Part shown: positions 1-64,000 of the stretch, in pieces
Numbering within the stretch: the first letter of the stretch is position 1
How the letters are laid out: the number at the start of each line of letters is the position of its first letter
Assembly (NCBI GenBank): GCA_031367705.1
Contig: JANLQI010000360.1
Location: 3,012-67,011, forward strand
From: Saprospiraceae bacterium
GTDB taxonomy: Bacteria; Bacteroidota; Bacteroidia; Chitinophagales; Saprospiraceae
Reading direction: 5' to 3'
Length of the DNA: 64,000 bases
Position numbers and translations under genes: made by a program
Notes under the pieces: generated by a model
What the model was told of the DNA's origin: nothing
Databases searched by the model: none
Seen by the model: the letters and a program-made list of their open reading frames with translations, nothing else

Positions 1-912
1 TTTACGTTATTATTTGAAGCATACGCTATGAGCTTAATAGAATTAGAAATGCCTGTGTCGAATGTGGCAAAATTGGTAGATGAATATGACCAACGCATTT
101 GGTCAATTTTTCATCATCATATTGCCATTGCCCAAGCTCATACAGATTACACAAACATTAAAGAAGTGGGCATTGATGAGACGAGCCGCAAAAAAGGACA
201 TGATTACGTGACAGTAGGTGTTGATTTAGAAAAACGCCGTGTTTTTGATGTTCAAACAGGCAAAGACAGTGCTTGTGTTGAACGGCTCGGTGAATTTTTA
301 GACCAAAAAGGGTCTCCTAAAGCAGAAGTGACACAAGTCTCTATTGATATGTCACCTGCTTTTATCAAAGGTTGCACCGACACTTTTGCCAATGCAGCCC
401 TCACATTTGACCATTTTCATGTCACCAAAGAAGTCAATAAAGCACTTGATGAAGTCCGTAAAATAGAACGTAAAGAAGCCAAAGAACTTAAAGGACACAA
501 ATATACTTTTTTGAAAAACCCACAATCACTAAACGATAAAAAAAGAGCTGAACTACAAGACCTTATTAAACTTTATCCAACGATTGGCGAAGCCTATCGG
601 CTTAAAGAACTTTTCCGTGAGTTCTGGACAATGGACGATGTGACTAAAGCCGAAATCTTTTTAACGGATTGGTGTGTGCAAGTCACTAAATCTAAAATCC
701 AACCCATGATAAAAGCCGCTAACACTATCAAAGCTCATTGGTCAGGTATTATTAATTTTATTCAATCTAAAATCTCTAACGGTATTCTTGAAGGTATTAA
801 TTCTAAAATCCAACTCGCTAAAAAAAGAGCCCGAGGGTATCGTAATGACAATAATTTCAAATCTATGATTTTATTTATTGCTGGTAAACTTAATTTTGAT
901 TACCCATTATAA
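1..912 (+). CDS. ISL3-family DDE transposase, 5'-truncated by the window edge
   Basis: Frame 1 has no stop from base 1. It contains GIDETSRKKGHDYVTV, FDHFHV and the C-terminal AKKRARGYRNxxNF...IAGKL pattern typical of DDE_Tnp_ISL3. Confidence 0.85.
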   Translation, partial: FTLLFEAYAMSLIELEMPVSNVAKLVDEYDQRIWSIFHHHIAIAQAHTDYTNIKEVGIDETSRKKGHDYVTVGVDLEKRRVFDVQTGKDSACVERLGEFLDQKGSPKAEVTQVSIDMSPAFIKGCTDTFANAALTFDHFHVTKEVNKALDEVRKIERKEAKELKGHKYTFLKNPQSLNDKKRAELQDLIKLYPTIGEAYRLKELFREFWTMDDVTKAEIFLTDWCVQVTKSKIQPMIKAANTIKAHWSGIINFIQSKISNGILEGINSKIQLAKKRARGYRNDNNFKSMILFIAGKLNFDYPL

Positions 913-925
913 GTCACGAAGAACC
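1..925 (+). mobile_element. ISL3-family insertion sequence, right-hand part (left part lies outside the window)
   Basis: The transposase frame is open to base 1. Bases 911-925, AAGTCACGAAGAACC, are the reverse complement of GGTTCTTCGTGACTT, which resembles the GGYTCTTCG-type ISL3 terminal inverted repeat. The element interrupts a PIN-toxin reading frame. Confidence 0.75.
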
Positions 926-928
926 TAA

Positions 929-1156
929 AATTCAGATCAAATCTCACCGACTTTTCGCTTTTTACTCATCAAAGACGACCCTGATGATGATAAATTTGTG
1001 GATTGTGCAGTAGCAGGAAATGCCGATTTCATTGTTTCTCACGATAAACATTTCAATATTTTGAAAACTATTGACTTTCCTATAGTCGAAGTCATATCAA
1101 TTGAAGAATTTAGAGAGATTTTGAACGAACAGATGGAATATTTGAGAGACATCTAA
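929..1156 (+). pseudogene. C-terminal fragment of a PIN-domain toxin gene, cut by the IS insertion
   Basis: Hand translation gives ...LLIKDDPDDDKFVDCAVAGNADFIVSHDKHFNILK...EEFREIL*, the usual C-terminal half of PIN toxin components. There is no N-terminal half and no start codon. The frame begins right after the IS end. Confidence 0.7.
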
Positions 1157-1262
1157 ATCCTTTCAAACCCCTTTACTCTTCATGAGAAATCAAGCATTTC
1201 TGACATTCAAAAGCCTTGCAATGTTCGTTGCAAGGCTTTTTTGTGGGTTTTACTGAGGGGGG
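1151..1262 (+). repeat. Boundary repeat copy A (~100 bp: conserved leader, 13-bp-stem hairpin, then TGTGGGTTTTACTGAGGGG)
   Basis: Near-identical to 2352-2450 and 3442-3552. The hairpin is AAAAGCCTTGCAA-TGTTCG-TTGCAAGGCTTTT at 1209-1240. Confidence 0.85.
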
Positions 1263-1317
1263 CGCTTCGATTAGATTTTTGTTCCAATGCACATTTGTTT
1301 TTACAAGAAATAGTCAT

Positions 1318-1325
1318 TATCTTTG
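1318..1325 (+). promoter_or_regulatory. Bacteroidota-type -7 promoter box TATCTTTG
   Basis: Matches the TAnnTTTG consensus. It lies 6 nt upstream of the tRNA-like element. The same TTATCTTTG box precedes the toxin gene at 2632. Confidence 0.45.
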
Positions 1326-1330
1326 TACTA

Positions 1331-1409
1331 AGAGTTGAAACAATGGTTGTATCGGTCTTGAGACTGAAACCTCTAACAGAGGTAGTGAGGTTCGAATCCT
1401 CCCAACTCT
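1331..1409 (+). ncRNA. tRNA-like small RNA or decayed tRNA gene (non-canonical)
   Basis: A 7-bp acceptor-like pairing joins AGAGTTG (1331-1337) to CAACTCT (1403-1409). There is a canonical T-arm, GAGG-TTCGAAT-CCTC (1387-1401), and a variable-arm-like stem, CCTCT-AAC-AGAGG (1370-1382). I could not fold a 5-bp/7-nt anticodon arm, and the D-loop is only 3-5 nt. Confidence 0.35.
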
Positions 1410-1411
1410 TC

Positions 1412-1445
1412 AAAGCCTTTCAAGCACATTGAAAGGCTTTTTTTA
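1412..1445 (+). terminator. Rho-independent terminator
   Basis: AAAGCCTTTCAA-GCAC-ATTGAAAGGCTTT followed by a T-run. Confidence 0.7.
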
Positions 1446-1447
1446 TG

Positions 1448-2230
1448 TCATAAATGCAGCTCAAATTGTTGGTACAAATCTGTAAGCGGTTTGTCAAAAC
1501 ATTCTTTATGAATTATGTTTGGTTTCAATGCGGTTAAAATACTTTCCATGCGTTCAAACCAATAATCGGTTACGCCTTCTTGCCGCCGCAACAAATAATA
1601 ACGAATTAAACCTGCCGACAAATCAGCTATTTGTATCAATTTTGAATATTGAGATTTGCCAAAATATGCAGTATCAAAAATCTCACTGAACGTCGTTCTA
1701 TGAATCGGGGATTCAATCAATTGCTCTATTTTGTCTTGAAATTGGTTTTGTTCATCAAAAATCACAAACGTATTGCCTTTGTCGTTTTTCAAAAGTGCTT
1801 GATTTTTGTCCAATTGACTAAGCACTTTGTAGGAAGCACACAAATAAGGATGTTTCAATTGATTCCGCAAAGTGGCTTCGGAACGATATATTTTGGAAAA
1901 CACGTCATTATCAACCGCACAATAGAACAATTTGAAGTTAATTTCTGATTGAAATGTCGTAAAAATCAAATGCAGCAAATCTGCCCGTTCCTCAACCGTA
2001 GGTAAGTCAAGTCGGTATGGGTTTTTATTCCTAATATCTGAAAACTTCAATTCTTTTACAGGATAGCTCAATTTTGAATTGACAACAGACAATATTGTGT
2101 CAAAAACATCAACCGCTTTTCGTAATTTTGTAAAATCTACTAAAATACCTGCCACAACTAAGATTGGTTGGTTTTCTTCAAATTTAACAGACCTCGCAAA
2201 GCCACTTTCATCGGCATAAAAAGCATACAT
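1448..2230 (-). CDS. DUF3800-family protein
   Basis: The N-terminus MYAFYADESG fits the DUF3800 Y-x-DESG start. Length is about 260 aa and the gene sits in an accessory island. Confidence 0.55.
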   Translation of the reverse strand: MYAFYADESGFARSVKFEENQPILVVAGILVDFTKLRKAVDVFDTILSVVNSKLSYPVKELKFSDIRNKNPYRLDLPTVEERADLLHLIFTTFQSEINFKLFYCAVDNDVFSKIYRSEATLRNQLKHPYLCASYKVLSQLDKNQALLKNDKGNTFVIFDEQNQFQDKIEQLIESPIHRTTFSEIFDTAYFGKSQYSKLIQIADLSAGLIRYYLLRRQEGVTDYWFERMESILTALKPNIIHKECFDKPLTDLYQQFELHL

Positions 2231-2351
2231 ATTTTTTGATTTTTGGCAAATATATATCCTCTAAATCTATTTTTGTTATGCCCTACTTACTTTTGATAAC
2301 AATCAATTGAAATTATTTTATTTGAATATCACTTAAATTTAACGTGGAAAC

Positions 2352-2450
2352 TGTCTAAATCCTATCATATTCTTGCAAATCAAGGGCATCCTAATTCAAA
2401 AGCCTTGCAATGTTCGTTGCAAGGCTTGTTTGTGGGTTTTACTGAGGGGG
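2352..2450 (+). repeat. Boundary repeat copy B
   Basis: TGTCTAAATCC...TTCAAAAGCCTTGCAATGTTCGTTGCAAGGCTTGTTTGTGGGTTTTACTGAGGGGG. It aligns with copies A and C. Confidence 0.85.
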
Positions 2451-2580
2451 TCGGTTTCGCGGGTCTGAAGACCCCTTAACATAGTAGGCTTCGGTTAAAA
2501 ACCCGAAGCCAGCACCGTCGTTCGTTGTTGTTGGTTTGTGGGGTGTTTTGAGGAAAACCGTTCGCCAGCGGATGTCAAAT
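2451..2580. other. GC-rich structured fragment of unknown nature
   Basis: Visibly more GC-rich than its surroundings. It has two perfect hairpins, GGGTC-TGAA-GACCC (2461-2474) and GGCTTCGG-N8-CCGAAGCC (2487-2510). No convincing ORF. Confidence 0.3.
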
Positions 2581-2600
2581 TTCAAAACAAAAACACTAAA

Positions 2601-2639
2601 ATAAAAGTTGACTAATTAATCAACTTTTATTTATCTTTG
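2601..2639 (+). promoter_or_regulatory. Palindromic operator plus -7 box upstream of the toxin-antitoxin pair
   Basis: ATAAAAGTTGA-N8-TCAACTTTTAT (11-bp arms, 2601-2630) is followed directly by TATCTTTG (2632-2639). Confidence 0.55.
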
Positions 2640-2702
2640 CACAACTAATAAAGGAGGTTTTTTTATAAATACTATATTCTATTAATTCAAAAAACAAATG
2701 AT

Positions 2703-3068
2703 ATGGATAATATCCGTCAAATCGTTTTTCACAAAACGTACTTTTTGGAATTTTATAATTCAGTAAACAACAAGGTTCAAGAGAAAATTGATTTTGTTTT
2801 AGAAATTTTGGCGACTCAACATCGTGTACCTACAAATCATGTGAAATTCATTGAAAACAGCGATGGCATTTATGAACTCCGTGTTTCTGTAAGAACTGAT
2901 GAATATCGTATCTTATTTTTCTTTGAAGAAGGTTCATTAATTGAAGGCGGTAAGATTGTTATTTTGGGCAATGGTTTTATCAAAAAAGATAAGAAAGATT
3001 ACAAAAAAGCGATTAGTAAGGCTGAATTTATCAAAAAAGAATATTTTGAGGAAAAGAAGAATTCATAA
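2703..3068 (+). CDS. RelE/ParE-superfamily toxin (Gp49/HigB-like)
   Basis: GIYELRVSVRTDEYRILFFFEEG...IVILGNGFIKKDKKDYKKAI is the typical Gp49-like toxin pattern. It is followed by an HTH antitoxin gene. Confidence 0.8.
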   Translation: MDNIRQIVFHKTYFLEFYNSVNNKVQEKIDFVLEILATQHRVPTNHVKFIENSDGIYELRVSVRTDEYRILFFFEEGSLIEGGKIVILGNGFIKKDKKDYKKAISKAEFIKKEYFEEKKNS

Positions 3069-3130
3069 GTTTAATCAAATAAATAAAAAACAAAAAAATT
3101 TATTCAATTCAATAAAAGAAGATAAAAATC

Positions 3131-3424
3131 ATGGAAGATAATAAAGTTAAGACATTCGAAGATTTGCTAAACAATAAGTATGGCGCAAAAGGAACACTTC
3201 AAAGAGATGATTTCCATGCCCGTGCAAAGGCGTACTATATTTGTGAAATGCTTAAAGAAGAAAGAAAAAAAGCAAAGTTGACTCAAACCCAATTGGCGGA
3301 ACGTGCCGATATGAAAAAAGAAGTCATTTCAAGAATTGAGAATGGTAAAATTGACGTGCAGTTGTCAACGTTTTTGCGTGTTATTGATGGTTTAGGTTTG
3401 CAATTGAAATTGGTGGCTGTTTGA
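3131..3424 (+). CDS. XRE-family HTH antitoxin (HigA-like)
   Basis: KLTQTQLAERADMKKEVISRIENGKIDVQLSTFLRVIDGLGLQLKL. The helix-turn-helix gene lies immediately downstream of the toxin. Confidence 0.8.
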   Translation: MEDNKVKTFEDLLNNKYGAKGTLQRDDFHARAKAYYICEMLKEERKKAKLTQTQLAERADMKKEVISRIENGKIDVQLSTFLRVIDGLGLQLKLVAV

Positions 3425-3441
3425 AAATACTGAGGGGGCTT

Positions 3442-3552
3442 TGTCTAATTCCTATCAAACCCTTTTGCCCTTCATTAGAAATCAGACATTTCTGACATTC
3501 AAAAGCCTTGCAATGTTCGTTGCAAGGCTTTTTTGTGGGTTTTACTGAGGGG
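3442..3552 (+). repeat. Boundary repeat copy C
   Basis: TGTCTAATTCCTATCAAACCC...AAAAGCCTTGCAATGTTCGTTGCAAGGCTTTTTTGTGGGTTTTACTGAGGGG. An additional motif copy precedes it at 3428. Confidence 0.85.
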
Positions 3553-3831
3553 TTATTCAATATACAAAGAACTTAAAGTTAATTCTTGAATAGCTGATTC
3601 TAATTCATTTTCTGTTGAATACCATTTTTTATCGTTTTTATTTGAAAATGCTGCCCAAAAATCATATTCAATTCTATCAATGCCTTCTAAAATGTATTGG
3701 TTTTTAGAATACCATGAAAGACGTTTAAATTCTGTTATTATACCTTTTACTTCTGTATAATTTCTAAATTGAAGCTTTGCTATTCTTTCCAAAAGTTCAT
3801 CTACTAATGGCTTAAACTCTTTCTCTGTCAT
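3553..3831 (-). CDS. Hypothetical protein (92 aa)
   Basis: ORF only; no recognisable motif. Confidence 0.4.
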   Translation of the reverse strand: MTEKEFKPLVDELLERIAKLQFRNYTEVKGIITEFKRLSWYSKNQYILEGIDRIEYDFWAAFSNKNDKKWYSTENELESAIQELTLSSLYIE

Positions 3832-4128
3832 TTTTTTTATTTAACAATTTGAACCATTTCAAATTGTGATACAAAGATAGAGTGATAAATTTCCATTTAG
3901 AAGTTCTTGATACTTATTTGATTTTCAATCTTTTAGTATTAAAATCAATAGGAGTTATTTTAATTCCAATGTGATAAAGATTAATAAGATTATCGTTAGT
4001 ATCATCTTTAACGAGAAACATGGAGTAAAGAGAAATAAAGTTGATGCTATGCCGAGTTTACTTTGTAAACCTATATTAAATTTTAAAGGCTATTGCCGAA
4101 TTTGACAAATTCTCTTTAAAAAATACTT

Positions 4129-4683
4129 TTAATCAAAGATACAATCACAATCACCTGGGTGTAAAAAGTCAGAAATATCTATATAATCAATCTTTTTTTT
4201 CTCTTTTTCTGTTTGAATAAAGTTTTGATAGCTATATACTAAAGACGAGTAATTTGTATCATAATTAAAAACAGCATTTTGGTGCTTTCGAATGTTCGAA
4301 ATGAATTCATTATTTATTTTTTCTTCTATTTCTATCATTTTGTTTCTCAAGTTAAAACTAAGATTTATTGAGTCCATATCCCCATCTTTACCAACACCTC
4401 TAAATTGCTCTACATGGTAATATAAATCTACCCAAAAATGCCATATTTTACCATCAAAAATACAACTAAATGTCGCTTTTGCTTTAGTAGGTTCTCTATA
4501 ATACATTCTATTAGGTGAATAATGATTTAAAAATTCATATATTGAAATCATATAAATAGTATCGCTGTGAAGCCTATTTTCAATGAAGATAGTATTATTG
4601 TTTTCAAAAAAGATAGCTTCTTGTAATTCAAGGTTTAAGAAGCCTTCGATATCTATATGTATAAAATTAATCGTATTATTCAT
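4129..4683 (-). CDS. Hypothetical protein (184 aa), very AT-rich
   Basis: ORF 16 nt downstream of the truncated PLD-like gene. No recognisable motif. Composition is visibly more AT-rich than the core genes. Confidence 0.45.
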   Translation of the reverse strand: MNNTINFIHIDIEGFLNLELQEAIFFENNNTIFIENRLHSDTIYMISIYEFLNHYSPNRMYYREPTKAKATFSCIFDGKIWHFWVDLYYHVEQFRGVGKDGDMDSINLSFNLRNKMIEIEEKINNEFISNIRKHQNAVFNYDTNYSSLVYSYQNFIQTEKEKKKIDYIDISDFLHPGDCDCIFD

Positions 4684-4699
4684 TATTATTCTATTTATG

Positions 4700-5005
4700 T
4701 TATTTCAGAAATTTTGAACCTATTGTGTAGTCAATGACACAAAATTTATTGTGCATCAATTTCTCACTGATGCGATAAATACGACCACCACAGGCTTGTA
4801 AATCATTGATAGACAAGTATTTATTGATGTCGTCATCAAATATCATCAAGCGCACCTTTACGCCACTTTTCGATTTTTCACAAAGCACATCTAACAACAA
4901 ACGGTCGGTAAACCAGGCCACAGCTAAGTCAATCTCTGATTCGGCAGCTAACAAACAGGCTTGAATGTGTTCTTGGATATTTTCAAAATAAGCTTGGGTC
5001 TCCAT
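4700..5005 (-). pseudogene. PLD-superfamily (Nuc-like, HKD motif) nuclease gene, 3'-truncated
   Basis: It contains HNKFCVID, an HxK(x)4D motif. The frame ends at ...YTIGSKFLK*, where intact family members continue with GSxNxT and roughly 40 more residues. Confidence 0.6.
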
Positions 5006-5085
5006 ATTTGAATTTTAGAAAGACAAATATATGAAAGAATCTATGATTTAGAATTAAAAATCCCCCCCTCAGTAAAAACTGTGTT
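4944..5085. repeat. Direct repeat copy 1 (5' end and promoter region of the PLD-like gene)
   Basis: Aligns with 6281-6425: GCAGCTAACAAACAGGCTTGAATGTGTTCTTGGATATTTTCAAAATAAGCTTGGGTCT...AGAAAGACAAATATATGAAAGAATCTATGATTT. Confidence 0.85.
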
Positions 5086-5230
5086 TTTAATAAAGAAATT
5101 TGATGTTGTGAAGTGTTTAGTCTTTTGTTAAACATTAAGTAACGCCCTAATAATTTAGTAAATTATAATATTTTTTGTATTTAAATTCAACGACATTTCA
5201 TCTTATTTGTTTTAAAATTGAACTTTTTGC

Positions 5231-5238
5231 TTTACATT
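5231..5238 (+). promoter_or_regulatory. -7 promoter box TACATTTG
   Basis: TAnnTTTG match about 60 nt upstream of the DUF1016 gene start. Confidence 0.35.
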
Positions 5239-5298
5239 TGTTTTTTGAAAACTTAATTTTTCCGTTAAACGGATTTTTAAAACTAAAATGACCACGAT

Positions 5299-6279
5299 AT
5301 GCCTTTCCAACAAGAATTCGACTATGTTTTTGACCTCATCAAAAATGCCCGAAATAAGGCTTTGCAATCTGTTAATAGCGACCAAATTATTTTATATTGG
5401 ACGATTGGGCAATTTGTTCAACAAAAATTAGATGCTTCGGAATGGGGGGAGGGCACTGTTAAAAATCTGTCATTGTATTTGCAGAGTAAAGACCCGACTT
5501 TGAGCAATTATAGTAAACGCGGTATCTATCGGATGCGGCAGTTTTATTTGGCTTATATTGATTTTGAATTTGTGTCGGCAATGCCGACACAATTAAGTTG
5601 GACTCATAATCTTGAAATTTTGAGCCAAACCAAAACAATGGAAGAACGAGAGTTTTACCTTAAACTCACATTGAAAGAAAAATTAAATTATAGAGAACTC
5701 CGTCGCCATTTAAAAACCAGTTATTTTGAACGCAGCTTGATTGCCAATCAGCTTTTGCCACCGTCTTTGGACAATTATCCGCGCGATGTATCCAATATTT
5801 TCAAGGATTCCTATATTTTTGAGTTTGCACAAATACCCGATAAACATTCAGAAAAAGACTTAAAAAAGGCTTTATTGGGTCAATTAAAGGATTTTATCTT
5901 GGAATTAGGGAAAGACTTTGTCTTTGTCGGCGAAGAATATCGGTTGCCTGTCGGCATGAAAGATTATCGCGTTGACCTTTTGTTTTATCATCGAGAACTA
6001 TCTTGCTTGGTTGCTTTTGACTTTAAAATTGAAGAATTTGAACCTTCTTTTCTTGGGCAAATGAATTTCTATTTAGAAGTATTGGATACAGATGTCAAAA
6101 AAGCACATGAAAACCCCAGTATCGGTGTCTTGATTTGCAGAAACAAAGATATTGAAGTAGTCGAATATGCTCTACGGCGTAATCTATCGCCAACTTTAGT
6201 TGCAGATTACAGCACTAAATTATTGGATAAGGCTTTATTAATTCAAAAGGTTAAGGAATTATTTAGGGATATTGGCTGA
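5299..6279 (+). CDS. YhcG-like PDDEXK nuclease (DUF1016)
   Basis: YRVDLLFYHRELSCLVAFDFKIEEFEPSFLGQMNFYLEVLD is the characteristic DUF1016 core. Length is 326 aa. Confidence 0.85.
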   Translation: MPFQQEFDYVFDLIKNARNKALQSVNSDQIILYWTIGQFVQQKLDASEWGEGTVKNLSLYLQSKDPTLSNYSKRGIYRMRQFYLAYIDFEFVSAMPTQLSWTHNLEILSQTKTMEEREFYLKLTLKEKLNYRELRRHLKTSYFERSLIANQLLPPSLDNYPRDVSNIFKDSYIFEFAQIPDKHSEKDLKKALLGQLKDFILELGKDFVFVGEEYRLPVGMKDYRVDLLFYHRELSCLVAFDFKIEEFEPSFLGQMNFYLEVLDTDVKKAHENPSIGVLICRNKDIEVVEYALRRNLSPTLVADYSTKLLDKALLIQKVKELFRDIG

Positions 6280-6280
6280 T

Positions 6281-6425
6281 GCAGCTAACAAACAGGCTTG
6301 AATGTGTTCTTGGATATTTTCAAAATAAGCTTGGGTCTTCCTATTTAAATTTTAGAAAGACAAATATATGAAAGAATCTATGATTTGAAAATAGAAAAAG
6401 CACCCCCTCCGTAAAACCTTGTTCT
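6281..6425. repeat. Direct repeat copy 2 (decayed; the ATG is lost)
   Basis: Starts one base after the DUF1016 stop codon. The CAT complementing the start codon in copy 1 reads CCT here. The motif copy is degenerate (CCCCCTCCGTA at 6403). Confidence 0.85.
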
Positions 6426-6465
6426 TTTTGGAAAAATATGTATTTTTGTAAAAAATAATTAGAAA

Positions 6466-6675
6466 ATGACATCGAATATTCAATTTCCATTAAATGAAGT
6501 TCAAGTATCACTTTTGCGCTTAACTGAAAAATTGCCACATGAAGAGCTTTTAGCCTTACAAAAGCTCATAATTGCCTTTAAAGCACAGCGTTTGTCAGCT
6601 TTGGCAGACCAAGTTTGGGATGAAAAAGGTTGGACTCAAGAAACAATGGAGATGTTTCTCAATACGCATTTCTGA
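6466..6675 (+). CDS. Hypothetical small protein (69 aa)
   Basis: ORF only. The ...DQVWDEKGWTQETMEMFLN pattern resembles small conserved Bacteroidota proteins, but I cannot name a family. Confidence 0.4.
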   Translation: MTSNIQFPLNEVQVSLLRLTEKLPHEELLALQKLIIAFKAQRLSALADQVWDEKGWTQETMEMFLNTHF

Positions 6676-6767
6676 GGATTTCTTTCCCTTTTACAAAACT
6701 TGAAAAATAGCCGTTTTACAACGAATACGTCGTAAAACGCCTATTTTTATAAGTCATTATCCCAAAA

Positions 6768-8978
6768 TCACCTACTATCCCAATGCTTCACATGCCAAAA
6801 AGGAATGTCCCAACTCAAATTAACATTGAAGCGAAATTCAAACTTTTTCAAGAAAACAGCATCATCGGTCACTTTGGACAAACGCGGTTGGGCTTGATAA
6901 CCCAAGCCGAGGTTTATAGGGCTGTTGAAGAGTCGCCCAAACATGATAAATAGCCCGGGCGAAAAGATATTGCTCAATTTTACTTTCGGAATACTGTCTG
7001 TTGTGTTCGTGAAGCGAAAACCTGCGATAGCACCGACATCCACCAAACTGGCGAAAAACTGAATGGTCTTTGGCGTGAAAAAGTCGCCAATTTTCTGTTT
7101 TTTACTGAGGGGGTAGTGCCGTTGGTTTTTTAAACCATAACTGAGGTTGATGCCAATAGGCGCAGCAATGCTGAAATAACCCGCGCTGTCATTTTGCCTA
7201 AACGTATTTTGTAGTCCAATATAACTGTTGATACTCAACAACCAGCCTTTTTCTTTGATATGTGTACCACCAGACGGTGTCATCGTGCTTTCTAAAAGTT
7301 CGGCGACGGCATCGCTGCTTTGTGCCAACACCATCGAAGCAGCAAACGAACTGTATTTGATGAATTTTAGAATGCCTGTATATTCCAAAGGCTTTTTTCC
7401 AAGCGAATCGCCGTCCACATACAGTTTTTCGATGACCATTGGTTTATTCTCCTTCATAATGTATGTGCCAGAAAACGATTTGTATTCCCGCACAGGCACC
7501 ATGTTGTTGGCACTATTGGGCTGATAAAAAGTATTCAAAGTGTCAATTCTGATAAAGTTTTTACCTTCTTTCACATACATCGGTCTTGAGTCAAAGGCTT
7601 GCACCAATTCTGCAATGTGTTGCACGGCAGCGTGGTATTCGCGTCCTTTCATTTCGGCATAAATGCGGGGCAGCATTTCAGCGACATAAATGCCTTTGTA
7701 CCACGTGCGTGGCAAAGCGGTTTCGGGTTCTAAAATATCTTTAATGGTAGGTGCAAATTTGACCAATGACAATATGTTTTCGTAGGAAGAGACCATTTTA
7801 TCCCAATAGAATTTTTCGTCATTTCCTTGAGCCAAACGCATTTCTTTATTCGCCATTTCTATCATATTGACACGACTTATCAGACCTTGAACATAGTTAC
7901 GCATTTTGTAAAAATTGTCCTTTTTGTCGTATAAACCATTGATAAAATGCCGTAAAGTCTGTCCATTCTGAAAAGTTATCGGTTTTTTATTGTCGTCAAC
8001 GGCTAATTGGTAAACCGTTCCCATCCAAATTTGAGCCCCCAAAGCATCACCTTTTACAAGCAGATTCAAACTGTCCAAACCGTTTATCCAATAATGCGTC
8101 GAATCGGCGGGGTTTGAAGACCTAAAACTGGTCGAAATGAGTTGAATCGTTTGCAGTCCTGCCCTCAAATCCAGCCCTTCGCCTTCATCGAAAGCTTCGC
8201 TGAAATGTATGTTTTCGATGATGTGACCAGGGTGTTGATTGCGAATTAAACCGTCTGCAAATTGCGTAGCTGTTGTCAAAAAGTCTCGTCCTGTTTGATT
8301 GCCTTTGAAGGCTTTGGCGTACTTTTCTGTTTCTAAAAGTTGGGTGGTATTGGCAAAAACATTGGCTAAATCTTCTTCCATTTTTTGGCGCAAACCAGCG
8401 ATGTATTGTTCAAACACATAAATATCTTTATCCATCAAAGCCAAGCCGCCAGAAGTGTTTGGAAACAGGGTTTTCAGTTCGAGACTGTTGTCCATTTCCT
8501 TTTTCATTTTTTGAAAAAACACCACGTTTAGGTCTTGTTTGAAGCGTTTGACAATGATTTTTGCAAAGGCATCGGCAAAAATAGTCGCGTTTAAATTGCC
8601 GACTTTGGAGGCAAAAGACTTTTTCCCGCCTGACCCAACACCTCTGTCGCCACTGAACATACTGATGGGGTCAGAAAATCCCCAAAAGTTATCAACATCC
8701 AAGGCATTGTACATGAAGTCGTTGTCTCTAAAGGCATTTTGAATATCTTGAATTGTTATATTTTTCGACATTTGCTGAGTCTCAATCAAGTAATCCGCAA
8801 GCGTTTTATACATACTCTGAGCTTGTTCGCTCGAATGTTTGTCTATTTTGCGATAAGCCTTAATCGAATCAGCCAAACGGAGCGAGGCATTATAAACAGG
8901 CACAACAGGTGGTTTTTGTGCCACCGATTGGGTCATAAATAATAGCAAAAAACTGAAAAGGAGTGTATATTTTATCAT
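6768..8978 (-). CDS. Secreted hypothetical protein (736 aa)
   Basis: N-terminal signal peptide MIKYTLLFSFLLLFMTQSVAQ. Its start overlaps the stop of the upstream protease gene by 4 nt. Confidence 0.6.
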   Translation of the reverse strand: MIKYTLLFSFLLLFMTQSVAQKPPVVPVYNASLRLADSIKAYRKIDKHSSEQAQSMYKTLADYLIETQQMSKNITIQDIQNAFRDNDFMYNALDVDNFWGFSDPISMFSGDRGVGSGGKKSFASKVGNLNATIFADAFAKIIVKRFKQDLNVVFFQKMKKEMDNSLELKTLFPNTSGGLALMDKDIYVFEQYIAGLRQKMEEDLANVFANTTQLLETEKYAKAFKGNQTGRDFLTTATQFADGLIRNQHPGHIIENIHFSEAFDEGEGLDLRAGLQTIQLISTSFRSSNPADSTHYWINGLDSLNLLVKGDALGAQIWMGTVYQLAVDDNKKPITFQNGQTLRHFINGLYDKKDNFYKMRNYVQGLISRVNMIEMANKEMRLAQGNDEKFYWDKMVSSYENILSLVKFAPTIKDILEPETALPRTWYKGIYVAEMLPRIYAEMKGREYHAAVQHIAELVQAFDSRPMYVKEGKNFIRIDTLNTFYQPNSANNMVPVREYKSFSGTYIMKENKPMVIEKLYVDGDSLGKKPLEYTGILKFIKYSSFAASMVLAQSSDAVAELLESTMTPSGGTHIKEKGWLLSINSYIGLQNTFRQNDSAGYFSIAAPIGINLSYGLKNQRHYPLSKKQKIGDFFTPKTIQFFASLVDVGAIAGFRFTNTTDSIPKVKLSNIFSPGLFIMFGRLFNSPINLGLGYQAQPRLSKVTDDAVFLKKFEFRFNVNLSWDIPFWHVKHWDSR

Positions 8979-9796
8979 AGTATTGCGGTTAAATTAAGTG
9001 TTATGTTTTTTTTCTTAAAGGCATCAATGACTTCAGATATGGGCATGACCAAAGTGCTGTAATCACTATCGGAAAATACGACCCCTATCAAAGCGTTGTC
9101 AGAAACCCGCAAAAGCCACGAACCACTATCACCTTGTGCTGAAATCTTTTTAGCTTTTCTATCATTTAAAATATCAGAAACAAAAATGGCATTTTCGTAT
9201 CGCCCCAATTTCCATGGGCCTTCTTGGTTTATTTTTCTAATGACACCTTTCGCTTTTGTTTTAATTCTATCATTAAAAAAACAGACTTCTGTACCGAGTT
9301 CAAGGTCTTGAATTTCCACAAATTTAGTAGGTGAACCTATCTTTTCGTTACCGAATTTATCGGTCAATTCTATCAATGCAATGTCTAATTTGCTATTGAT
9401 AAAGGCTGTTTCTGCATTAAAAACACCAATTTTATCGCCTTTTTCAGAAATCACAACGAAAGATTCTTCGGGCGAAAAAGTATTAAAATTTTCGTTATTT
9501 TGTTTGACTACATGACAACAGGTGACACCATAATGAACACCTTTGTCGGACACCAAAACGCCGCCCAGAGTGCCTTTATCGTCTTTTCTATGTTCATTGG
9601 CAATGAGCATCCCTGCAAATTTATATTCATTTATTACTGCTGTTAGGCTCGCAATCGCAGTTTCAGTCAGACTGAAAGAGGGCATTGCTTCAATACTTCG
9701 AGAGTCGGGCATAAGAAAGGTTGGGTTTTCCCTTGATTTTTTAGCTTTTTTCATTTTTTTCTTTAGTTTTCTTGGTAATCGTTTTCGTTTAGCCAT
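8975..9796 (-). CDS. Trypsin-like serine peptidase with a Lys/Arg-rich N-terminus
   Basis: Candidate catalytic triad: His in VTCCHVV, Asp in LDIALIEL, Ser in AQGDSGSW. No obvious signal peptide; the N-terminus is MAKRKRLPRKLKKKMKKAKKS. Confidence 0.7.
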   Translation of the reverse strand: MAKRKRLPRKLKKKMKKAKKSRENPTFLMPDSRSIEAMPSFSLTETAIASLTAVINEYKFAGMLIANEHRKDDKGTLGGVLVSDKGVHYGVTCCHVVKQNNENFNTFSPEESFVVISEKGDKIGVFNAETAFINSKLDIALIELTDKFGNEKIGSPTKFVEIQDLELGTEVCFFNDRIKTKAKGVIRKINQEGPWKLGRYENAIFVSDILNDRKAKKISAQGDSGSWLLRVSDNALIGVVFSDSDYSTLVMPISEVIDAFKKKNITLNLTAIL

Positions 9797-10003
9797 TTTT
9801 AAATTAAGTTTGAAATTGAATGATTATTCATGTTTTGTTCTAAGAAATTCCCTGATTTTTAAAGAAAATAGGGCTTTCGTAAGATAGTACAAATAAAAAC
9901 AAATATACAATTAATTGAAAAAAAATAGTCTATTCAAAACCTTTTTTCTAAATCGGCTATTGCACCTTCTCTCTTTATTTCATCTATAAAACGCCATAAG
10001 ACT

Positions 10004-10339
10004 ATGAAGAATCAAACGAAACTCATCTTTGTAAAAACCATCCATACTCTCGTATGGCTCTTTTTCAATGTGGTCTTATTCTATCTGGCTTATGCCGTTA
10101 TCATCAATAAAATTGACAAATATGTTTGGATTGGCATAGCCCTTATTGTGCTGGAAGGCATTGTTTTGCTTACATTCAATAAGATGTGTCCACTGACGAT
10201 TGTAGCCCGTAAATATTCCGATTCAACAAAAGACAACTTTGATATTTATCTACCTGAATGGTTGGCAAAATACAATAAACTGATTTATACAACATTATTC
10301 ATCATCATTTTATGCGGTTTGATTTATAGAATGACATGA
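10004..10339 (+). CDS. Small membrane protein (possibly DUF2784)
   Basis: Three hydrophobic segments and a CPLT motif. Confidence 0.45.
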   Translation: MKNQTKLIFVKTIHTLVWLFFNVVLFYLAYAVIINKIDKYVWIGIALIVLEGIVLLTFNKMCPLTIVARKYSDSTKDNFDIYLPEWLAKYNKLIYTTLFIIILCGLIYRMT

Positions 10340-10450
10340 TTCTAATCATTTTATGCGCTGATAGTTGTCACCATACCCCCCTCAGTATTTTGCTACTTTT
10401 GTGCAAATCATTTACTATAACTTAGGTATTAACCATAAAAATGAAAAAAT

Positions 10451-11281
10451 ATGACAACCATTCTCGTTACCACTGATTTCTCAACGAATTCAAAAAAAGG
10501 TATCCGTTTCGCATTGCAATTGGCTGCGCAAATGCCTTGTAAATTGATCTTTTATCATGCCTTAGAGTTATTGACACCGACAGCTTGGCGCAAAGAAGAT
10601 GCGATTAAATTTGTCGAAAATGCTGTCAAAAAGGTCAATAAAGAATTGGATGGTTTTATGAATAGTATCTTCAAACAAACCAAAATACAACCGAAAGCTT
10701 ACGAAAACGTCGTTGATATAGGCATGGGCGTAGATAGTATGATAGTCAACTACGCAAAGGATATTCAAGCAGATTACATCTGTATGTGTACAAGAGGTGC
10801 GGGTGTTTTGAAAAAAATCATTGGTACAAATGCTTCTACTTTGGTCAATACATCGCCCGTTCCTGTCATTGTTGTGCCACATAATTATCGCATGAAACCT
10901 ATCACTAAAGTCGGTTATGCTTCAGATTTTGAAAATATAGACAAAGAACTGACAACAGTTACTCAATTAGCTACTTCATTGAATGCAAACATGGATGTGT
11001 ATCATTTCTATTATCAATTGCATAAAACCGATAATAAGGAGGCGTTTGAAGCGATTAAAGCAAAATATGAATCGGAAAAAGTGGTTTTTTATGTGCCAAA
11101 ATTACATTTAGAACAATCACTTATTGAAAACTTGCAACAGGCCATCAATCATAAGCGACCCTCTATGTTGGTGATGTTCACAAAACATAAAAAGAGTTGG
11201 TTTGAACGTTTCTTTTTTGAAAGCAAAACGGCTGAAATGAGTTACGATATTAAAATTCCATTATTAGCGATTAGAAAGTAG
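10451..11281 (+). CDS. Universal stress protein family (tandem Usp domains)
   Basis: ILVTTDFSTNS..., ...TRGAGVLKKIIGTNASTLVNTSPVPVIVVP, with a second half of similar layout. Confidence 0.75.
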   Translation: MTTILVTTDFSTNSKKGIRFALQLAAQMPCKLIFYHALELLTPTAWRKEDAIKFVENAVKKVNKELDGFMNSIFKQTKIQPKAYENVVDIGMGVDSMIVNYAKDIQADYICMCTRGAGVLKKIIGTNASTLVNTSPVPVIVVPHNYRMKPITKVGYASDFENIDKELTTVTQLATSLNANMDVYHFYYQLHKTDNKEAFEAIKAKYESEKVVFYVPKLHLEQSLIENLQQAINHKRPSMLVMFTKHKKSWFERFFFESKTAEMSYDIKIPLLAIRK

Positions 11282-11358
11282 GTGAATAAGAATGTTGTAA
11301 AAAACATAAAAACGCTCAAAAATACTGAGGGGGGTATCTTTTTTTTTACTTTTGAAAC

Positions 11359-12402
11359 ATGAATGATAAAGAATCCAATTTCACGACTATTTCGATTAGA
11401 CAATCGGCTTTCATATTACTAATTGTCCTCGTCGGCAGCCTTATTTTTTGGCAGCTCAACAACTTTATCCCTGCTTTTTTGGGTGCTTACACTTTGTATG
11501 TTTTATCCCGAAAATGGATGTTTCGGTTGACAAAAAGATTCAAAGGGCGTGCTGTTTTGGCCGCCTCTTTATTGATGCTCATGTCTTTTGTTATCATACT
11601 TTTGCCCATCAATGGCTTGTTAAGTATTCTTTCATCGCGCATTCTGCCAGCGATTAAACATTCTAATGAAGTGTGGGCTTCTGTCGAATCTCTGATTCAT
11701 AATTTGGAGCAACAATATGGTTTTATTATCTTAAGTGAACAAAACCTAAAGAACTTAGGCGAATGGGGTATGGTTGAAATGCAAAAAGTCGTTGGTGCAA
11801 CTTTTAATGGCTTAATTACGGTCATTGTCATGTATTTTATCCTGTTTTTTATGTTGACGGAAGCCCGAACGTTTGAAAATATACTCTATAAATGGCTGCC
11901 TTTGAAAGAGCAAAGTACTGTTTATTTAAAGAAAGAACTCAATAATTTAGTGTTTTCAAACGCAATTGGCATTCCACTTGTGGCTCTGATACAAGGCATA
12001 TTTGCTTTGATTGGCTATTGGATTGCAGGTGTAGAAGAATCTTTTATTTGGTTTATTGCTACGTGCGTGGCAGCCGTTATTCCTATTTTAGGCTCGGCTT
12101 TGGTCTATGTGCCGCTTGGCATCATGTTGATTGCACAAGGTCAGACAACCTGGGGTATTTTTTTACTCTTATATGGTTTTCTCATTATCGGTTCAGTAGA
12201 TAATATTTTTCGTTTTTGGTTGCAAGAAAAAATTGGTAATATTCACCCTTTGATAACCATTTTTGGTGTCATCATGGGTCTCAATCTTTTTGGTTTCATC
12301 GGTTTGATATTTGGACCCATTCTGATTTCAGTCTTTTTATTATTGATTGAAATTTATAGAAAAGAGTTCAATGAAAAACCTCTCGAAGATATCGAAACTT
12401 GA
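11359..12402 (+). CDS. AI-2E family (PerM/UPF0118) transporter
   Basis: Polytopic membrane protein of about 350 aa with the usual AI-2E layout. Confidence 0.65.
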   Translation: MNDKESNFTTISIRQSAFILLIVLVGSLIFWQLNNFIPAFLGAYTLYVLSRKWMFRLTKRFKGRAVLAASLLMLMSFVIILLPINGLLSILSSRILPAIKHSNEVWASVESLIHNLEQQYGFIILSEQNLKNLGEWGMVEMQKVVGATFNGLITVIVMYFILFFMLTEARTFENILYKWLPLKEQSTVYLKKELNNLVFSNAIGIPLVALIQGIFALIGYWIAGVEESFIWFIATCVAAVIPILGSALVYVPLGIMLIAQGQTTWGIFLLLYGFLIIGSVDNIFRFWLQEKIGNIHPLITIFGVIMGLNLFGFIGLIFGPILISVFLLLIEIYRKEFNEKPLEDIET

Positions 12403-12479
12403 TGCTTTTACTTGTATTTGAGTAATAAATAGACGAATTTTGTACTTTTTAAAATCACTTTTTACTAAAAACACATCTT

Positions 12480-12689
12480 ATGAAGACCATAAAAGAGCTC
12501 AATGACGATATTCTGAAAATGACAATGAAAATTAACGAACAGCATCCAGAATTGTCGAAATACCTTGAAGAAATGCCCGACACCATTCCAAATGTTGCTG
12601 ACCCCCACATGGATAGGGAAACGCTTCTTAAATATCACGAATCTTTGCTGACATTAATGAAGCAATATGAAGTCAATCACCAGGGATAA
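12480..12689 (+). CDS. Hypothetical small protein (69 aa)
   Basis: ORF only. Confidence 0.4.
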   Translation: MKTIKELNDDILKMTMKINEQHPELSKYLEEMPDTIPNVADPHMDRETLLKYHESLLTLMKQYEVNHQG

Positions 12690-12790
12690 TTGGGGTTGAA
12701 AATGCCCCCCTCAGTATTTTATAGTAAATCAAATGACGGTATGATTGTCAATCATCCCGTCATTAATCTGTTAAAAACGTATAAGAAAAC

Positions 12791-13798
12791 ATGAAAGTAG
12801 CTGTATTCAGTACAAAACCCTACGACCGCACGTACCTCGATAAATTCAATACCGACAATCAACATGAACTCACTTTCTTTGATGCGTCTTTGATTGTTAA
12901 CACCTCAAATTTAGCCATTGGGTTTGATGCCGTTTGTGTCTTTGTCAGTGATAAAATTGACAAGGAAACCATTGGAAAATTGGCAGAAAATGGCGTAAAA
13001 CTCATTGATTTGCGCTGTGCGGGTTTCAATAATGTGGATTTAGAAGCTGCCTCTGAACACCAAATTAAAGTGTTGAGAGTGCCTGCTTATTCGCCGCAAG
13101 CAGTCGCTGAACACGCGGTGGCTATAATTTTAACGCTCAATCGGAAAACGCATAAAACCTATAATCGGGTAAGAGAAGGGAACTTTTCATTAGAAAATCT
13201 GATGGGTTTTAATCTCTATGGCAAAACAATAGGCGTGATTGGAACGGGGAGAATAGGAGAGGCGTTTTGCCACATCATGCAAGGTTTTGGTTGTAAGGTT
13301 TTGGCTTATGACATCCATGAATCCAAAAGTTTGAAAGCAAAAGGCATCGAATACACGTCTTTAGAAGCGATTTTAAGCGATTCTGATATTATTTCGTTGC
13401 ATTGTCCGCTTACACCACAAACACATTATCTGTTCAACAGTGAGACTTTTGCTAAAATGAAACAAGGTGCGATGCTCATAAACACGAGTCGTGGCGGCTT
13501 AATCAATACCAAAGATGCTGTTAAAGCCTTAAAAAAAGGACAATTAGGCTATTTGGGCATTGATGTTTATGAACAGGAAGAAAATTTGTTTTTCAATGAT
13601 TTATCAGACAGTATCATCAAAGATGACTTGATTCAACGATTGGTGTCTTTTCACAATGTTCTCATTACACCGCATCAAGGTTTTTTTACTCACGAAGCCT
13701 TGAGCCAAATTGCGATTACGACGATGAAAAACTTTACGGATTTTGAAAAAGGTGTGGCTTCCGAAAACGAGGTGCAGTTTGAAAAAGTAAAGGCATAA
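12791..13798 (+). CDS. ldhA: D-lactate dehydrogenase / D-2-hydroxyacid dehydrogenase
   Basis: MKVAVFSTKPYDRTYLDKFN... parallels the LdhA N-terminus. It has the GxGxxG motif GVIGTGRIG and the C-terminal ...ITPHQGFFT. Confidence 0.9.
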   Translation: MKVAVFSTKPYDRTYLDKFNTDNQHELTFFDASLIVNTSNLAIGFDAVCVFVSDKIDKETIGKLAENGVKLIDLRCAGFNNVDLEAASEHQIKVLRVPAYSPQAVAEHAVAIILTLNRKTHKTYNRVREGNFSLENLMGFNLYGKTIGVIGTGRIGEAFCHIMQGFGCKVLAYDIHESKSLKAKGIEYTSLEAILSDSDIISLHCPLTPQTHYLFNSETFAKMKQGAMLINTSRGGLINTKDAVKALKKGQLGYLGIDVYEQEENLFFNDLSDSIIKDDLIQRLVSFHNVLITPHQGFFTHEALSQIAITTMKNFTDFEKGVASENEVQFEKVKA

Positions 13799-13843
13799 AA
13801 AAACGGTGATAAGATGCAATGACTTCTTATCGCCGTTTTTTTT
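13797..13843 (+). terminator. Rho-independent terminator of ldhA
   Basis: ACGGTGATAAG-N12-CTTATCGCCGT followed by a T-run. Confidence 0.75.
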
Positions 13844-13933
13844 GATATTTAAAGAACAATGAAAAATAAATTGACAAACTGCATTTTGCAAATTCATCAT
13901 TTATCATTCATAGTTCATCATTTTCTGAAAATA

Positions 13934-14500
13934 TTACTTTTCAGAATAAGTCTTCTTATAATTCTCAAAAGTTTGGGTTTTAAAGGCTTCTTCTACCGTA
14001 AAGCGCAATTCTGGTAGCAATTGTTCAGGCGTTTTGTAACCTGGAGAAATGGCAGTGCGCTCATACTTTTCCGTCAAATAAACAATACTTGGATAGCCCA
14101 TATTGCCATCGAGCAAGGCATAAGCCAATGTATGAACACCATTCCGTCCACCGCCTTTTTCAGGAGAAATATATGCAAAATCTTTATTGTCGAAACGAAT
14201 CGTATCGTGTCCTTCAGCGTCGAGTTTCACGCAATAGTAGTGTTTATTGAGATAATCGGCAATTGTGTCATTGGTAAACGTTTGTTTATCCATGACTTTG
14301 CACCAACCACACCACGAAGTATAAACGTCAACGAGTATTTTTTTAGGCTCTTTTTTATTGAGTTCAGCAGCTTCTTCCCAAGACAACCACTTGATTTTTT
14401 CAACGGTTATAGCTGGTTGAGGTGTCGTTTGTTTGTAGGTAAATGCCGCAATTGCAAAGCAACCGACGAGCATAAGGACTGGCAAAAGAATTTTTTTCAT
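13934..14500 (-). CDS. Thioredoxin-fold protein with signal peptide
   Basis: SWCGWCKVMD is a CxxC motif. An N-terminal signal or lipoprotein-like segment is present. Confidence 0.8.
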   Translation of the reverse strand: MKKILLPVLMLVGCFAIAAFTYKQTTPQPAITVEKIKWLSWEEAAELNKKEPKKILVDVYTSWCGWCKVMDKQTFTNDTIADYLNKHYYCVKLDAEGHDTIRFDNKDFAYISPEKGGGRNGVHTLAYALLDGNMGYPSIVYLTEKYERTAISPGYKTPEQLLPELRFTVEEAFKTQTFENYKKTYSEK

Positions 14501-14510
14501 GTCAAGAAAT

Positions 14511-14550
14511 GAATTAGGAATTAGGAATTAGGAATTAGGAATTAGGAATT
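14511..14550. repeat. Heptanucleotide tandem repeat, (GAATTAG) about 5.7 copies
   Basis: GAATTAGGAATTAGGAATTAGGAATTAGGAATTAGGAATT, located 10 nt upstream of the thioredoxin-fold gene start. Confidence 0.9.
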
Positions 14551-14709
14551 TTTTAAGTCTATACTGAGGGGGTGGCTTTTACTACAAAAAATGATATTTT
14601 TAATGATTTTTGCAACAAAGTTACATACATATTTGTCACAGAGTTGTGTTTTTAAAACAACCTTAACATCAATCAAAAAATAGTCATTCATAAAAAATAG
14701 TCAAAATCT

Positions 14710-15279
14710 GTGATAAAGAAGAAAGTCGTTGTCGCCATTGGCGGCTCAAGTGGGGCGATTTACGCCAAAGTTTTACTCGATAAATTGACACAACTCAAAA
14801 ACCAGACCGAAGCCGTGGGTATCGTCATGAGTGACAATGCCCGTTATAATTGGCTGCATGAATTGGGTATCGAAGGTTGGCGCGCCTATGATTTTTCTTT
14901 TTATGAAAAAATGGACTTCATGGCACCTTTCGCAAGCGGTTCAGCCCGCTATGATACGATGATTGTCTGCCCATGTTCGATGGGGCTTTTGGCGCGTATG
15001 GCAATGGGTCTTTCAACCGATTTGGTGACACGCGCGGCTGATGTCATGCTCAAAGAACGTCGCCGCCTCATCATCGTGCCACGTGAGACCCCCCTCAGTA
15101 TTATCCACATAAACAACATGAAAACGTTGACAGAAGCGGGTGCTATCATCTGTCCCGCTACGCCCAGTTTTTACAGCCGTCCACAAACCTTAGAAGAAAT
15201 AGCGGCAACGGTTGTTGACCGCATTTTAGATTTGGCAGGTTTTGATTTGGAAACTTATCGGTGGAGTGAAAATAAGTGA
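14710..15279 (+). CDS. ubiX: Flavin prenyltransferase UbiX
   Basis: VVAIGGSSGAIYA..., MIVCPCSMG..., RERRRLIIVPRETPLS. GTG start. Confidence 0.9.
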   Translation: MIKKKVVVAIGGSSGAIYAKVLLDKLTQLKNQTEAVGIVMSDNARYNWLHELGIEGWRAYDFSFYEKMDFMAPFASGSARYDTMIVCPCSMGLLARMAMGLSTDLVTRAADVMLKERRRLIIVPRETPLSIIHINNMKTLTEAGAIICPATPSFYSRPQTLEEIAATVVDRILDLAGFDLETYRWSENK

Positions 15280-15354
15280 AAAATGAAAAATGAAAAGTGA
15301 AAAGTGAAAAGTGGTGTCACCCAACTTTTCACTTTTCATTTTTCACTTTTCATT
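15276..15354. terminator. Bidirectional terminator built from GTGAAAA/GTGAAAAG words
   Basis: The left arm GTGAAAAATGAAAAATGAAAAGTGAAAAGTGAAAAGT pairs with ACTTTTCACTTTTCATTTTTCACTTTTCATT. It overlaps the 3' ends of the convergent ubiX and udk genes. Confidence 0.8.
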
Positions 15355-15975
15355 CCTTAATTTGTCCCTCAAAAAGCCACAAAGCGCATCCAAACCGAGG
15401 TTGAAATTCTGATTATTATTGATAATCAAATCTGCGTCTTGCATATATGGCTCGATGTATTTTTTGTATGATGGCATGACGTGGCGTTCATAACGATATA
15501 GAACATCGTCAATCGGATAGCCCCGCTCTACTTGGTCACGAAGGATGCGACGAATCACTTTCAAATGGTCAGCCGCATAAAAAAAGACTTTCATATCCAA
15601 CAAACGATATATTTTTTTGTAGTGAAATACAAAAAGCCCTTCCACGATGATGATCGCTGCGGGTTTAAAAACCTTTATTGTTGGTTCTGCATCTTTGTTG
15701 TTAAAAACGTACTCCACGCGTTCCACAACCTCCCCCCTCAGTAATTTTTCAACATCGGCATGAAACGCTTTTTTATCAATGGATTTCGGTAAATCGAAAT
15801 TATGGATGCCATTTTCGTCTGTTTCTTGCTGATGTCGTGGGAAATAGTAGTCATCTTGCGAAATTATGCACAAATCGTCTTCCGAAAACTGCTTTCTAAT
15901 ATCTTTGATAAAAGTCGTTTTGCCGCTACCCGAGCCGCCCGTAATGCCTATTAAGAATGGTTTTTGCATATTCAA
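15343..15975 (-). CDS. udk: Uridine kinase
   Basis: P-loop GITGGSGSGKTTF and overall Udk layout. Confidence 0.9.
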   Translation of the reverse strand: MNMQKPFLIGITGGSGSGKTTFIKDIRKQFSEDDLCIISQDDYYFPRHQQETDENGIHNFDLPKSIDKKAFHADVEKLLRGEVVERVEYVFNNKDAEPTIKVFKPAAIIIVEGLFVFHYKKIYRLLDMKVFFYAADHLKVIRRILRDQVERGYPIDDVLYRYERHVMPSYKKYIEPYMQDADLIINNNQNFNLGLDALCGFLRDKLRNEK

Positions 15976-15977
15976 TA

Positions 15978-16008
15978 AATGATGAATGATGAATGATAAA
16001 TGATGAAT
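15978..16008 (+). repeat. AATGATG-word repeat (31 nt family member)
   Basis: AATGATGAATGATGAATGATAAATGATGAAT. Near-identical to 20127-20157 and 56298-56328. Confidence 0.85.
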
Positions 16009-16102
16009 ATTGAGGTATTAAAATGCCCCCCTCAGTATTTCGACCACAAAAAGCACAAAATTTACAAACACAACTATATTTTTATTATTAAAAATGATTT
16101 TC

Positions 16103-16110
16103 TACATTTG
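16103..16110 (+). promoter_or_regulatory. -7 promoter box TACATTTG upstream of the nucleoside transporter gene
   Basis: TAnnTTTG match about 110 nt upstream of the start codon. Confidence 0.4.
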
Positions 16111-16122
16111 ACCGACAAGTAT

Positions 16123-16156
16123 AATGATGAATGATGAAACTCAATCATTCATCATT
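16123..16156 (+). repeat. AATGATG-word hairpin in the transporter gene leader
   Basis: AATGATGAATGATGA-AACTCA-ATCATTCATCATT, followed by more TCATCATT words up to about 16210. Confidence 0.75.
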
Positions 16157-16221
16157 TATCATTCAAAATTCATCATTTTTTATTCATACTTCATCATTCA
16201 TATTTCATATTTAAAATAATT

Positions 16222-17505
16222 ATGGAAAGATTTACAGGTGTTTTCGGCATTGTGCTGATACTCGGCATTGCCTACTTGATGTCAAATAACCGCAAAGCTA
16301 TCAATTTTCGTACTGTTGGCATGGGCTTATTACTTCAATTTGCATTAGCTCTATTTATTTTAAAAACGGCTGTTGGCAAAGGTATTTTCAATACGATTGG
16401 TGGCGGCGTGACAAAAGTGATTGATTTTTCGCAAGAAGGCGCGGCTTTTGTTTTTGGACCACTTATCAACGTGCCAGCTGTCGGTAAAGCATTTGGCGGC
16501 GGCGGCTTCATTTTCTTCTTCAAAATCATTCCAACCATTTTGTTTGTGGCGGTTTTGGTGAATATTGGCTATCATTTTGGCATTATTCAAAGGCTTGTAC
16601 AAATTTTAGCCAAAGGCTTATTTTGGTTGATGCGCGTGAGTGGGGCAGAGGCTTTGTCAAACATCGCGAGTGCTTTCGTCGGTCAAGTTGAGGCTCAAAT
16701 TATGATTCAGCCATATCTGAAAGGCATGACAAAAAGTGAGTTATTGGCTTCAATGTCAGGCAGTTTTGCTTGTATTTCAGGCGGTGTCATGGCAGCTTAT
16801 ATCGGTTTAGGCGTGCCTGCCGAGTATCTTTTGGCAGCCAGTATCATGGCAGCACCAGGCGCATTAGCCATTTCGAAAATCATTTATCCTGAAACAGAAG
16901 TCTCTGAAACGACGGGGACGGTGAGTATCGAAATCAAAAAAATACATTCCAACCTCATTGATGCTATTTCTGCGGGTTGTAGCGAAGGTTTGAAAATCGG
17001 TTTTAATGTAGCAGCTATGTTGATAGGCTTTTTGGCCTTAATAGCTTTGATTAATTACGGTTTAAACGGTTTGGGCGGTCTTTGGGGCAACCCTACATTC
17101 AGCCTTGATACGGTTTTAGGCTTCCTTTTTTCAGGTTTTGCTTGGTGTATGGGCGTACAATTCGACGAAATTTTTCAAGCGGGTTCGCTTATGGGAACAA
17201 AATTGGTTGCCAATGAATTTGTGGCTTATAACACTTTGTCGTCGTTTTTGCCTTCCTCCGACCCCTCAGTAATCAAGGAAGTTGCGCTCATCAATGGTCA
17301 TGCGATGTCTGCTAAAACAATAGCGATAGTCAGTTTTGCCCTCTGCGGTTTTGCAAATTTTGGTTCGTTGGGTATTCAGATAGGTGGTATTGGTGCTTTA
17401 GAGCCGAGCCGTCGGGCTGATTTAACAAAAATTGTTTTCCGTGCATTGATTGCAGGAACTTTGGCATCTTATATGTCGGCAACTTTGGCGGGTATATTGT
17501 TGTAA
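16222..17505 (+). CDS. NupC/NupG-family concentrative nucleoside transporter
   Basis: Polytopic protein of about 427 aa with the CNT-family pattern (...GTKLVANEFVAY..., ...CGFANFGSLGIQIGG...). Confidence 0.85.
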   Translation: MERFTGVFGIVLILGIAYLMSNNRKAINFRTVGMGLLLQFALALFILKTAVGKGIFNTIGGGVTKVIDFSQEGAAFVFGPLINVPAVGKAFGGGGFIFFFKIIPTILFVAVLVNIGYHFGIIQRLVQILAKGLFWLMRVSGAEALSNIASAFVGQVEAQIMIQPYLKGMTKSELLASMSGSFACISGGVMAAYIGLGVPAEYLLAASIMAAPGALAISKIIYPETEVSETTGTVSIEIKKIHSNLIDAISAGCSEGLKIGFNVAAMLIGFLALIALINYGLNGLGGLWGNPTFSLDTVLGFLFSGFAWCMGVQFDEIFQAGSLMGTKLVANEFVAYNTLSSFLPSSDPSVIKEVALINGHAMSAKTIAIVSFALCGFANFGSLGIQIGGIGALEPSRRADLTKIVFRALIAGTLASYMSATLAGILL

Positions 17506-17577
17506 AAATTATAGAATAAAAAAATCCCTACCCATGCTATAGCGTGAGTAAGGATTTTTATTTGAAAAAACCATACT

Positions 17578-18699
17578 TCAATTACCCTTTTCTTCAAATA
17601 ATTTATACAAATAATCGACTTCTTCTTTGGAAAGATAGTCATTGGCACGTGGCTTTTTCTTTTTCTGCCAAGACTCATGCGTCACTTCATATCCTTGCAT
17701 AAGTTGTGAGACCACATCAAGCGGCAATTCTGAAATGTCAGCTAAATCGGCAACGTTTCTACCTCTCCATTTACCACGTAACACGACAAGGCGGGCTTTA
17801 TTTGTTTCACCTATTTGTTCGCCTTCTTGCCGGCCTATTTGTTCGCCTTTTTGCATCCAAACTTCATAAGTTGTCAATACCATTTCTTTTTCTTCAGTTT
17901 TTAAATATTGAGCAAATAATTTTTCAACTTCTTCTGGACTAAGATACTCTTTCTTAGACAAATATTCAAAAATTTGTCTGAAAAAATCAAATTTTGAGGG
18001 GTCATGATTGAAAAATTTGAAGATTTCAATCAAAAAATTTTCAATTTGATTATTCTTTTCAACGTATTTGTACGCCAAAAAGAGGCTTCGCAGCAGTCCT
18101 TCTTCATTTAATGCCAAAACATCTTTGTTTTCTAAATTTTGAATCTCTGTAAAATGACATTCAAAATTTGGAATATATTTCAATAACTCTTTCTGCACAC
18201 CTCTGAATGATTGGTGTAACTGCCTAATTTTAAAACTTTCCGCCCCTTGATAAACGACTATGGGTATGATGACAGAGGGCTTTCGCTTATTGAGAACATC
18301 ATTTTTCCAAATCTGAATGATGTATTCCAATAGTTGTAAAAACAATAAAAAGGAGGATTTTATACTCTTTTTATGTTCAAAAAGTAAAACAATTGCGACA
18401 GGTTTGTTATGTTTCAAACGGCTACTTTTGTTGGGTTTTTCCGTCTCATCAACTGTTTTTAATTGCGTTCGATAGACCACATCTGAAAAAAACTCATCGA
18501 AATCAGTACCTACATAATTGGTTGTGTCCAATTCAAAATAGTCCAAATCAAGGTATTTATGGACATCTTTCAAGAATTTTTCCACATATTCCAATGCGGT
18601 TTCTTTATGTTTCATCGCTATTTTGAAAATCTTGTCGTTTTCATGGTGTAGCTGTTTTTCTTCTTTTGTAGCTTGTTCAGTTTCCTTTTTCTTTGGCAT
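17578..18699 (-). CDS. Rpn-family recombination-promoting nuclease / putative transposase (PD-(D/E)XK)
   Basis: The N-terminal HENDKIFKIAMKHKETALEYVEKFL parallels the PHDxxFK...A.xFL start of Rpn/YhgA-like proteins. Confidence 0.65.
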   Translation of the reverse strand: MPKKKETEQATKEEKQLHHENDKIFKIAMKHKETALEYVEKFLKDVHKYLDLDYFELDTTNYVGTDFDEFFSDVVYRTQLKTVDETEKPNKSSRLKHNKPVAIVLLFEHKKSIKSSFLLFLQLLEYIIQIWKNDVLNKRKPSVIIPIVVYQGAESFKIRQLHQSFRGVQKELLKYIPNFECHFTEIQNLENKDVLALNEEGLLRSLFLAYKYVEKNNQIENFLIEIFKFFNHDPSKFDFFRQIFEYLSKKEYLSPEEVEKLFAQYLKTEEKEMVLTTYEVWMQKGEQIGRQEGEQIGETNKARLVVLRGKWRGRNVADLADISELPLDVVSQLMQGYEVTHESWQKKKKPRANDYLSKEEVDYLYKLFEEKGN

Positions 18700-18906
18700 G
18701 TTTCCTGATTTTATAAGTCAATATTTGGTTTTGTTTAAAACAATTATACAAATGTAAAACTCTTTTTTGAAACTAAATGTGTTTTAAAGTAAATTGTTTT
18801 TTATCATACAAATAAAGAGAAATATTTTTTTTGACATTTTTTTCATCAGTCATACAACCATTTTCACCAAAGCACCACACTTTAAGGTCAAACAAGAAAT
18901 CAGTCA

Positions 18907-19428
18907 ATGACGCAAGACGTACAAAACCAACTCATAGCGCAATGTATCGCACAAGAAAGGAAGGCGCAACAAGCCCTTTATGACCAATATCGTCGAGCGA
19001 TGTTTACTTTGGCGTATCGGATTACGAATGATTTTGAAGCGGCTGCGGAGGTTTTACAAGATGCTTTTTTGCAAATTTTCAAGAGTTTAAGCCATTTTCG
19101 AGGCGAATCTACTTTGGGTGCTTGGATAAAAACGATTGTCGTGCGAACCGCTTACAAACACCTCAAAACTCGAATTTTGTTTCAAGAACTACCCCCTCAG
19201 TATGAAGAGACGGTTTTGGATTGGGGCGATGCCATAGACATCGAATACCTCGAAAAAGCGATTCACAGTCTTTCAACGGGTTTTAGAACGGTGTTTACGC
19301 TCATCGAAATTGAAGGTTTTTCGCACCGTGAAGTCGCTGAAATGTTGGGTATTACTGAGGGGACATCAAAATCACAGTTGTTTTACGCAAAGAAAAAACT
19401 GCGTGAAATCCTGACAGAGCAATCGTAA
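18907..19428 (+). CDS. ECF-type RNA polymerase sigma-70 factor
   Basis: Region 2 (YRITNDFEAAAEVLQDAF) and region 4 (GFSHREVAEMLGITEGTSKSQLFYAKKKL). Confidence 0.9.
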   Translation: MTQDVQNQLIAQCIAQERKAQQALYDQYRRAMFTLAYRITNDFEAAAEVLQDAFLQIFKSLSHFRGESTLGAWIKTIVVRTAYKHLKTRILFQELPPQYEETVLDWGDAIDIEYLEKAIHSLSTGFRTVFTLIEIEGFSHREVAEMLGITEGTSKSQLFYAKKKLREILTEQS

Positions 19429-19429
19429 C

Positions 19430-19492
19430 GCGGATTTCAATAGTAGTGCGGATTTCAATCCGCATTCATATAGTTTACGGATTGAAATCCGT
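19430..19492. repeat. GCGGATTTCAAT-word hairpin cluster
   Basis: GCGGATTTCAA (19430), the palindrome GCGGATTTCAATCCGC (19448-19463) and ACGGATTGAAATCCGT (19477-19492), all between the sigma and anti-sigma genes. Confidence 0.75.
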
Positions 19493-19514
19493 GTTACAAT
19501 ATAAATAATTGAAA

Positions 19515-20120
19515 ATGAAAGAGTTAAATAAAGATATGCTAAAATTGGCTATCAATAATTTGCCACAATATGAGCCACCTCATACCCTTTGGCAAAGTAC
19601 CAACGCACGTCTGACATTAACAGAATTGCCGATTTACGATGCACCTGAATTTGTTTGGCAGAACATAGAAAATCAATTATCAGAAACCCAAAACCCAAAA
19701 CTGTTAACTCAAAACGGGCAAATACTGAGGGGGGGCAATTTTTATAAATTCGCTGTTGCTGCTTCTGTTGCGTTGATGGTAGGCGTAGGTTTTTGGTTTT
19801 TCAAATTTAAAAATACACATCAAAATAATATTCGTGTATCAACAGAAATAGTTGATAATCAATTGATTAAGAATGATTTTGGCAGTGATGATGAAACGTT
19901 TGCGATGGTTGAAGAATTTTGTAAAACCGCTTTGCCCGTCTGTGAGCAACCAGATTTTAAAAACTTAAAAGCAGAATTAGATGAACTCAATACGGCTCAT
20001 ACACGCCTTAAAAATGCCATAGGTGACTACGCTGCAAACCCTGATTTGATAGATGAAATAACAAAAATTGACAATGAGCGAACAACCGTTTTACGGCAAC
20101 TCGTTGAAAAAATAAATTAG
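19515..20120 (+). CDS. Putative anti-sigma factor (single-pass membrane protein)
   Basis: Lies immediately downstream of the ECF sigma gene and has a central TM segment, FAVAASVALMVGVGFWFF. I chose the ATG at 19515; the ORF track begins at a TTG at 19509. Confidence 0.6.
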   Translation: MKELNKDMLKLAINNLPQYEPPHTLWQSTNARLTLTELPIYDAPEFVWQNIENQLSETQNPKLLTQNGQILRGGNFYKFAVAASVALMVGVGFWFFKFKNTHQNNIRVSTEIVDNQLIKNDFGSDDETFAMVEEFCKTALPVCEQPDFKNLKAELDELNTAHTRLKNAIGDYAANPDLIDEITKIDNERTTVLRQLVEKIN

Positions 20121-20126
20121 TTTTTT

Positions 20127-20192
20127 AATGATGAATGATGAATTATAAATGATGAATAGCAATTCATCATTCATCATTTATAATTCATCATT
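20127..20192. terminator. Long perfect hairpin built from AATGATG words
   Basis: AATGATGAATGATGAATTATAAATGATGAAT-AGCA-ATTCATCATTCATCATTTATAATTCATCATT. Confidence 0.85.
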
Positions 20193-20234
20193 AGAATAAT
20201 TTCTTCATAACACTTTAATAATCAATGATTTAAA

Positions 20235-21122
20235 ATGAAAATAAAACTTTTGCTCTTGTGGCTATTTATACTGAGGGGGGGCTTTTTGACCGCTCAAACA
20301 ACGTTGCAAGTCGTGACTAAAACGGTTGAAAAGACGATGCCTTGCCCCAATGGGACGCAGCTCAATATTGATGCTGAAAAAGCTGATGTGACGCTGCGAA
20401 CGGACAATAGCAGCCGTGATATTAAAATTAAAGTCGAATTGATAGCCCGACATCCGCAGTTGGACGTGGCTAAACAGGACCTCGATGCTTTGAAATTATT
20501 GACTGAAAATATCAGTAACAAAGTCTATATCCGCAATTATGTAGCCGTAACAAAAGGGGCGGCAAAACCGTCGGCTGATTTGCGTGTACGCTATACGATT
20601 ACGTTGCCGTCTGACCTCATCATCACACTAAAAAACAGTTTTGGCAAGCTCGATGCTGCCGATTTGACCAATGAATTGCATGTAACAGCCGAATTTTGTA
20701 AAATTCAGTTAGCCAATATCAAAGCGACGACCTCTCTCGATATGCGTTTTGGCGACCTCGAAGCCAACAAACTCGATGGTAAAACAGCGATTACAAGCCA
20801 CAGGACGGACATTGTTTTGTCCACATTAAGCGGTGTTTGCGTGATAAAAGCACAATTTGGCAAAATAAAAATCAATGCCGATGCCGCATTGTCAAGTCTC
20901 ACAATCGTTGCCGAAAAAACCGATGTCACTTTCGACCCTGTAAATGATGCGGCGCGCTTCGGCTACAACCTCAACGCTGAATACGGTACAGTGACAACGC
21001 CTTCAAAATTGGATTTCAAATACATTGAAAAGTCCAATCAGCGTGAAAAAGTACAGCTAACGGGTAAGGCTGCTTATGTGAATATTTTTACCACTTTTGG
21101 ACAAATTGTTATCAATCAATAA
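20235..21122 (+). CDS. Secreted beta-rich protein (possibly DUF4097-like adhesin)
   Basis: Signal peptide, repetitive beta-strand pattern, and a position in the sigma/anti-sigma operon. Confidence 0.4.
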   Translation: MKIKLLLLWLFILRGGFLTAQTTLQVVTKTVEKTMPCPNGTQLNIDAEKADVTLRTDNSSRDIKIKVELIARHPQLDVAKQDLDALKLLTENISNKVYIRNYVAVTKGAAKPSADLRVRYTITLPSDLIITLKNSFGKLDAADLTNELHVTAEFCKIQLANIKATTSLDMRFGDLEANKLDGKTAITSHRTDIVLSTLSGVCVIKAQFGKIKINADAALSSLTIVAEKTDVTFDPVNDAARFGYNLNAEYGTVTTPSKLDFKYIEKSNQREKVQLTGKAAYVNIFTTFGQIVINQ

Positions 21123-21152
21123 ACCTTTTATTTACTTATTAATTTTCAAAAA

Positions 21153-22451
21153 ATGAAATCTAAAATACTGATTATCATAGCTTTATGCTTTGCGAAAATG
21201 CTGTTTGCACAAGATTCTATACGTATCGAAACCGTAACGGACACCGCTTTTAAGACCCCTCAGTATATCAGCGTTTATGACGATGTTTTTTTAAGTCATA
21301 AAGAAACGAAGTGGTTGTTTAAGGCGGATTTGATGGGTTTGTTAGGAATGATCGAAGGCAAAAATTACTATGGTGCTTATACTTTTAGCAAGCCTATTAG
21401 TTTAGAATTTGAACATAAACTCTCAAAGCCAGTATCAATCAATACAGGTCTGTCAATTCATTCACAGTTATTTTATTCCCAGTTGACGGTTTTGTTTGAG
21501 CCTCGTTGGTATTTCAATAAAAATAAATTAACAACGAAGAATCAATCAGCGGATAATCTAAATGGTAGCTATTTAAGTTTAAGAGGTAATGCGACGCACC
21601 GATTTTTAGCCAATGATATTTTTTCTTTCAAGAGTAATGTTTGGAGTTTACGATTAAATTATGGCATTCAAAAACGTGTTTTTAATAATTTTTATATCAA
21701 TTATCGAGCAGGTTTGGGTTATGGATCAAGAGATAATTTAATGACTGCAAGTGGCTATATAGAAAATAATCAAGATAACTTGTTCATTGACAGCGATTTT
21801 ACTCTTGGTGTGGCATTTGGTAGTGGTAAAAAGAAGGCGGTTAATACCTGTGATTTGTTTCGATGTTTTGAAACAGAAAAAAGGCTTTGGAAATTTGACA
21901 TCACCAACTTGTTACCTTCATTAGATAAATTTTTTCAGTCCAGTTCTTTAAGAACAGCTTACGAGTTTAAACTTGGAAACAATAAAGCATGGTCAATTAA
22001 TGCAGGATTAGATATGTATTTAAGCAGAACTAATTTTGGACCATGGGCTTCATCTTACACTTCTATAGCCTATTTTTCTTTAGCACCACGTTATTACTAC
22101 AATATAAACAAAAATATTGCAAAAGGTAAATCTGCGAATAATCTTTCTGGTTGTTATTTAACTTTAGAAATGGGTTTGGGAGCAACAGGCCCCACAAAGC
22201 CAATTACAATAGCTGGGCAAAGTGTAGCTCCATTCTTTGCTAAGGAAGATTATTATCAAGCGAATTCATGGAAAATTATCCCCAAGTGGGGTGTTCAAAA
22301 ACGTCTTTTCAGAAAAGGTTTTGTCGATTTTTCATTTGCCCCATATTGGTATCAAAAAACATTAAAAGTCATTCCTACAAATGTTTGGATATCGTCTTAT
22401 AAAGAACATAATTTTCTAAAACCCGATTTCAAAATCGGCTTCGCCTTCTAA
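21153..22451 (+). CDS. Secreted hypothetical protein, outer-membrane beta-barrel-like
   Basis: Signal peptide, alternating aromatic/polar pattern and a C-terminal ...FKIGFAF. Confidence 0.45.
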   Translation: MKSKILIIIALCFAKMLFAQDSIRIETVTDTAFKTPQYISVYDDVFLSHKETKWLFKADLMGLLGMIEGKNYYGAYTFSKPISLEFEHKLSKPVSINTGLSIHSQLFYSQLTVLFEPRWYFNKNKLTTKNQSADNLNGSYLSLRGNATHRFLANDIFSFKSNVWSLRLNYGIQKRVFNNFYINYRAGLGYGSRDNLMTASGYIENNQDNLFIDSDFTLGVAFGSGKKKAVNTCDLFRCFETEKRLWKFDITNLLPSLDKFFQSSSLRTAYEFKLGNNKAWSINAGLDMYLSRTNFGPWASSYTSIAYFSLAPRYYYNINKNIAKGKSANNLSGCYLTLEMGLGATGPTKPITIAGQSVAPFFAKEDYYQANSWKIIPKWGVQKRLFRKGFVDFSFAPYWYQKTLKVIPTNVWISSYKEHNFLKPDFKIGFAF

Positions 22452-22475
22452 AATACTGAGGGGTACGATTTTTGT

Positions 22476-22558
22476 ATGGCTGTATTGTTTTGTTATTAAA
22501 TGGCTATATTGTTAGTATCAAACAATATAGCCATTTGACAATAAAACAATACAGCCAT
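22476..22558. terminator. Long (~38-bp stem) hairpin
   Basis: ATGGCTGTATTGTTTTGTTATTAAATGGCTATATTGTT pairs with AACAATATAGCCATTTGACAATAAAACAATACAGCCAT. Confidence 0.8.
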
Positions 22559-22647
22559 TAATTTTATAGGAAAAACATCAATTTGTCTATGTGCAAAAAA
22601 AAGCCAAACTTTGCGCTTTGATTTATTAACAGAATTTGTAACGACTC

Positions 22648-23883
22648 ATGGGAAAACAACTTATTTGGATATGCGCTTTCCTCGCCTTAGCTTTTTTGGG
22701 AGACCGTTTAGTCGGCTCTTATCTACATCAATTGACTGAAACAAGCCAATTTCGGTACTCTCGATTGTATAATTCAAACGAAACAGCAGACATTCTTTTC
22801 GTAGGCAATTCGCGTGGACTTACTTTTTATCAACCCGAAGTTGAGCATTTGACGGGTCAAAAAACGATGAATTTGAGCTACAACGGCATGCCAGCCGACC
22901 TCGCAAAAACGCTTGTCATGGACTACCTTGACCGGCATGTACCACCAAAAGTGATGATTGTTGACGTGACATTGTGTGACCGTTACAATGAATCTTTGAA
23001 AACAAGTATGAATTTATACGTGCCTTTTTCAAGGCGTATGGGCGATTTAATCAAAAGTTCTGTATCTATAAATCTAAAAAATCCTAATTCTGTTGAAGTC
23101 GATACAACGGACGTTTATGCGGGGCGCAAAGTGTATTATGGCGGTAAATTGTCGCAGTTGTTTCAACACAATTCAGAGATATTTCAACGTGTTTTGTATC
23201 ATCGCAGCAAGCTCGATGAGGATTGGATAGTTGACCGTGTTATCAGCGAATCGGCGACAAAAGATACAGCGTTTCGTTCTTATCAAGTCAGGATGTTTCC
23301 TGTTATGGTCAATCATTTGAAGGAAATGATTGATTATGCGAAGGAAAAAGGCGTTGTCGTCAAATTGGTTATCAATCCTTATTATCCACCATTTGCAGAA
23401 ACGATACGTGATTCGTTTTTGGCACCTTTAAAAATGTACGTGGAAACACAAACGGGTTTGCCGGTAAATGATTTTTCAAAGGTTCTCCAAAACGTAGATG
23501 AAATTGGTGACTATCAACACGCCAATAAAAAAGGCAGTATTCACTATATGAACATTTTGTCAGAAAAAGGTATATTTAATGCCTTTATCAACAGTGTTTT
23601 AAATATGAATACTGGGCGTTTCCCTAATTTCAGTTTAACATCGCCTCTTCCAGATACTTTTATCAATTACACAAATACAGTCGTTCAACCTGTTGCTTTG
23701 ACTGAAATGGTGTCTCCTTCAACGCCCAATTTAGCCCCCTCTCAAAAGGAGTCCATTCGGAGAGTATCTGAACCTTTTCTACCCGTTTTACCTCAAAATT
23801 CAAGAAAAAAAGGCAGAAAAAAACGTCTTGAAAAGCCTGATGATTATGGTTTTTCGGTTGATACGGTGGGTTTTGGTCGTTAA
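22648..23883 (+). CDS. Membrane-anchored hypothetical protein (411 aa)
   Basis: N-terminal TM segment. No motif I can assign with confidence. Confidence 0.5.
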   Translation: MGKQLIWICAFLALAFLGDRLVGSYLHQLTETSQFRYSRLYNSNETADILFVGNSRGLTFYQPEVEHLTGQKTMNLSYNGMPADLAKTLVMDYLDRHVPPKVMIVDVTLCDRYNESLKTSMNLYVPFSRRMGDLIKSSVSINLKNPNSVEVDTTDVYAGRKVYYGGKLSQLFQHNSEIFQRVLYHRSKLDEDWIVDRVISESATKDTAFRSYQVRMFPVMVNHLKEMIDYAKEKGVVVKLVINPYYPPFAETIRDSFLAPLKMYVETQTGLPVNDFSKVLQNVDEIGDYQHANKKGSIHYMNILSEKGIFNAFINSVLNMNTGRFPNFSLTSPLPDTFINYTNTVVQPVALTEMVSPSTPNLAPSQKESIRRVSEPFLPVLPQNSRKKGRKKRLEKPDDYGFSVDTVGFGR

Positions 23884-23900
23884 CTTCGGATTAATGGATA

Positions 23901-23942
23901 AAAACGTCGGCAAGGATTCAAGTCCTTGCCGACGTTTTTTTT
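23901..23942. terminator. Bidirectional terminator, CGTCGGC-hairpin family
   Basis: AAAACGTCGGCAAGGATTCAAGTCCTTGCCGACGTTTTTTTT, between convergent genes. Confidence 0.85.
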
Positions 23943-23949
23943 CGGTACA

Positions 23950-25179
23950 TCAATTTTTTATAAAAACAACCTTTTGGACATCCATAGCTGTTTCATTTTC
24001 TATTTTAAGGAAGTAAACACCCGTTTCTAAGGCAGGAACGGACAGCGTCATTGTCTTTCCATAATTATCAGCTTTATATTTTTGCTCAAAAATGATACGT
24101 CCTTGAATGTCAATGACTTGTGCTGAGAAATCTTTTGAATTATTGGCTATTTCAAATTGAATTTCTTTATTAGAAATAGGGTTTGGGTAAACTTTAATTA
24201 CGCCATTTCTTTTGTTTAATTCCCTTAATGCTGTCGTGTTTGACGATTGCCCACGTACACAAATCACGGCTAAACGTGCCGTTTTTAATTCATAAGTCGT
24301 GATACCAAACTGCGTACTCAAATACCAAGCACGAGTCGTTTGATTGGGTAAACTTGTTGAAGACCAATACTTTTTTACGCTAATAGTGCTGAAAAATGTC
24401 GTTGATACTGAGGGGGTCACAATGCGCTCATCGTTCAGCGATTGCAACTCTTTGATGTTTGGCAAACGCCAATCTGAAAAACCGCCGAATGTTAAACCTT
24501 CCGCATATGTCAAGGCATTTTCCCAAGTCAAGGTATCAGTAGTTGGCACTTGCTGCCACGTCAAACCCGTCAAATTGTCTTTGATTGTACCGTTTCCATT
24601 GTTTGTAAATTGATTTGTTACGCTTGTAGGAGTTACCCTATCTCTAACTGCCCTGACGTGAAATTTCTTTGTGCCGCCAGCACTAACCGTTTCCGTTTTA
24701 GGGTGATTGCCGATGCCGCCACCTGAGTTTGTACACCAAATTTTAGTCGCATCATTTGACTGCGTGTTGCTTGTCCACCAATATTCCGCCGTAGTTGTCG
24801 TGAAATAAGTGGCATCAATGGCAGGGTTGACTTTTTGATGATTTAAAATGCTGAAAGACTCGTGTGCATTGGGCAAACGCCAATCGGTATAGCCAGCTAA
24901 GGTCAATGTGTCGGCATAAATCCTAGCGTTTTCGATGGTCATTTCGCCGCCATCGGTTTGTTGCCACATCAAGCCTGTAATTGTATCTGTCACCGTACCA
25001 TTATTGTTTTTAATAAAAAAAGGGGCATTGATGGTGTAATCAGAGTCTTCGCCAAACGTAGCGGTATAGTCGCCTGTTTGCCCTGTGTCAGGCAGTTTGA
25101 GCATTGTTTTCGATACGCTTTGCCCAAAAACAAGGCATTTTAAGATTAAAAAACAAGTAAAAAACAGTATTTTTTTCAT
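23950..25179 (-). CDS. DUF1566 (Lcl C-terminal-like) repeat protein with T9SS C-terminal sorting domain
   Basis: Two copies of the LMWQQ...GYTDWRLPN / LTWQQ...GFSDWRLPN pattern. C-terminal VYPNPISN...GVYFLKIENE...VVFIKN. Confidence 0.8.
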   Translation of the reverse strand: MKKILFFTCFLILKCLVFGQSVSKTMLKLPDTGQTGDYTATFGEDSDYTINAPFFIKNNNGTVTDTITGLMWQQTDGGEMTIENARIYADTLTLAGYTDWRLPNAHESFSILNHQKVNPAIDATYFTTTTAEYWWTSNTQSNDATKIWCTNSGGGIGNHPKTETVSAGGTKKFHVRAVRDRVTPTSVTNQFTNNGNGTIKDNLTGLTWQQVPTTDTLTWENALTYAEGLTFGGFSDWRLPNIKELQSLNDERIVTPSVSTTFFSTISVKKYWSSTSLPNQTTRAWYLSTQFGITTYELKTARLAVICVRGQSSNTTALRELNKRNGVIKVYPNPISNKEIQFEIANNSKDFSAQVIDIQGRIIFEQKYKADNYGKTMTLSVPALETGVYFLKIENETAMDVQKVVFIKN

Positions 25180-25185
25180 AGAAAA

Positions 25186-26769
25186 CTATTGAATAATAAG
25201 TTTTTTAGTCAATTGAGAATTAGAAAATTGAATGGTCACAAAATAGACCCCCTCAGTAATTTGAGGCATTTTGATAAAAGGAGTGTATTGATTTGTTCTA
25301 AAAACCAAACTGCCTTTTACATCAAATACAGATATGGATTTGATATCATTCACATTGAAAGGACTACTCAAATCCAATGAAAAACCGTTTTTTGTCGGGT
25401 TGGGATAGATTTTGACCTGCGTTTCGTCCACCAAAGCCTCACTTATTGCTGTTGGAAAACTGCATACCTGACCATTTAGCGTTGAAACAACTGTGCCTGT
25501 TGGTGAACCCCAACTCATGGTATAAACTGCTGCTGCATTCCACGAGTATGCGACGGTGTAAGTCTGCCCACTTAAAGTATAGGTTAAAGCGTATGCGTTA
25601 GTACCTGTTGATTTATGGTCTGTAATGGTTGCACCGTTCAAAGGCGTTCCCGCAGGGCGAATAGGCTTTGCGGAAGGTTGTGGAATGATTTGGTCAGTGG
25701 CATCTTTTGTGACCACGCCGACCATATTGCCGACGACATACGGGTAATTTGAAGTGCCATGATAATGATAAACGCCATTGAGATAATGCCCATGATTGGC
25801 ATCTAATGCGGTCATCGCTGCGCCATTGGGTTCTTTACTGGCATAAACGGCAAAGCCATCTAAGGCAAAAGCTATCGGTAAAATGTCGGCATTGATGCTG
25901 TCCAAACTGAGGGGGGCGGTGTGATAATGGTAATCATCTGCGCGTCCACAATGCCCACCGAATTGGTCTAATTCACCGATGAGATAGGAGTCCTCGCCGC
26001 GATTGTTTAAAGCATTAAAAATAGGAATACCATTGGCTGCCAAAGCAACTGCGCCTTTGAAAAAGTTCGTCGCTGTTGGCACAGGCGTTGCTGCAACGAC
26101 TGGATTGAGGGGGATTTGCCACGCATTTGTGCCGACATAACATTGCTGAATCGGCACTTGTTGTTGCCAAGCGGTTATTCCGTTCATCATGCGGTGGCTT
26201 GGCAAACCTAAATCTTCGACATAGAAATAAGTGGCATCCCAACGGGTTTTAACCTTAGGTTTGAAGGGCGCAAAAGCCGAATCAATAAACAATGGGTCAG
26301 TCCCTAAGATGGCTTTCGGCATGAAACTGGCAAAAATACCCAGTATGAGGATTAATGTCAACGCATAACCATACTTGAATGAGAACTTACTTTTATAAAA
26401 ACGAACCAACAGAAAGGTTAGAAATAAAGTTGAGAACCAAACGAGTAACCAAAAGTTGTTTTTCAATAAATTTTGCTCAAAAGAAGCCTTTTTTACTGAG
26501 GGGGTGTTGAGTTGCTCGATTTGCTTATACTTTTGAATGACATACAATTGGTCTTTCAAAGCCAATTCAGACAAAGGATATTTAAAAATATGGTGTTGAT
26601 TGTCCTCTAAATACACCGTTTTGTCTTTCAACATCATCAAAGAGGCTTCAATGGTTTTGTTTTCCAAAGAAATAGACCATTGTTTTAGGTTTTGATGCCC
26701 TTCGTTGCCACTGTGGGCAAAAAGCATTTGAGCAAAAAGGCTGAATACAGCAATGAATAGATTTTTCAT
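25186..26769 (-). CDS. YHYH-motif protein with T9SS C-terminal sorting domain
   Basis: GGHCGRADDYHYHTAP and GVYHYHGTSNYPY. C-terminal IYPNPTKNGFSL...GVYFVTIQF...KLIIQ. Confidence 0.75.
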   Translation of the reverse strand: MKNLFIAVFSLFAQMLFAHSGNEGHQNLKQWSISLENKTIEASLMMLKDKTVYLEDNQHHIFKYPLSELALKDQLYVIQKYKQIEQLNTPSVKKASFEQNLLKNNFWLLVWFSTLFLTFLLVRFYKSKFSFKYGYALTLILILGIFASFMPKAILGTDPLFIDSAFAPFKPKVKTRWDATYFYVEDLGLPSHRMMNGITAWQQQVPIQQCYVGTNAWQIPLNPVVAATPVPTATNFFKGAVALAANGIPIFNALNNRGEDSYLIGELDQFGGHCGRADDYHYHTAPLSLDSINADILPIAFALDGFAVYASKEPNGAAMTALDANHGHYLNGVYHYHGTSNYPYVVGNMVGVVTKDATDQIIPQPSAKPIRPAGTPLNGATITDHKSTGTNAYALTYTLSGQTYTVAYSWNAAAVYTMSWGSPTGTVVSTLNGQVCSFPTAISEALVDETQVKIYPNPTKNGFSLDLSSPFNVNDIKSISVFDVKGSLVFRTNQYTPFIKMPQITEGVYFVTIQFSNSQLTKKLIIQ

Positions 26770-26805
26770 TTTTGAAATTAGGATAAATGAATTAAATGAT
26801 TGTCA

Positions 26806-27011
26806 GATGATGCCACATTGCACCGTTTTTTCAAATCCCGTTAGGGATGATTTTACGGTAGCGTTAGATAAAACGAGCCTATTTCGAGTCCCATCGGGAC
26901 GATTTTGTTTTTGAATAAAGCCATACCTACGGGACTTGACGTAAAATGTATGCCTTGTTTCTACCATAAAACCATCCCTAACGGGATTTTTAGAGCAAGT
27001 AACGTGGCATC
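26806..27011. other. Nested imperfect palindrome (~205 bp) of unknown function
   Basis: The outer arms are GATGATGCCAC and GTGGCATCGT. The inner arms AAATCCCGTTAGGGATG (26833-26849) and CATCCCTAACGGGATTT (26973-26989) are perfect. Internal GTCCC-ATC-GGGAC hairpin. Confidence 0.6.
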
Positions 27012-27040
27012 GTGATAGAACCTTGAATTTTTGCAAAAGT

Positions 27041-27224
27041 TCGAACATTCTTCGCGTGTCATCGAACATTCTTCGCGTGTCATCGAACATTCTTCGCGTG
27101 TCATCGAACATTCTTCGCGTGTCATCGAACATTCCTCGCGTGTCATCGAGCATTCCTCACGTGTCATCGAGCATTCTTCGCATGTTATCGAGCATTTCTC
27201 GCGTGTCATCGAACATTCCTTTCT
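27041..27224. repeat. 21-bp tandem repeat, about 8.7 copies
   Basis: TCGAACATTCTTCGCGTGTCA appears as four perfect copies, then progressively diverged copies. There are no unique spacers. Confidence 0.95.
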
Positions 27225-27260
27225 AAAGTTCGACATGTTTTTCCCTTTTTACTGAGGGGG

Positions 27261-28853
27261 CTATTTTTCAATCACAACTTTCTCTGTCCATGTGGCATTT
27301 TGTTTTTGAATTTTCAATAAAAATAGACCATTGGGCAAATCCGATACATTGATTTCTTTAGTTGACGTGCCGTGTTTCAATACTTTTCCTTCAACACTCG
27401 ATATTTGGTAAGTAAAAGGCAAGGCATCATTGAAAGAAACGAATATGAGTTGTGTAACAGGATTGGGTGAAATAATTGGCTTTTCAAATTCAGGCATCTC
27501 ATTGGTTGAAACGGCTGGATTACACACCGTTTTACCCAATAAAGTCGCCATTTCAGTACATAAATAGTTGTAATTGGTGCGCTCGGTTGCGTTTAAAGCC
27601 CTTAATAGTAAGTTCGTTCGTTCTGTTGGGTCGTTTGTGAGGTTATAAAACTCCTGAGAGCCGCTGTCGAAGTTCATGAGTTTAAAATCCATGTTTCGCA
27701 TGGTCTTTCCTTCTTTAGAATTGGCTGCGGGTGCCGACGAAAAGACTTCTGTAAAAGCCCACTGGCGTATAGTCGTTCCAGTATTCTGCAAGATGGGCAT
27801 GAGACTTTTACTGTCAATGGGTTTATTGGCAGGTATTTGCGAACGCCAATTGGTGAAACCTGCCATTTCAACGATGGTTGCAAACAAATCTTGGAAATTG
27901 ACTAAGGTATTGCTCACGCGACCTTGATTTTTTACTGAGGGACCCGCAATGATGAAAGGTACGCTCACGCCTGGCTGATAAATACTGCCTTTCGCGCGCG
28001 GAATTTGGGCAACGGTTGATTCATCGCCATTGTCGCCGACGAAAATAATGTCGGTGCTGTCCAATTTATTATTCGCTTCTAACCATTTGTAAAGTTTACC
28101 GACTTGATTGTCCATGGATTCAACCATTGCTTTGAAATAGGTCTTAGGATTTGCGGCAATATCGGCAGCCGTACCACTCAAATTGCGGTAAGAATGGAGC
28201 GTATCGGGTGGCAAATGCAGTGGGTCGTGCGGCAAAGTGAAAGCCATCCACAAAAAGAACGGCTTGGCATTGGTTTGTTGCCCGAGCCATTTGATGGCAT
28301 CGTTGGTTTCCTCCGTTGCACAGTAATTGGTGGTGTTCGTGGTGACACCATTGACCGTTTTGGGCCAACTGAAATAGTCTTGTATCGCTCCTTGAAAGTG
28401 TCCAGAGAAAAGGTCATAGCCCATTTTGTTGGGATAAGTCAAAGACTGGGCGGTTTGGCTGTGCAAATGCCATTTACCGACATTGGCAGTGGCGTATTTA
28501 GTCGGTGCATTGGCATTTTTCAATAATCTTGGAATGGTTATTTCGGAAGTATCCAAACCAGGGTCGCCCGCACCGCCCACACCATTGCCAATACCCGTTC
28601 GGAAGCTGTAACGCCCCGTCAACATACCCGCACGAGAGGGCGAACAAATGGGATTTGACCACGCATTGGTGAAACGAACACCTCGACTCAATAACTTCCG
28701 CACATTTGGCATCGGTGCGGTATCTAAATGGTTTTCATAATAACCACACCAATCCGTACCGATGTCGTCAGCAATGATAAGGACAATATTTCGTTGTGCA
28801 GTCGCATTGTACAGCGTCGTTATGACTAAAAAGAGGGTAAAAAGGTTTTTCAT
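27261..28853 (-). CDS. Arylsulfatase-family sulfatase with T9SS C-terminal sorting domain
   Basis: NIVLIIADDIG, the CSPSRAGMLTGRY formylglycine signature, and C-terminal ISPNPV...GLFLLKIQ...VVIEK. Confidence 0.9.
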   Translation of the reverse strand: MKNLFTLFLVITTLYNATAQRNIVLIIADDIGTDWCGYYENHLDTAPMPNVRKLLSRGVRFTNAWSNPICSPSRAGMLTGRYSFRTGIGNGVGGAGDPGLDTSEITIPRLLKNANAPTKYATANVGKWHLHSQTAQSLTYPNKMGYDLFSGHFQGAIQDYFSWPKTVNGVTTNTTNYCATEETNDAIKWLGQQTNAKPFFLWMAFTLPHDPLHLPPDTLHSYRNLSGTAADIAANPKTYFKAMVESMDNQVGKLYKWLEANNKLDSTDIIFVGDNGDESTVAQIPRAKGSIYQPGVSVPFIIAGPSVKNQGRVSNTLVNFQDLFATIVEMAGFTNWRSQIPANKPIDSKSLMPILQNTGTTIRQWAFTEVFSSAPAANSKEGKTMRNMDFKLMNFDSGSQEFYNLTNDPTERTNLLLRALNATERTNYNYLCTEMATLLGKTVCNPAVSTNEMPEFEKPIISPNPVTQLIFVSFNDALPFTYQISSVEGKVLKHGTSTKEINVSDLPNGLFLLKIQKQNATWTEKVVIEK

Positions 28854-29038
28854 TTTTTTTTATTTTTACTTTATTTTTTAAGTTTTAAAGAAAATAATAT
28901 CTGCAATTCGACTGATGGGTATTTTAAAAGTTTAATTATTTTAATTGTTTTTTTTATTTAAAATATTGACAATTAATTACTTATAAAAATATAGGGTGTG
29001 CGAAAACTGCTTCATTGAGTACATGTTGCCCAATAAAA

Positions 29039-29170
29039 CTAAATAAAAGTGTATAAAATAAAATATTGAGGAGAGGTGTTCTTCACTCTATTTCTGTACT
29101 GTTTCACCAATGCGTTAAAGGCAGCGTGATTCTCTATTTTCAGATTTTGAATTAAATTATTTTCGTCCAT
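29039..29170 (-). pseudogene. N-terminal fragment of an ECF sigma factor gene
   Basis: Hand translation gives MDENNLIQNLKIENHAAFNALVKQYRNRVKNT..., which matches a sigma-70 region 2 start. It runs into a stop after 43 codons. Confidence 0.5.
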
Positions 29171-29193
29171 CGAGACTTAATTTTCAAGAATAT

Positions 29194-29751
29194 TTAGACC
29201 CTTAGCGAACCTCGAAATCCTCTTCCCGCATAGTAAGATTCTGCCCCATTGTGATACGTGAAGACCGTATCGAATCGACGGTCACAAAAGACCGCACCAC
29301 CCAATTCTCTAATTTTTGAAGGCGTTTTCACCCAACTCGATGTTTTTAAGTCAAATTCGCCCAATTCCTGCAAGGCGCGATATTGCTCTTCCGACAAAAG
29401 TTCAATGCCCATAGCCGTTGCCATATCCACAGCATTGTCTTTGGGTTTGTTTTCTTTCCTTGACTCCCATGCTTCGAGATCGTAACAAAGACTTCTGCGG
29501 TTTTTAGGGCTTTCTGCGGCACAATCATAAAAAATGTATTCGCCTGTTTCAGCATCAAACCCGACAACATCTGGTTCACCGCTCGTTTCTTCCATAACAT
29601 TGAGTGACCACAGCTTTTCAGCGTTGACTTCTAATTTTGCTTGGATTTTCGACCATTCAAGACCTTTGTGGCGGTTTTGGTTTTTCTCAAAACGGGTTTT
29701 TATGGTTTTGAGAAGTGTTTCTTGTTGTTCTGATGTGAGTTCTTTTTTCAT
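29194..29751 (-). CDS. DUF4256-family protein
   Basis: ...RFEKNQNRHKGLEWSKIQAKLE...GEPDVVGFD...YHNGAESYYAGRGFRGSLRV matches the conserved DUF4256 pattern along its whole length. Confidence 0.8.
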   Translation of the reverse strand: MKKELTSEQQETLLKTIKTRFEKNQNRHKGLEWSKIQAKLEVNAEKLWSLNVMEETSGEPDVVGFDAETGEYIFYDCAAESPKNRRSLCYDLEAWESRKENKPKDNAVDMATAMGIELLSEEQYRALQELGEFDLKTSSWVKTPSKIRELGGAVFCDRRFDTVFTYHNGAESYYAGRGFRGSLRV

Positions 29752-29863
29752 TTTATGATAATGTTTTTTTACAAAGGAAGGACTTTATGGTAAAATGGGC
29801 TTGTTTTGGGTGTTAAATTATTAGTATTGAATGTTACCCGTTGGTGTTCTCATTTCGTTTTAT

Positions 29864-30478
29864 TTACTCCCATTTCTCGAGTAAATTAAATTCTTTGTCA
29901 ATATACAATTTTATGCATTCTCCTTTTTCTATGCGTGGTAATTTTAATTTTATAGTTGAATGTCTGTCTTTAACAATTAACGTCACACTGTCAATAGTTG
30001 GAGAACTTGAGCCACCAAGGTTGCCAATATATTTTGGGTAATAGAAGTTAACAATATCCTCTGTGTCATTACATTTTCCAAGTTGTTTTTCAAAGTCAGA
30101 AGATTTTAGTGATAGATATACATTGCCTTGTTTGGTCTTGTTATAAATTCTAATGTACGCTCTTGTTTCAAGGTCAGCTTGTTTCAATAAAACCAAATAA
30201 ACTATAGGAATATTTATAAAAGCCAAAAGAAGCCCAAATAATGATTGCCTAAGGAAGTTTGGATAGTTTTTAAAAGTAAAAATTGCGAATAGTAAAAGTC
30301 CGATAGAAGCAACTGGAATTGAAATAAGTATCCATATAAAACCATAGACTTCAAAACTATCAAGGTCAAATGCAAAAAATGCCCGTGCTATCCACCAAGT
30401 AAAAAAAATAAAAAGCCCAACCATTAAAGGAATTAATTCACATAGAAGTCCGATTTTGTAAAGGATTTTATTTTTCAT
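29864..30478 (-). CDS. Membrane hypothetical protein (204 aa)
   Basis: Three to four TM segments followed by a soluble C-terminal part. Confidence 0.5.
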   Translation of the reverse strand: MKNKILYKIGLLCELIPLMVGLFIFFTWWIARAFFAFDLDSFEVYGFIWILISIPVASIGLLLFAIFTFKNYPNFLRQSLFGLLLAFINIPIVYLVLLKQADLETRAYIRIYNKTKQGNVYLSLKSSDFEKQLGKCNDTEDIVNFYYPKYIGNLGGSSSPTIDSVTLIVKDRHSTIKLKLPRIEKGECIKLYIDKEFNLLEKWE

Positions 30479-30818
30479 TTTTTTGTCTGTTTGGAGTGTC
30501 GTTTTTTAATGACTGTTAACTCGTTAATTTATAAAAGTTTTGTCGTACCTTTTGTATTGCTCTTCCAAACAATCCAAAATGCACAACAAAACTACTATTT
30601 TTTTTAAATTCAAATGGTTTCATGATTTTCTTAATGACATTCGTTTGTATTACTCATTCAATAAATTCTCACAAAATTTTGTTTTTATACTACAAATATT
30701 TGTTTCTTTAAAATTTAAAAATTAATTTTGTTTATTGAAAAACATCTCTTTTACTGAGGGGGGTGCATTTAAGATAAAAAGAACATTATAATTTTAAAAA
30801 ACTCAAAATCATTGGGTT

Positions 30819-31553
30819 ATGAAGAAACAAGCGATGCAAAGGATGCACAATTTCCCAGATGCTGAACTTTATATGCTCTGTATGCAGTCCATCCGTCATG
30901 CTCACCGTGACATCGAACAGTTCAAACAATATGGTTATGCACTCGACAAACTGACTGGTTTCGCCAGCCAATGCGAACGCTTCAAAAACTTGCCCGACGA
31001 CGACGAACTCGTAGGCGACCAAATGATTGTCACCGAAAAAAAGTACGAAGCGGCTGAAAAATTAAAAAATGCCATTCGTTCCATTATGACCCGTGTGGAG
31101 ATGAAATACTCCAACCGGTCAGGTCGTTATCGAAAATTTGGCACAGCTAAAATGGGTGATATGACGGATGCACAATTGCTTTTTTGTGGTCGTCGTGTCG
31201 CTCGTGTCGCACGAATACAAGCCGATTTTTTGGGTGATGTTGGGGTTTCTGAAAACCAAATTTTACGTGTTTTAGATGCCTGTATTGCCTTTGAAAATGC
31301 CATAAATATCCAACAAGACCGCGTGGCTGACCGTGATATTGGCGTTGAAACCCGTATGGAACAAGGCAATTTCATTTATCAAAAAATGGTGGACGTGTGC
31401 AATATCGGCAAGGATATTTGGACAGATAAAGACCCTGTGAAATATGAACAATATTGCATTTATGAATCGAATAATGAACAGAAAAAGGCTCGAAAACAGC
31501 GTTTAGCGACTGAAAATGTAGGGAATTCGATGGAAAATGCGATTCATTCGTAA
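30819..31553 (+). CDS. Hypothetical protein (244 aa)
   Basis: ORF with core-like composition. No motif recognised. Confidence 0.5.
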   Translation: MKKQAMQRMHNFPDAELYMLCMQSIRHAHRDIEQFKQYGYALDKLTGFASQCERFKNLPDDDELVGDQMIVTEKKYEAAEKLKNAIRSIMTRVEMKYSNRSGRYRKFGTAKMGDMTDAQLLFCGRRVARVARIQADFLGDVGVSENQILRVLDACIAFENAINIQQDRVADRDIGVETRMEQGNFIYQKMVDVCNIGKDIWTDKDPVKYEQYCIYESNNEQKKARKQRLATENVGNSMENAIHS

Positions 31554-31560
31554 TTAGAGG

Positions 31561-31609
31561 ATAATGGATTGTTGATAATGGATAATTTGTATTATCAACT
31601 ATCCATTAT
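31561..31609. terminator. Hairpin built from ATAATGGAT words
   Basis: ATAATGGATTGTTGATAAT-N11-ATTATCAACTATCCATTAT. Confidence 0.7.
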
Positions 31610-31663
31610 TTACGTGATTTTTTTGTGAACCCTAACCCTTACTTTTGTTCCAAAATATCCATC

Positions 31664-32362
31664 ATGGAAAAAATACTCATTGTCGAAGATGACCCTCATA
31701 TTGCGGAATTGGTTGCCCTACACTTAACCGATGCGGGCTGTAATGTAACGATTGAAAACGATGGCATAGCAGGACATGACCATGCCTTGCGAGAATCTTT
31801 TGACTTGTTGTTATTGGATATTAACTTACCCAAAATGACAGGTTTAGACATTTGTAAAGCCGTTCGCAAACATCGGAAATATGTCCCAATTATGATGATG
31901 ACCGCTAAGTCTGATGAAAACGATATTGTTACAGGTTTAGAATATGGTGCGGATGATTATATTACTAAACCATTCAGTGTCAAGGAGTTAGTCGCTCGTG
32001 TCAAAGCTGTTTTACGCAGAACGCACGCCATGAACGACGATTTAGCCAAAAGTGGAAAGGTGTTGCAATACGAAGGTTTGACGATTGATACCGAAAATAG
32101 GACGGTTATACTGAGGGGGGAGCGTTTGGACTTAACACCCAAAGAATATGATCTTTTGTATGCCCTTGCGAAAAAACCAGGACGTAGTTTCTCACGCCAA
32201 CAACTGTTGGACAATGTGTGGGGCTATGAGTTTGAAGGTTTGGAGCATACCGTCAATTCGCATATCAATCGGTTGCGTATGAAAGTAGAAAAAGATGTAC
32301 AAAATCCGATTTATATTCTCACGACTTGGGGCGTGGGCTATCGGTTTAATGATGATATATGA
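31664..32362 (+). CDS. OmpR-family response regulator (receiver plus winged helix)
   Basis: ILIVEDD..., DLLLLDINLP..., YGADDYITKPF..., C-terminal LTPKEYDLL...TVNSHINRLR...TTWGVGYRF. Start chosen at the ATG at 31664. Confidence 0.9.
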   Translation: MEKILIVEDDPHIAELVALHLTDAGCNVTIENDGIAGHDHALRESFDLLLLDINLPKMTGLDICKAVRKHRKYVPIMMMTAKSDENDIVTGLEYGADDYITKPFSVKELVARVKAVLRRTHAMNDDLAKSGKVLQYEGLTIDTENRTVILRGERLDLTPKEYDLLYALAKKPGRSFSRQQLLDNVWGYEFEGLEHTVNSHINRLRMKVEKDVQNPIYILTTWGVGYRFNDDI

Positions 32363-32365
32363 ATT

Positions 32366-32479
32366 TTTGACCACTGATTGGGCTGATTCGACTGGTTTGC
32401 GCTGATTTTTTAGTTTCTTTCAAAAATGACAAAGAAAAATCAGCGTAAACCAGTCGAATCAGCTCAATCAGTGGTCAAA
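32366..32479. terminator. Very long (~45-bp stem) hairpin between convergent genes
   Basis: TTTGACCACTGATTGGGCTGATTCGACTGGTTTGCGCTGATTTTT pairs with AAAAATCAGCGTAAACCAGTCGAATCAGCTCAATCAGTGGTCAAA. Confidence 0.8.
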
Positions 32480-32480
32480 A

Positions 32481-34823
32481 TCAATCCTTCAAATTCGTCT
32501 CAAACAGCTTGAAAATACGCTTATATTCATCCATCCACGAAGTTGGCTCTACAAAACCGTGGTCTTCCATAGGGTAGGGCGCAAGTTCCCAATTCTCTTT
32601 TTTGAGTTCTATCAATCGTTGTGAAAGCCGCACCGCATCTTGAAAATGCACATTCACATCCACCATGCCATGACAAATCAACAAATGATTTTTCAAACCT
32701 TCTGCATGATAAATAGGAGAACTTTTACGATAAGCAATTGAATCGGTCATTGGTTCATTCAAAATATTTGAGGTGTAACCATGATTATAAGCCGCCCAAT
32801 CGGTCACAGGACGCAAAGCCGCACCTGCTTTGAACACATCAGGTGTTGTAAACAAAGCCATCAATGTCATAAAACCGCCATACGAACCACCGTAAATGCC
32901 GATTCGGTCTTTGTCAACGCCTTGATTGTCAACGAGCCATTTTGCACCGTCCACATTATCCGTCAAATCTTTACCACCCATGAAGCGATAGATGCCTGTA
33001 CGACAGTCACGACCATAGCCTGCCGAGCCTCGATAATCCATGTCTAAGACAGTGTAGCCATTGTCAACCAATAAGTTATGAAACATATATTCTCTAAAAT
33101 AACTGCTCCACCAACGGTGTGCATTTTGTAAATAACCTGCGCCATGTACAAAAATGACGGCTGGTTTTTTGCCCTTTTCGCCTTTGCCTTCATACAAACG
33201 GGCATAAACATCTACGCCATCTTGTGCTTTGAAAGTCATTACTTTCGGCTCACGCCAAGCGTAAGATTTGAAGTTTTTACTGAGGGATTCCGTAATTTGT
33301 GTAGGCGTTGCCATCGGCTTATTGTCTTTAATAAACAACTCCCACGGCTTTGTGGCAGATGAATACAAATAAGCCAAACGGCTTTCATCGGGCGATAAAA
33401 CGACTTGATTTGCGCCTATTTTGGGCGTTAAACGCACTCTTTCACCGCCATTGACGGACATTTTATAATATTGTTGTTCGCCAGGATGCACTTCATTTGT
33501 GGTTATGTAAAACGACTTTTTGTCCTTTGAGAGCTGTACGCTTTGCACTTCAAATGAGCCTTTTGTCAATTGCGTTTTTTTACCAGACGACAAATCAGCG
33601 GTATATAAATGTGCAAAACCATCGGCTTCTGATTGAAAATACAGTGTTTTATTATCACCTAATAAACCGATTTCATTGATTGGACCACCAATCCAAGCTT
33701 CATCTCGCTGTCTATCAATCAACGTAAGCGACTGATTTTCAACATTTAATTGCATAATCCAACGGTCTTTATTATCTAAACTTCTAATGACAACAACGGC
33801 AAATTTGCCATCGGGCGACCAAATAGGTTCACCAAAAAAGACCTTCCGAGGTTCGGGCTTTTTTTGTTTTGCGGTATCGGGTTTTGTCGGATAATCCTTC
33901 AAATAATCAGGTTTGTCGTAGATACCGTCTATATTTTTTGTCGAAACTTGAAGCATTGTATCTTTGTTGATGTCATATACCCACAGCTCATAAGTACCAC
34001 GTTGTACGCCTACTTTTGACCGACCTGTGATGTCTTCTGTAAAGCCTGTTTCGGTGACATAATTGGGTACAATCGTTCGTTTTTCACTGGTATTCAGTTG
34101 AGTTAAACGATAAATAACAAAATTCTCATCGGGGCTTAATGATTGATTATCAACCAATTTTGTATCAATAAAAATCTCTTTGGGTCTTTTTGGCGCATCA
34201 GTTTTGGTACTGATTTCAGTTTCTTTTTTCTTATCGGCTCGCTCTTTTAGAATGTCAAATAATGACAATTGGTCTTGTTTCAACCACTTTTCTTGTTCCG
34301 ATAATTTAGGTTCTGGTTTGGCTGCACCTGCCTGAAAATTGGTCAATTGGTTTAATTCACCCGTAGCGATTTGGATGCTGTACAGGTTATTGTTTTTTGT
34401 AAACAATACTTTGTCTTCTTTTTGATTGAACTTCGGATTGTTTTCAATTTCGAGAGTCCTCATCAGCGTGCGTGTGGTCATCGCAACACAATCGAAAAGG
34501 AAAATATCGCCGTTTTTAACATACACTTTTTTCGTTTGGTCACGGTTGTAAGTGCCTGATTGTGAAGGCAATGCGCGACGAATTTCAGGCGTGACTTTAA
34601 CGGGTTTGTTATTGGTTAACGTCACGGCATACAACGAATCTGCTTTGTTATGTTCTGGATTCCAACTAAAATAGAGCGTTTTGCCATCTTCTGACCAAAA
34701 AGGATTAGAGGGCAATGCGCCAACAGATTCTTTAGGGTCTGCCATAATTTGCTCAATGGAAAGTTGCGCATGGACTGAGGTGAACAGCGTAAAAACGAGA
34801 ATAAAGGTGTTGAAGAATTTCAT
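32481..34823 (-). CDS. S9-family serine peptidase (prolyl oligopeptidase/DPP-like) with N-terminal beta-propeller
   Basis: IGIYGGSYGG is the nucleophile elbow. C-terminal ...CHGMVDVNVHF... and ...MEDHGF. Signal peptide begins at MKFFNTF. Confidence 0.9.
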   Translation of the reverse strand: MKFFNTFILVFTLFTSVHAQLSIEQIMADPKESVGALPSNPFWSEDGKTLYFSWNPEHNKADSLYAVTLTNNKPVKVTPEIRRALPSQSGTYNRDQTKKVYVKNGDIFLFDCVAMTTRTLMRTLEIENNPKFNQKEDKVLFTKNNNLYSIQIATGELNQLTNFQAGAAKPEPKLSEQEKWLKQDQLSLFDILKERADKKKETEISTKTDAPKRPKEIFIDTKLVDNQSLSPDENFVIYRLTQLNTSEKRTIVPNYVTETGFTEDITGRSKVGVQRGTYELWVYDINKDTMLQVSTKNIDGIYDKPDYLKDYPTKPDTAKQKKPEPRKVFFGEPIWSPDGKFAVVVIRSLDNKDRWIMQLNVENQSLTLIDRQRDEAWIGGPINEIGLLGDNKTLYFQSEADGFAHLYTADLSSGKKTQLTKGSFEVQSVQLSKDKKSFYITTNEVHPGEQQYYKMSVNGGERVRLTPKIGANQVVLSPDESRLAYLYSSATKPWELFIKDNKPMATPTQITESLSKNFKSYAWREPKVMTFKAQDGVDVYARLYEGKGEKGKKPAVIFVHGAGYLQNAHRWWSSYFREYMFHNLLVDNGYTVLDMDYRGSAGYGRDCRTGIYRFMGGKDLTDNVDGAKWLVDNQGVDKDRIGIYGGSYGGFMTLMALFTTPDVFKAGAALRPVTDWAAYNHGYTSNILNEPMTDSIAYRKSSPIYHAEGLKNHLLICHGMVDVNVHFQDAVRLSQRLIELKKENWELAPYPMEDHGFVEPTSWMDEYKRIFKLFETNLKD

Positions 34824-34918
34824 TTTGATTGATTTGATTTTGATTTTATAAACAGCCAAAAGTAGTGATTTTGGTTGATTTTAAATTCAAAACAATCGTT
34901 TTTTCGACCCCCTCAGTA

Positions 34919-35350
34919 TCAGACCTCTTTTTCTTGCCAAGCGATTATCAAAGCAGGCAAATTGAATATGAGTGTTCCGACGAAACAGAGTGTACAAAGA
35001 ATATATTGGAAAGTATTGCTTTTGTAAAACTCAAAACCAATTGGTAACATAAACATTGAGGTTATGAGAATTAAAAAATAGGCATCGCGTTGGGCTTTTA
35101 TACGTACAAATGAAAGTCTTTCATCAAGCTGTATTTCTTTTTTGGCGATTTTGAAAGCGTCACTAATAGATTTTAAATAGAGTTCAACGACCATGTTGAT
35201 GATTAATAATACAAAAAATATCCCTATCAAAAGACCTATATTGATTCTTACGTAAAGATACAGTAACAGCCATAATGCTAAAAAAAACATTAAATAAAGG
35301 ACGACCAAAATACGCCTTGTTTTCAAGGTTGAATAGTTGCTTTTTTCCAT
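34919..35350 (-). CDS. Membrane protein, paralogue 2 of a tandem pair
   Basis: Start chosen at MEKSNYSTLKTRR. Same architecture as 35400..35834 and the same C-terminus, IAWQEKEV. Confidence 0.6.
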   Translation of the reverse strand: MEKSNYSTLKTRRILVVLYLMFFLALWLLLYLYVRINIGLLIGIFFVLLIINMVVELYLKSISDAFKIAKKEIQLDERLSFVRIKAQRDAYFLILITSMFMLPIGFEFYKSNTFQYILCTLCFVGTLIFNLPALIIAWQEKEV

Positions 35351-35399
35351 GATGAATGAGATTTTCGATTTTGAAATGATTGTTTGTACCCCCTCAGTA

Positions 35400-35834
35400 T
35401 CAGACCTCTTTTTCTTGCCATGCAATTAGCATAATAGGTAAATAGATATAAAGTAACATGGTAATGCAAAACAGGAGTATAATATAAGTCCAAGCGTCGT
35501 CTTTGAAGTACTGATAGCCAGCGGGTAAAATGAGCATTATAGACGATATGAGAAATTGGTAAGCATCCCGTTGCGCTTTTATGCGTACAAATGCTTGTCT
35601 TTCATCAAGTTTACTGTCCTTGGCTGCAATAAAGAAAACATCGCTTCTCGATTTTATAAAAAATGCTATAGTCCCATTAAGGATAAGCAATCCCAAGGGT
35701 ATCAACCACAAAAAAGTCATTTGTAGTTTTTCTGCCATTAAGTATAAGGTTATAAATGGAGTCATTAATGTTATGAAAAAAATGACAACCAACACACGTC
35801 TGTTTTTTAATGAAAGGGTTTTAATGTTATCCAT
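35400..35834 (-). CDS. Membrane protein, paralogue 1 of a tandem pair
   Basis: Four TM segments. Shares ...DERQAFVRIKAQRDAY... with the neighbour and has the C-terminus IAWQEKEV. Confidence 0.6.
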   Translation of the reverse strand: MDNIKTLSLKNRRVLVVIFFITLMTPFITLYLMAEKLQMTFLWLIPLGLLILNGTIAFFIKSRSDVFFIAAKDSKLDERQAFVRIKAQRDAYQFLISSIMLILPAGYQYFKDDAWTYIILLFCITMLLYIYLPIMLIAWQEKEV

Positions 35835-35846
35835 TTTTCTTTGATT

Positions 35847-36095
35847 TTAGTTGTTTAACAATTCCTCAGAAAGAGATTTAAAAGGTGTTTTTGAAAAGAT
35901 TTTTTCAATCGGTAAACAGAATAAAGCACTGATGCGAAAGGCTAAATCAAGGCTCGGATTGTACTCACCGCGTTCAAGATAACCGATGGTTTGAAAATTG
36001 ACTTCCAGTTTGTCTGCTAATTCTTTTCGACTCCAGCCTTTGTCTTCACGCAAAAGGCTGATGCGATTGTATATGTTTGCGCTTTCTTTTGCCAT
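35847..36095 (-). CDS. XRE-family HTH transcriptional regulator (82 aa)
   Basis: NRISLLREDKGWSRKELADKLEVNFQTIGYLERGEYNPSLDLAFRISALF. Confidence 0.85.
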   Translation of the reverse strand: MAKESANIYNRISLLREDKGWSRKELADKLEVNFQTIGYLERGEYNPSLDLAFRISALFCLPIEKIFSKTPFKSLSEELLNN

Positions 36096-36118
36096 TCTAT
36101 TTGTTTAATACTATGCTG

Positions 36119-36126
36119 CAAATATA
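36119..36126 (-). promoter_or_regulatory. -7 promoter box (TATATTTG on the minus strand)
   Basis: The plus strand reads CAAATATA, 24 nt upstream of the HTH gene start. Confidence 0.4.
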
Positions 36127-36378
36127 TAATTATATGTTGTATAAATGCAACATTTTGACGCATTATTTTTACAAAAAAAATCATTTTATTTGCATTTGAT
36201 TATTTGCCATTTTTCTTTGTCAAACCTAATCTGTAACTTTCGCCAAAATTCTTTCAAAAAATGTAATGATATAGCCGACACGAATTACACAGATTACACG
36301 AATAAATACAAAGCATTTTTATCCTTCGTATAATCCGTGAAATTCGTGTCGCACTTTTACCAAAATTCGAGTTCAAAA

Positions 36379-38055
36379 ATGACAAATAAAGAAATCGCCC
36401 GCGCCTTCACAGATTTAGCGGCAATAATGGAGTTGCACAACGAAAACCCATACAAAATCAAATCCTACCAAAACGCTTATATCACCTTGCGGAAGCTCGA
36501 TACACCACTCGAAACAATGCCGCGTGCCGAAATGGATGCTGTCAAAGGCATCGGAAAAAGTACGGGCGACAAAATTGTGGAGTTGTTGACAACTGGAGAA
36601 ATAAGCGCATTTCGGCAATATGCTGACAAAACACCTGCGGGTGTTGTGGATATGCTGCACATCAAAGGTTTTGGGCCTAAAAAAATTCAAGCCGTTTGGA
36701 AGGAATTGGAGATTGAAAGCGTAGGCGAATTGCTGTATGCGTGTAATGAAAATCGATTGATAGAATTGCATGGTTTTGGTCAAAAAACACAAGAAGAGAT
36801 TCGGAAAAACACAGAATATTACCTCAAATCAAGGAACAAAGTCCATTGGGCAATTGCGGACGATATGACTGAGGGGGTGATTAAATATCTGAATTCAAAA
36901 TTTAAAGAGTTTAAAATTTCTAATGCTGTCATTGAAAGGGTAGGAGAGGTCAGGCGTTTGATGCCTGTTGTGGAAAAAATAGAGCTACTCGTTGCGGGCG
37001 TAGATAATATGGCACAGGTATTTGACAATCAAAAACTGGTATTGCTGAAAGAAAACGACCATTCCTATTTTGCCAAAACGGAGGACAATTTCCCTGTTAT
37101 AATATATACGTGTGCAAAAGATGAGTTGGGGTCTAAAATGTTTAAATATTCAGGCAGCCGTTCATTTTTGGACAGTTTTGTTAAAAATACTGAGGGGGTA
37201 GATTTTAGGCATTTACCTACGGAACAAGCGGTTTTCAACAAAGCTAATTTGCCGTTCATTCCTGCGGAGTTGCGTGAAAATGAAAATATCTTAGATGTAG
37301 CAAAAAACAATAAACTACCAGAACTCATCACTTTGGGCGACATCAAAGGCGTTATTCATACACATACAACGTGGTCGGATGGTTTACATTCGACAAAAGA
37401 AATGGCGGAAAAGGCGCAACAGCTTGGGTATCAATATATTGGCATCAGCGACCACTCGAAAGCGGCTTTTTATGCGAATGGTTTGAAAGAAGACCGTGTT
37501 TTGGCTCAATGGCAAGAGATTGACCAATTGAATGCGGGGTTTTTTAATTTTAAAATTTTAAAAAGTATTGAAAGCGATATTTTGAACGACGGTTCGCTTG
37601 ATTACAGCGACGATATACTGAGGGGGTTCGATTTTGTCATCGCGAGTGTCCATTCCAATTTGAAAATGGCGGAGGAAAAAGCGACGGCACGACTCATTAA
37701 AGCTATCGAAAATCCTTTTACAACAATACTTGGGCATCCAACAGGTCGCTTGTTGTTGAGTCGTGAGGGTTATCCGATTGACCATAAAAAAGTCATAGAC
37801 GCTTGTGCTGCCAATAAGGTGGCAATTGAATTGAACGCAAACCCTTATCGTTTGGACATGGATTGGTCGTGGATACCTTATGCACGAGAGCAAGGCGTGT
37901 TGATTTCAATCAATCCTGATGCGCATTCTACGACAGGTATTAGTGATATTCGTTACGGAATTATGGCAGCAAGAAAAGGAGGCTTGGATACTGAGGGGTG
38001 CCTCAACGCTCTAGATTTAGAAGGTTTTTATGATTTTATATGCCAAAAAAAGTAA
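36379..38055 (+). CDS. Family X DNA polymerase with C-terminal PHP domain (PolX)
   Basis: NKEIARAFTDLAAIMELHNENPYKIKSYQNA (HhH N-terminus), ...GFGPKKI..., and PHP motifs IHTHTTWSDG, ISDHS, SVHS and NPDAH. Confidence 0.9.
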   Translation: MTNKEIARAFTDLAAIMELHNENPYKIKSYQNAYITLRKLDTPLETMPRAEMDAVKGIGKSTGDKIVELLTTGEISAFRQYADKTPAGVVDMLHIKGFGPKKIQAVWKELEIESVGELLYACNENRLIELHGFGQKTQEEIRKNTEYYLKSRNKVHWAIADDMTEGVIKYLNSKFKEFKISNAVIERVGEVRRLMPVVEKIELLVAGVDNMAQVFDNQKLVLLKENDHSYFAKTEDNFPVIIYTCAKDELGSKMFKYSGSRSFLDSFVKNTEGVDFRHLPTEQAVFNKANLPFIPAELRENENILDVAKNNKLPELITLGDIKGVIHTHTTWSDGLHSTKEMAEKAQQLGYQYIGISDHSKAAFYANGLKEDRVLAQWQEIDQLNAGFFNFKILKSIESDILNDGSLDYSDDILRGFDFVIASVHSNLKMAEEKATARLIKAIENPFTTILGHPTGRLLLSREGYPIDHKKVIDACAANKVAIELNANPYRLDMDWSWIPYAREQGVLISINPDAHSTTGISDIRYGIMAARKGGLDTEGCLNALDLEGFYDFICQKK

Positions 38056-38310
38056 ACGGTGAAAAAAAGGACTTTTTATGTCTTTTTTTACCCAGAAAAG
38101 GCTATTTGTATTTGTTCACAAGTAATTAGTTTTTTGTTAAACCAGTTGCTTTAGAATCAATGATTTATGAACTGTTTTCTTGAAAAATGAGGAATTACGT
38201 AGTCACAAAATACGGATAATTTGAATGTAGTTCGGTTCGTTCTTAGTGTATCTTAGTGTCTGTAAGCTAACAAAATTTAATTTTTCATCTTTTTTAAACG
38301 AATTGTTATT

Positions 38311-38490
38311 ATGATTAAGAATCTGACAGCACCAAAACTATCGTTGAGCGCCATTGAAAAAACACTCGGCTCGGCTCAAAAATTATCAGTTACATCACAA
38401 TCAAACCTCAAAGGAGGTGGTGTAGGCGAAGACCTTCGTCGTCCACCAGTTATAGGGGCGACAGTTGCTATTGTTACTCAGTTGATTTAA
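38311..38490 (+). CDS. Small ORF (59 aa) with a Gly-Gly leader-like motif; candidate secreted or modified peptide
   Basis: Hand translation: MIKNLTAPKLSLSAIEKTLGSAQKLSVTSQSNLKGGGVGEDLRRPPVIGATVAIVTQLI*. It falls below the ORF-track cutoff and is followed by a hairpin terminator. Confidence 0.35.
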   Translation: MIKNLTAPKLSLSAIEKTLGSAQKLSVTSQSNLKGGGVGEDLRRPPVIGATVAIVTQLI

Positions 38491-38517
38491 GACTTTTTTT
38501 ATAGTTAAATCAAACCA

Positions 38518-38569
38518 AGAGGTTACTCTAAAATCAAGCTTATAGCGATTTTCGAGTAGCCTCTTTTTA
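38518..38569 (+). terminator. Hairpin terminator
   Basis: AGAGGTTACTC-N25-GAGTAGCCTCT followed by a T-run. Confidence 0.55.
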
Positions 38570-38654
38570 TTTATGGCGAAGATGAAAATAAGGAATAGTT
38601 TTTGGTAAGATAATTATTAGCATTTACCATTTTCACAAAAAACTTAAATATCAT

Positions 38655-40805
38655 ATGCTTTTGCGTAAATATATAACATGTTTAATAGTAGGTTTGCTAA
38701 TATCAACTGGACTTCAAACAGTTCAGGCTGCAATCTTGCCACCGAATCAAGCCCAAGATTCTATCAATAAATTACTTCGTTATGCAGACAGAAAAGGATC
38801 TGATGACTTAGGCGAAGCAACAAAAGCTATAAATGGTGCTATACAAATTGCACAAGAATCTAATTTACCAAAACAGTTATTTATTATTTATAGGAAACAA
38901 GGTTATATGCTTGAGCAAAATAGCCTTTTTCCAGATGCGACTGCTGCCTATCGAAATGCCTTAACTTTGCAGAATGTTGTCAATGACTCATCAAAAATTG
39001 ATATTTTTACGGATTGGGCTATCATCAATAAAAAATTAGGGAACTACAAAATTTCTAAAGAATACTACACTTACGCGCTCCTAATTGCTGAAAAACAGAA
39101 TGATCCTCAAATGATGTGCTATGCTTATAATGGTTTAGCGACATTGCACAGTGCTTTAAGCGATTTTGAAAAGGCGATTGAATATTATCATCAAGCCATT
39201 AAAATATTAGGAAATAGTGGTAAAAAAAGTGATTTGGTTGCGCCATATAGAAATATTGCAATAGTCTATTTGAAAGCTAATAATATGAGTTTAGCGTTGT
39301 CAAATGCTGAAAAATCATATCGTTTAGCTTTAGAGTTACAAGATTCTGCGAATATAGCAGGCTGTTTAGAAATCTTGGCTACCGTTTATGCTGCAAATGG
39401 GCAGACTGAATTGGCATTGACAAAAAACTTAGAAGCCTTACAAATTATTGAAAATAAAGGGAGTAAACATGATTTGTTAGAAAATTTAATACAAACTGCA
39501 AATATTTATGTGCAATTGAATCAATTGGACAAAGCGGATGCTTATTATAAACGCTGTTTTGAATATATAGATCTTTTAGACTATAAAACGCAGCCCGTTT
39601 TTTATAATAAACTGGGTAGTTTGTACCTGAAACAAGGAAAAACGGACGAAGCGCAAAAGGCTTTTGAACACAGTTTAGCGCTTTCTACTGAGGGGGGATT
39701 TAAGGACTTGATTCAGAAGAATAACTTGTCATTAGCTCAGATTTTCAGACAAAAAGGTAATTTTAAAAGTGCTTATCGTTGCCTTGAAACGGCAAGAGTA
39801 TATGCCGATAGTTTGTTCAATGAGGAGAAAGGGCGCAATATTACACAGGCGCAATTTATGTTTGATGTTGAGCGCAGCGAGCAAAAATTTAAAGATTTGC
39901 AGTTGAAACAAAGTCAATATTTACTTATTGCAGCAGTCTTGTTCTTTTCAGTTATAACCTTGTTTCTAATCTATTTCCTGAATCAAAGAATCAAGAATTA
40001 TAAAGTTTTAAAGATGAACAATTCTAAAATTGAGATGCAAAACCAACGCTTAGAGGAATCCAATGAAATTTTGCGCCAATTTGCTTATGCTTCTGCACAT
40101 GATTTAAAAGAGCCTTTGAGGAGTATCAGCAGTTTTACAAATATAATCAAGAAAAGATACGTGTCTTTGCTGCCACCTGAGGCTTCAGATTATATGAATT
40201 TTGTGACGACGGGTGTAAAACGTATGGAAAGCCTACTATCTGCTTTGTTAGAATATTCAACTTTGATAGCTGAAAACAATATCGTTTCGCTACCTATCTC
40301 CATTCATTCAGTTTTAGAAGATGTAACAAATAATTTACACTTGATTTCGACCGAAAAAGAGGCAACTATTAGTTACGCTCCTATGATGGGTTCTCTTAAA
40401 ATAAGCCGGCTGCATTTAACTCAATTGTTTCAAAACTTGATAGGCAATGCGTTGAAATTTACCAATAAACCACCTGTGATTTCGATTACTTGCCAAGCCA
40501 ATAAAGAGGAATTCTTAATCACTTTGAAGGACAATGGTATTGGTATGAATCCCGATTATGGCGACAAAGTATTTCGGCTTTTTCAGCGCTTGAACAAATC
40601 AAGTCAATATGAAGGCACGGGTATTGGTTTGACAATTTGTAAAAATATAGTGGAAAAATATAGCGGGAAAATATGGTTTGAATCGAAAGAGGGAGAAGGT
40701 ACCACTTTTTTTATCTCTTTTCCGCTTGAATTAGTTCAACCCGCAGTGTCTCATACTGAGGGGGAGGTTGTTGCCAAAAAAGATTTTATTACTGCAAGTA
40801 ACTAA
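38655..40805 (+). CDS. TPR-repeat sensor histidine kinase
   Basis: Signal/TM segment, TPR-like repeats and a second TM. HisKA motif FAYASAHDLKEPLRSI; HATPase motifs NLIGNALKF and GTGIGLTICKNIVEKYSGKIWFES. Confidence 0.9.
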   Translation: MLLRKYITCLIVGLLISTGLQTVQAAILPPNQAQDSINKLLRYADRKGSDDLGEATKAINGAIQIAQESNLPKQLFIIYRKQGYMLEQNSLFPDATAAYRNALTLQNVVNDSSKIDIFTDWAIINKKLGNYKISKEYYTYALLIAEKQNDPQMMCYAYNGLATLHSALSDFEKAIEYYHQAIKILGNSGKKSDLVAPYRNIAIVYLKANNMSLALSNAEKSYRLALELQDSANIAGCLEILATVYAANGQTELALTKNLEALQIIENKGSKHDLLENLIQTANIYVQLNQLDKADAYYKRCFEYIDLLDYKTQPVFYNKLGSLYLKQGKTDEAQKAFEHSLALSTEGGFKDLIQKNNLSLAQIFRQKGNFKSAYRCLETARVYADSLFNEEKGRNITQAQFMFDVERSEQKFKDLQLKQSQYLLIAAVLFFSVITLFLIYFLNQRIKNYKVLKMNNSKIEMQNQRLEESNEILRQFAYASAHDLKEPLRSISSFTNIIKKRYVSLLPPEASDYMNFVTTGVKRMESLLSALLEYSTLIAENNIVSLPISIHSVLEDVTNNLHLISTEKEATISYAPMMGSLKISRLHLTQLFQNLIGNALKFTNKPPVISITCQANKEEFLITLKDNGIGMNPDYGDKVFRLFQRLNKSSQYEGTGIGLTICKNIVEKYSGKIWFESKEGEGTTFFISFPLELVQPAVSHTEGEVVAKKDFITASN

Positions 40806-40904
40806 CTTGAAATTAGGTCAATTAGATGGAGAACATTACCTTTGATTGCTCAATCTTATGTAACAATTTTCAATCTGCGTCTTAATTCAAAAGTTATTTC
40901 AAAC

Positions 40905-41987
40905 ATGAAAAAACACTTTTTACTATTCGTTTCTATTATTGTTTTCTCTGGACACTCCTTGTTTTCTCAAACATATTCCAACGAATTTTTAGCCATAGGC
41001 GTAGGCGCACGTGCGCACGGTATGAGTGGCGCAGTGACCGCAACTACAAATGACCTTTATTCATCGTATTGGAATCCCGCAGGTTTGACGCAAATGGACG
41101 CACCCTTTCAGTTAGGTGTTATGCACGCTGAATGGTTTGGTGGCGTTGCCAAATACGATTTTTTGGGCTTCGCCAAACCCCTCAGTAGTAGCACTAAAAA
41201 ACGCGCTATTGGCTTGTCTGTCATTCGTTTAGGTATTGACCAAATTCCTTATACTTTGAATTTGGTGGGTGCAGATGGTAGCATCAACTATGACAATGTC
41301 TCGCAGTTTTCAGCCGCTGATTATGCCATTCAAATGACGTATGCGCAGGAATTGAATAAGAATTTTTCCATTGGTGGCAACATGAAAATTATTCGTCGGG
41401 TCATTGGCAGCATGGCTTCAGCTTGGGGTGTCGGTGCTGATTTAGGCATTCAATACCACAAAGGCAACTGGCGTTTGGCAGCCGTTGGGCGCGACATCAC
41501 AACGACCTATAATGCGTGGACAGCGACCTTAACCGAAGAAGAAAAACAAACTTTTGCACGCACTGGCAACACCATTCCGAAGTCTTCTGTTGAAATAACA
41601 AAGCCCACACTGTTCCTTGCAGTGGGTTACGTTGCCCCCCTCAGTAAAGACATCAATATGACCCTCGAAGCCGATGCGGGTTTTGCTACCGATGGACAAC
41701 GCAACGTCTTGGTCAGCAGTAAAGCCTTCAACCTTGACCCACGTTTTGGTTTGGAATTGGAATATCAAAAAAACGTGTGGTTACGGGCAGGTTTGGGCAA
41801 TTTTCAACGCTTGAAAAATGAGCAAGATCCAACTAAAAAGGAGTTGAATATGCAGCCTAACATTGGTGTTGGCTTGCGCCTTGGGCGTTTGGTGGTTGAC
41901 TATGCTTTGACAAATATTGGTAATGTGTCGGCGGTGCAATATTCTCATATATTTTCTTTGAAATTGGATTTTAAGAAGAAAGGATAG
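40905..41987 (+). CDS. PorV/PorQ-like outer-membrane beta-barrel protein (T9SS-associated family)
   Basis: NEFLAIGVGARAHGMSGAVTATTNDLYSSYWNPAGL parallels the PorV-family N-terminal motif. Signal peptide begins at MKKHFLLF. Confidence 0.6.
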   Translation: MKKHFLLFVSIIVFSGHSLFSQTYSNEFLAIGVGARAHGMSGAVTATTNDLYSSYWNPAGLTQMDAPFQLGVMHAEWFGGVAKYDFLGFAKPLSSSTKKRAIGLSVIRLGIDQIPYTLNLVGADGSINYDNVSQFSAADYAIQMTYAQELNKNFSIGGNMKIIRRVIGSMASAWGVGADLGIQYHKGNWRLAAVGRDITTTYNAWTATLTEEEKQTFARTGNTIPKSSVEITKPTLFLAVGYVAPLSKDINMTLEADAGFATDGQRNVLVSSKAFNLDPRFGLELEYQKNVWLRAGLGNFQRLKNEQDPTKKELNMQPNIGVGLRLGRLVVDYALTNIGNVSAVQYSHIFSLKLDFKKKG

Positions 41988-42012
41988 TTGTATTTGATGT
42001 TATTTTACGAAG

Positions 42013-42039
42013 GTCGGCGAGGTTTAAAATCTCGCCGAC
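42013..42039. terminator. Terminator, CGTCGGC-hairpin family
   Basis: GTCGGCGAGGTTTAAAATCTCGCCGAC. Confidence 0.75.
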
Positions 42040-42213
42040 ATTTGTGTATGTAGGAATGTTATAATGTTTATTTGATAAATAAAAATGTATTCAATTTTCT
42101 GAAAATAGTTTGTGATATTAAATAAGGTTTATACCTTTGCCCTATCATTAAAAGAACGTCAAAATAAACTTAATTTTTAACCAAAGAAAATTCGATAAAT
42201 ATAATGGATTAAA

Positions 42214-42277
42214 CCATTTCCATTTCCATTTCCATTTCCATTTCCATTTCCATTTCCATTTCCATTTCCATTTCCAT
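42214..42277. repeat. Hexanucleotide microsatellite, (CCATTT) about 10.7 copies
   Basis: Perfect CCATTT array. It is followed by GGAAATGAATGGTGAAT, which can pair with it. Confidence 0.95.
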
Positions 42278-42467
42278 CATTTTGGAAAACGGAAATGAAT
42301 GGTGAATATTTGACTATTGAATGTACATCAATATAGTCTTATGCCGACGAAGCGTACGGTCGTAGGTATGAGCGCACATTAAACAAAAAAGGGCTAAAGT
42401 TGTCGGAATTGCACCTCCGTTGACAACAATAGCCCGCGATTTTCATCATCTTTTAAACGATTTTAAA

Positions 42468-43712
42468 ATGAAAAAATTGTTTTTATTACTGCCAATAGTT
42501 GTACTGGCAGCGAGTATCTTTGTTGTGGGTTGTCAGAAAGATTTTAAGACAACCATGAACACTTCTTCAGAAGGAGTCAAACTAATTGAATCCTCAATTA
42601 AAAAACCAATTCAAACTTTTGGAGAACTTAATGTATCTGTTAAAGTGGAAAATGGGGTTTTAACTTTTAACTCTTTTAACGACTTTGAGAGAACAATAAA
42701 TTTTCTTAGAGATACGACTATGAATCGTGAGGCGAAGAAACAGGAAATTACGAAATGGCAGGAAAGTCTGCCTTTGTTTGTTTCTGTTTATCAAAACTAC
42801 GAAATGGCGCATAAAGAACTTATTGCCGATTCTCTTAATCCAAAAGCTATTGATGTTTTAAAAACGAAGTATGACAAGAAAGTGGTCTTTTTAGGCGATG
42901 ATATGATTGAGCCTTTAATTAACAATGGTAGTGTTTTTGGGCGTATTATTGGCGACAAAGGCTATTATCAAGTCGAAAAAGGGATCGTTCAATACTATTC
43001 GGATAAAGTCATTTCAATTCCTGATGGTAATTTCGATAAATTAGAGTTAGCCAAAAGAACATTGGAAACAGATACTATTAAAGGTATTTATGTTCATGAT
43101 TTGTTTTTGGGGCAACATAAATCTAATGCTCTGCAATTGAGAAGAACAGCACAACCAACTTGTTCTAATTCTTGTCCAGCATATTTCGAAACAGCACCTA
43201 CATTTGCCATGAATGGAGAAACATTTAGATTGACAGGTAAATTTGATATATTGGATAATGGTGGAACATATGTAGGGAATCCGAATAGAAATATCGACAT
43301 TTCGATTAATATAAACATTTACCAAAGTAGAAAAAGATGGTGGGGTGGATACTCTGCTTCATATAGTTGGGGTGGTTTTGACTGGGGTTTTGGTTGGGGT
43401 TTAGATTTAGATTTAGATTTAATTGCTCCAGATCATATTAATGGTTGGGCTCCTGCCAGAACTTGTTGTGACGAAGGTTTAGGAAGACCGGCAGGTGGAC
43501 AAGGGTGGCATCAAAATAGTGAACTAAATTATACAATTCCTATATGGCAAATGTCCACTTCTGATTTAACGAGTAGTTCACAAATTATTCCTTTTCTATA
43601 CGCAACTCAAAGATTTTGTGTAAGAAGAGAGGGGCTTCGTTCAGAGTCAAGTATCGTAAACTCTGTAAATGGTACTCGACCATTATTTATAGATCAATAT
43701 TGTCAACAATAA
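42468..43712 (+). CDS. Lipoprotein, hypothetical (Trp/Gly/Asp-rich patch)
   Basis: MKKLFLLLPIVVLAASIFVVGCQK is a lipobox. It contains WWGGYSASYSWGGFDWGFGWGLDLDLDL. Confidence 0.55.
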   Translation: MKKLFLLLPIVVLAASIFVVGCQKDFKTTMNTSSEGVKLIESSIKKPIQTFGELNVSVKVENGVLTFNSFNDFERTINFLRDTTMNREAKKQEITKWQESLPLFVSVYQNYEMAHKELIADSLNPKAIDVLKTKYDKKVVFLGDDMIEPLINNGSVFGRIIGDKGYYQVEKGIVQYYSDKVISIPDGNFDKLELAKRTLETDTIKGIYVHDLFLGQHKSNALQLRRTAQPTCSNSCPAYFETAPTFAMNGETFRLTGKFDILDNGGTYVGNPNRNIDISININIYQSRKRWWGGYSASYSWGGFDWGFGWGLDLDLDLIAPDHINGWAPARTCCDEGLGRPAGGQGWHQNSELNYTIPIWQMSTSDLTSSSQIIPFLYATQRFCVRREGLRSESSIVNSVNGTRPLFIDQYCQQ

Positions 43713-43769
43713 TTTTAAACAAAAGAACAGAGCTATATACATTATAGCTCTGTTCTAAATTCATAATTT

Positions 43770-44660
43770 GTGAAATATATAATTAGCTTTTTAATTTTTA
43801 TTAGTTTGGTTTCTTGTCAAAAAGAAATTAATCTATTGGATAGAAACGACCAAACCAAATTCGTTGTTTGGTGCAATTTACATCCAGACAGTATTGTTAC
43901 GGCTTATGTTAGTAAAACATCACCCCCCCTCAGTAAAAAAGTAGATAGAATTGTAACAGATGCCCTTGTTATTCTTTATGAGAATAATATACCTATTGAT
44001 ACTTTGTTGAATGATAGTTTAACAATCTATAAATCAAGAAAAGGGTTTAAACCTTCAGTTGCTAATATCTATATCTTAAAGATATTTAAGCAAGGATTCC
44101 CAACATTAGAAACATTGCCCGATACAATGCCACCTAAACCAATACTAATTAAATATATAGCAGAAGATTCAGTATCAAAAATTACAGATTTTACAAACTT
44201 AGCTCGGTTAAGGCTTTACACGGATAAGCCAAAATACTATGAGTCTTATGGGATATCACAAGGGCAATATCAATATTTTAACTATTTAGGTGTGTATGGA
44301 GATGCTTTTTTTAATTGGGAGACATTGCCAAGTGATTGTAAACAATATTTTAGTATTCCTAAACATAATTTTGTAAAAACAAATTGTGGCGACACAAACC
44401 CAAAAGAATATTATGAATACACTCGCATTATAAATACTAAACCTCAACAGTTACGAGGGAAAAGAATGTCTTTATCTATCTCTGCCATTACAAAACATGC
44501 TGCGGACATCAGTATTCAAATCCAAAGATTAAGTTCTATTACATTTAGTGAGAATGATACAGAATTGTTTTGGACACCTATTTACATTCCAGAAACAGTG
44601 AAAAATGGTTATGGTCATTTAATCTGTTACAATACCCTCAATTTCGATATTCAATTTTAA
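43770..44660 (+). CDS. DUF4249-like lipoprotein
   Basis: Lipobox LVSCQ, then KFVVWCNLHPDSIVTAYVSKT, which resembles the DUF4249 start. It lies next to a TonB-dependent receptor, as is usual for this family. GTG start. Confidence 0.5.
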   Translation: MKYIISFLIFISLVSCQKEINLLDRNDQTKFVVWCNLHPDSIVTAYVSKTSPPLSKKVDRIVTDALVILYENNIPIDTLLNDSLTIYKSRKGFKPSVANIYILKIFKQGFPTLETLPDTMPPKPILIKYIAEDSVSKITDFTNLARLRLYTDKPKYYESYGISQGQYQYFNYLGVYGDAFFNWETLPSDCKQYFSIPKHNFVKTNCGDTNPKEYYEYTRIINTKPQQLRGKRMSLSISAITKHAADISIQIQRLSSITFSENDTELFWTPIYIPETVKNGYGHLICYNTLNFDIQF

Positions 44661-44672
44661 TTGTATAATTCT

Positions 44673-47024
44673 ATGAAACTTTCTTTAATATCTCTTTTGT
44701 GCTTACCATATTTTGTTGTTTTATCTCAAAATAGCACAATAAGTGGCATTGTCACTGATGAAAATGGAGAACCCTTAATAGGGGCTAATGTTTTTGATTT
44801 AAATAATCAAAAAGGGATTGCAACAAACAATAATGGCTTTTATAGTTTGACCATAAACTCATACGAAACTAAAATACAATATTCATTCACAAGTATGGAT
44901 AAATTAATACAGAACATTGTTATTAAAAATGATACAATTATTAATGTTAAATTAAAATCAACTACATTACAAGAGGTTATTGTTAAAGCTAATAAAGATA
45001 TAAAGTTAGAGAAAATAAGTACAGTAGTTTTACCTTTAGAACAAATAAAGAAAATACCATCAATAGGTGGTGAAACAGATATTATAAAAGCACTGGGTTT
45101 GACACCTGGAGTAAGTAATGGTACTGAGGGGTCGGCAGGTCTGTTTGTACGTGGTGGTACACCTGACCAGAATTTAATTTTGCTTGATGAGGCTGTTGTT
45201 TACAATCCGAATCACCTTTTTGGTTTATTGTCAGTATTTAATGCGGATGCTGTGAAAAATGTTGAATTAATAAAAGGTGGTTTTCCTGCACGCTACGGTG
45301 GTAGGTTGTCTTCTGTTTTAGATATTACGATGAAGGAAGGGAGTTTAGAGAAAAAAAGAACTGACTTTGGTATCGGATTAGTTGCCTCTCGTATTTTGTT
45401 GGAACGTCCTATCGTTAAGGATAAATTAAGTATCTTAATTGCTGCTCGGGCATCTTATTTAGGATTAATAAAATTGCCACAATATTTTTCATATAAATCT
45501 GGAAAAAGTACCGACTATTTTAATTACTATCTTTACGATTGTAATTTAAAGGTTAATTATAAAATAAACAATAAGAATCACCTTTATTTTAGTATTTATG
45601 CTGGCGACGATAATTTATTTACTTTTGATAAAACACTAATTAGTGCCAATAATAAAACTGGTGCTGTTTCTGAAAATAAAACTTATTTGAATTGGGGTAA
45701 TAGAACTCTTACTTTAAGATACAATAATATCTTATCGTCGAAATTGTTTTGGAAAAATATTCTTACATTTTCGCAATTTAATTATAAAACAAAAGTAAAC
45801 ACAAATTTAGATTCATTAAAACAGAATAGTTCTTATAAAATATCTTCGGGCTTAAAAGATTATACATATAAGTCCTCTCTTGATTTTGTACCTAATAATA
45901 TGCATTATTCAAAAATTGGTATAGAAGTTATTTATCACGATTTTACACCGCAATCAAAAATTTATGAAACCTATGATTCAACTAAAAATAATATATACTC
46001 AAATGAAAAAACTTATGCTTTAGAAACAGCTTCATTTATCGAAGACGAATGGAAGATATCCGAAAGTTTTAAAGTAAATGTTGGTTTAAGGTTTAATAAT
46101 TACAAAGTGAATAAAAAAGATTATTATTCTTTTGAACCCCGATTAATGTTGGTCTATGATATTGGGAAACACATATTTCTAAAGGCAGCGTATAGTAAAA
46201 TGCAGCAAAATGTTCATCTACTTACAAATAGTGGTGTAGGTTATCAAAACGATATTTGGGTGCCAAGTACAGATAAAGTTAAACCTCAAAAATCGGAACA
46301 ATGGGCTTTAGGTATTTCTAAATATTTGAATAAACTCGACTTAGAAATTAGTATGGAAGCGTATTATAAGATTATGACACAACTAATTGATTATAAAGAA
46401 GGTGCAAATATAATATCCAGTAATGCGAATTGGGAAAAATCATTAGAAATTAATGGAATGGGTTTGTCAAAAGGCTTAGAATTTTTTATTCATAAGAAAT
46501 TTGGCAGAGTAAATGGCTTTATGTCATATACTTTATCAAATACAGTTAGGCGGTTTACTAATATTAATGATGGTGAAATATATCCTTTTCGATATGATAG
46601 TCCACATAATTTTGCCACTACTTTTAATTATCAAATAAATAAAAAATGGGATTTTTCAGGTACATGGGTATTCAAAACAGGCGAACCGATAACTTTACCT
46701 ATATACACAATCGAGTCTCCAAGTGCAACATCAACTCTGTCACCAGTCTATTTTATTTACAGTAAACGAAACGAATATCGTTTGCCAAATTATCATCGTT
46801 TAGATGTCGCTATCAATAGAACCTTTTATTCATCAAAAAACAATAAAAGTCTTTTAACTTTTAGCGTTTTTAATGCTTACAATAGAAGCAATGTGTTTTA
46901 TATTATTGTTGTCAATGAACGTTTCCAAAATGCTCAAACTGGAAAAGATGATATAAGGCAAAAACTTAAAGAAAAGTCACTGTTTCCAATACTTCCTTCT
47001 ATCAGCTATTCTAAATCTTTTTGA
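44673..47024 (+). CDS. TonB-dependent receptor with carboxypeptidase-regulatory-like N-terminal domain
   Basis: ISGIVTDENGEPLIGANVF (CarbopepD_reg-like), the plug motif ...GGTPDQNLILLDEAVVYNPNHLFG, a long beta-barrel, and the C-terminal residue F. Confidence 0.85.
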   Translation: MKLSLISLLCLPYFVVLSQNSTISGIVTDENGEPLIGANVFDLNNQKGIATNNNGFYSLTINSYETKIQYSFTSMDKLIQNIVIKNDTIINVKLKSTTLQEVIVKANKDIKLEKISTVVLPLEQIKKIPSIGGETDIIKALGLTPGVSNGTEGSAGLFVRGGTPDQNLILLDEAVVYNPNHLFGLLSVFNADAVKNVELIKGGFPARYGGRLSSVLDITMKEGSLEKKRTDFGIGLVASRILLERPIVKDKLSILIAARASYLGLIKLPQYFSYKSGKSTDYFNYYLYDCNLKVNYKINNKNHLYFSIYAGDDNLFTFDKTLISANNKTGAVSENKTYLNWGNRTLTLRYNNILSSKLFWKNILTFSQFNYKTKVNTNLDSLKQNSSYKISSGLKDYTYKSSLDFVPNNMHYSKIGIEVIYHDFTPQSKIYETYDSTKNNIYSNEKTYALETASFIEDEWKISESFKVNVGLRFNNYKVNKKDYYSFEPRLMLVYDIGKHIFLKAAYSKMQQNVHLLTNSGVGYQNDIWVPSTDKVKPQKSEQWALGISKYLNKLDLEISMEAYYKIMTQLIDYKEGANIISSNANWEKSLEINGMGLSKGLEFFIHKKFGRVNGFMSYTLSNTVRRFTNINDGEIYPFRYDSPHNFATTFNYQINKKWDFSGTWVFKTGEPITLPIYTIESPSATSTLSPVYFIYSKRNEYRLPNYHRLDVAINRTFYSSKNNKSLLTFSVFNAYNRSNVFYIIVVNERFQNAQTGKDDIRQKLKEKSLFPILPSISYSKSF

Positions 47025-47112
47025 GCCCCTCAGTATTTTCACTCTTTCACCCTATTTTATTCGTTCTCTTACATTTTTTATCCACAAAAGTTTGGTTCAC
47101 GAAACACTTATT

Positions 47113-47120
47113 CTAACTTT
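47113..47120 (+). promoter_or_regulatory. -7 promoter box TAACTTTG, far upstream of pnp
   Basis: TAnnTTTG match about 410 nt upstream of the pnp start. This implies either a long leader or a separate small transcript. Confidence 0.35.
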
Positions 47121-47528
47121 GCGTTTGTAAAAATGATAATAAGAAAATAGTTTGACGGGAGCGGCAAATTAGAAACGCCAACAAAGGGTTGGTGAGCGGT
47201 CAAAAAAAGTGGATATTGTTGAAGGACGTTTTGATGAACCCGTATTCAAAACAAGCCCAACACGAAACTTTTCCTACTAATTCTAACCTCCAATTTCCCT
47301 TTCGGAAATTAGATGATTTCAAGGTTCAAGATGTTTACAAAACATTAAATACCAACAGTTTAAGCCTCAAAAATTAAGACATTTTGACTATCTAAACCGA
47401 GAAATCATCAAGAATACTGAGGGGGGCATTTTCCAAAATATTAACAATCATTTTGACATGAAAATAGCTTTTCAAACTATTTCGGCTATTCGTATGTCAA
47501 AATACAAACTTGTTTTAACCTAATTAGA

Positions 47529-49832
47529 ATGGGAAAGCAAACTCCTACGACTACGTCGTTCAACCTACCCGATGGGCGTGAGGTTGTCCTCGAAACTGGT
47601 AAATTAGCCACCCAAGCAAACGGTTCTGTCGTCCTCCGTTGTGGCAATACAATGCTTTTGGCTGTCGTAACGGCAGCAGCAGAAGCCAAACCTGACCAAG
47701 ATTTTTTCCCCCTTTCGGTGGATTATCAAGAGAAATTTGCTGCTGCAGGACGTATTCCAGGCAACTTTTTTCGTCGTGAATCGCGTTTGACGGATTCTGA
47801 AATCCTGATTTCACGTCTTGTTGACCGTGCTTTACGTCCGTTGTTTCCTGACGGCTATCGCAACGAAACGCAAATCATTGTCAACCTTATTTCAGGTGAT
47901 AAAGACATTTCACCCGATGCTTTTGTTGCTTTGGCAGCATCTGCGGCAATTGCGGTGTCAGATGTGCCGATTTCACACTTGATTTCTGAGGCACGCGTTG
48001 CCCTCATCGGTGGCGAATACAAAGTCAATCCAACAAATACTGAATTGGAACGTGCTGAATTGAACGTCATCGTTGGCGCAACAAAAAGCGACGTAACGAT
48101 GGTTGAAGGTGAAGCGCACGAATGTCAAGAGCATCAACTCGTTGAAGCGATTAAAGTCGGTCACGCAGCCATCAAATTGCAAATCGAAGCCCAAGAACGT
48201 TTGGCGGCTTTGGTGAACAAACCGAAAATGGCATTGAAAGAAATCATCGTTTTAGAAGACTTGAAAGCTGAAATCAAAGCAGTTGCGGCTGAAAAAATCA
48301 AAGTTGTTGCTCGTGCAGCCTTTGGCAAATCAGAACGCAAAAAAGCTTTTGAAGCCATCAAAGAAGAAATCAAAACGACTTTGACGGAAACGCGTGACGA
48401 GGCATTCATGACGACAAACAAGAAATTGATTTCTGAATATTTCGACAAATTGAAGAAAGAAACGGTTCGTTCGGTCATGTTGACTGAGGGGGTACGTCTC
48501 GATGGTCGCCGCTTCGATGAGGTGCGTCCGATTTGGTGCGAGGTTGATTATTTGCCTTCGACACACGGTTCAGCTATCTTCAACCGTGGCGAAACGCAAG
48601 CCTTAACGTCATTGACATTGGGTACAAAAATGGACGCTGCTATGGTGGACAATGCCCTTGATTCTTATGATGATAAGTTCATTTTGCACTACAATTTCCC
48701 TGGCTATTCAGTCGGTGAGGTGAAGCCGCAACGTGGTCCAGGTCGTCGTGAAGTCGGTCACGCTAATTTGGCAGCGCGTTCGATTCGTCAAATTTTGCCA
48801 GAATCGCCTTATACAATGCGTATCGTTTCCGATATTTTGGAATCAAATGGCTCGTCTTCGATGGCGACAGTTTGTGCAGGCTCATTGGCGTTGATGGATG
48901 CAGGTATTCCGATTCCACGCCACGTTGCAGGTATTGCGATGGGTATGGTGACGGACGGCGGCACAGTTACTGAGCGGTCTCCTTTCGTTATTTTGAGCGA
49001 CATCTTAGGCGACGAAGATGCTTTGGGTGATATGGACTTCAAATTGACAGGTACAGTCAACGGCATTTGCGGTTGTCAAATGGACATCAAAATTGACGGT
49101 TTGCCTTACGAATTGCTTGAAAAAGCCTTGATGCAAGCCAAAGAAGGTCGTTTACACATCTTAGGTGAGATGGACAAAACGATTTCTAAACCTGCCGAAG
49201 ACATGAAACCTCATGCACCACGAGTTCTCGAAATCATCATTGATAAAGAATTTATCGGTGGCGTTATCGGACCCGGCGGTAAAATCATTCAAGAAATGCA
49301 GCGCACAACGGGCTGTCAAATCACGATTGAAGAAAAAGAAGGCAAAGGATATGTCAATATTTTTGCTTCCGACAAAGCGAGCATTGACAAAGCGGCTGGT
49401 ATGGTTCGCGCGATTGCTTACGAACCGCAAGTGGGCGAGGAGTTCACTGGCGTTGTGGCAACGGTGATGCCTTATGGCGTTTTTGTTGACTTTGCAGGTG
49501 GTAAGAGCGGCTTGTTGCACGTTTCAGAGATGTCGTGGACACGTATTGACAATGTTGAAGCAGAATTTAAAGAAGGTGATGAAGTCAAATTCCGCATCAT
49601 CGAAATTGATAAAAAAACAGGTAAGTTGCGTTTGAGCCGCAAGGCAGTCATTCCTTCCCCTGACGGTTCGCCTTATGTCCCTACTGAAAACAGTGGCGGA
49701 GGAGGTGGTGACCGTCGTGGCGGCGGTGGTGGTCGCGATGACCGACGCGGTGGCGGCGGTGGACGTGATGACCGACGCGGTGGCGGTGGTGGCGGCGACC
49801 GTCGTGGTGGCGGCGGTGGCGGCAGATACTAA
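47529..49832 (+). CDS. pnp: Polynucleotide phosphorylase with a C-terminal Arg/Gly-rich tail
   Basis: Two RNase PH domains, KH (GPGGKIIQEMQ) and S1 (GVFVDFAGGKSGLLHVSE), then GGGGGDRRGGGGGRDDRRGGGGGRDDRRGGGGGGDRRGGGGGGRY. Confidence 0.95.
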   Translation: MGKQTPTTTSFNLPDGREVVLETGKLATQANGSVVLRCGNTMLLAVVTAAAEAKPDQDFFPLSVDYQEKFAAAGRIPGNFFRRESRLTDSEILISRLVDRALRPLFPDGYRNETQIIVNLISGDKDISPDAFVALAASAAIAVSDVPISHLISEARVALIGGEYKVNPTNTELERAELNVIVGATKSDVTMVEGEAHECQEHQLVEAIKVGHAAIKLQIEAQERLAALVNKPKMALKEIIVLEDLKAEIKAVAAEKIKVVARAAFGKSERKKAFEAIKEEIKTTLTETRDEAFMTTNKKLISEYFDKLKKETVRSVMLTEGVRLDGRRFDEVRPIWCEVDYLPSTHGSAIFNRGETQALTSLTLGTKMDAAMVDNALDSYDDKFILHYNFPGYSVGEVKPQRGPGRREVGHANLAARSIRQILPESPYTMRIVSDILESNGSSSMATVCAGSLALMDAGIPIPRHVAGIAMGMVTDGGTVTERSPFVILSDILGDEDALGDMDFKLTGTVNGICGCQMDIKIDGLPYELLEKALMQAKEGRLHILGEMDKTISKPAEDMKPHAPRVLEIIIDKEFIGGVIGPGGKIIQEMQRTTGCQITIEEKEGKGYVNIFASDKASIDKAAGMVRAIAYEPQVGEEFTGVVATVMPYGVFVDFAGGKSGLLHVSEMSWTRIDNVEAEFKEGDEVKFRIIEIDKKTGKLRLSRKAVIPSPDGSPYVPTENSGGGGGDRRGGGGGRDDRRGGGGGRDDRRGGGGGGDRRGGGGGGRY

Positions 49833-49851
49833 TCTGTTTTCGTAAATACAC

Positions 49852-49896
49852 AAACGGCTAAATTGTTGATATGCAACAGTTTAGCCGTTTTTTTTT
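49852..49896 (+). terminator. Rho-independent terminator of pnp
   Basis: AAACGGCTAAATTGTT-GATATGC-AACAGTTTAGCCGTTT followed by a T-run. Confidence 0.85.
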
Positions 49897-50001
49897 ATGA
49901 TTTGTTGGACAATTTTCGTTTTAGAAAATAAGAATCAGTTTTGGTTATTCTGAAGAGTTTTTGTTTTGGATAAAAAAAAGCATTTAGGCGTTTGTGGACG
50001 G

Positions 50002-51003
50002 CTAAATGCGCTTTTTTACTGAGGATGTACTTTTATGTATTTTGATTGATTTATTTTCCTCTACTATAATCGTATCACCGCAATAATGGCTATAACTACC
50101 ACTGATTTCAGAATCTGAATATAATAAAGTTATGCTATCTTTAATCTTATAAAAGTAGGCATTTAGATTATGTTTATATAATCCATCCTTGCTTATTGGA
50201 TAGTTTTTATAAATTTCTTTGTTATATTTTGGACTCATTGCTTTTATCAAGGCTTTTTCTACATCTAAAAAAATAGTTTGTTTTGATGGTATATTTATTC
50301 CTAGTATAGCTTCTACCATATCCTCGATTGGAGAATCATTATCAAAACTATTTATTGAAATATTGTCTTCAATCTTAAAAAATAGTATTGCTATTTCATC
50401 TTTGGGTATTGAACCTGTATAAATAGGTTCTTCTAATGCCAAAATGTCTTGTAGCGTTTCATGCCCTGATAATCGTTTCCAGATGTCTTGATTTGTAGCC
50501 TTGCCAACATACAGGACAGTATATTTTGTAAACTCTTTTAAATCCCCTTTGATTTCAGCATTAAAATAACCTTTCCAATAGTTTTGCAGAAACTTTTCAG
50601 GCGAAAACCAAATTTTAAACTTATCATATTCAAGAAGTTTTATACCTTGAATATTAAAAAATGGCATTTTAGATAAGTCATTTTTAGCTTCGCTTGAACC
50701 CACACACAATACCACTTCTTTAGACAAGTCTTCAAGGAGATTTTTTTGGTAAACAAGAAATGAGCATTGTAAAACATGAGGATTCCCTTTTTGCCTAATT
50801 TCAAAGGATAATTTAACATTATCTTTATACGACTCGGAGCATATATTATCAAACCTTAATTCACCTCTTTGAACAATTGCATAAAGGCTACTATCATTTA
50901 ATGCTTTATGAATTGAAGTATCTTTTTTTAGTACTGTAAAATCATAAGCACTTAAAGGGCTATATGCTAATTGTAAGTTAGAGATTAGGTATTTATTTTC
51001 CAA
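50002..51003 (-). CDS. Hypothetical protein with a GIY-YIG-like nuclease core in its C-terminal half
   Basis: YTVLYVGKATNQDIWKRLSGH...EKALIKAMSPKYNK fits the (G)IY-YVG...R...H...E..LI....P..N spacing of GIY-YIG modules. The gene is very AT-rich. Confidence 0.45.
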   Translation of the reverse strand: MENKYLISNLQLAYSPLSAYDFTVLKKDTSIHKALNDSSLYAIVQRGELRFDNICSESYKDNVKLSFEIRQKGNPHVLQCSFLVYQKNLLEDLSKEVVLCVGSSEAKNDLSKMPFFNIQGIKLLEYDKFKIWFSPEKFLQNYWKGYFNAEIKGDLKEFTKYTVLYVGKATNQDIWKRLSGHETLQDILALEEPIYTGSIPKDEIAILFFKIEDNISINSFDNDSPIEDMVEAILGINIPSKQTIFLDVEKALIKAMSPKYNKEIYKNYPISKDGLYKHNLNAYFYKIKDSITLLYSDSEISGSYSHYCGDTIIVEENKSIKIHKSTSSVKKRI

Positions 51004-51005
51004 TT

Positions 51006-51539
51006 TTATTTTTTAAATAAATTATTTATTTCCTTAGAAGTTTCAAAGAATGTTACTAGTAATTTTGAATAAGAAGGGGGCTCAGCATCAGCTGTATATG
51101 AACCAATAAAAGGACTAACAGCACGAGGATCTTTAAATGTGAAGCGAATAGTTTGAATATCAATATTTCTTAATTTATTTATTTCTTCCAACGTTAAATT
51201 ATAGAGAGAGATTGTTTGTTTATTGAGATAGTCTCTCATTCCTTTATCCGTACATTTAATAAATGTGCCGTCGTCAAGTATCAAAGTTATTACACCTTGA
51301 AATCTTTCTTCGTATGGAGAGTTCATAGCCAACATCAAGTATCCACCTTTATTTCCATTTTTGGCTAAAGTAACTTCTAATCCATCGGCACTTAGTCCTA
51401 GCCATTGACATGCATCGCATTTAAAAACAAATGTTGAGGTAGCCTCAAACTTTTGGTTACCATGGTAGATATAGTATTGTGCGGAACATTGTGCTGTGAA
51501 AAACAACATTATGACAATCGAAAAGATAATTTTTTTCAT
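51006..51539 (-). CDS. Secreted hypothetical protein (177 aa)
   Basis: Signal peptide MKKIIFSIVIMLFFTAQCSAQ. AT-rich, and 2 nt upstream of the GIY-YIG-like gene. Confidence 0.5.
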   Translation of the reverse strand: MKKIIFSIVIMLFFTAQCSAQYYIYHGNQKFEATSTFVFKCDACQWLGLSADGLEVTLAKNGNKGGYLMLAMNSPYEERFQGVITLILDDGTFIKCTDKGMRDYLNKQTISLYNLTLEEINKLRNIDIQTIRFTFKDPRAVSPFIGSYTADAEPPSYSKLLVTFFETSKEINNLFKK

Positions 51540-51843
51540 TTCTTAATTTTAATTATTTAATGCCGCCAACTTGCGGATAGTGAGACTTTTTAGGAATTGA
51601 TTGACGGGAATATCCAATCAATCAACAAAATTACATTTTAAAAATAAACAAAAAAACATTCTTGTAAAAATCTGATAATTAATTTGTTAGCACATGTATA
51701 AAACACATTCCAATATGTATAAAACCAATAAAAAAGCCGATTGACCTTAAAAATCAATCGGCTTTTAACATTCAAACAGCCGAAAAGGGGCTTTATACTG
51801 AGGGGGTACTTACTTCTTCAAAGCCGCCTTCGAAAACAAATAT

Positions 51844-52875
51844 TCAGTAATTCAAACCATCAGCCAATTCAATAAGCTGTTCAGCAGTTGCAAATGGGTC
51901 AAAATGAGGCACGTCCAAAATATGTTTTTCAGGTGCAGAATGTCCTTCAAATCCAAAATTATAAGCTTTATCATAATATTTAAGACCCATGGCGGCAGCT
52001 TCCGCATATTCACCTTTTTGCACACATTCAATGGCTGCTTTGGCGTGGTTGTATCCCAATTTTTTCTTTATTTTTTCAAAAGAAGCCACCAAATCTGCCT
52101 GTGAAGTTTGGGTATAACCTTCTACCAAATGATTGACACGGGCTTCAAAAGGTACTTCAATATGAATAAGCGGTGCTTGACGCATTTGATTCCAAAACCC
52201 TTGTTGAATAAATACAGAACCAATACTGCGACTTTCGTTCTCAATCCAAACTCTTTTTTGAGGGTCTAATTTTCTAAAAACGTCAAATAAGTTATTATCA
52301 AATTGTTCAGATGAAGGCTGCGATTCTTCGCCAATCCAACCAAAAGCCGAGCCTTTATGATGGGCGAGAGCTTCTAAATCTATAATTTGTTCACCTCTTT
52401 TTTCTAACTCTTTTAAGACTAAAGTTTTACCACTGCCCGTTTTACCGCCTAAAATAATGGCTTTAATGCATTGATTTTCAAACTGTTGTAACACATATTG
52501 CCGATAAGCTTTATATCCGCCTGCAATTGTCAATACATCAAATCCCGCAAATTTCAGCAGCCACGCCATCGAGCCACTGCGTTTGCCCCCGCGCCAACAA
52601 TGCACAATTACTTTGCGAGACGGCGACCATTTTATAGCTTTTTTGATAAAACCAGACATTTTGGGACCAACAAAATCCAAACCTTTGAAAAGTGCACTTT
52701 CGGGAGAAACTTGTTTATAAATTGTTCCAACCTTAGCCCGTTCAGCATCATTGAAAAGCGGTAAACTTAAAGCATGAGGAATGTGCGCATGAGCATATTC
52801 GGCGGGTGAACGCACATCAATCAACACACGGTCATCGAGAAACTGCCAAAGGTCTTCAGGCTTTATTTTTTCCAT
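51844..52875 (-). CDS. selU: tRNA 2-selenouridine synthase
   Basis: Rhodanese active-site loop VIVHCWRGGKRS and P-loop GGKTGSGKT, with overall SelU/MnmH layout. Start chosen at MEKIKPEDLW. Confidence 0.85.
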   Translation of the reverse strand: MEKIKPEDLWQFLDDRVLIDVRSPAEYAHAHIPHALSLPLFNDAERAKVGTIYKQVSPESALFKGLDFVGPKMSGFIKKAIKWSPSRKVIVHCWRGGKRSGSMAWLLKFAGFDVLTIAGGYKAYRQYVLQQFENQCIKAIILGGKTGSGKTLVLKELEKRGEQIIDLEALAHHKGSAFGWIGEESQPSSEQFDNNLFDVFRKLDPQKRVWIENESRSIGSVFIQQGFWNQMRQAPLIHIEVPFEARVNHLVEGYTQTSQADLVASFEKIKKKLGYNHAKAAIECVQKGEYAEAAAMGLKYYDKAYNFGFEGHSAPEKHILDVPHFDPFATAEQLIELADGLNY

Positions 52876-53168
52876 TTTTTTTGCCAAAGGTAGCAACTTG
52901 AAGGGCAATACGGTGAGTAGGGGCATAAAAAAATGCCTTAGCGTAGGGGCTAAGGCATTCACGAAAACGAATTTTACAATTCTTTAACCAAAACTTACAA
53001 TTATACATTAGCAACAAGCGTGCCAAAACATGATTTAACAAGTTAATTTGTCAATTAAAATCATGTTTAAAATGAGAGAAAATATTATTAAGTTTTGTAA
53101 ATAATTGATTATCAATTATTTGTGCCAATATCTTTAAATGATAATTTTTTATCAGAAAATTAATCATT

Positions 53169-53999
53169 TTAATTTAAGAAAATTTTAGACGTGTAAGGTG
53201 GAATAATGCTGCGCTCTTTAGCCATATCAAACAAGGTCGTCACAGCCGCTCTTCCTTCATCTCCTAAGCCCTCGGTAAAATGATTGACATACAAGTCGAT
53301 ATGTTTTTGTCTCACCGTTTCATCCATCTCCTGTGCATGTTGCGCCACAAAATCATAACTCGCTTGCGGATTGTTAAAAGCATATTGAATGCTGCGCCGC
53401 ATCACGCGTTCCATTTTTTGCTGAACGTCCAAGGGTAAATCACGTCGAACAACGATGCCGCCTAAGGGAATGGGTTTGTTCGTTGTTTTTTCCCAAAATT
53501 CGCCTAAATCCATGAGTTTAATCAAGCCATGGTTTTGGTAAGTAAAACGGTTTTCATGTATGATAACACCTGCCGCAACATCCCCCCTCAGTACAGCGCC
53601 TTCAATGTCGTGAAAAACATATTCTTTTTTGCTTTGCGCCTCTGGATAGGCTAAACTGAATAAAAAATTAGCTGTCGTATAAGTGCCTGGAATGGCGATA
53701 ACTGATTGATTAATAGTCTTTTCTGCATCTTGCGATTTTGCAATAAGAAGCGGTCCAACACCATTGCCTAATGCGCTGCCCGATTCCAACAACGCATAAG
53801 CGTCAACGAGGTACGCAAAGGCATGATAGCTCAATTTCGTCACAGCCAATTCATGCCGCAAAGCACGATGATTCAATGCCTCGACATCTTCCATGACGAG
53901 TTCAAAAGTTAACCCCTCAGTATCAATCCGATTGTGAACCAGCGCATCGAAGATAAAGGTGTCGTTTGGACAGGGCGAAAAGCCGAGTGTTAGTTTCAT
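53169..53999 (-). CDS. mqnD: 1,4-dihydroxy-6-naphthoate synthase (futalosine pathway)
   Basis: MKLTLGFSPCPNDTFIFDALVH... is the typical MqnD start. Start chosen at this Met. Confidence 0.85.
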   Translation of the reverse strand: MKLTLGFSPCPNDTFIFDALVHNRIDTEGLTFELVMEDVEALNHRALRHELAVTKLSYHAFAYLVDAYALLESGSALGNGVGPLLIAKSQDAEKTINQSVIAIPGTYTTANFLFSLAYPEAQSKKEYVFHDIEGAVLRGDVAAGVIIHENRFTYQNHGLIKLMDLGEFWEKTTNKPIPLGGIVVRRDLPLDVQQKMERVMRRSIQYAFNNPQASYDFVAQHAQEMDETVRQKHIDLYVNHFTEGLGDEGRAAVTTLFDMAKERSIIPPYTSKIFLN

Positions 54000-54200
54000 T
54001 GACGTATTGATTAATGGTGACTGGGGATTGGTTATTTGTATATAAGTTTTAACCAATAACCAACAAAAATAGTCCAACTAATTGGCTGTCAATTAGTTGG
54101 ACTATATATGAGTAGTCTATTAGAAACAAATAAAAAGCTAAAATGATTTATAAAAAAGCCTTTTTAGCTAAAATATTTTGTCTTTGTACCTACAAGAAAA

Positions 54201-54464
54201 TTATTGCGATTGCAATTTGATGTCTGCTGCACCTGCACTTTTTGTAATCGCAAAATAAGAAAGAATGCACAAAACCATCAATGCAGCAACGAGATACCAA
54301 GTGATTTTTTCAATCGTTTCAGTCGAGCGGGCTGCACCAAACATTTGTTGCGCACCTGAACCATAAGTCGTGTCAATACCACCCCCTTTTGGGTTTTGAA
54401 TCAAGACAGCTAACATCAATAAAAGGGCTACAATAGCCGTCAAAACAGTCAATACACCTAACAT
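54201..54464 (-). CDS. secG: Preprotein translocase subunit SecG
   Basis: Two TM segments flank LIQNPKGGG...FGAARSTE. Confidence 0.85.
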   Translation of the reverse strand: MLGVLTVLTAIVALLLMLAVLIQNPKGGGIDTTYGSGAQQMFGAARSTETIEKITWYLVAALMVLCILSYFAITKSAGAADIKLQSQ

Positions 54465-54571
54465 TTTTATCTTTTTTTAATTATAAATAATATGAAATAT
54501 GAAGTAGTAATGAAGAAAAATGAGAGATGAAACATAAGGATTATTCATCATTCATCATTCATATCTCATCA

Positions 54572-56260
54572 TTAAATACTGATTTTTTCAATTTTGGTTG
54601 CAAAGTAACTACTTTTTTCAGGAAACCGCAAAATCAATTTGCGATACATTTCAATTGATTTTATTTTATTTCCCTGCCAAGCCAACAAATCGGCTAAAGT
54701 TTCGGATACCAAATCGTCATCTTGCACCAAACTTTTGATAGCTAATTGGTGCATCGGACGACTTTTTTTCTTCTTATTTGGGTTCGATTCATATTCAGAA
54801 AATACTTCATCATCGTCGTCGTCATCATCTTCAACAAAGTGAACGGGTGATTTATCGTTTTGAGAACCGAACAAATTGTCTGGTACGTTGCTTTGTGTTT
54901 CAAATATTTCTACCATACTTTGCCGACTGATTCTGCGTATGGATTCGTCAGAAGCCAATGGCGTAATAGTTTGATTATCAGGCGTTTCTATTGTATTTTC
55001 AATCTGTTTTGTCGCACTAATTTGCGCAGCTTGCGACGTCATACGGAACTGACTCAACCACTCCGTAAAGGTCGGCTTTTTATCAAAGACAGGTTTTGTC
55101 TCTTGTTTTTCGACAATCGGGGCTTTGGTTTGATTGATAATTTCTAATTGTATGTTAGCTTTTTTCACGTCTTCTTCGCTTTCCTTTTCTATTGTTGTTA
55201 GGGTTGTTTCGTACTCTGGTAAGGCTTCCTCTAAATCTAATGATGGTTCAATATTTTCTTTTTCTGATAGGATTTTATTTATTATTTCATCCTCATTTTT
55301 TATTTCTTCGTCATGTATTATTTCTTCGGGTTCAATATTTTCTGTCTTTTCATCAAAATCAAAAAGAACGTCATCTGATATTGTTGACGAAGGAAAATCT
55401 GATTCCATCGTGGAAGGGGTCAATTCTGACAAATTGAGAGGGGCAGAGGTTGCTATTTCTGCTTTTACAAATTCTTCAAAGTCAACATGTTCGGTATCTG
55501 AAACGGGCGTTGTAACTACGGCTTCTATTGTATCCTCAACAAATTCTTCAAAATCTATATTTTTAGTTTCTGAAACAGGCGTTGTATCTACGACTTCTAT
55601 TGTTTCTTCAACAAATTCATCAAAATCTACATGTTTAGTTTCACCAACAGATGTTGTATCTACGGCTTCATTTTCCTCATTTTCAACAGTTTTTGTATCT
55701 AAATTCAAGGTAGGTTCATTGAATTCTGATACCAAACTGTTGATTAAAGAGTCAATTTCCTCTTCATCTGTTCTATTTTTCTTAGATTTTTTTTCCTTGT
55801 TTTGTGACAAATTAGAGACATCAAATTCTCCTTTTTCATCATTCCCGTTGAAGGCGATGTCGTCAATTTCAAGTTTCCAATCTGAACCAAGTGAATCCAA
55901 TTTCGTAGCGGATTGAACCGCTTGTGAAACTTGTCTTTCCGCTAAAAGGCGTTCAATATTGCTTAATTCTGTTAATTCTAAATACTCTTCTCCGAGAATA
56001 AAATTTTGCGGAACGAGCTTAAATGACTTTAATCTTTTAATTGTTTTATACAAATGTTTGCGGTTTGTTGTATAGGTTGCAGACATTTGAAGATTGCGGT
56101 CATAGTCTTTATGTTTGTTTAAATAGGACTTTTTCAAGAGCAAAATACGCAAATTCGCAGAATACGGATATTGCATCACAAGGGTTTTTAGCTCCTCATA
56201 ACCGACAGAGTATAGATAACTCTCGTCTTGCAAATATGCTGTTAATTGCTCGTTTGTCAT
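54572..56260 (-). CDS. Highly acidic low-complexity protein with internal 23-aa repeats
   Basis: Three tandem units of (V/A)VDTTPVSETKxVDFEEFVExTIE and a poly-Asp run, DDDDDDDE. It lies between the LptE-like gene and secG. Confidence 0.6.
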   Translation of the reverse strand: MTNEQLTAYLQDESYLYSVGYEELKTLVMQYPYSANLRILLLKKSYLNKHKDYDRNLQMSATYTTNRKHLYKTIKRLKSFKLVPQNFILGEEYLELTELSNIERLLAERQVSQAVQSATKLDSLGSDWKLEIDDIAFNGNDEKGEFDVSNLSQNKEKKSKKNRTDEEEIDSLINSLVSEFNEPTLNLDTKTVENEENEAVDTTSVGETKHVDFDEFVEETIEVVDTTPVSETKNIDFEEFVEDTIEAVVTTPVSDTEHVDFEEFVKAEIATSAPLNLSELTPSTMESDFPSSTISDDVLFDFDEKTENIEPEEIIHDEEIKNEDEIINKILSEKENIEPSLDLEEALPEYETTLTTIEKESEEDVKKANIQLEIINQTKAPIVEKQETKPVFDKKPTFTEWLSQFRMTSQAAQISATKQIENTIETPDNQTITPLASDESIRRISRQSMVEIFETQSNVPDNLFGSQNDKSPVHFVEDDDDDDDEVFSEYESNPNKKKKSRPMHQLAIKSLVQDDDLVSETLADLLAWQGNKIKSIEMYRKLILRFPEKSSYFATKIEKISI

Positions 56261-56297
56261 TTTTTATCCAAAAATACTAAGGGGGTATCTGTTTGCA

Positions 56298-56328
56298 AAA
56301 TGATGAATGATAAATTATAAATGATGAA
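56298..56328 (+). repeat. AATGATG-word repeat (31 nt family member)
   Basis: AATGATGAATGATAAATTATAAATGATGAAT differs at one position from 20127-20157. Confidence 0.85.
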
Positions 56329-56640
56329 TCTTTTAAAGATTGATTTACAATGTTTTAGGATTCAAAATAGTAGATTTTATTTCACCCATTTAATCAATAT
56401 TTTTACTTGAAAACCGAAATATCGGGAACAAAATAGTGTGTTTTTACTAATTTATCTGCATTAAAGCCCTTAAATTGAAATAATCATTGTTTAGTTTTCA
56501 AAAGCTTTCATTTATTGGTTCTCTTACATTTACGAAATTTATAAAATATTTTAAAAATTGATAATCAGTATGTTATAAATAATTTCTCCCTCAAAACTCT
56601 ATTTTAACACCTAAGAAATTATCCATTATCCATTAAAAAA

Positions 56641-57174
56641 TTACCAGTTTTCAGTAAATGCCTTATTAAATATGTCTTCAAGGATTTTGTCCGTAATTGT
56701 TTTTATCAATTGGTCTTGAACCGTCAAAAGTTGAGTCGTCCCAGGGAAATCTGCTTGAAAAGTAAAAACCTGTTTCCAAGAACCTTTTTCGTTTTGAGTA
56801 TCCGTCAACTCCACATTTATCGCTATTTTCAACTGATTGGTTTGCGCCACTTGCCCAGGTTGTGGTGCAATAGCGACAACGTCGTAACCAACCACTTGTC
56901 CAACAAAAACCAAATTAGCGTTGTCGTTATTTACAAGGCTTAGACGTGTATTATTTCTAATTTTATCTTTTAGTCGTTCCGTGAAATTTTGCGCCAAAGT
57001 AGGCGGTGCAGCTTGTGCATTACTGGTAAATAAACTGACGCTAAAAGTTTTCGTATCTGGCGAAATGGTTACGCCACGAAAGGAATAGCAACCCGTCAAC
57101 GACAAGCAAAAGACGCTAAATAATAAGCAAAAAACACTGTTTTTAATTAATTTCATGCTGCTGTTTTTCGACAA
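56641..57174 (-). CDS. LptE-like lipoprotein
   Basis: Lipobox LTGCYSF, about 170 aa, and a position upstream of secG as in many Bacteroidota. Confidence 0.5.
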   Translation of the reverse strand: MSKNSSMKLIKNSVFCLLFSVFCLSLTGCYSFRGVTISPDTKTFSVSLFTSNAQAAPPTLAQNFTERLKDKIRNNTRLSLVNNDNANLVFVGQVVGYDVVAIAPQPGQVAQTNQLKIAINVELTDTQNEKGSWKQVFTFQADFPGTTQLLTVQDQLIKTITDKILEDIFNKAFTENW

Positions 57175-57237
57175 AACGAAGAAAAAATAGAAATATGGTT
57201 GTCGGGCGGCAAATTTATTCTTTTTGTGTGGCTTATT

Positions 57238-58368
57238 TTACAAAAGCGACTGATAAAGTTTAATCCATTGTTCACCAATACCTTTATCGCTGAATTTTTT
57301 AACAAAATAAGACCCCCTCAGTATCATGTTGTTTCGCAAATTTTCATCATGCCATACGCGGTTTATTGCCGCTGCCAAAGCCTCAATATCATTCGGATTG
57401 ATATAAATTGAATCGGGACCTCCTGCTTCCTCAAAACATGAATCAACACTTGAAATAACGGGCGTGCCTGACCACAAAGCCTCGATAATAGGGATGCCAA
57501 AACCTTCAAAAAATGAAGGTAAAACAAATACACGTGCCTGTTTGTATATCGTAGGCAAATCCGTAAAATCTATTTTCGGTATAAAAACAACCCGTTTTTG
57601 CAGACCATTTTCAACAACATATTTTTTTACTTTTTGAAAATAAGCACTACCATCGCCAATTACAACCAAATTCGTATCTCCTTGATTCTCAAGGAGTTTT
57701 AAAGATTTTACTAAACCTAAAAGATTTTTACGCTCATTGACGGTGCCGACATAAAGCATAAATTGTGTAGGTAAATTGTATTTTTTTACAATTTCAGTAG
57801 GATTACTGAGGGGGTGGTTTTTATAAAAAATAGGGTCGCAAGACTGATAAATAACTTGAATCTTTGAAGGCTCAATTTTGTAAAAATCAATAATATCCCG
57901 TTTGGTTTGTTCACTAATAGCCACCACAATATCTGCTTGTTGGCAGGCTTTTTTGAACTTAAAAGAGTAAATTTTTCTATCAATAAATGGATAAAAAGAG
58001 GGATAACGTTCGTGAATGAGGTCGTGAATAGTCACCACAGTCCGTACATTTTTAGGGATACTGAGGGGTAGTTCATGCGACAAACCATGAAATATTTGAA
58101 CGTTTGATTTTTTAATATCTTTATTGATAGTATAGGAACGCCACAACGCGGGCAGTTTTTTGCCCAAACTCCCATTCGGCAAATGAATAGATACTGAGGG
58201 GTGCGTTGTAACCTTAGTCACACGTGGAATGTCGTTCAATTTAGGCGTAAAAAGATGGTATTCATTTTCTGGAAAATGAGTCGTTAAAGTCTCAATGAGG
58301 GTGCGGCTGTAATTGCCCAAACCCGTAAAATTTTGGAATGCTCGTTTAGCGTCATAACCGATTTTCAT
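57238..58368 (-). CDS. Family 4 (GT-B) glycosyltransferase
   Basis: ...VLPSFFEGFGIPIIEALWSGTPVISS... is the E-x7-E region. Confidence 0.85.
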   Translation of the reverse strand: MKIGYDAKRAFQNFTGLGNYSRTLIETLTTHFPENEYHLFTPKLNDIPRVTKVTTHPSVSIHLPNGSLGKKLPALWRSYTINKDIKKSNVQIFHGLSHELPLSIPKNVRTVVTIHDLIHERYPSFYPFIDRKIYSFKFKKACQQADIVVAISEQTKRDIIDFYKIEPSKIQVIYQSCDPIFYKNHPLSNPTEIVKKYNLPTQFMLYVGTVNERKNLLGLVKSLKLLENQGDTNLVVIGDGSAYFQKVKKYVVENGLQKRVVFIPKIDFTDLPTIYKQARVFVLPSFFEGFGIPIIEALWSGTPVISSVDSCFEEAGGPDSIYINPNDIEALAAAINRVWHDENLRNNMILRGSYFVKKFSDKGIGEQWIKLYQSLL

Positions 58369-58491
58369 TTTGCAAAATTACAGATTCTTTGTTTAGATTT
58401 TGAAAACATACATGGATTAATCCATTATGCAAACCGTTTTATCTAAAAAAGAACTTCATTCATCATTCTGATAGCGTTATTTGCGTATTAG

Positions 58492-59571
58492 ATGAATAAA
58501 ATAATTAAAAATATCAAGCGGCTTTTGACGCGACGCGCCATTTATCATGCGGCTTTTTGGTTTGTTTTGCTTTGCGTTCTGACGTTGAGCGAGATGCGGG
58601 GCGGTGATGCGAGTTTTATCCATTTTTTTTCAAATGAATTGGTCAATATCCTATTTTACGCGGCGATATATTATGCGAATAGCGAGTTTTTGATTCCTAA
58701 ATATTTGAAACCGAACAAGTTATGGACTTATCTCATTGGTTTAATAGGCGTTGCTTTGATATTGACGCCAATTAAGATTTTTATTCTATTTCAAAAATTT
58801 GCTAACTTTCCAGACGACCAGGACTTTTTGATTTCACATCAATCGTATTATTACTTGATTTCATTGATGACAGCGGGTATTTCCACGATTGTTAAGATTT
58901 CTTCCGATTGGTTGCGTCAAACACAGACGCAACGTGATTTAGAAACGCGTACGATGCAAACGGAGTTGAATTTTTTGAAATCTCAAATCAACCCACATTT
59001 TTTGTTCAATACCTTGAATAGTTTGTACGCTTTGACCTTGAAAAAGTCGGATGCCGCGCCAGAAGTGGTCATAAAGCTGTCGGAAATGATGCGTTATATG
59101 TTGTATGAATGTAATGAGCCACAAGTACCCCTCAGTAAAGAAATCAATTATATCCGAAATTATCTCGATTTGGAACGGTTGCGCCATAAAAATTTGGACA
59201 TAAAATTTGAGGTGGAAGGCATTGTTGGTGATTTAAAAATCGCACCTTTGATTTTCATCGCCTTCATTGAAAATGCTTTCAAACACGGTGCAAGCAACCA
59301 TATTTCAGATGGTTTTGTGCATATTCACGTTTATTTGGATGGTGAGGAATTGAATTTATATGTTGAAAATTCTAAACCTGAACAACAGCCCACACAAGAC
59401 CATCGCAGAAGTGGCGGCATCGGTTTGGTGAATGTTAGGAGACGACTTAATATTTTGTATAAAAATAATTATAACTTAGAAGTGCACGACAAGCCCAATA
59501 CTTATGGCGTTAATTTGTGGATGAAAATATTGCCAGATGCTGTAAGTCATTCGACATTGGTTAATAGTTAA
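58492..59571 (+). CDS. LytS/YehU-type sensor histidine kinase
   Basis: Multiple TM segments, then the LKSQINPHFLFNTLNSLYAL (His_kinase) motif and an ATPase domain, GGIGLVNVRRRL. Confidence 0.9.
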   Translation: MNKIIKNIKRLLTRRAIYHAAFWFVLLCVLTLSEMRGGDASFIHFFSNELVNILFYAAIYYANSEFLIPKYLKPNKLWTYLIGLIGVALILTPIKIFILFQKFANFPDDQDFLISHQSYYYLISLMTAGISTIVKISSDWLRQTQTQRDLETRTMQTELNFLKSQINPHFLFNTLNSLYALTLKKSDAAPEVVIKLSEMMRYMLYECNEPQVPLSKEINYIRNYLDLERLRHKNLDIKFEVEGIVGDLKIAPLIFIAFIENAFKHGASNHISDGFVHIHVYLDGEELNLYVENSKPEQQPTQDHRRSGGIGLVNVRRRLNILYKNNYNLEVHDKPNTYGVNLWMKILPDAVSHSTLVNS

Positions 59572-59673
59572 AATACACATTTACGAAATTTCTAAAATTT
59601 CGTAAATCTTGATAATCAATAAGTTAGATTCAATTAAAACGTTTGAAAGTTATAACAATAAAAAAAATAAAAA

Positions 59674-60411
59674 ATGAAAGTAATCATCGTTGACGACGAA
59701 CCTTTGGCATTAGATGTCATGGAAACTTATGTTTCTCGAATGCCCAATTTAGAGCTTTTGGCACGCTGTAACAATGCTTTTGAAGCCAATGAAGCTTTAA
59801 AAAACAATGATATTGATTTGATGTTCCTCGATATTCAAATGCCGCAATTGACGGGTATTGATTTTTTGAAAACATTAAAAACACCGCCTATGGTCATTTT
59901 TACAACGGCTTACCAACAATATGCTGTTGAAGGCTTTGAATTGAATGCCATTGACTATTTGTTGAAGCCGATTTCGATGGATAGGTTTATGAAAGCAGTA
60001 AACAAAGCGAGCGAACAGTATGATTTACACCATCAAGAAGCTAAAAATGGCGTAAATACTGAGGGGGTAGCCGAACCAAAACCTGACTATATTTTTGTGA
60101 AAGCCGACAAAAAACTGCAACGTGTAAAGTTTTCTGATATACTTTATATTGAGGGTTTGAAGGATTATGTCATCATTAGAACCGAAACGGGGCGTATTAT
60201 TTCTCTGCAAACGATGAAAAGTTTGGAAGACAAATTGCCTGTCGCTCAATTTGTGCGTGTTCACCGTTCTTTTATTGTTGGCATTGATAAAATTCATGCG
60301 ATTGTAGGAAATATGGTTGAAGTTATTGAAAAAGGAGCAGCCAAACATTTACCGATTGGCAAAAACTATCGTGATGAATTGTTGGAGATGATTGAAAAGC
60401 ATAAACTTTAA
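59674..60411 (+). CDS. LytTR-family response regulator
   Basis: Receiver domain (VIIVDDEP, DLMFLDIQMP, DYLLKP) plus a LytTR domain (...ILYIEGLKDYVIIRT...VHRSFIV). Confidence 0.9.
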   Translation: MKVIIVDDEPLALDVMETYVSRMPNLELLARCNNAFEANEALKNNDIDLMFLDIQMPQLTGIDFLKTLKTPPMVIFTTAYQQYAVEGFELNAIDYLLKPISMDRFMKAVNKASEQYDLHHQEAKNGVNTEGVAEPKPDYIFVKADKKLQRVKFSDILYIEGLKDYVIIRTETGRIISLQTMKSLEDKLPVAQFVRVHRSFIVGIDKIHAIVGNMVEVIEKGAAKHLPIGKNYRDELLEMIEKHKL

Positions 60412-60428
60412 GCGTTATGTAAATCCTA

Positions 60429-60459
60429 ACGTCGGCGAAGTTCAAAACCTCGCCGACGT
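60429..60459. terminator. Terminator, CGTCGGC-hairpin family
   Basis: ACGTCGGCGAAGTTCAAAACCTCGCCGACGT. Confidence 0.8.
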
Positions 60460-60626
60460 TTAGAACGCTGAAATTACCTTTTCTGAAAAAAAATTAAAAA
60501 TTTTAAACAAAGATAATATCCATATAAAAAATTGATTTTCAATATTTTATACAAATAAGAATAAGGAATACGGCTGTTTTAGGATTAAAGTTTTGGTATG
60601 AGGGATAAAAATTCAGACATTTAATT

Positions 60627-60634
60627 TACTTTTG
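60627..60634 (+). promoter_or_regulatory. -7 promoter box TACTTTTG
   Basis: TAnnTTTG match about 55 nt upstream of the PUR-like gene. Confidence 0.4.
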
Positions 60635-60690
60635 TCGCAAGTCAAAACATTTATCTTTTCATAAAATTTTTCAACCAAAACAGGGAAGAA

Positions 60691-61098
60691 GTGGATAATG
60701 AGAGACAATCGCGGAAATTTGAAAGCGTTTATTCAAAGAAAGTCCGCGCAGGAAAACGGAGAACTTACTTTTTTGATGTTCGCAGAACCAAAGGAGAAGA
60801 TTATTACCTCACCTTAACAGAAAGTAGCCGCCGCATGGACGGGGGTTATGAACGGCATAAGATTTTTCTTTACAAGGAAGACTTTAACCGTTTCATTGAG
60901 TCGCTTGAGGAAACGATTAATCATATCAAAACGGAGCTGATGCCGCAGTACGATTACGACGAGTTTACACGTCGGCAAGAGGAATATGAGGCACGGATAC
61001 GTGAGGAAAATGAAACAGATGCAGAAGGGGAAAAGGTAGAACCTAAGGCATTTACGTTCAAAAAAAATGATATTGACGATGATGATATGAGTTGGTAA
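60691..61098 (+). CDS. PUR-alpha-like nucleic-acid-binding protein (DUF3276)
   Basis: KKVRAGKRRTYFFDVRRTKGEDYYLTLTES...HKIFLYKEDFNRFIESLEE. GTG start. Confidence 0.8.
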   Translation: MDNERQSRKFESVYSKKVRAGKRRTYFFDVRRTKGEDYYLTLTESSRRMDGGYERHKIFLYKEDFNRFIESLEETINHIKTELMPQYDYDEFTRRQEEYEARIREENETDAEGEKVEPKAFTFKKNDIDDDDMSW

Positions 61099-61295
61099 TC
61101 GCTTGATAATGAGCCTTTTAACTGTTAAATCATATACAATATCGAAAAAATAAAATGAATGTTTCAAATATTCACAGCGAAGTCTTTTTACAAAGGTTTC
61201 GCTTTTTTATGCCTATAAATACTACAACTTTTATTAGTTTTACAGCGTTAAAAAACAACTTTCGTATTGCTTAAATTGATTAAATTATTAATTAG

Positions 61296-61613
61296 ATGAC
61301 AAATCAACCCGTTCAAGACCCAGGTCAAATCAATATCGAACTTCCAGAAGAAATTGCAGAAGGCATTTATTCTAATTTGGCGATAATTTCTCATTCAAAT
61401 ACTGAATTTGTTATAGATTTTGTGCGTATGATGCCCAATGTGCCTCAAGCACGCGTCAAAAGCCGTATCATTTTAACACCTGAACACGCAAAGCGTTTGT
61501 TGGGTGCTTTGATTGATAATGTCCGTAAATTTGAACAACAATTCGGTGCCATTGAAGAAAAAGATGTGCCGCCATTCCCTATGAGTTTTAATACGCCGAA
61601 GGCGCAAGCTTAG
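61296..61613 (+). CDS. DUF3467-family protein
   Basis: INIELPEEIAEGIYSNLAIISHSNTEFVIDFVRMMPN...RIILTPEHAKRLLGAL. Confidence 0.8.
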   Translation: MTNQPVQDPGQINIELPEEIAEGIYSNLAIISHSNTEFVIDFVRMMPNVPQARVKSRIILTPEHAKRLLGALIDNVRKFEQQFGAIEEKDVPPFPMSFNTPKAQA

Positions 61614-61660
61614 TATAAAAGGCAAAAAGCAAGGCGCAATTTGTCAATTGAAGTCAAATA

Positions 61661-61696
61661 AAAAGCGTTGGAAATCATTGATTTTCAACGCTTTTT
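61661..61696 (+). terminator. Rho-independent terminator
   Basis: AAAAGCGTTGGAAATCA-TTG-ATTTTCAACGCTTTTT. Confidence 0.75.
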
Positions 61697-61732
61697 GTAT
61701 TTTTGAATTTTAGGTTTTAAAAATCAAAAATA

Positions 61733-62290
61733 ATGAATCAGAAAGTACAGTCTTTATGGGAAAAATTGGAACAAGACCGCTTGTCGTTGTTTCAATTTTT
61801 GGAAAAACAGGACCCCTCAGTATTGAACAAAAAACCTGCCCCTGATAAGTGGTCAGTCAATCAAAATATTTTTCATCTCATCGGTGCGGAATCTGCATCG
61901 ATGGCTTATATGAAAAAAAAATTGAGTTTTGGAACGGATGATTTACCACAAGCGGGTTTTAAAAGTCGTTGGCGAAGGTTCATGTTGCGGGCTGCTTTTG
62001 CTTTGCCTTTAAAATTCAAAGCACCGCCACAATTAGATAAGATTCCTGACGATTTGAATTTTGAAGAATTGAAACAACGTTGGGCATCGTTGCGTGCAGA
62101 ATATTATGATTTTTTGAAGGATATGCCTGATACAATGGTTACTGCCGAACTCTGGCGGCATCAGATTGCAGGAAAAATGACCATTTTGCAAATGATTGAC
62201 TTTTTTGAAGACCATGTGAATCGGCATAAAAGCCAAATAGAAAGAACTTTGGTAATGGTGAATAATTTAATGGTGAATGGTGAATGGTGA
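61733..62290 (+). CDS. DinB-family protein
   Basis: Four-helix-bundle pattern with His motifs (IFHLIGAE, FEDHVNRHKSQIE). Confidence 0.65.
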   Translation: MNQKVQSLWEKLEQDRLSLFQFLEKQDPSVLNKKPAPDKWSVNQNIFHLIGAESASMAYMKKKLSFGTDDLPQAGFKSRWRRFMLRAAFALPLKFKAPPQLDKIPDDLNFEELKQRWASLRAEYYDFLKDMPDTMVTAELWRHQIAGKMTILQMIDFFEDHVNRHKSQIERTLVMVNNLMVNGEW

Positions 62291-62387
62291 ATAATTTAAT
62301 GGTGAATGGTGAATAATTTAATGGTGAATGGTGAATAATTTAATGGTGAATATAGCTAAGTTTCACCATTCACCATTCACCATTCAC
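62254..62387. terminator. AATGGTG-word tandem array (22-bp unit, about 3.5 copies) plus inverted arm; convergent terminator
   Basis: AATGGTGAATGGTGAATAATTT repeats begin inside the DinB gene 3' end. The right arm TTTCACCATTCACCATTCACCATTCAC abuts the ferredoxin gene stop. Confidence 0.85.
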
Positions 62388-62714
62388 TCAAACTTGTTCA
62401 GGTGCTAAACGTACCACCAAACCATCAATTTCTTCGTGCATTTTGATTTGACAACCTAAACGGCTGTTATCTTTGACGTGCGTTGCTTGGTCAAGCATTG
62501 CCCATTCATCGTCGGTTGGTTCAGGTAGGTCGTGTTCACTTTCGACATACACTTGGCAAGTCGCACACAAAGCCATGCCGCCGCACACACCTTCAACGGG
62601 TAATTCGTAGCTTTTACAAACTTCCATCAAACTTAAAGGTATGCCCAATGGGACTTCTAAATCGTGTGCTTCGTCGAAGCGGTCAATGACTGTGATTGTT
62701 ATGTTTTCTTTCAT
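62388..62714 (-). CDS. [2Fe-2S] ferredoxin (adrenodoxin/putidaredoxin type)
   Basis: Cys ligand pattern CGGMALCATCQV...C. 108 aa. Confidence 0.9.
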   Translation of the reverse strand: MKENITITVIDRFDEAHDLEVPLGIPLSLMEVCKSYELPVEGVCGGMALCATCQVYVESEHDLPEPTDDEWAMLDQATHVKDNSRLGCQIKMHEEIDGLVVRLAPEQV

Positions 62715-62726
62715 TATTTCGTTTTT

Positions 62727-62772
62727 GAATGGGCGTTATCCATTGTATTTTTTCAATGGGCGTTACCCATTG
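62727..62772. promoter_or_regulatory. Two copies of a 19-bp palindromic box between the FNR and ferredoxin genes
   Basis: GAATGGGCGTTATCCATTG (62727-62745) and CAATGGGCGTTACCCATTG (62754-62772). The second has perfect 7-bp arms, CAATGGG/CCCATTG. The centres are 27 bp apart. Confidence 0.5.
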
Positions 62773-62842
62773 CTAACACATTACGCCTTTTCAAGGCTAT
62801 CTGTTAATCATTATACATTATCAACTATCAGTTATCCACTAT

Positions 62843-63847
62843 TTAAAGACCATCTATACCTGTAACAGTCGTGTATTTGAACGATAGTTTTTTATCGGGA
62901 TAAACGATTTTGAAAGCCGATTGAACCGCTAATGTTGCTTCATGGAAGCCGCACAATATCAATTTCAATTTGCCGGGATACGTATTAATATCACCAATGG
63001 CAAAAATGCCTTTTTCGCTGGTCGCATAATCGAAGGTATTGACCTCAATGGCATTTTTATCAATCGCTAAACCCCAATCGCCAATAGGACCGAGTTTTGG
63101 CGAAAGCCCAAAAAGTGGCACAAAATGGTCTGTTTTTTTATGAATCAACCCCTCCGTATCGTGCTTGATAACGACTTCGTCGAGTACGCCGTTGCCGTTT
63201 AGACCGATAACTTCGGATTGTGTTACGACTTTTATTTTACCTGCATCGCGCAAATGCATGACTTTTTCAACGCTGTCCAATGCGCCTCTAAATTCGCTGC
63301 GTCTGTGGATTAAAGTGAGTTCATCAGTTAAGTCAGCAAGGTATATTGACCAATCTAAGGCAGAATCACCGCCGCCAGAAATGACAACTTTTTTACCACG
63401 ATACAATTCAGGGTCACGCACAATGTACTCAACGCCTTTGTCTTCAAATTGAGCAATGTTCGCAATCGGCGGTTTGCGGGGTTCAAACGAACCTAAGCCA
63501 CCTGCGATGAAAATGACAGGTGCAGTGATTTCCGTACCACGTGCAGTCGTAAGTTTAAAATGTCCGTTTTCTAATTTTTCAATGCTTTCTGCCCGTTCGC
63601 CTAAGGTGAAAGAGGGTTTGAACGGCTCGATTTGTTGCATCAAATTTTTGACCAAATCACCCGCCAATACTGAGGGGTAGCCTGGAATATCGTAAATGGG
63701 TTTTTTCGGATATATTTCCGACAATTGACCACCGACTTGCGGCAAGGCATCAATCAAATGGCAACGCAGTTTTAACAAACCCGCTTCAAAAACAGCGAAT
63801 AAGCCAACAGGACCTGCACCTATGATGAGAATATCTGTTGAAATCAT
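62843..63847 (-). CDS. Thioredoxin-reductase-like ferredoxin-NADP+ reductase
   Basis: DILIIGAGPVGLFAVFEAG...VGGQL (FAD), VVISGGGDSALDW (NADPH), GIFAIGDI. Same strand as, and directly upstream of, the ferredoxin gene. Confidence 0.85.
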   Translation of the reverse strand: MISTDILIIGAGPVGLFAVFEAGLLKLRCHLIDALPQVGGQLSEIYPKKPIYDIPGYPSVLAGDLVKNLMQQIEPFKPSFTLGERAESIEKLENGHFKLTTARGTEITAPVIFIAGGLGSFEPRKPPIANIAQFEDKGVEYIVRDPELYRGKKVVISGGGDSALDWSIYLADLTDELTLIHRRSEFRGALDSVEKVMHLRDAGKIKVVTQSEVIGLNGNGVLDEVVIKHDTEGLIHKKTDHFVPLFGLSPKLGPIGDWGLAIDKNAIEVNTFDYATSEKGIFAIGDINTYPGKLKLILCGFHEATLAVQSAFKIVYPDKKLSFKYTTVTGIDGL

Positions 63848-64000
63848 TATTTTTTAAGATGTTGAGTAAAAAGACCAAAGATATTAAGACAACAATAAAA
63901 ACGCTAAAAGACTGCAAAATTAGAATATTTGCGTACATTACTAAATGACATGAATCACTAATTCGTAAGGAATTTAAGCATTGGGGTTGTCTTAAACACT

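Follow-up and report, generated by a model that had tools for sequence, protein, structure and literature searches.

What maintains a short oriented word that recurs about once per kilobase throughout a 64-kb stretch of Saprospiraceae DNA (the window)? The initial annotation likened the word, ACTGAGGGG, to a DNA uptake sequence, and we examined its abundance, placement, origin and clade range.

A hyper-abundant word of ~12 nt

An exact search of the window found 53 copies of ACTGAGGGG, 32 on the plus and 21 on the minus strand, in agreement with the initial annotation in both number and strand split and with each copy 0–3 nt from its earlier coordinate. Dinucleotide-preserving shuffles gave a mean of 0.09 copies (maximum 2) and Markov models of order 0–4 predicted 0.1–1.2; the order-5 prediction is inflated because the 6-mers of ACTGAGGGG itself feed the model. 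The word is therefore ~500–800 times more frequent than Markov or control expectation, and with its overlaps it ranks first among the 8-, 9-, 10-, 11- and 12-mers of the window, above poly-A/T words. The motif spans ~12 nt, W-T-ACTGAGGGG-G/T, and information content in the aligned copies is at background level past ~12–13 nt. The A/T-rich 5′ flank and preceding T noted earlier are borne out, with T at position −1 in 50 of 53 copies and A/T at −2 in 49 of 53; G/T occupies +9 in 51 of 53. The G-run has 4 (n=15), 5 (n=20), 6 (n=14) or 7 (n=4) residues, the range first described. Spacing between copies is more regular than Poisson (CV 0.75, p~0.01).

The ratio of observed to expected occurrences drops ~170-fold from exact copies (821×) to one-mismatch variants (4.8×). 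One-mismatch copies are found at 6404..6413 (−, TACGGAGGGG), 8660..8669 (+, TACTGATGGG), 27933..27942 and 33278..33287 (both +, TACTGAGGGA), 48968..48977 (+, TACTGAGCGG, in a PNPase loop where L001 has a perfect copy), 56275..56284 (+, TACTAAGGGG) and 63149..63158 (−, TACGGAGGGG). All six degenerate copies proposed previously are genuine near-matches, five with one mismatch and that near 50018 with two.

Copies occupy spacers and every permissive reading frame

The genic and intergenic copies number 36 and 17, close to the ~35 and ~18 first estimated, and density is ~1.8/kb between genes, in every spacer type, vs 0.65/kb within genes (~2.7-fold). Ten of the 17 intergenic copies lie ≤45 nt 3′ of a stop codon vs 4.1 expected (p=0.002), so that the enrichment past stop codons claimed earlier holds in the window; it is weaker in relatives (11 of 37 vs 6.6 expected). 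Near stops are TACTGAGGGGG at 3428..3438 (+, stop 4 nt before), TACTGAGGGG at 22454..22463 (+, stop 3 nt before), TACTGAGGGGG at 27250..27260 (+, 1 nt from the stop of 27261-28853(−)) and TACTGAGGGG at 47026..47035 (−, 1 nt past the stop of 44661-47024(+)). Other intergenic copies are TACTGAGGGGGGG at 5062..5074 (−), TACTGAGGGGGG at 10376..10387 (−), 11323..11334 (+), 12705..12716 (−), 16026..16037 (−, kept in L143), 30752..30763 (+, kept in L143) and 47415..47426 (+, in the pnp leader), and TACTGAGGGGG at 14562..14572 (+) and 51796..51806 (+, common to L001).

Within genes, 19 copies are in the sense and 17 in the antisense orientation. Sense copies include TACTGAGGGGGG at 15732..15743 (−) in uridine kinase 15343-15975(−), with four mismatches in L143; TACTGAGGGG at 19353..19362 (+) in ECF sigma factor 18907-19428(+); TACTGAGGGGGGG at 19723..19735 (+) and 20269..20281 (+) in ORFs 19509-20120(+) and 20235-21122(+); TACTGAGGGGG at 25248..25258 (−) in T9SS cargo (YHYH) 25186-26769(−); TACTGAGGGGGG at 32109..32120 (+) in response regulator 31625-32362(+), kept in L143; TACTGAGGGGGG at 39686..39697 (+) and TACTGAGGGGG at 40754..40764 (+) in TPR histidine kinase 38655-40805(+), both kept in L137; TACTGAGGGG at 45122..45131 (+) in TonB receptor 44661-47024(+); TACTGAGGGGGG at 53582..53593 (−) and TACTGAGGGG at 53913..53922 (−) in menaquinone biosynthesis gene 53169-54077(−); TACTGAGGGGG at 57313..57323 (−) in GT4 glycosyltransferase 57238-58368(−); and TACTGAGGGGG at 60057..60067 (+) in LytTR regulator 59674-60411(+).

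On the antisense strand, the glycosyltransferase carries TACTGAGGGGG at 57804..57814 (+) and TACTGAGGGG at 58059..58068 (+) and 58192..58201 (+), the YHYH cargo AACTGAGGGGGG at 25905..25916 (+) and TACTGAGGGGG at 26494..26504 (+), and the sigma factor TACTGAGGGGG at 19192..19202 (−). The remaining antisense copies are TACTGAGGGGG at 7103..7113 (+) in ORF 6768-8978(−) and 24406..24416 (+) in T9SS cargo (Lcl_C) 23950-25179(−); TACTGAGGGGGG at 15089..15100 (−) in flavoprotein/UbiX-like 14710-15279(+), TACTGAGGGG at 17262..17271 (−) in nucleoside transporter 16222-17505(+), and TACTGAGGGG at 41178..41187 (−) and TACTGAGGGGGG at 41635..41646 (−) in PorV-like 40842-41987(+), all four kept in L143; TACTGAGGGGGGG at 43923..43935 (−) in ORF 43770-44660(+); and TACTGAGGGG at 21256..21265 (−) in ORF 21153-22451(+), 59128..59137 (−) in histidine kinase 58492-59571(+), 61813..61822 (−) in ORF 61733-62290(+) and 63668..63677 (+) in oxidoreductase 62843-63847(−).

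All five stop-free reading frames are occupied (TEG, LRG, PLS, PSV and PQY, each as predicted), and the sixth is closed because the word contains its own TGA. The word thus saturates at ~1 per kb on both strands and in all permissive frames. A Chi- or KOPS-like signal would be polar. The pooled majority strand holds 70 of 119 copies, which is compatible with 0.5, as the initial annotation had it, and rejects 0.75 at p=1e-4; with sense and antisense copies near parity as well, neither replication nor transcription polarity was found, and the polar reading was rejected.

Copies arise by substitution and are retained

If the word were part of a MITE, its copies would share longer flanks. Flanks are unrelated for ~48 of 53 copies, which upholds the earlier claim of unrelated sequence beyond ~13 nt for these and not for five others. 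The copies at 1252, 2441 and 3544 belong to a local 63–109 nt hairpin repeat, at the 3′ end of which they lie (TACTGAGGGGGG at 1251..1262, TACTGAGGGGG at 2440..2450 and TACTGAGGGG at 3543..3552, all + and intergenic, the last adjoining the stop of 3553-3831(−)). Those at 34909 and 35390 each follow tandem paralogous genes: TACTGAGGGGG at 34908..34918 (−) is intergenic, 1 nt past the stop of 34919-35425(−), and kept in L143, and TACTGAGGGGG at 35389..35399 (−) is in sense within that ORF, directly past the stop of paralogue 35400-35834(−).

Orthologue alignments of PNPase and PolX show the word gained through substitutions, without indels, and with amino-acid changes (A→T, E→S) tolerated. The copies are therefore not pieces of a longer element, and the alignments indicate that they originate through point substitution rather than insertion; the MITE reading was rejected, as were REP/RAYT and artefact readings. 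In PNPase, GACTGAGGGGG at 48482..48492 (+, sense, common to L001) encodes LTEGV vs LNEGI/LQEGV in orthologues, with no indel. PolX has four plus-strand sense copies. GACTGAGGGGG at 36867..36877 (TEG) is found in L137 and L138, with 4–6 mismatches in L143 and L140, and TACTGAGGGGG at 37188..37198 (TEG), in a variable loop, has partial matches in relatives (ATACTGAAAGG etc.). TACTGAGGGG at 37989..37998 (TEG) is exact in L143, L137 and L138; L140 and the outgroup read GCT GAA GGT (AEG). TACTGAGGGGG at 37616..37626 (LRG) is exact in L143, L137 and L140, and the outgroup encodes the same peptide by ATT/GTT TTG CGC GGA. At this I-L-R-G site (alignment column 1307), six synonymous changes, to rare codons, produce the word.

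The tripeptides that the word encodes are 2.5–5-fold enriched in proteins, and the word itself encodes 12 of 14 TEG (as exact ACTGAGGGG) and 9 of 13 PLS tripeptides, each vs ~0.5% expected (for TEG, from codon usage). This usage in TEG and the synonymous recoding of I-L-R-G indicate that the drive acts on DNA rather than on a peptide, as was first proposed. In orthologous DNA of 68–93% identity, 20 of 26 copies are exactly conserved vs 4.8 expected (p=1.6e-10). Near-matches become exact words by ordinary point substitution where coding constraint permits, and copies, once formed, are kept for very long times.

Clade range, dialect and phages

Uncultured Saprospiraceae (Bacteroidota) of one group, and their phages, carry the word about once per kb. 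Five lineages carry it, as far as 69% PolX identity, and it is absent from lineages at 63% and 61%. Lineage L245 has 11 copies of ATACTGGGGGG and none of ACTGAGGGG, vs seven of ACTGAGGGG and none of ATACTGGGGGG in L247 (75% PNPase identity to L245); in one lineage, preference has shifted to a dialect of the word. Inverted pairs, found in six cases, form terminator-like hairpins; in L247, the pair directly past pnp on its 3′ side folds into a 20-bp stem (−37.7 kcal/mol, z=−8).

Resident phages of these hosts gain the word too: Mu-like and other tailed phages carry 0.6–1.0 copies/kb, the host density. A 76-kb phage that codes for a DNA polymerase subunit, a helicase and a methyltransferase of its own has 0.6 copies/kb, and if it is virulent, uptake drive alone hardly accounts for that density. 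Recently acquired DNA in Neisseria is without DUS (PMC2397512); the word was not found in two transposase genes (~2 kb), our sole check of such DNA.

Comparison with known uptake sequences

The best explanation is that W-T-ACTGAGGGG-G is a putative clade-specific signal for DNA uptake or recombination drive, akin to DUS and USS, a reading to which we give roughly an even chance. Cells of the clade would preferentially import double-stranded DNA fragments bearing the word, recognized by a sequence-specific surface receptor, and homologous recombination of these fragments would confer a transmission advantage on word-bearing alleles (molecular drive), to which selection for conspecific DNA may add. 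We infer both the uptake receptor as the agent that reads the word and transformation as the source of the drive. We know of no DNA uptake receptor from Bacteroidota, and found in the literature no description of natural transformation in Saprospiraceae and no earlier report of this word; neither competence nor pilus genes turned up among the matches listed from ~210 kb of clade DNA, a small sample.

To our knowledge, DUS/USS signals have so far been known only from two proteobacterial families (Neisseria, Haemophilus). The uptake-sequence-like signature first proposed is supported, with the tests of word frequency, of a longer element, of polarity and of DNA-level drive each favouring it, and the genomic pattern matches the uptake sequences of Neisseria and Haemophilus. 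Two-mismatch variants are over-represented in DUS/USS genomes but not here (O/E 0.5, a figure that the control words may bias). The ~170-fold drop with mismatch load is of the same order as that of H. influenzae and N. gonorrhoeae, which is 82–92-fold (PMC1939737). USS accumulate in temperate Pasteurellaceae phages, including Mu/BcepMu-like ones (PMC6776037), and the word load of the clade's Mu-like and other tailed phages parallels this. Clade restriction, dialect, positional conservation, inverted-pair hairpins and temperate-phage loading are further hallmarks that the Saprospiraceae word shares with DUS and USS.

A short asymmetric word is hyper-abundant and sharply bounded

An exact search of the window finds 53 copies of the 9-nt word ACTGAGGGG, 32 on the plus strand and 21 on the minus strand. 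In 100 dinucleotide-preserving shuffles of the window the word occurs on average 0.09 times and never more than twice, and Markov models of order 0 to 4 predict 0.1 to 1.2 copies. The most frequent 8-, 9-, 10-, 11- and 12-mers of the window are the word and its overlapping sub-words, with all poly-A/T words ranking lower. Placed in a common orientation, the copies define the motif W(-2) T(-1, 50 of 53 copies) ACTGAGGGG G/T(+9), which is not palindromic. Its G-run is 4 nt long in 15 copies, 5 in 20, 6 in 14, and 7 in 4, and nearly all G-runs of five or more in the window are part of the word. Outside ~12 to 13 nt the information content is at background, apart from a weak T-rich stretch at +13 to +17. 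Spacing of the word in the window is more even than random, with a gap CV of 0.75 compared with 0.98 in simulations (p~0.01) and a largest word-free gap of 3.5 kb where 5.4 kb is expected.

The material overall comprises ~210 kb of host DNA from the clade and ~120 kb of phage DNA, and a pooled set of 124 copies was taken from 148.5 kb in six host contigs. These 148.5 kb contain 115 exact 10-mers, an over-representation of ~820-fold relative to permuted control words, a background that may be too high for a G-run word. The ratio of observed to expected counts falls from ~820 for exact matches to 4.8 at one mismatch and to 1 or less beyond that (0.5 to 0.8 at two to four mismatches), where the expectations for mismatch load are approximate.

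The hyper-abundance claimed in the initial annotation is thus recovered by exact search, with each of the 53 copies within 0 to 3 nt of where it had been read by eye. The six copies that it called degenerate prove to be true near-matches, five with one base different and one, near position 50018, with two. Its statement that the flanks are unrelated holds for ~48 copies and fails for five, those at 1252, 2441, and 3544, which belong to a local repeat, and those at 34909 and 35390, which follow tandem paralogues. The local repeat consists of three direct copies of 63 to 109 nt (1152-1267, 2394-2456, and 3444-3559), each containing a perfect hairpin (AAGCCTTGCAAtgttcgTTGCAAGGCTT), TTTGTGGGTTTT, and the word in that order, with similarity ending exactly after the word. 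The repeat copies are 1189 and 1103 nt apart, with one small ORF or two (DUF3800 and unknowns) in each interval, and an ISL3 transposase gene adjoins them, a layout reminiscent of a cassette array or of a terminator module present several times. Elsewhere in spacers of the window, heptamer-like tandem runs at ~14520-14550 (GAATTAG) and ~16040-16075 (TTCATCA) adjoin the word copies at 14563 and 16028, and ATTCATCATT is one of the window's frequent 10-mers.

The word occupies genes and spacers on both strands

Genes were called greedily from long ORFs, giving 60 genes and 85% coding sequence in the window. Their Pfam content is that of an ordinary member of the Bacteroidota (PolX, PNPase, T9SS cargo, a TonB receptor, two-component systems, uridine kinase, an ISL3 transposase, and a YhgA-like transposase), and an Rfam search of the window returned no match. 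On this map, 36 of the word copies lie in genes and 17 between them, a 2.2-fold excess in spacers (p=0.001). The genic copies are divided between sense (19) and antisense (17) orientations and, as had been claimed from the sequence, are read in several frames: TEG (12 copies), LRG (7), PLS (9), PSV (6), and PQY (2) account for all five stop-free combinations of frame and orientation, and the sixth, which holds the word's own TGA, is empty. Exactly the word encodes 12 of the 14 TEG and 9 of the 13 PLS tripeptides, where codon usage predicts ~0.5%; ACT, GAG, GGG, CTG, and AGG are minor codons here. All five word-encoded tripeptides are 2.5 to 5 times commoner than amino-acid composition predicts, and control tripeptides are not. 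The signal and its drive act on DNA and not on peptide.

In the pooled set 65% of copies are genic, at a density of 0.65/kb in genes compared with ~1.8/kb in spacers, whether convergent, divergent, or tandem, and the motif of intergenic copies is no longer than that of genic ones. Intergenic copies in the window crowd behind stop codons, with 10 of 17 lying at most 45 nt downstream where 4.1 are expected; the crowding is weaker in relatives (11 of 37, 6.6 expected), and orientation makes no difference to it. The word has no polarity. Counts for one strand in individual contigs are 32/53, 13/22, 6/11, 6/16, and 9/17, none of them polarised, and the pooled majority strand (70/119) fits a 1:1 ratio and rejects 3:1 (0.75) at p=1e-4, which agrees with the earlier reading that the word lacks strong polarity. 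Six inverted pairs of the word were found in five of the loci fetched for comparison, typically between convergent genes or right after a stop codon, and none within the window. One of them, 3' of pnp in L247, a relative that carries the word, forms a perfect 20-bp stem (-37.7 kcal/mol, z=-8.1).

The word is shared by a group of lineages and has a dialect

PNPase places the window in the Saprospiraceae. Among 80 species-representative loci, two contain a hyper-abundant dispersed word: L001 (97% PNPase identity, 93% nucleotide identity) has the same word, with 5 copies in 4.25 kb, and L002 (69% identity) has the variant ATACTGGGGGG. The other 78 Saprospiraceae/Bacteroidota loci have no comparable word, and their frequent 10-mers are local tandem arrays. 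Near pnp in other Saprospiraceae and Lewinellaceae loci there are long local tandem or interspersed repeat arrays with periods of ~7 to ~160 nt that are unrelated to the word (L006 5863-6705, L022 4809-6690, L068 13348-14508, L004 5637-5990, L023 1342-1708, L034 8106-8203, and L076 3270-3483), some with C-runs or inverted units.

The clade was defined with a graded series of PolX homologues and the contigs that carry them. At 100% PolX identity, the ENA contigs L135 and L136 have 8 copies in 6.9 kb and 8 in 6.6 kb, respectively. Copy numbers are 17 in 21.7 kb at 85% (L143, GCA_043744455.1), 22 in 21.7 kb at 83% (L137, GCA_016787525.1), 11 in 21.7 kb at 72% (L138, GCA_031424115.1), and 16 in 15.2 kb at 69% (L140, JGI 3300037309, GC 43%), and the homologues at 63% (L141) and 61% (L142) lie on contigs with 0 copies in 21.7 kb each. 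The word is therefore common to a broad group of lineages with 36 to 43% GC and missing from their nearest sampled relatives; word-free sisters include GCA_038226035.1 and the 4-Mb contig of ERZ26858995. The word-bearing lineages are probably several genera. The L002 lineage (JBJOPA01 / JGI 3300044826) does use a genuine dialect: on its 16.8-kb contig L245 the variant ATACTGGGGGG occurs 11 times and the main word never, and in L247, whose PNPase is 75% identical to that of L002, the main word occurs 7 times and the dialect never.

Copies arise by substitution and are retained

Codon alignment of PolX captures the origin of individual copies. At column 1307, the outgroup encodes (I/V)-L-R-G with the common codons ATT/GTT TTG CGC GGA, and four word-bearing lineages encode I-L-R-G as ATA CTG AGG GGG, so that the word is made by six synonymous changes toward rare codons. 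At column 1680, GCT GAA GGT (AEG) has become ACT GAG GGG (TEG), with an amino-acid change accepted. No PolX site that was aligned has a word-sized indel. The PNPase copy at 48483 is read as LTEGV, and the orthologues have LNEGI, LQEGV, or LSDNI in its place, again with no indel, and the near-copy at 48969 sits in a PNPase loop insertion older than the word and is one G/C change from a perfect copy in L001. Copies of the word arise by substitution. The PNPase C-terminus (window ~49650-49832) has an unusual Gly/Arg-rich tail, ...GGGGGDRRGGGGGRDDRRGGGGGRDDRRGGGGGGDRRGGGGGGRY*.

Copies, once formed, are retained. In total, orthologous DNA was alignable for 26 window copies, and 20 of these are conserved without any change, compared with 4.8 predicted from control 9-mers at equal divergence (p=1.6e-10). 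For instance, 10 of 12 copies are conserved compared with 23% of controls at 82.6% identity, and 5 of 5 compared with 10% at 74.5% identity; intergenic copies are likewise conserved. Conservation is bimodal, since the sites that are not conserved mostly differ at 4 to 6 bases. Assemblies made independently (ENA, NCBI, JGI, and Logan) have the same copies at orthologous positions.

Several single cases bear on recombination near the word. A 103-nt stretch around 48483 is 100% identical to L001, which is anecdotal as a signal of a recombination tract. At 34919-35834, two tandem paralogous genes for small membrane proteins both end in ...AWQEKEV* with a copy of the word directly after each, and five of the eight SNPs that separate the window from L135/L136 (99.88% identical) fall within 43 nt at 35481-35523, an anecdotal case that hints at a short tract of gene conversion or recombination. 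The segment at window 49895-51625, which follows the pnp terminator and precedes the next conserved block, is replaced in L001 (1610-4040) in genomes that are ~93% identical, and the replaced segment in L001 starts 8 nt inside a copy of the word; from this one anecdote, words may sit at replacement junctions.

Some phages carry the word at host-like density

Phage contigs were fetched from IMG/VR with 14-nt forms of the word itself, and in this word-selected sample several genuine tailed-phage contigs are as word-rich as the hosts. UViG_3300037309_000133, from the same metagenome as host contig L140, is a Mu-like myovirus with a MuB-type transposition protein, a Mu-type portal and F protein, sheath, and baseplate, and has 26 copies in 26.5 kb. 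UViG_3300037882_004998 (terminase, tape measure, and endolysin) has 19 copies in 22.8 kb, and UViG_3300048691_000223 (terminase and ParB-methyltransferase) has 18 in 21.7 kb. The 76-kb phage UViG_3300020050_013619 (L121/L096/L428), which encodes a DNA polymerase exonuclease subunit, helicase, HNH endonuclease, D5-like protein, and DNA methyltransferase, has 13 copies in 21.3 kb, or ~0.6/kb. Two viral scans found no dialect-rich viral contigs. In each of three related viral contigs with ~42% GC (L182, L234, and L244) the main word occurs twice and the dialect form once, a low density, and these contigs may be phages with a shorter or mixed host history.

We had considered the density of the word in phages as a case against an uptake signal, since in Neisseria the DNA uptake sequence (DUS) is missing from recently acquired DNA (PMC2397512). 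We dropped it because the temperate phages of Pasteurellaceae, among which Mu- and BcepMu-like ones are explicitly named, gain the uptake signal sequence (USS) up to a saturation similar to that of their hosts (Szafranski et al. 2019, PMC6776037). The Mu-like cases here thereby parallel the USS system. Large lytic phages of Pasteurellaceae are USS-poor (PMC6776037). The 76-kb polymerase-encoding phage is a mild anomaly, and should it be virulent, uptake drive alone would hardly account for its word copies. The ISL3 transposase gene (window 1-912, cut by the window start) and the YhgA-like Transposase_31 gene (17578-18699) contain no copy of the word, which fits recent acquisition in a sample of ~2 kb. 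In L143 an IS200/IS605-type Y1 transposase (9188-9733, with flanks to ~10000) stands in place of the window's two small membrane-protein genes; the element has its own GC-rich palindromes (GGGCGTTACCC...), unrelated to the word, and one word copy inside the transposase gene.

Discussion

Biased uptake of word-bearing DNA with homologous recombination is, in our assessment, the most likely mechanism, and we give it an about even chance of being correct. Under this model, word-bearing DNA would be taken up preferentially and incorporated by homologous recombination, resulting in molecular drive, to which selection for conspecific DNA may or may not add, and the reader of the word would be a DNA-uptake receptor. 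We favor this model because every measurable genomic property of the word matches DUS/USS: its length, asymmetry, density, presence on both strands and in all permissive frames, and enrichment where constraint is relaxed, as well as its substitution origin at codon or amino-acid cost, conservation, even spacing, dialects, inverted-pair terminators, and loading of Mu-like phages. The drop from exact to one-mismatch copies is ~170-fold, compared with 82- to 92-fold in DUS/USS (PMC1939737). The initial annotation had likened the word to DUS/USS, and for the genomic signature (density, both strands, frames, substitution origin, conservation, and dialect) the likeness is borne out. Our confidence goes no higher because transformation has not been described in Saprospiraceae and two rival classes of mechanism are compatible with the bulk of the data. 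No competence or pilus genes were seen by Pfam and gene tables in the ~210 kb of clade DNA, window included. Used as a tag for competence genes, the word marked 9 word-rich loci among at least 120 metagenome loci, too little to screen. Full-text literature searches returned the word itself in eukaryotic primer lists only, and no publication on competence in Saprospiraceae or on words of the uptake type in Bacteroidota.

The word could instead be a cis-acting binding site of an abundant host protein, under direct selection and mimicked by phages, such as a 'self' tag that protects against nucleases or defence systems (with a Chi-like logic that is non-polar) or a site that organises the nucleoid. 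The very strong positional conservation, the even spacing, the very sharp drop from exact to one-mismatch copies, and the host-like density in unrelated types of phage, including the 76-kb phage with its own replication genes, all speak for such a site. We nonetheless consider it unlikely: Chi and KOPS are 5 to 8 nt long and polar, a polarity rejected here, the density of the word tracks relaxed coding constraint and is equal in all spacer types as neutral drive predicts, and the loading of temperate phages is expected equally from uptake (PMC6776037). The remaining rival of the two is a HIP1-like ratchet of biased repair, in which a sequence-specific methyltransferase or mismatch-processing enzyme would bias repair toward conversion of near-cognates to the word, leaving the word to build up as a side product of mutation in any DNA that these cells replicate. 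The substitution origin of the copies, the depletion of near-cognates at two to four mismatches as if they were consumed, the involvement of every replicon, phages too, and the link of hyper-abundant words to methyltransferases in HIP1 (PMC4390886) are in keeping with it. It is made quite improbable by the ~12 specified positions of a non-palindromic word, compared with methyltransferase or Vsr-type specificities of 4 to 7 bp, and by the palindromic form of HIPs, which have a methyltransferase site inside (PMC4390886); a HIP-type palindrome is rejected by the asymmetry of the word. Moreover, the six independent synonymous changes at one PolX site resemble stepwise fixation and not a single repair event, and no candidate enzyme was found. 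It also counts against a cis-acting site that no system known to us uses an exact word of 12 nt, present at ~1/kb in either orientation.

Biased transfer by another route, with a gene-transfer agent or transducing phage whose packaging prefers the word followed by homologous recombination, would leave a population-genetic signature identical to that of biased uptake, and word-rich genes for phage-type structural proteins are common in these metagenomes. This route is purely speculative and we regard it as very unlikely, given that known pac/cos recognition needs one site per genome and not one per kb, and that no GTA-like cluster was found. The explanations to which we give almost no credence are a mobile element (MITE, REP/RAYT, or insertion footprint), a polar motif of the Chi/KOPS type, and an assembly artefact, taken together. 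In their favor are the three copies in the local hairpin repeat of 63 to 109 nt, the Y1 transposase gene that adjoins PolX in L143, and the slight plus-strand excess of 32:21. A comparison with a MITE, suggested in the initial annotation, was carried out: flanks are unrelated beyond ~12 nt and orthologous sites have no indels. The logo of the 124 copies likewise ends at ~12 nt, with three copies alone in the local repeat, PNPase and PolX orthologues differ by substitutions alone, which rejects origin by insertion or as a footprint, and two thirds of the copies are in ORFs that keep their frame. The Y1 element in L143 is a lineage-specific insertion with other palindromes that is missing elsewhere, and the 65% of copies in genes also argue against REP/RAYT. 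A Chi/KOPS-type polarity is rejected by the strand counts (32/53 in the window and 70/119 pooled), and an artefact by the orthologous copies in independent assemblies.

More broadly, the word may be something other than an uptake signal, namely a 12-nt genomic 'self' word that is read or written by undescribed, sequence-specific protective, repair, or conversion machinery acting on all DNA in the cell, a tentative reading that we think doubtful. Resident phages, including ones with their own replication genes, may then be expected to conform to it.

DUS and USS serve as the principal natural system for studying how self-preferring DNA uptake evolves, along with molecular drive and 'bacterial sex'. 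To our knowledge, uptake sequences have been documented in two proteobacterial families only. As far as our searches show, the lineages described here are a new, third lineage with a genomic signature of the DUS/USS type and the first outside the Proteobacteria. If uptake is the correct reading, a third independent case would mean that the phenomenon evolves repeatedly and is not bound to ComP-type pili, and this case would be in another phylum, in uncultured environmental bacteria with their own dialect and loaded phages. Uptake predicts natural transformability in Saprospiraceae, and the word would be a concrete sequence to put on DNA for genetic work in these organisms. The receptor could be sought by comparing word-bearing, dialect, and word-free sister genomes. 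The word also provides a sharp marker for contig binning and for assigning phages to hosts, as with UViG_3300037309_000133 and L140, which share a metagenome. Should uptake prove to be the wrong reading, the signal would be explained even less well and arguably be of greater interest, and what remains would be a genome-wide 12-nt identity word without a known mechanism, which would be categorically new.

Comparison with known systems

The DUS of Neisseriaceae is AT-GCCGTCTGAA, with dialects, and its receptor is the minor pilin ComP. The Saprospiraceae word resembles it as a 12-nt non-palindromic word present ~1 per kb on both strands, in genes and between them, with origin and upkeep by substitution, high conservation, dialects in related lineages, inverted-pair terminators, and an over-representation that falls ~100-fold from zero to one mismatch. 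It differs in its unrelated sequence, in belonging to the phylum Bacteroidota, and in having 6 inverted pairs only among a few hundred copies; unlike both DUS and USS, its two-mismatch variants are not enriched. The USS of Pasteurellaceae has the core AAGTGCGGT and occurs in Hin and Apl types. Shared with it are a density of ~1 per 1.2 kb, the location of ~2/3 of copies in genes, the enrichment of the encoded peptides in the proteome, even spacing, two dialects, and temperate phages, Mu-like ones included, that reach host-like word levels (PMC6776037). In contrast, the USS motif extends to ~29 nt through AT-rich flanking segments where the Saprospiraceae word has the weak T-run at +13 to +17 only, and the Saprospiraceae word is also found in a polymerase-encoding phage.

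Other abundant oligomers are more distant. HIP1 of cyanobacteria, GCGATCGC, is an 8-bp palindrome containing methyltransferase sites. Like the Saprospiraceae word, it is hyper-abundant, spread by substitution, read in several coding frames, and clade-wide with variants; the Saprospiraceae word differs in being 12 nt long and asymmetric. Chi (RecBCD/AddAB) and KOPS (FtsK) are also over-represented oligomers fitted into genes by codon choice, but they are 5 to 8 nt long, few-fold over-represented, and strongly co-oriented with replication, compared with the ~800-fold, non-polar word described here. REP/BIME-RAYT elements and MITEs share its character as very abundant short repeats. REPs, however, are palindromic, intergenic, and 20 to 40 nt long, whereas the Saprospiraceae word is 12 nt, non-palindromic, and mostly genic, and MITEs are longer elements marked by terminal inverted repeats and target-site duplications, whereas the Saprospiraceae word is made by substitution.

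Follow-up and report, generated by a model that had tools for sequence, protein, structure and literature searches.

Does a short word that recurs throughout a bacterial genome also mark the places where gene modules are joined? The question is raised by a stretch of 64,000 nucleotides from an uncultured Saprospiraceae bacterium (GCA_031367705.1, contig JANLQI010000360.1, positions 3,012-67,011; hereafter the window), where an initial annotation had proposed that module edges in the first 6.7 kb coincide with copies of an abundant word, which would act as a preferred breakpoint.

The window contains one end of a variable cassette array

Small toxin-antitoxin and nuclease gene cassettes form a variable array, of which the first 6.7 kb of the window is one end. 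Positions 913-6767 make up the right-hand portion of this array, which fills an intergenic hot spot in a clade of uncultured Saprospiraceae. The hot spot is bordered by a conserved alpha/beta-hydrolase gene on the left, outside the window, and by a conserved 736-aa gene on the other side. The genes named previously were all found by Pfam, blastp and open reading frames, with the exception of an RNA that is tRNA-like in shape only. The features are as follows (other contigs are denoted by L numbers):

28-912, + strand, ISL3-family transposase gene (Pfam DDE_Tnp_ISL3, E 1.5e-71)
929-1156, + strand, broken PIN_3 toxin gene, C-terminal half (blastp)
1152-1260, + strand, punctuation copy 1 (direct-repeat families D1 and D3)
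1326-1446, + strand, small RNA gene with tRNA-shaped cloverleaf and intrinsic terminator (fold -41.8 kcal/mol, z = -5.6)
1448-2230, - strand, DUF3800 gene (Pfam PF12686, E 2e-10)
2351-2449, + strand, punctuation copy 2, extension of another subtype (hairpin 2398-2427, word 2441-2449)
2450-2530, + strand, conserved leader GTCGGTTTCGCGGGTCTGAAGACCCC..., directly after the word
2703-3424, + strand, HigB (Gp49)/HigA (HTH_3) toxin-antitoxin pair (Pfam; HigB 2703-3068, HigA 3131-3424)
3438-3552, + strand, punctuation copy 3, an 'empty cassette' between direct words (hairpin 3501-3532, word 3544-3552)
3553-5005, - strand, three genes, two orphan ORFs and a PLD-like nuclease fragment
4700-5005, - strand, PLDc_2 fragment, PLD-like nuclease gene cut to its first 101 codons (Pfam)
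4944-5088, 145-bp direct repeat copy 1, PLD start and upstream region including the word
5065-5073, - strand, inverted word in the PLD upstream region (matches degenerate sites in L002/L003 and at 6403)
5299-6279, + strand, DUF1016/YhcG PD-(D/E)XK nuclease gene (Pfam, E 4e-53 and 3e-33)
6281-6426, 145-bp direct repeat copy 2, the in-situ copy including the degenerate word 6403-6413
6466-6675, + strand, truncated antitoxin-like gene (blastp 32% identity, E 7e-11 to a 76-aa protein of L002)
6768-8978, - strand, conserved 736-aa gene, right border of the hot spot (76-86% aa identity, three Saprospiraceae MAGs)
34907-34939, - strand, 33-nt identity comprising stop codon and word, shared with 35388-35420 (tandem paralogue comparison)

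The window starts within the insertion sequence, which cuts off the PIN gene on its right, leaving a fragment that aligns to residues 69-137 of a 137-aa PIN_3 protein of L002 (51% identity, E 1e-23, blastp). This junction recurs in the ENA and NCBI contigs L005, L006 and L016, and every island-bearing contig of the window's type terminates in the insertion sequence near its left end. The RNA folds between 1330 and 1410 as a four-arm cloverleaf with the T-arm GGUUCGAAUCC, followed by the terminator, and it forms one cassette with the DUF3800 gene (1261-2449); ARAGORN detected no tRNA in this stretch and an Rfam search returned sub-threshold matches only, so that its earlier description holds for the fold but not for its identity as a tRNA. 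The orphan ORFs (3553-3831 and 4129-4683, both on the minus strand) match no Pfam family, and the PLD fragment aligns to the first 92 of 382 residues by blastp. The homologue of the truncated antitoxin gene precedes a PIN gene in L002/L003, and this PIN gene is missing after its counterpart in the window.

The word is abundant throughout the genome

The 12-base word, (T)ACTGAGGGG(G), is hyper-abundant in the genome. Its core ACTGAGGGG is found in 53 copies in 64 kb (30 on the plus and 23 on the minus strand) and none of its one-mismatch variants reaches 3 copies, which defines a sharp exact-match peak. With a density of 0.83/kb, it appears about once per 1.2 kb throughout these genomes, on either strand, within coding frames as well as behind terminators, at an intergenic density that is 2.2 times the coding density. 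The island copies reported previously exist, at 1252, 2441, 3429 and 3544 on the plus and at 5065 on the minus strand, together with a degenerate ccccctccgta at 6403-6413, and their density equals the genome average. All five exact copies are intergenic and none is coding, where 3.0 intergenic and 2.8 coding copies would be expected from core densities (P = 0.04). With a within-window excess ranging from P = 0.04 to 0.19, the window alone displays a coincidence of word and module edges modestly beyond chance, which is suggestive but weak.

The average density in the island, the weak excess and the intergenic enrichment would all be accounted for if the word had no role in recombination and if its position at module edges reflected coincidence and ordinary gene punctuation, with a word enriched intergenically and after terminators, module edges that are intergenic by definition, and terminators duplicated with neighbouring genes. 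We regard this explanation as improbable in light of the joints described below. Outside the island, the tandem paralogues indeed share a 33-nt perfect identity, TGGCAAGAAAAAGAGGTCTGATACTGAGGGGGT, at their 3' ends while the rest is about 70% identical, whereas a proposed sigma-factor fragment (29042-29170, minus strand), said to lose similarity near a word-like sequence, lacks a Pfam match and does not resemble the ECF sigma factor of the window, which leaves it doubtful as an example.

Relatives carry empty and differently filled versions of the site

The comparison of the locus with relatives has revealed a hypervariable accessory site with different cassettes, which are joined at the word far more often than chance would predict. 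In L004 the site is empty, the hydrolase and the 736-aa gene being 79 bp apart, a distance that contains in sequential order the hydrolase stop, a terminator hairpin, a T-rich spacer, the word, 11 nt and the stop of the 736-aa gene. Between the same two border genes, L002 carries 8.6 kb of different cassettes, and the array of L035 (from the same MAG as L003) extends over at least 8.9 kb, with filled sites consisting of 1-3-gene cassettes that encode toxin-antitoxin pairs and nucleases. The arrangement of hydrolase terminator, spacer and word is ancestral and recurs in L004, L044/L045 and L043, followed by three different neighbours, and the version in L043 is identical to the window element at 49 of 53 positions.

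The nine exact words of L035 are all intergenic and on the plus strand; of its 9 cassette boundaries, 7 have an exact word and an eighth has a degenerate copy. This contig holds a cassette homologous to the HigBA pair (88.8% nucleotide identity), whose similarity stops at window position 3430, within a word (3429-3437) that begins 4 nt past the HigA stop codon. A HigBA pair is word-flanked as well in L040, a second locus and lineage with its own punctuation of hairpin, spacer and word, and a homologue in the word-free lineage L046 is found without words. Inverted words flank an ATPase cassette that L002 and L003 carry and the window lacks; identity between the two is 95.3% in the cassette and 84.8% in the flanks, and the tract of high identity ends in the word. 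Among contigs of the window's own population, which are colinear at 99.8-100% identity, no presence/absence polymorphism was found at the strain level.

Cassettes are punctuated by copies of a resident terminator

Most cassettes in the toxin-antitoxin part of an array finish with a terminator hairpin, a spacer and the word, often after an extension of about 50 nt starting with TCTAAATCC. The complete punctuation repeat of extension, hairpin, spacer and word spans 99-115 nt and is a copy of the terminator of the flanking hydrolase gene. Since three of the six island word copies (1252, 2441 and 3544) are the 3' ends of such repeats, the recombining unit is often far longer than the word. In copy 1, the extension from TCTAAATCC is followed by the hairpin (1209-1240), the spacer TTTTGTGGGTTTT and the word (1252-1260), and its identity to copies in L002, L035 and L036 is 91-99%, while copy 3 is 95.5% identical to L002 18769-18900. 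The identity of punctuation elements between genomes (91-99%), compared to 83-85% in core DNA, fits a recent exchange. At least several cassettes have their own Bacteroidetes-type promoter, and at several joints conserved sequence runs on beyond the word into a promoter, as in L035, or into the TTTCGC leader, as in the window, L002 and L040, thus illustrating that the word is not always the edge of homology. In L002, the leader GTCGGTTTCGCGGGTCTGAAGACCCC follows a different hairpin type.

The unit of about 105 nt comprising extension, hairpin and spacer might itself be a non-autonomous transposable element, either a MITE or an IS200/IS605-type PATE, that uses the word as its target and duplicates or restores it. 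Such behaviour would account for the several copies between direct words (3429/3544 in the window, and in L002 and L035) and for the hairpins within the unit, and a Y1 transposase gene is found in the related contig L024. However, this gene is without flanking word pairs, the unit lacks terminal inverted repeats, its copies were seen in arrays only (with 0 in about 57 kb of window core and about 35 kb of relatives' core), the upstream word is missing in two of three window copies, and the 3' half is the resident hydrolase terminator, all of which makes a transposable origin very improbable.

Joints in the toxin-antitoxin part mostly fall at the word

The word is present at 13 of 15 cassette boundaries, counted for exact words in the toxin-antitoxin parts of three arrays, compared to 12 of 48 intergenic regions of the core (Fisher P = 3e-5), and a single orientation is common to 18 of 19 array words (P = 8e-5), with the reservation that these P values are optimistic because the counted junctions are non-independent, some copies being orthologous in L002 and L035. 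The anticipated excess of breakpoints over chance was also observed, with 16 of 68 intergenic homology breakpoints located within 10 nt of a word, where 5.6 are expected at random intergenic positions (P = 1e-4) and 8.0 if positions are drawn within the same intergenic region (P = 5e-3). In one alignment of L002 and L035, 96% identity persists through the last G of the word, with no detectable similarity beyond. Left-hand hairpin types and right-hand modules (promoter, leader, extension and specific cassettes) are met in several combinations with the joint always at the word: the promoter module after hairpin types 2 and 3, the leader after types 1 and 4 and a DUF6932 cassette after types 1 and 2, and type 1 stands before five different right-hand sequences. 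These joints, the uniform orientation and the excess that survives the control within the same intergenic region all argue against a mere coincidence, in favour of which it can be held that about three quarters of the breakpoints, including most in the core genome, have no word nearby. The proposal that the word is a preferred breakpoint is supported in part.

At the end of the islands next to the 736-aa gene, the boundaries of PIN, antitoxin, PLD and DUF1016 genes are not at words. The duplicated PLD start recognized previously was confirmed, with 4944-5088 matching 6281-6426 at 91-94% identity, and its second copy directly adjoins the antitoxin gene, which is also the order in L002/L003. The words at 5065 and 6403, which had been proposed to bracket the DUF1016 gene, are present, but the true bracket is the 145-bp duplication, which continues about 15 nt beyond the word. 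Both are therefore part of a single duplicated segment, a further point that accords with coincidence.

Possible mechanisms of cassette exchange

As an explanation for these properties, we tentatively favour, with somewhat less than even confidence, a shuffling of cassettes by recombination in the punctuation repeats, with the word serving as a short-homology joint. Cassettes would be gained, lost and shuffled via recombination within the punctuation, where repeats of 60-115 nt are homologous enough to allow RecA-type exchange, deletion and Campbell-type insertion, and the 145-bp duplication around DUF1016 would be an example of an event based on repeat homology. The word would offer a short identity of 10-12 nt at which homology-facilitated illegitimate recombination links unrelated DNA, with one end anchored in the repeat and the other joined at the word. 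More speculatively, and by analogy, the word may act as a signal of the DNA-uptake type, and word-bearing cassettes might spread among lineages by natural transformation, like the minimal mobile elements (MMEs) of Neisseria. An identity of 10-12 nt is below the usual length for efficient RecA recombination. Joints of such regularity and single orientation are the expected product of a site-specific enzyme.

Such an enzyme is central to an integron-like process, which we consider possible but rather unlikely. Here, a tyrosine, serine or HUH recombinase would act in trans on a composite site, consisting either of hairpin and word or of word-N6/7-TCTAAATCC, and cut adjoining the word. Circular cassettes would enter and leave at the hydrolase terminator, and the site would be regenerated each time, leading to tandem accretion. 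Consistent with such a process, the repeats copy a native site in like orientation (18/19), the joint is at the same nucleotide, plus or minus one G, for more than 10 different right-hand sequences, and 112-115-nt 'empty cassettes' lie between direct words (window 3429-3552; L002 18772-18887 and 17844-17956). Moreover, word and TCTAAATCC are always 6-7 nt apart despite a variable spacer sequence, reminiscent of a core site with an overlap region, and the toxin-antitoxin and nuclease cargo recalls chromosomal integrons. Conversely, neither the complete L002 island nor the neighbourhood of the two flanking genes encodes a recombinase, and the only ones in the 64-kb window are the ISL3 transposase and a YhgA-like gene. 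There is no attC design, with no inverse word 5' of the hairpin, which is a perfect terminator stem of a sequence that varies among subtypes, and in alignment folding the sole long-range pairing was weak, at 6 bp with 1 compensatory pair. If the bare word were enough, a recombinase would meet a target every 1.2 kb, also within genes, which would be dangerous. By the features examined, the array does not qualify as an integron, as no integrase adjoins it and no attC-type fold was found.

Relationship to known systems

The pdif modules of Acinetobacter plasmids are small, often encode toxin-antitoxin systems and are bounded by 28-bp XerC/XerD sites in varied contexts. The array resembles them in its toxin-antitoxin modules with short-site bounds and in modules between inverted sites, as at 3544/5065 in the window and in the ATPase cassette of L002, and inspection of the punctuation elements by eye gave nothing evidently dif-like. 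CALINs are clusters of attC sites lacking an integrase. As in these and in integron arrays, one-way cassettes of 1-2 genes are each closed by a structured repeat of about 60-115 nt, with joints at a fixed short core, a toxin-antitoxin or defence-type cargo and 'empty' units. In contrast to integrons, which are very rare in Bacteroidetes by IntegronFinder 2.0 (doi 10.1101/2022.02.28.482270), there is no adjoining intI, the repeat is a plain terminator hairpin without R''/R' pairing, cassettes have their own promoters and the core sequence is a genome-wide word.

The word itself shares several features with the uptake sequences (DUS/USS) of Neisseriaceae and Pasteurellaceae: a sharply defined 10-12-mer present about once per kb (0.83/kb compared to about 0.87/kb for DUS, a value derived from the DUS counts and genome sizes given in PMC3898611), distributed without bias over both strands, compatible with several reading frames, about 2-fold enriched intergenically and also found after terminators, with occasional inverted pairs and conservation across related species. 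It differs in being rich in G-runs in a genome of 37% GC and in its uptake role, which is putative; our literature search found no uptake sequence described for Bacteroidota. Neisserial intergenic mosaic elements (NIMEs) consist of RS units of 30-160 bp between dRS3 repeats of 20 bp, which have been proposed as recombinase target and as promoter of recombination with incoming DNA (PMC3898611). Common to both are units of about 100 nt with a short abundant flanking repeat, in intergenic arrays and at sites of gene insertion or deletion, although dRS3 has terminal inverted repeats, is a known phage integration site and is separate from DUS, whereas the flanking repeat found here is a genome-wide, non-palindromic word and its units separate functional gene cassettes. 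In MMEs, as related in PMC3898611, different whole-gene cassettes are located between two conserved genes (Saunders and Snyder, 2002). The hot spot differs from these in its phylum, Bacteroidota, in an exchange by transformation that is hypothetical, and in cassettes that are stacked at one site and separated by a dedicated one-way repeat of hairpin, spacer and word. With Neisseria MMEs it shares a site between conserved genes, cassettes that depend on the genome and an island devoid of mobility genes, in a host whose genome likewise carries a 12-nt word throughout, at about 0.8-0.9 copies per kb.

Results

A site that is empty in one relative and differently filled in others

Searches with the 736-aa gene at 6768-8978, which delimits the island (913-6767) on its right side, led to three Saprospiraceae MAGs. 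The contig L004 contains the empty site, where this gene and the alpha/beta-hydrolase gene found on the other side of the island are convergent and 79 bp apart, with the hydrolase stop codon being followed by a hairpin, a T-rich spacer, a copy of the hyper-abundant 12-mer (the word), 11 nt and a stop codon. In L002, the same two genes are separated by 8.6 kb, which accommodate cassettes for PIN_3 and its antitoxin, a full PLD gene, a PBECR3 nuclease, a DUF6932 pair, a DUF433/DUF5615 pair and DUF900, and no recombinase genes were found in this complete island or in either of its flanks. At least 8.9 kb of further cassettes are present in the contig L035, which belongs with L003 to one MAG and was reached via a 93%-identical HigB, and these comprise a 72-aa ORF, DUF6932, PIN_3, RelE, an AAA_15 block, HigB/HTH, a small-ORF pair and repeated XisI/XisH pairs. 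Exact look-ups with the island proteins yielded no contigs other than colinear ones, at 99.8-99.9% identity to the window, and the 736-aa gene led to one contig that is 100% identical to window 6539-13913; all of these contigs break in the IS or in repeats. Since every contig of the population is colinear, there is no strain-level presence/absence polymorphism to score. MAGs of the clade have the accession sets JAYVFS, JAYSQG, JAYTUR, JAYTNP and JAYTMI, and the population of the window is present in, among others, run SRR20217174 and ENA sample ERZ28573525.

The protein families initially proposed for the island of the window were confirmed by Pfam, which identifies an ISL3 transposase, DUF3800, Gp49/HigB, HTH_3/HigA, a PLDc_2 fragment and DUF1016/YhcG. 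What remains of PIN is the C-terminal half of a PIN_3 toxin, and what remains of PLD is the first quarter of a 382-aa protein. The ISL3 copy looks like a secondary arrival because it interrupts the PIN gene, and the left end of the array is hidden by this IS and by the start of the window. An antitoxin was also considered at the left end of L006, a contig of the window's own population, but the 69-aa product encoded there is the C-terminus of the ISL3 transposase. The cassette that encodes DUF3800 also contains a predicted RNA gene:

1326-1446, + strand: predicted gene of a small RNA (promoter of Bacteroidetes type, intrinsic terminator)

Its predicted promoter, TTTG ... TAtcTTTG, was recognized upstream by eye. 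The fold of the region 1330-1410 is a cloverleaf of four arms in the shape of a tRNA, with a canonical T-arm GAGGUUCGAAUCCUC and followed by the terminator (fold z = -5.6), and in these respects the initial description as a tRNA-like RNA holds. Its identity as a tRNA gene, however, was rejected, with no call by ARAGORN and an Rfam tRNA-Sec score of 20 bits compared to a gathering score of 47; its acceptor-like stem has 8 bp and its 'anticodon' arm carries only a tetraloop instead of the 7-nt loop of a tRNA. No homologue of this RNA was found in the related loci L002-L004, L024 and L030-L032.

The punctuation of the arrays

The word copies of the island (1252, 2441, 3429 and 3544 on the + strand, 5065 on the - strand and a degenerate copy at 6403) are located where the initial annotation had placed them, as boundaries of gene modules. 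Three of them (1252, 2441 and 3544) form, however, the 3'-terminal 9 nt of a 99-115-nt direct repeat, which consists of an extension starting with TCTAAATCC, a perfect terminator hairpin AAAAGCCTTGCAAtgttcgTTGCAAGGCTTTT, a spacer TTGTGGGTTTT and the word, and the copies at 5065 and 6403 are parts of a single 145-bp duplication (4944-5088 = 6281-6426) that brackets DUF1016 and extends about 15 nt beyond the word. The meaning of the word copies in the island is changed by both observations. L002 contains three such punctuation elements, one of which is 95.5% identical to copy 3 of the window, and elements and cassettes are more alike between genomes than core DNA. In RNAalifold, the elements show the terminator stem and a weak 6-bp long-range helix with one compensatory pair.

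The succession of hydrolase terminator, spacer and word is also found next to other downstream neighbours in the more distant contigs L044/L045 and, with a degenerate word, in L043, whose version matches the window element at 49/53 positions. By this comparison of sequences, the punctuation of the arrays is thus the native terminator-plus-word of the hydrolase gene in multiplied form. A derivation of the extension from the 3' coding end of the hydrolase found no support, as only hairpin, spacer and word align.

A grammar of the joints was read from all intergenic regions of L035 and from the joints of L002 and the window. It has the order: genes, (word, N6-7, TCTAAATCC... extension), terminator hairpin, T-rich spacer, word, next module. 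The hairpins belong to at least four sequence types, and the module following the word starts either with a conserved predicted promoter tatttgacaatccgaa..tatctttgtaaaaaa (three cassettes), with a conserved leader gtcggtttcgcgggtctgaagacccc (window and L002), with another extension, or with the stop codon of a reversed cassette located 0-3 nt 3' of the word. Clustering of the flanks showed one right-hand module after various hairpin types and one hairpin type before various modules, with the joint always being the word. Beside DUF900, the 96% identical alignment of L002 and L035 stops on the last G of the word. Units that consist only of extension, hairpin and spacer, 112-115 nt between direct words, are found in the window (3429-3552) and in L002. 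The leader (window 2450-2530, L002 17843-17760) forms two hairpins 3' of the word, one with a compensatory change (cttcgg..ccgaag vs gttcgg..ccgaac), and precedes HigBA in the window and the PBECR3 nuclease gene in L002. Neither the elements nor the leader nor the small RNA could be assigned to an Rfam family, at gathering threshold or with E up to 5.

The regularity of these joints, the existence of empty cassettes and the constant gap of 6-7 nt between the word and TCTAAATCC would be accounted for if a recombinase acted on the composite site in trans. We consider this main rival explanation somewhat unlikely, as no candidate gene was found, the structure is not that of an attC site and a target in every 1.2 kb would be dangerous. 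That the elements are a MITE or PATE that targets the word appears very remote, since they lack TIRs, their copies are confined to arrays and two of the three copies in the window have no upstream word. A relation to RAYT/REP was likewise rejected, as neither inverted words nor hairpins flank the Y1 transposase gene of L024. This gene (11678-12214), which encodes a 178-aa IS200/IS605-type HUH transposase-like protein, has one word about 120 nt upstream and resides on a contig with a 93%-identical hydrolase. Inspection by eye for a dif/Xer site revealed no XerD-arm-like sequence in the elements. JGI metagenomes gave no match to the alignment of the 736-aa protein or to the element pattern TCTAAATCCTATC-N40-70-ACTGAGGGG, and two scans of viral contigs for element patterns were equally empty and thus gave no sign of a phage attP.

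Abundance and distribution of the word

By k-mer counting, the core ACTGAGGGG is the one outstanding word of the window (GC content 36.6%), with 53 exact copies in 64 kb, and the form TACTGAGGGG is present in 50 copies. The core is preceded by T at position -1 in 50/53 copies and directly followed by G in 38/53, and every single-mismatch variant occurs in fewer than three copies. At 5-9 nt 3' of the core, T is enriched (45-55% vs a background of 32%), which hints at an extended motif. A longer form, ACTGAGGGGGGCATTTT, is common to three intergenic copies (12707, 16028 and 47416). The words are distributed over both strands (30 + and 23 -), with orientations interleaved along the window. ORFs contain 35 copies (18 sense, 17 antisense) in five frame/strand classes and in each frame where no stop codon would arise, and intergenic regions contain 18, at 2.2 times the density of coding DNA. 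Without the strand polarity that would follow the direction of replication, the word is not Chi- or KOPS-like. The overall density is about 0.8 per kb, or one copy per ~1.2 kb, and ranges from about 0.5 to 1.1 per kb in related loci of at least 4 kb. The word is absent from an 8.4-kb contig of a lineage with a more distant HigB homologue. Conversion of coordinates placed 5/8 window words in the stretch aligned to L002 at orthologous positions.

As in DUS and USS, a single exact 9-12-mer is strongly over-represented genome-wide, on both strands and also within genes. A search of the 64-kb window revealed no competence genes, which says little. A full-text literature search for the word returned only unrelated eukaryotic and primer matches, a search on uptake sequences in Bacteroidetes returned nothing relevant, and no description of the word or of an uptake-type sequence in Bacteroidota was found.

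The word at boundaries and breakpoints

In the toxin-antitoxin parts of the three arrays, the exact word is found at 13/15 cassette boundaries compared to 12/48 core intergenic regions (P = 3e-5), and 18/19 array words share one orientation (window 4/5, L002 5/5 and L035 9/9, with those of L035 on the + strand; P = 8e-5), with the counted events being partly non-independent. The word is present at 7/9 boundaries in L035 and at 14/26 of all island boundaries (P = 0.02). The window alone, with five intergenic and no coding copies in the island, is only mildly unusual (P = 0.04). In an unsupervised test, all ends of BLAST homology in six sequences were collapsed to unique breakpoints, which are partly non-independent as well, and 16 of the 68 intergenic ones are located within 10 nt of a word, where 5.6 are expected for random positions in intergenic DNA (P = 1e-4) and 8.0 for random positions within the respective intergenic region (P = 5e-3). 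The proposal of the word as preferred breakpoint is partly supported by this excess, but three quarters of the breakpoints are without a word. It is a real effect, with its weight in the arrays and a few cassettes. That it reflects pure coincidence appears quite improbable in view of these numbers.

Word-linked loci outside the hot spot

A P-type ATPase cassette in L002 (6107-8986) and L003 (~6045-8960) is flanked by inverted words with G-runs facing inward and is absent from the window, where the empty site is located at ~9948-9978. Between both contigs, the cassette is 95.3% identical compared to 84.8% in its flanks, and the tract of high identity ends inside the word. In L003, a 21-nt insertion interrupts its right-hand word, and in L002 a ~300-bp deletion, which begins 6 nt outside of this word, removes the 5' part of a small gene (counterpart of window 10004-10339). 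A window-specific indel at 12707 includes a word. Two further features of the window are linked to the word:

34919-35834, - strand: tandem pair of paralogous genes for membrane proteins (143 and 144 aa, without Pfam family), downstream of the HTH_3 gene 35847-36095
17581-18699, - strand: YhgA/Rpn-like PD-(D/E)XK 'Transposase_31' gene, the first gene of a 5-kb block (17529-22567)

The paralogues are ~70% identical in their 3' half, and the previously noticed 33-nt identity that contains the word was recovered as a perfect patch, which covers the last seven codons, the stop codon and the word and ends just past the latter. A claim that a sigma-factor fragment loses similarity at a word-like sequence could not be substantiated. 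Other members of the block 17529-22567 are an ECF sigma factor gene and three unknown genes. L004 lacks this block and has a word inside a terminator at its empty site; in the window, the block ends with a word located 4 nt past its last stop codon (22455).

A second word-punctuated cassette locus, from another lineage and context, was found in L040 (3383-6749; JGI 3300080914), with a Por_Secre_tail gene on one side and TPR genes on the other. Hairpin and spacer form a separate family here, with the punctuation reading hairpin CAGCCTTGAAAAC.TCGGTTTTCAAGGCTG, TTGCCGTTTTAT, word and a conserved GTCCCTTTCGCAC, and the locus carries a HigBA pair between direct words and an inverted word pair (5666/5720) that forms a ~60-nt palindrome. 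The window also contains tandem repeats:

27041-27218: 21 nt x 8.5, overlapping the start of ORF 26803-27153 and the spacer upstream
42214-42277: CCATTT x 10.7, intergenic
55467-55669: 72 nt x 2.8, within a 562-aa ORF
62250-62352: 22-nt AATGGTGAAT-type array at the end of a DinB-like gene

Discussion

The empty and filled states of the hot spot, the multiplied terminator-plus-word, the single orientation and the modules that are hinged at the word have led us to tentatively favor a shuffling of cassettes by homologous recombination in the repeats, with the word serving as a short-identity joint. Repeats of 60-115 nt would offer sufficient homology for RecA-type exchange, deletion and Campbell-type insertion, and the 145-bp duplication around DUF1016 may be an event of this kind. 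The word itself, with 10-12 nt, could act as short identity that joins unrelated DNA where longer homology is present on one side only. If the word were an uptake signal, cassettes carrying it might move between lineages by transformation. A new cassette-capture system of Bacteroidota, which would insert promoter-bearing toxin-antitoxin and defence cassettes site-specifically at a gene terminator, is in our view unlikely but has a modest chance. Its crossover site would be a genome-saturating 12-mer, with an enzyme in trans as catalyst, and a single word would be both an uptake-type genome signal and the joint of cassette recombination.

To our knowledge, hyper-abundant uptake-type words are experimentally known from Neisseriaceae and Pasteurellaceae only, and ordered cassette arrays are known mainly from integrons. 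The uncultured freshwater Saprospiraceae clade unites a DUS-like word with arrays of toxin-antitoxin and nuclease cassettes that are jointed at this word. If the word drives uptake or joining, it would provide a sequence-defined route for shuffling defence and addiction modules between species that needs no conjugative elements, phages or integrases, and it would establish a testable link between the biology of uptake sequences and the formation of genomic islands. Read conservatively, the locus still offers empty and filled alleles as a clean case from nature for studying the building of accessory islands.

Several known systems bear resemblance to the described locus. As in integrons and CALINs, the cassettes form a unidirectional array (words in one orientation: L035 9/9, L002 5/5, window 4/5), and most of them end in a shared site. 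The attC site of integrons forms an imperfect palindrome through the pairing of R''/L'' with L'/R', and its crossover has the core GTTRRRY. In contrast, the elements show neither an inverse word 5' of the hairpin nor GTTRRRY at the joint, and no intI adjoins the array, with the L002 island and both flanks being devoid of a recombinase, although intI is not required for a CALIN. The locus is thus no integron by the features examined, an adjoining intI and an attC design. Integrons are very rare in Bacteroidetes (doi 10.1101/2022.02.28.482270).

The locus fits the descriptive definition of the minimal mobile element of Neisseria, where differing whole-gene cassettes reside between two conserved genes, as in the empty L004 and the differing L002, L003 with L035 and window. 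In Neisseria, such elements are without mobility genes and are incorporated by homologous recombination after transformation; the L002 island contains no mobility genes, and the window contains one ISL3 copy. There is also a likeness to NIME arrays, but here a genome-wide word takes the role of dRS3. The word resembles the DUS of Neisseria in density, sharpness, strand symmetry, tolerance in genes and its position after terminators (PMC3898611). If it were an uptake signal, the locus would follow the logic of the minimal mobile element with added punctuation.
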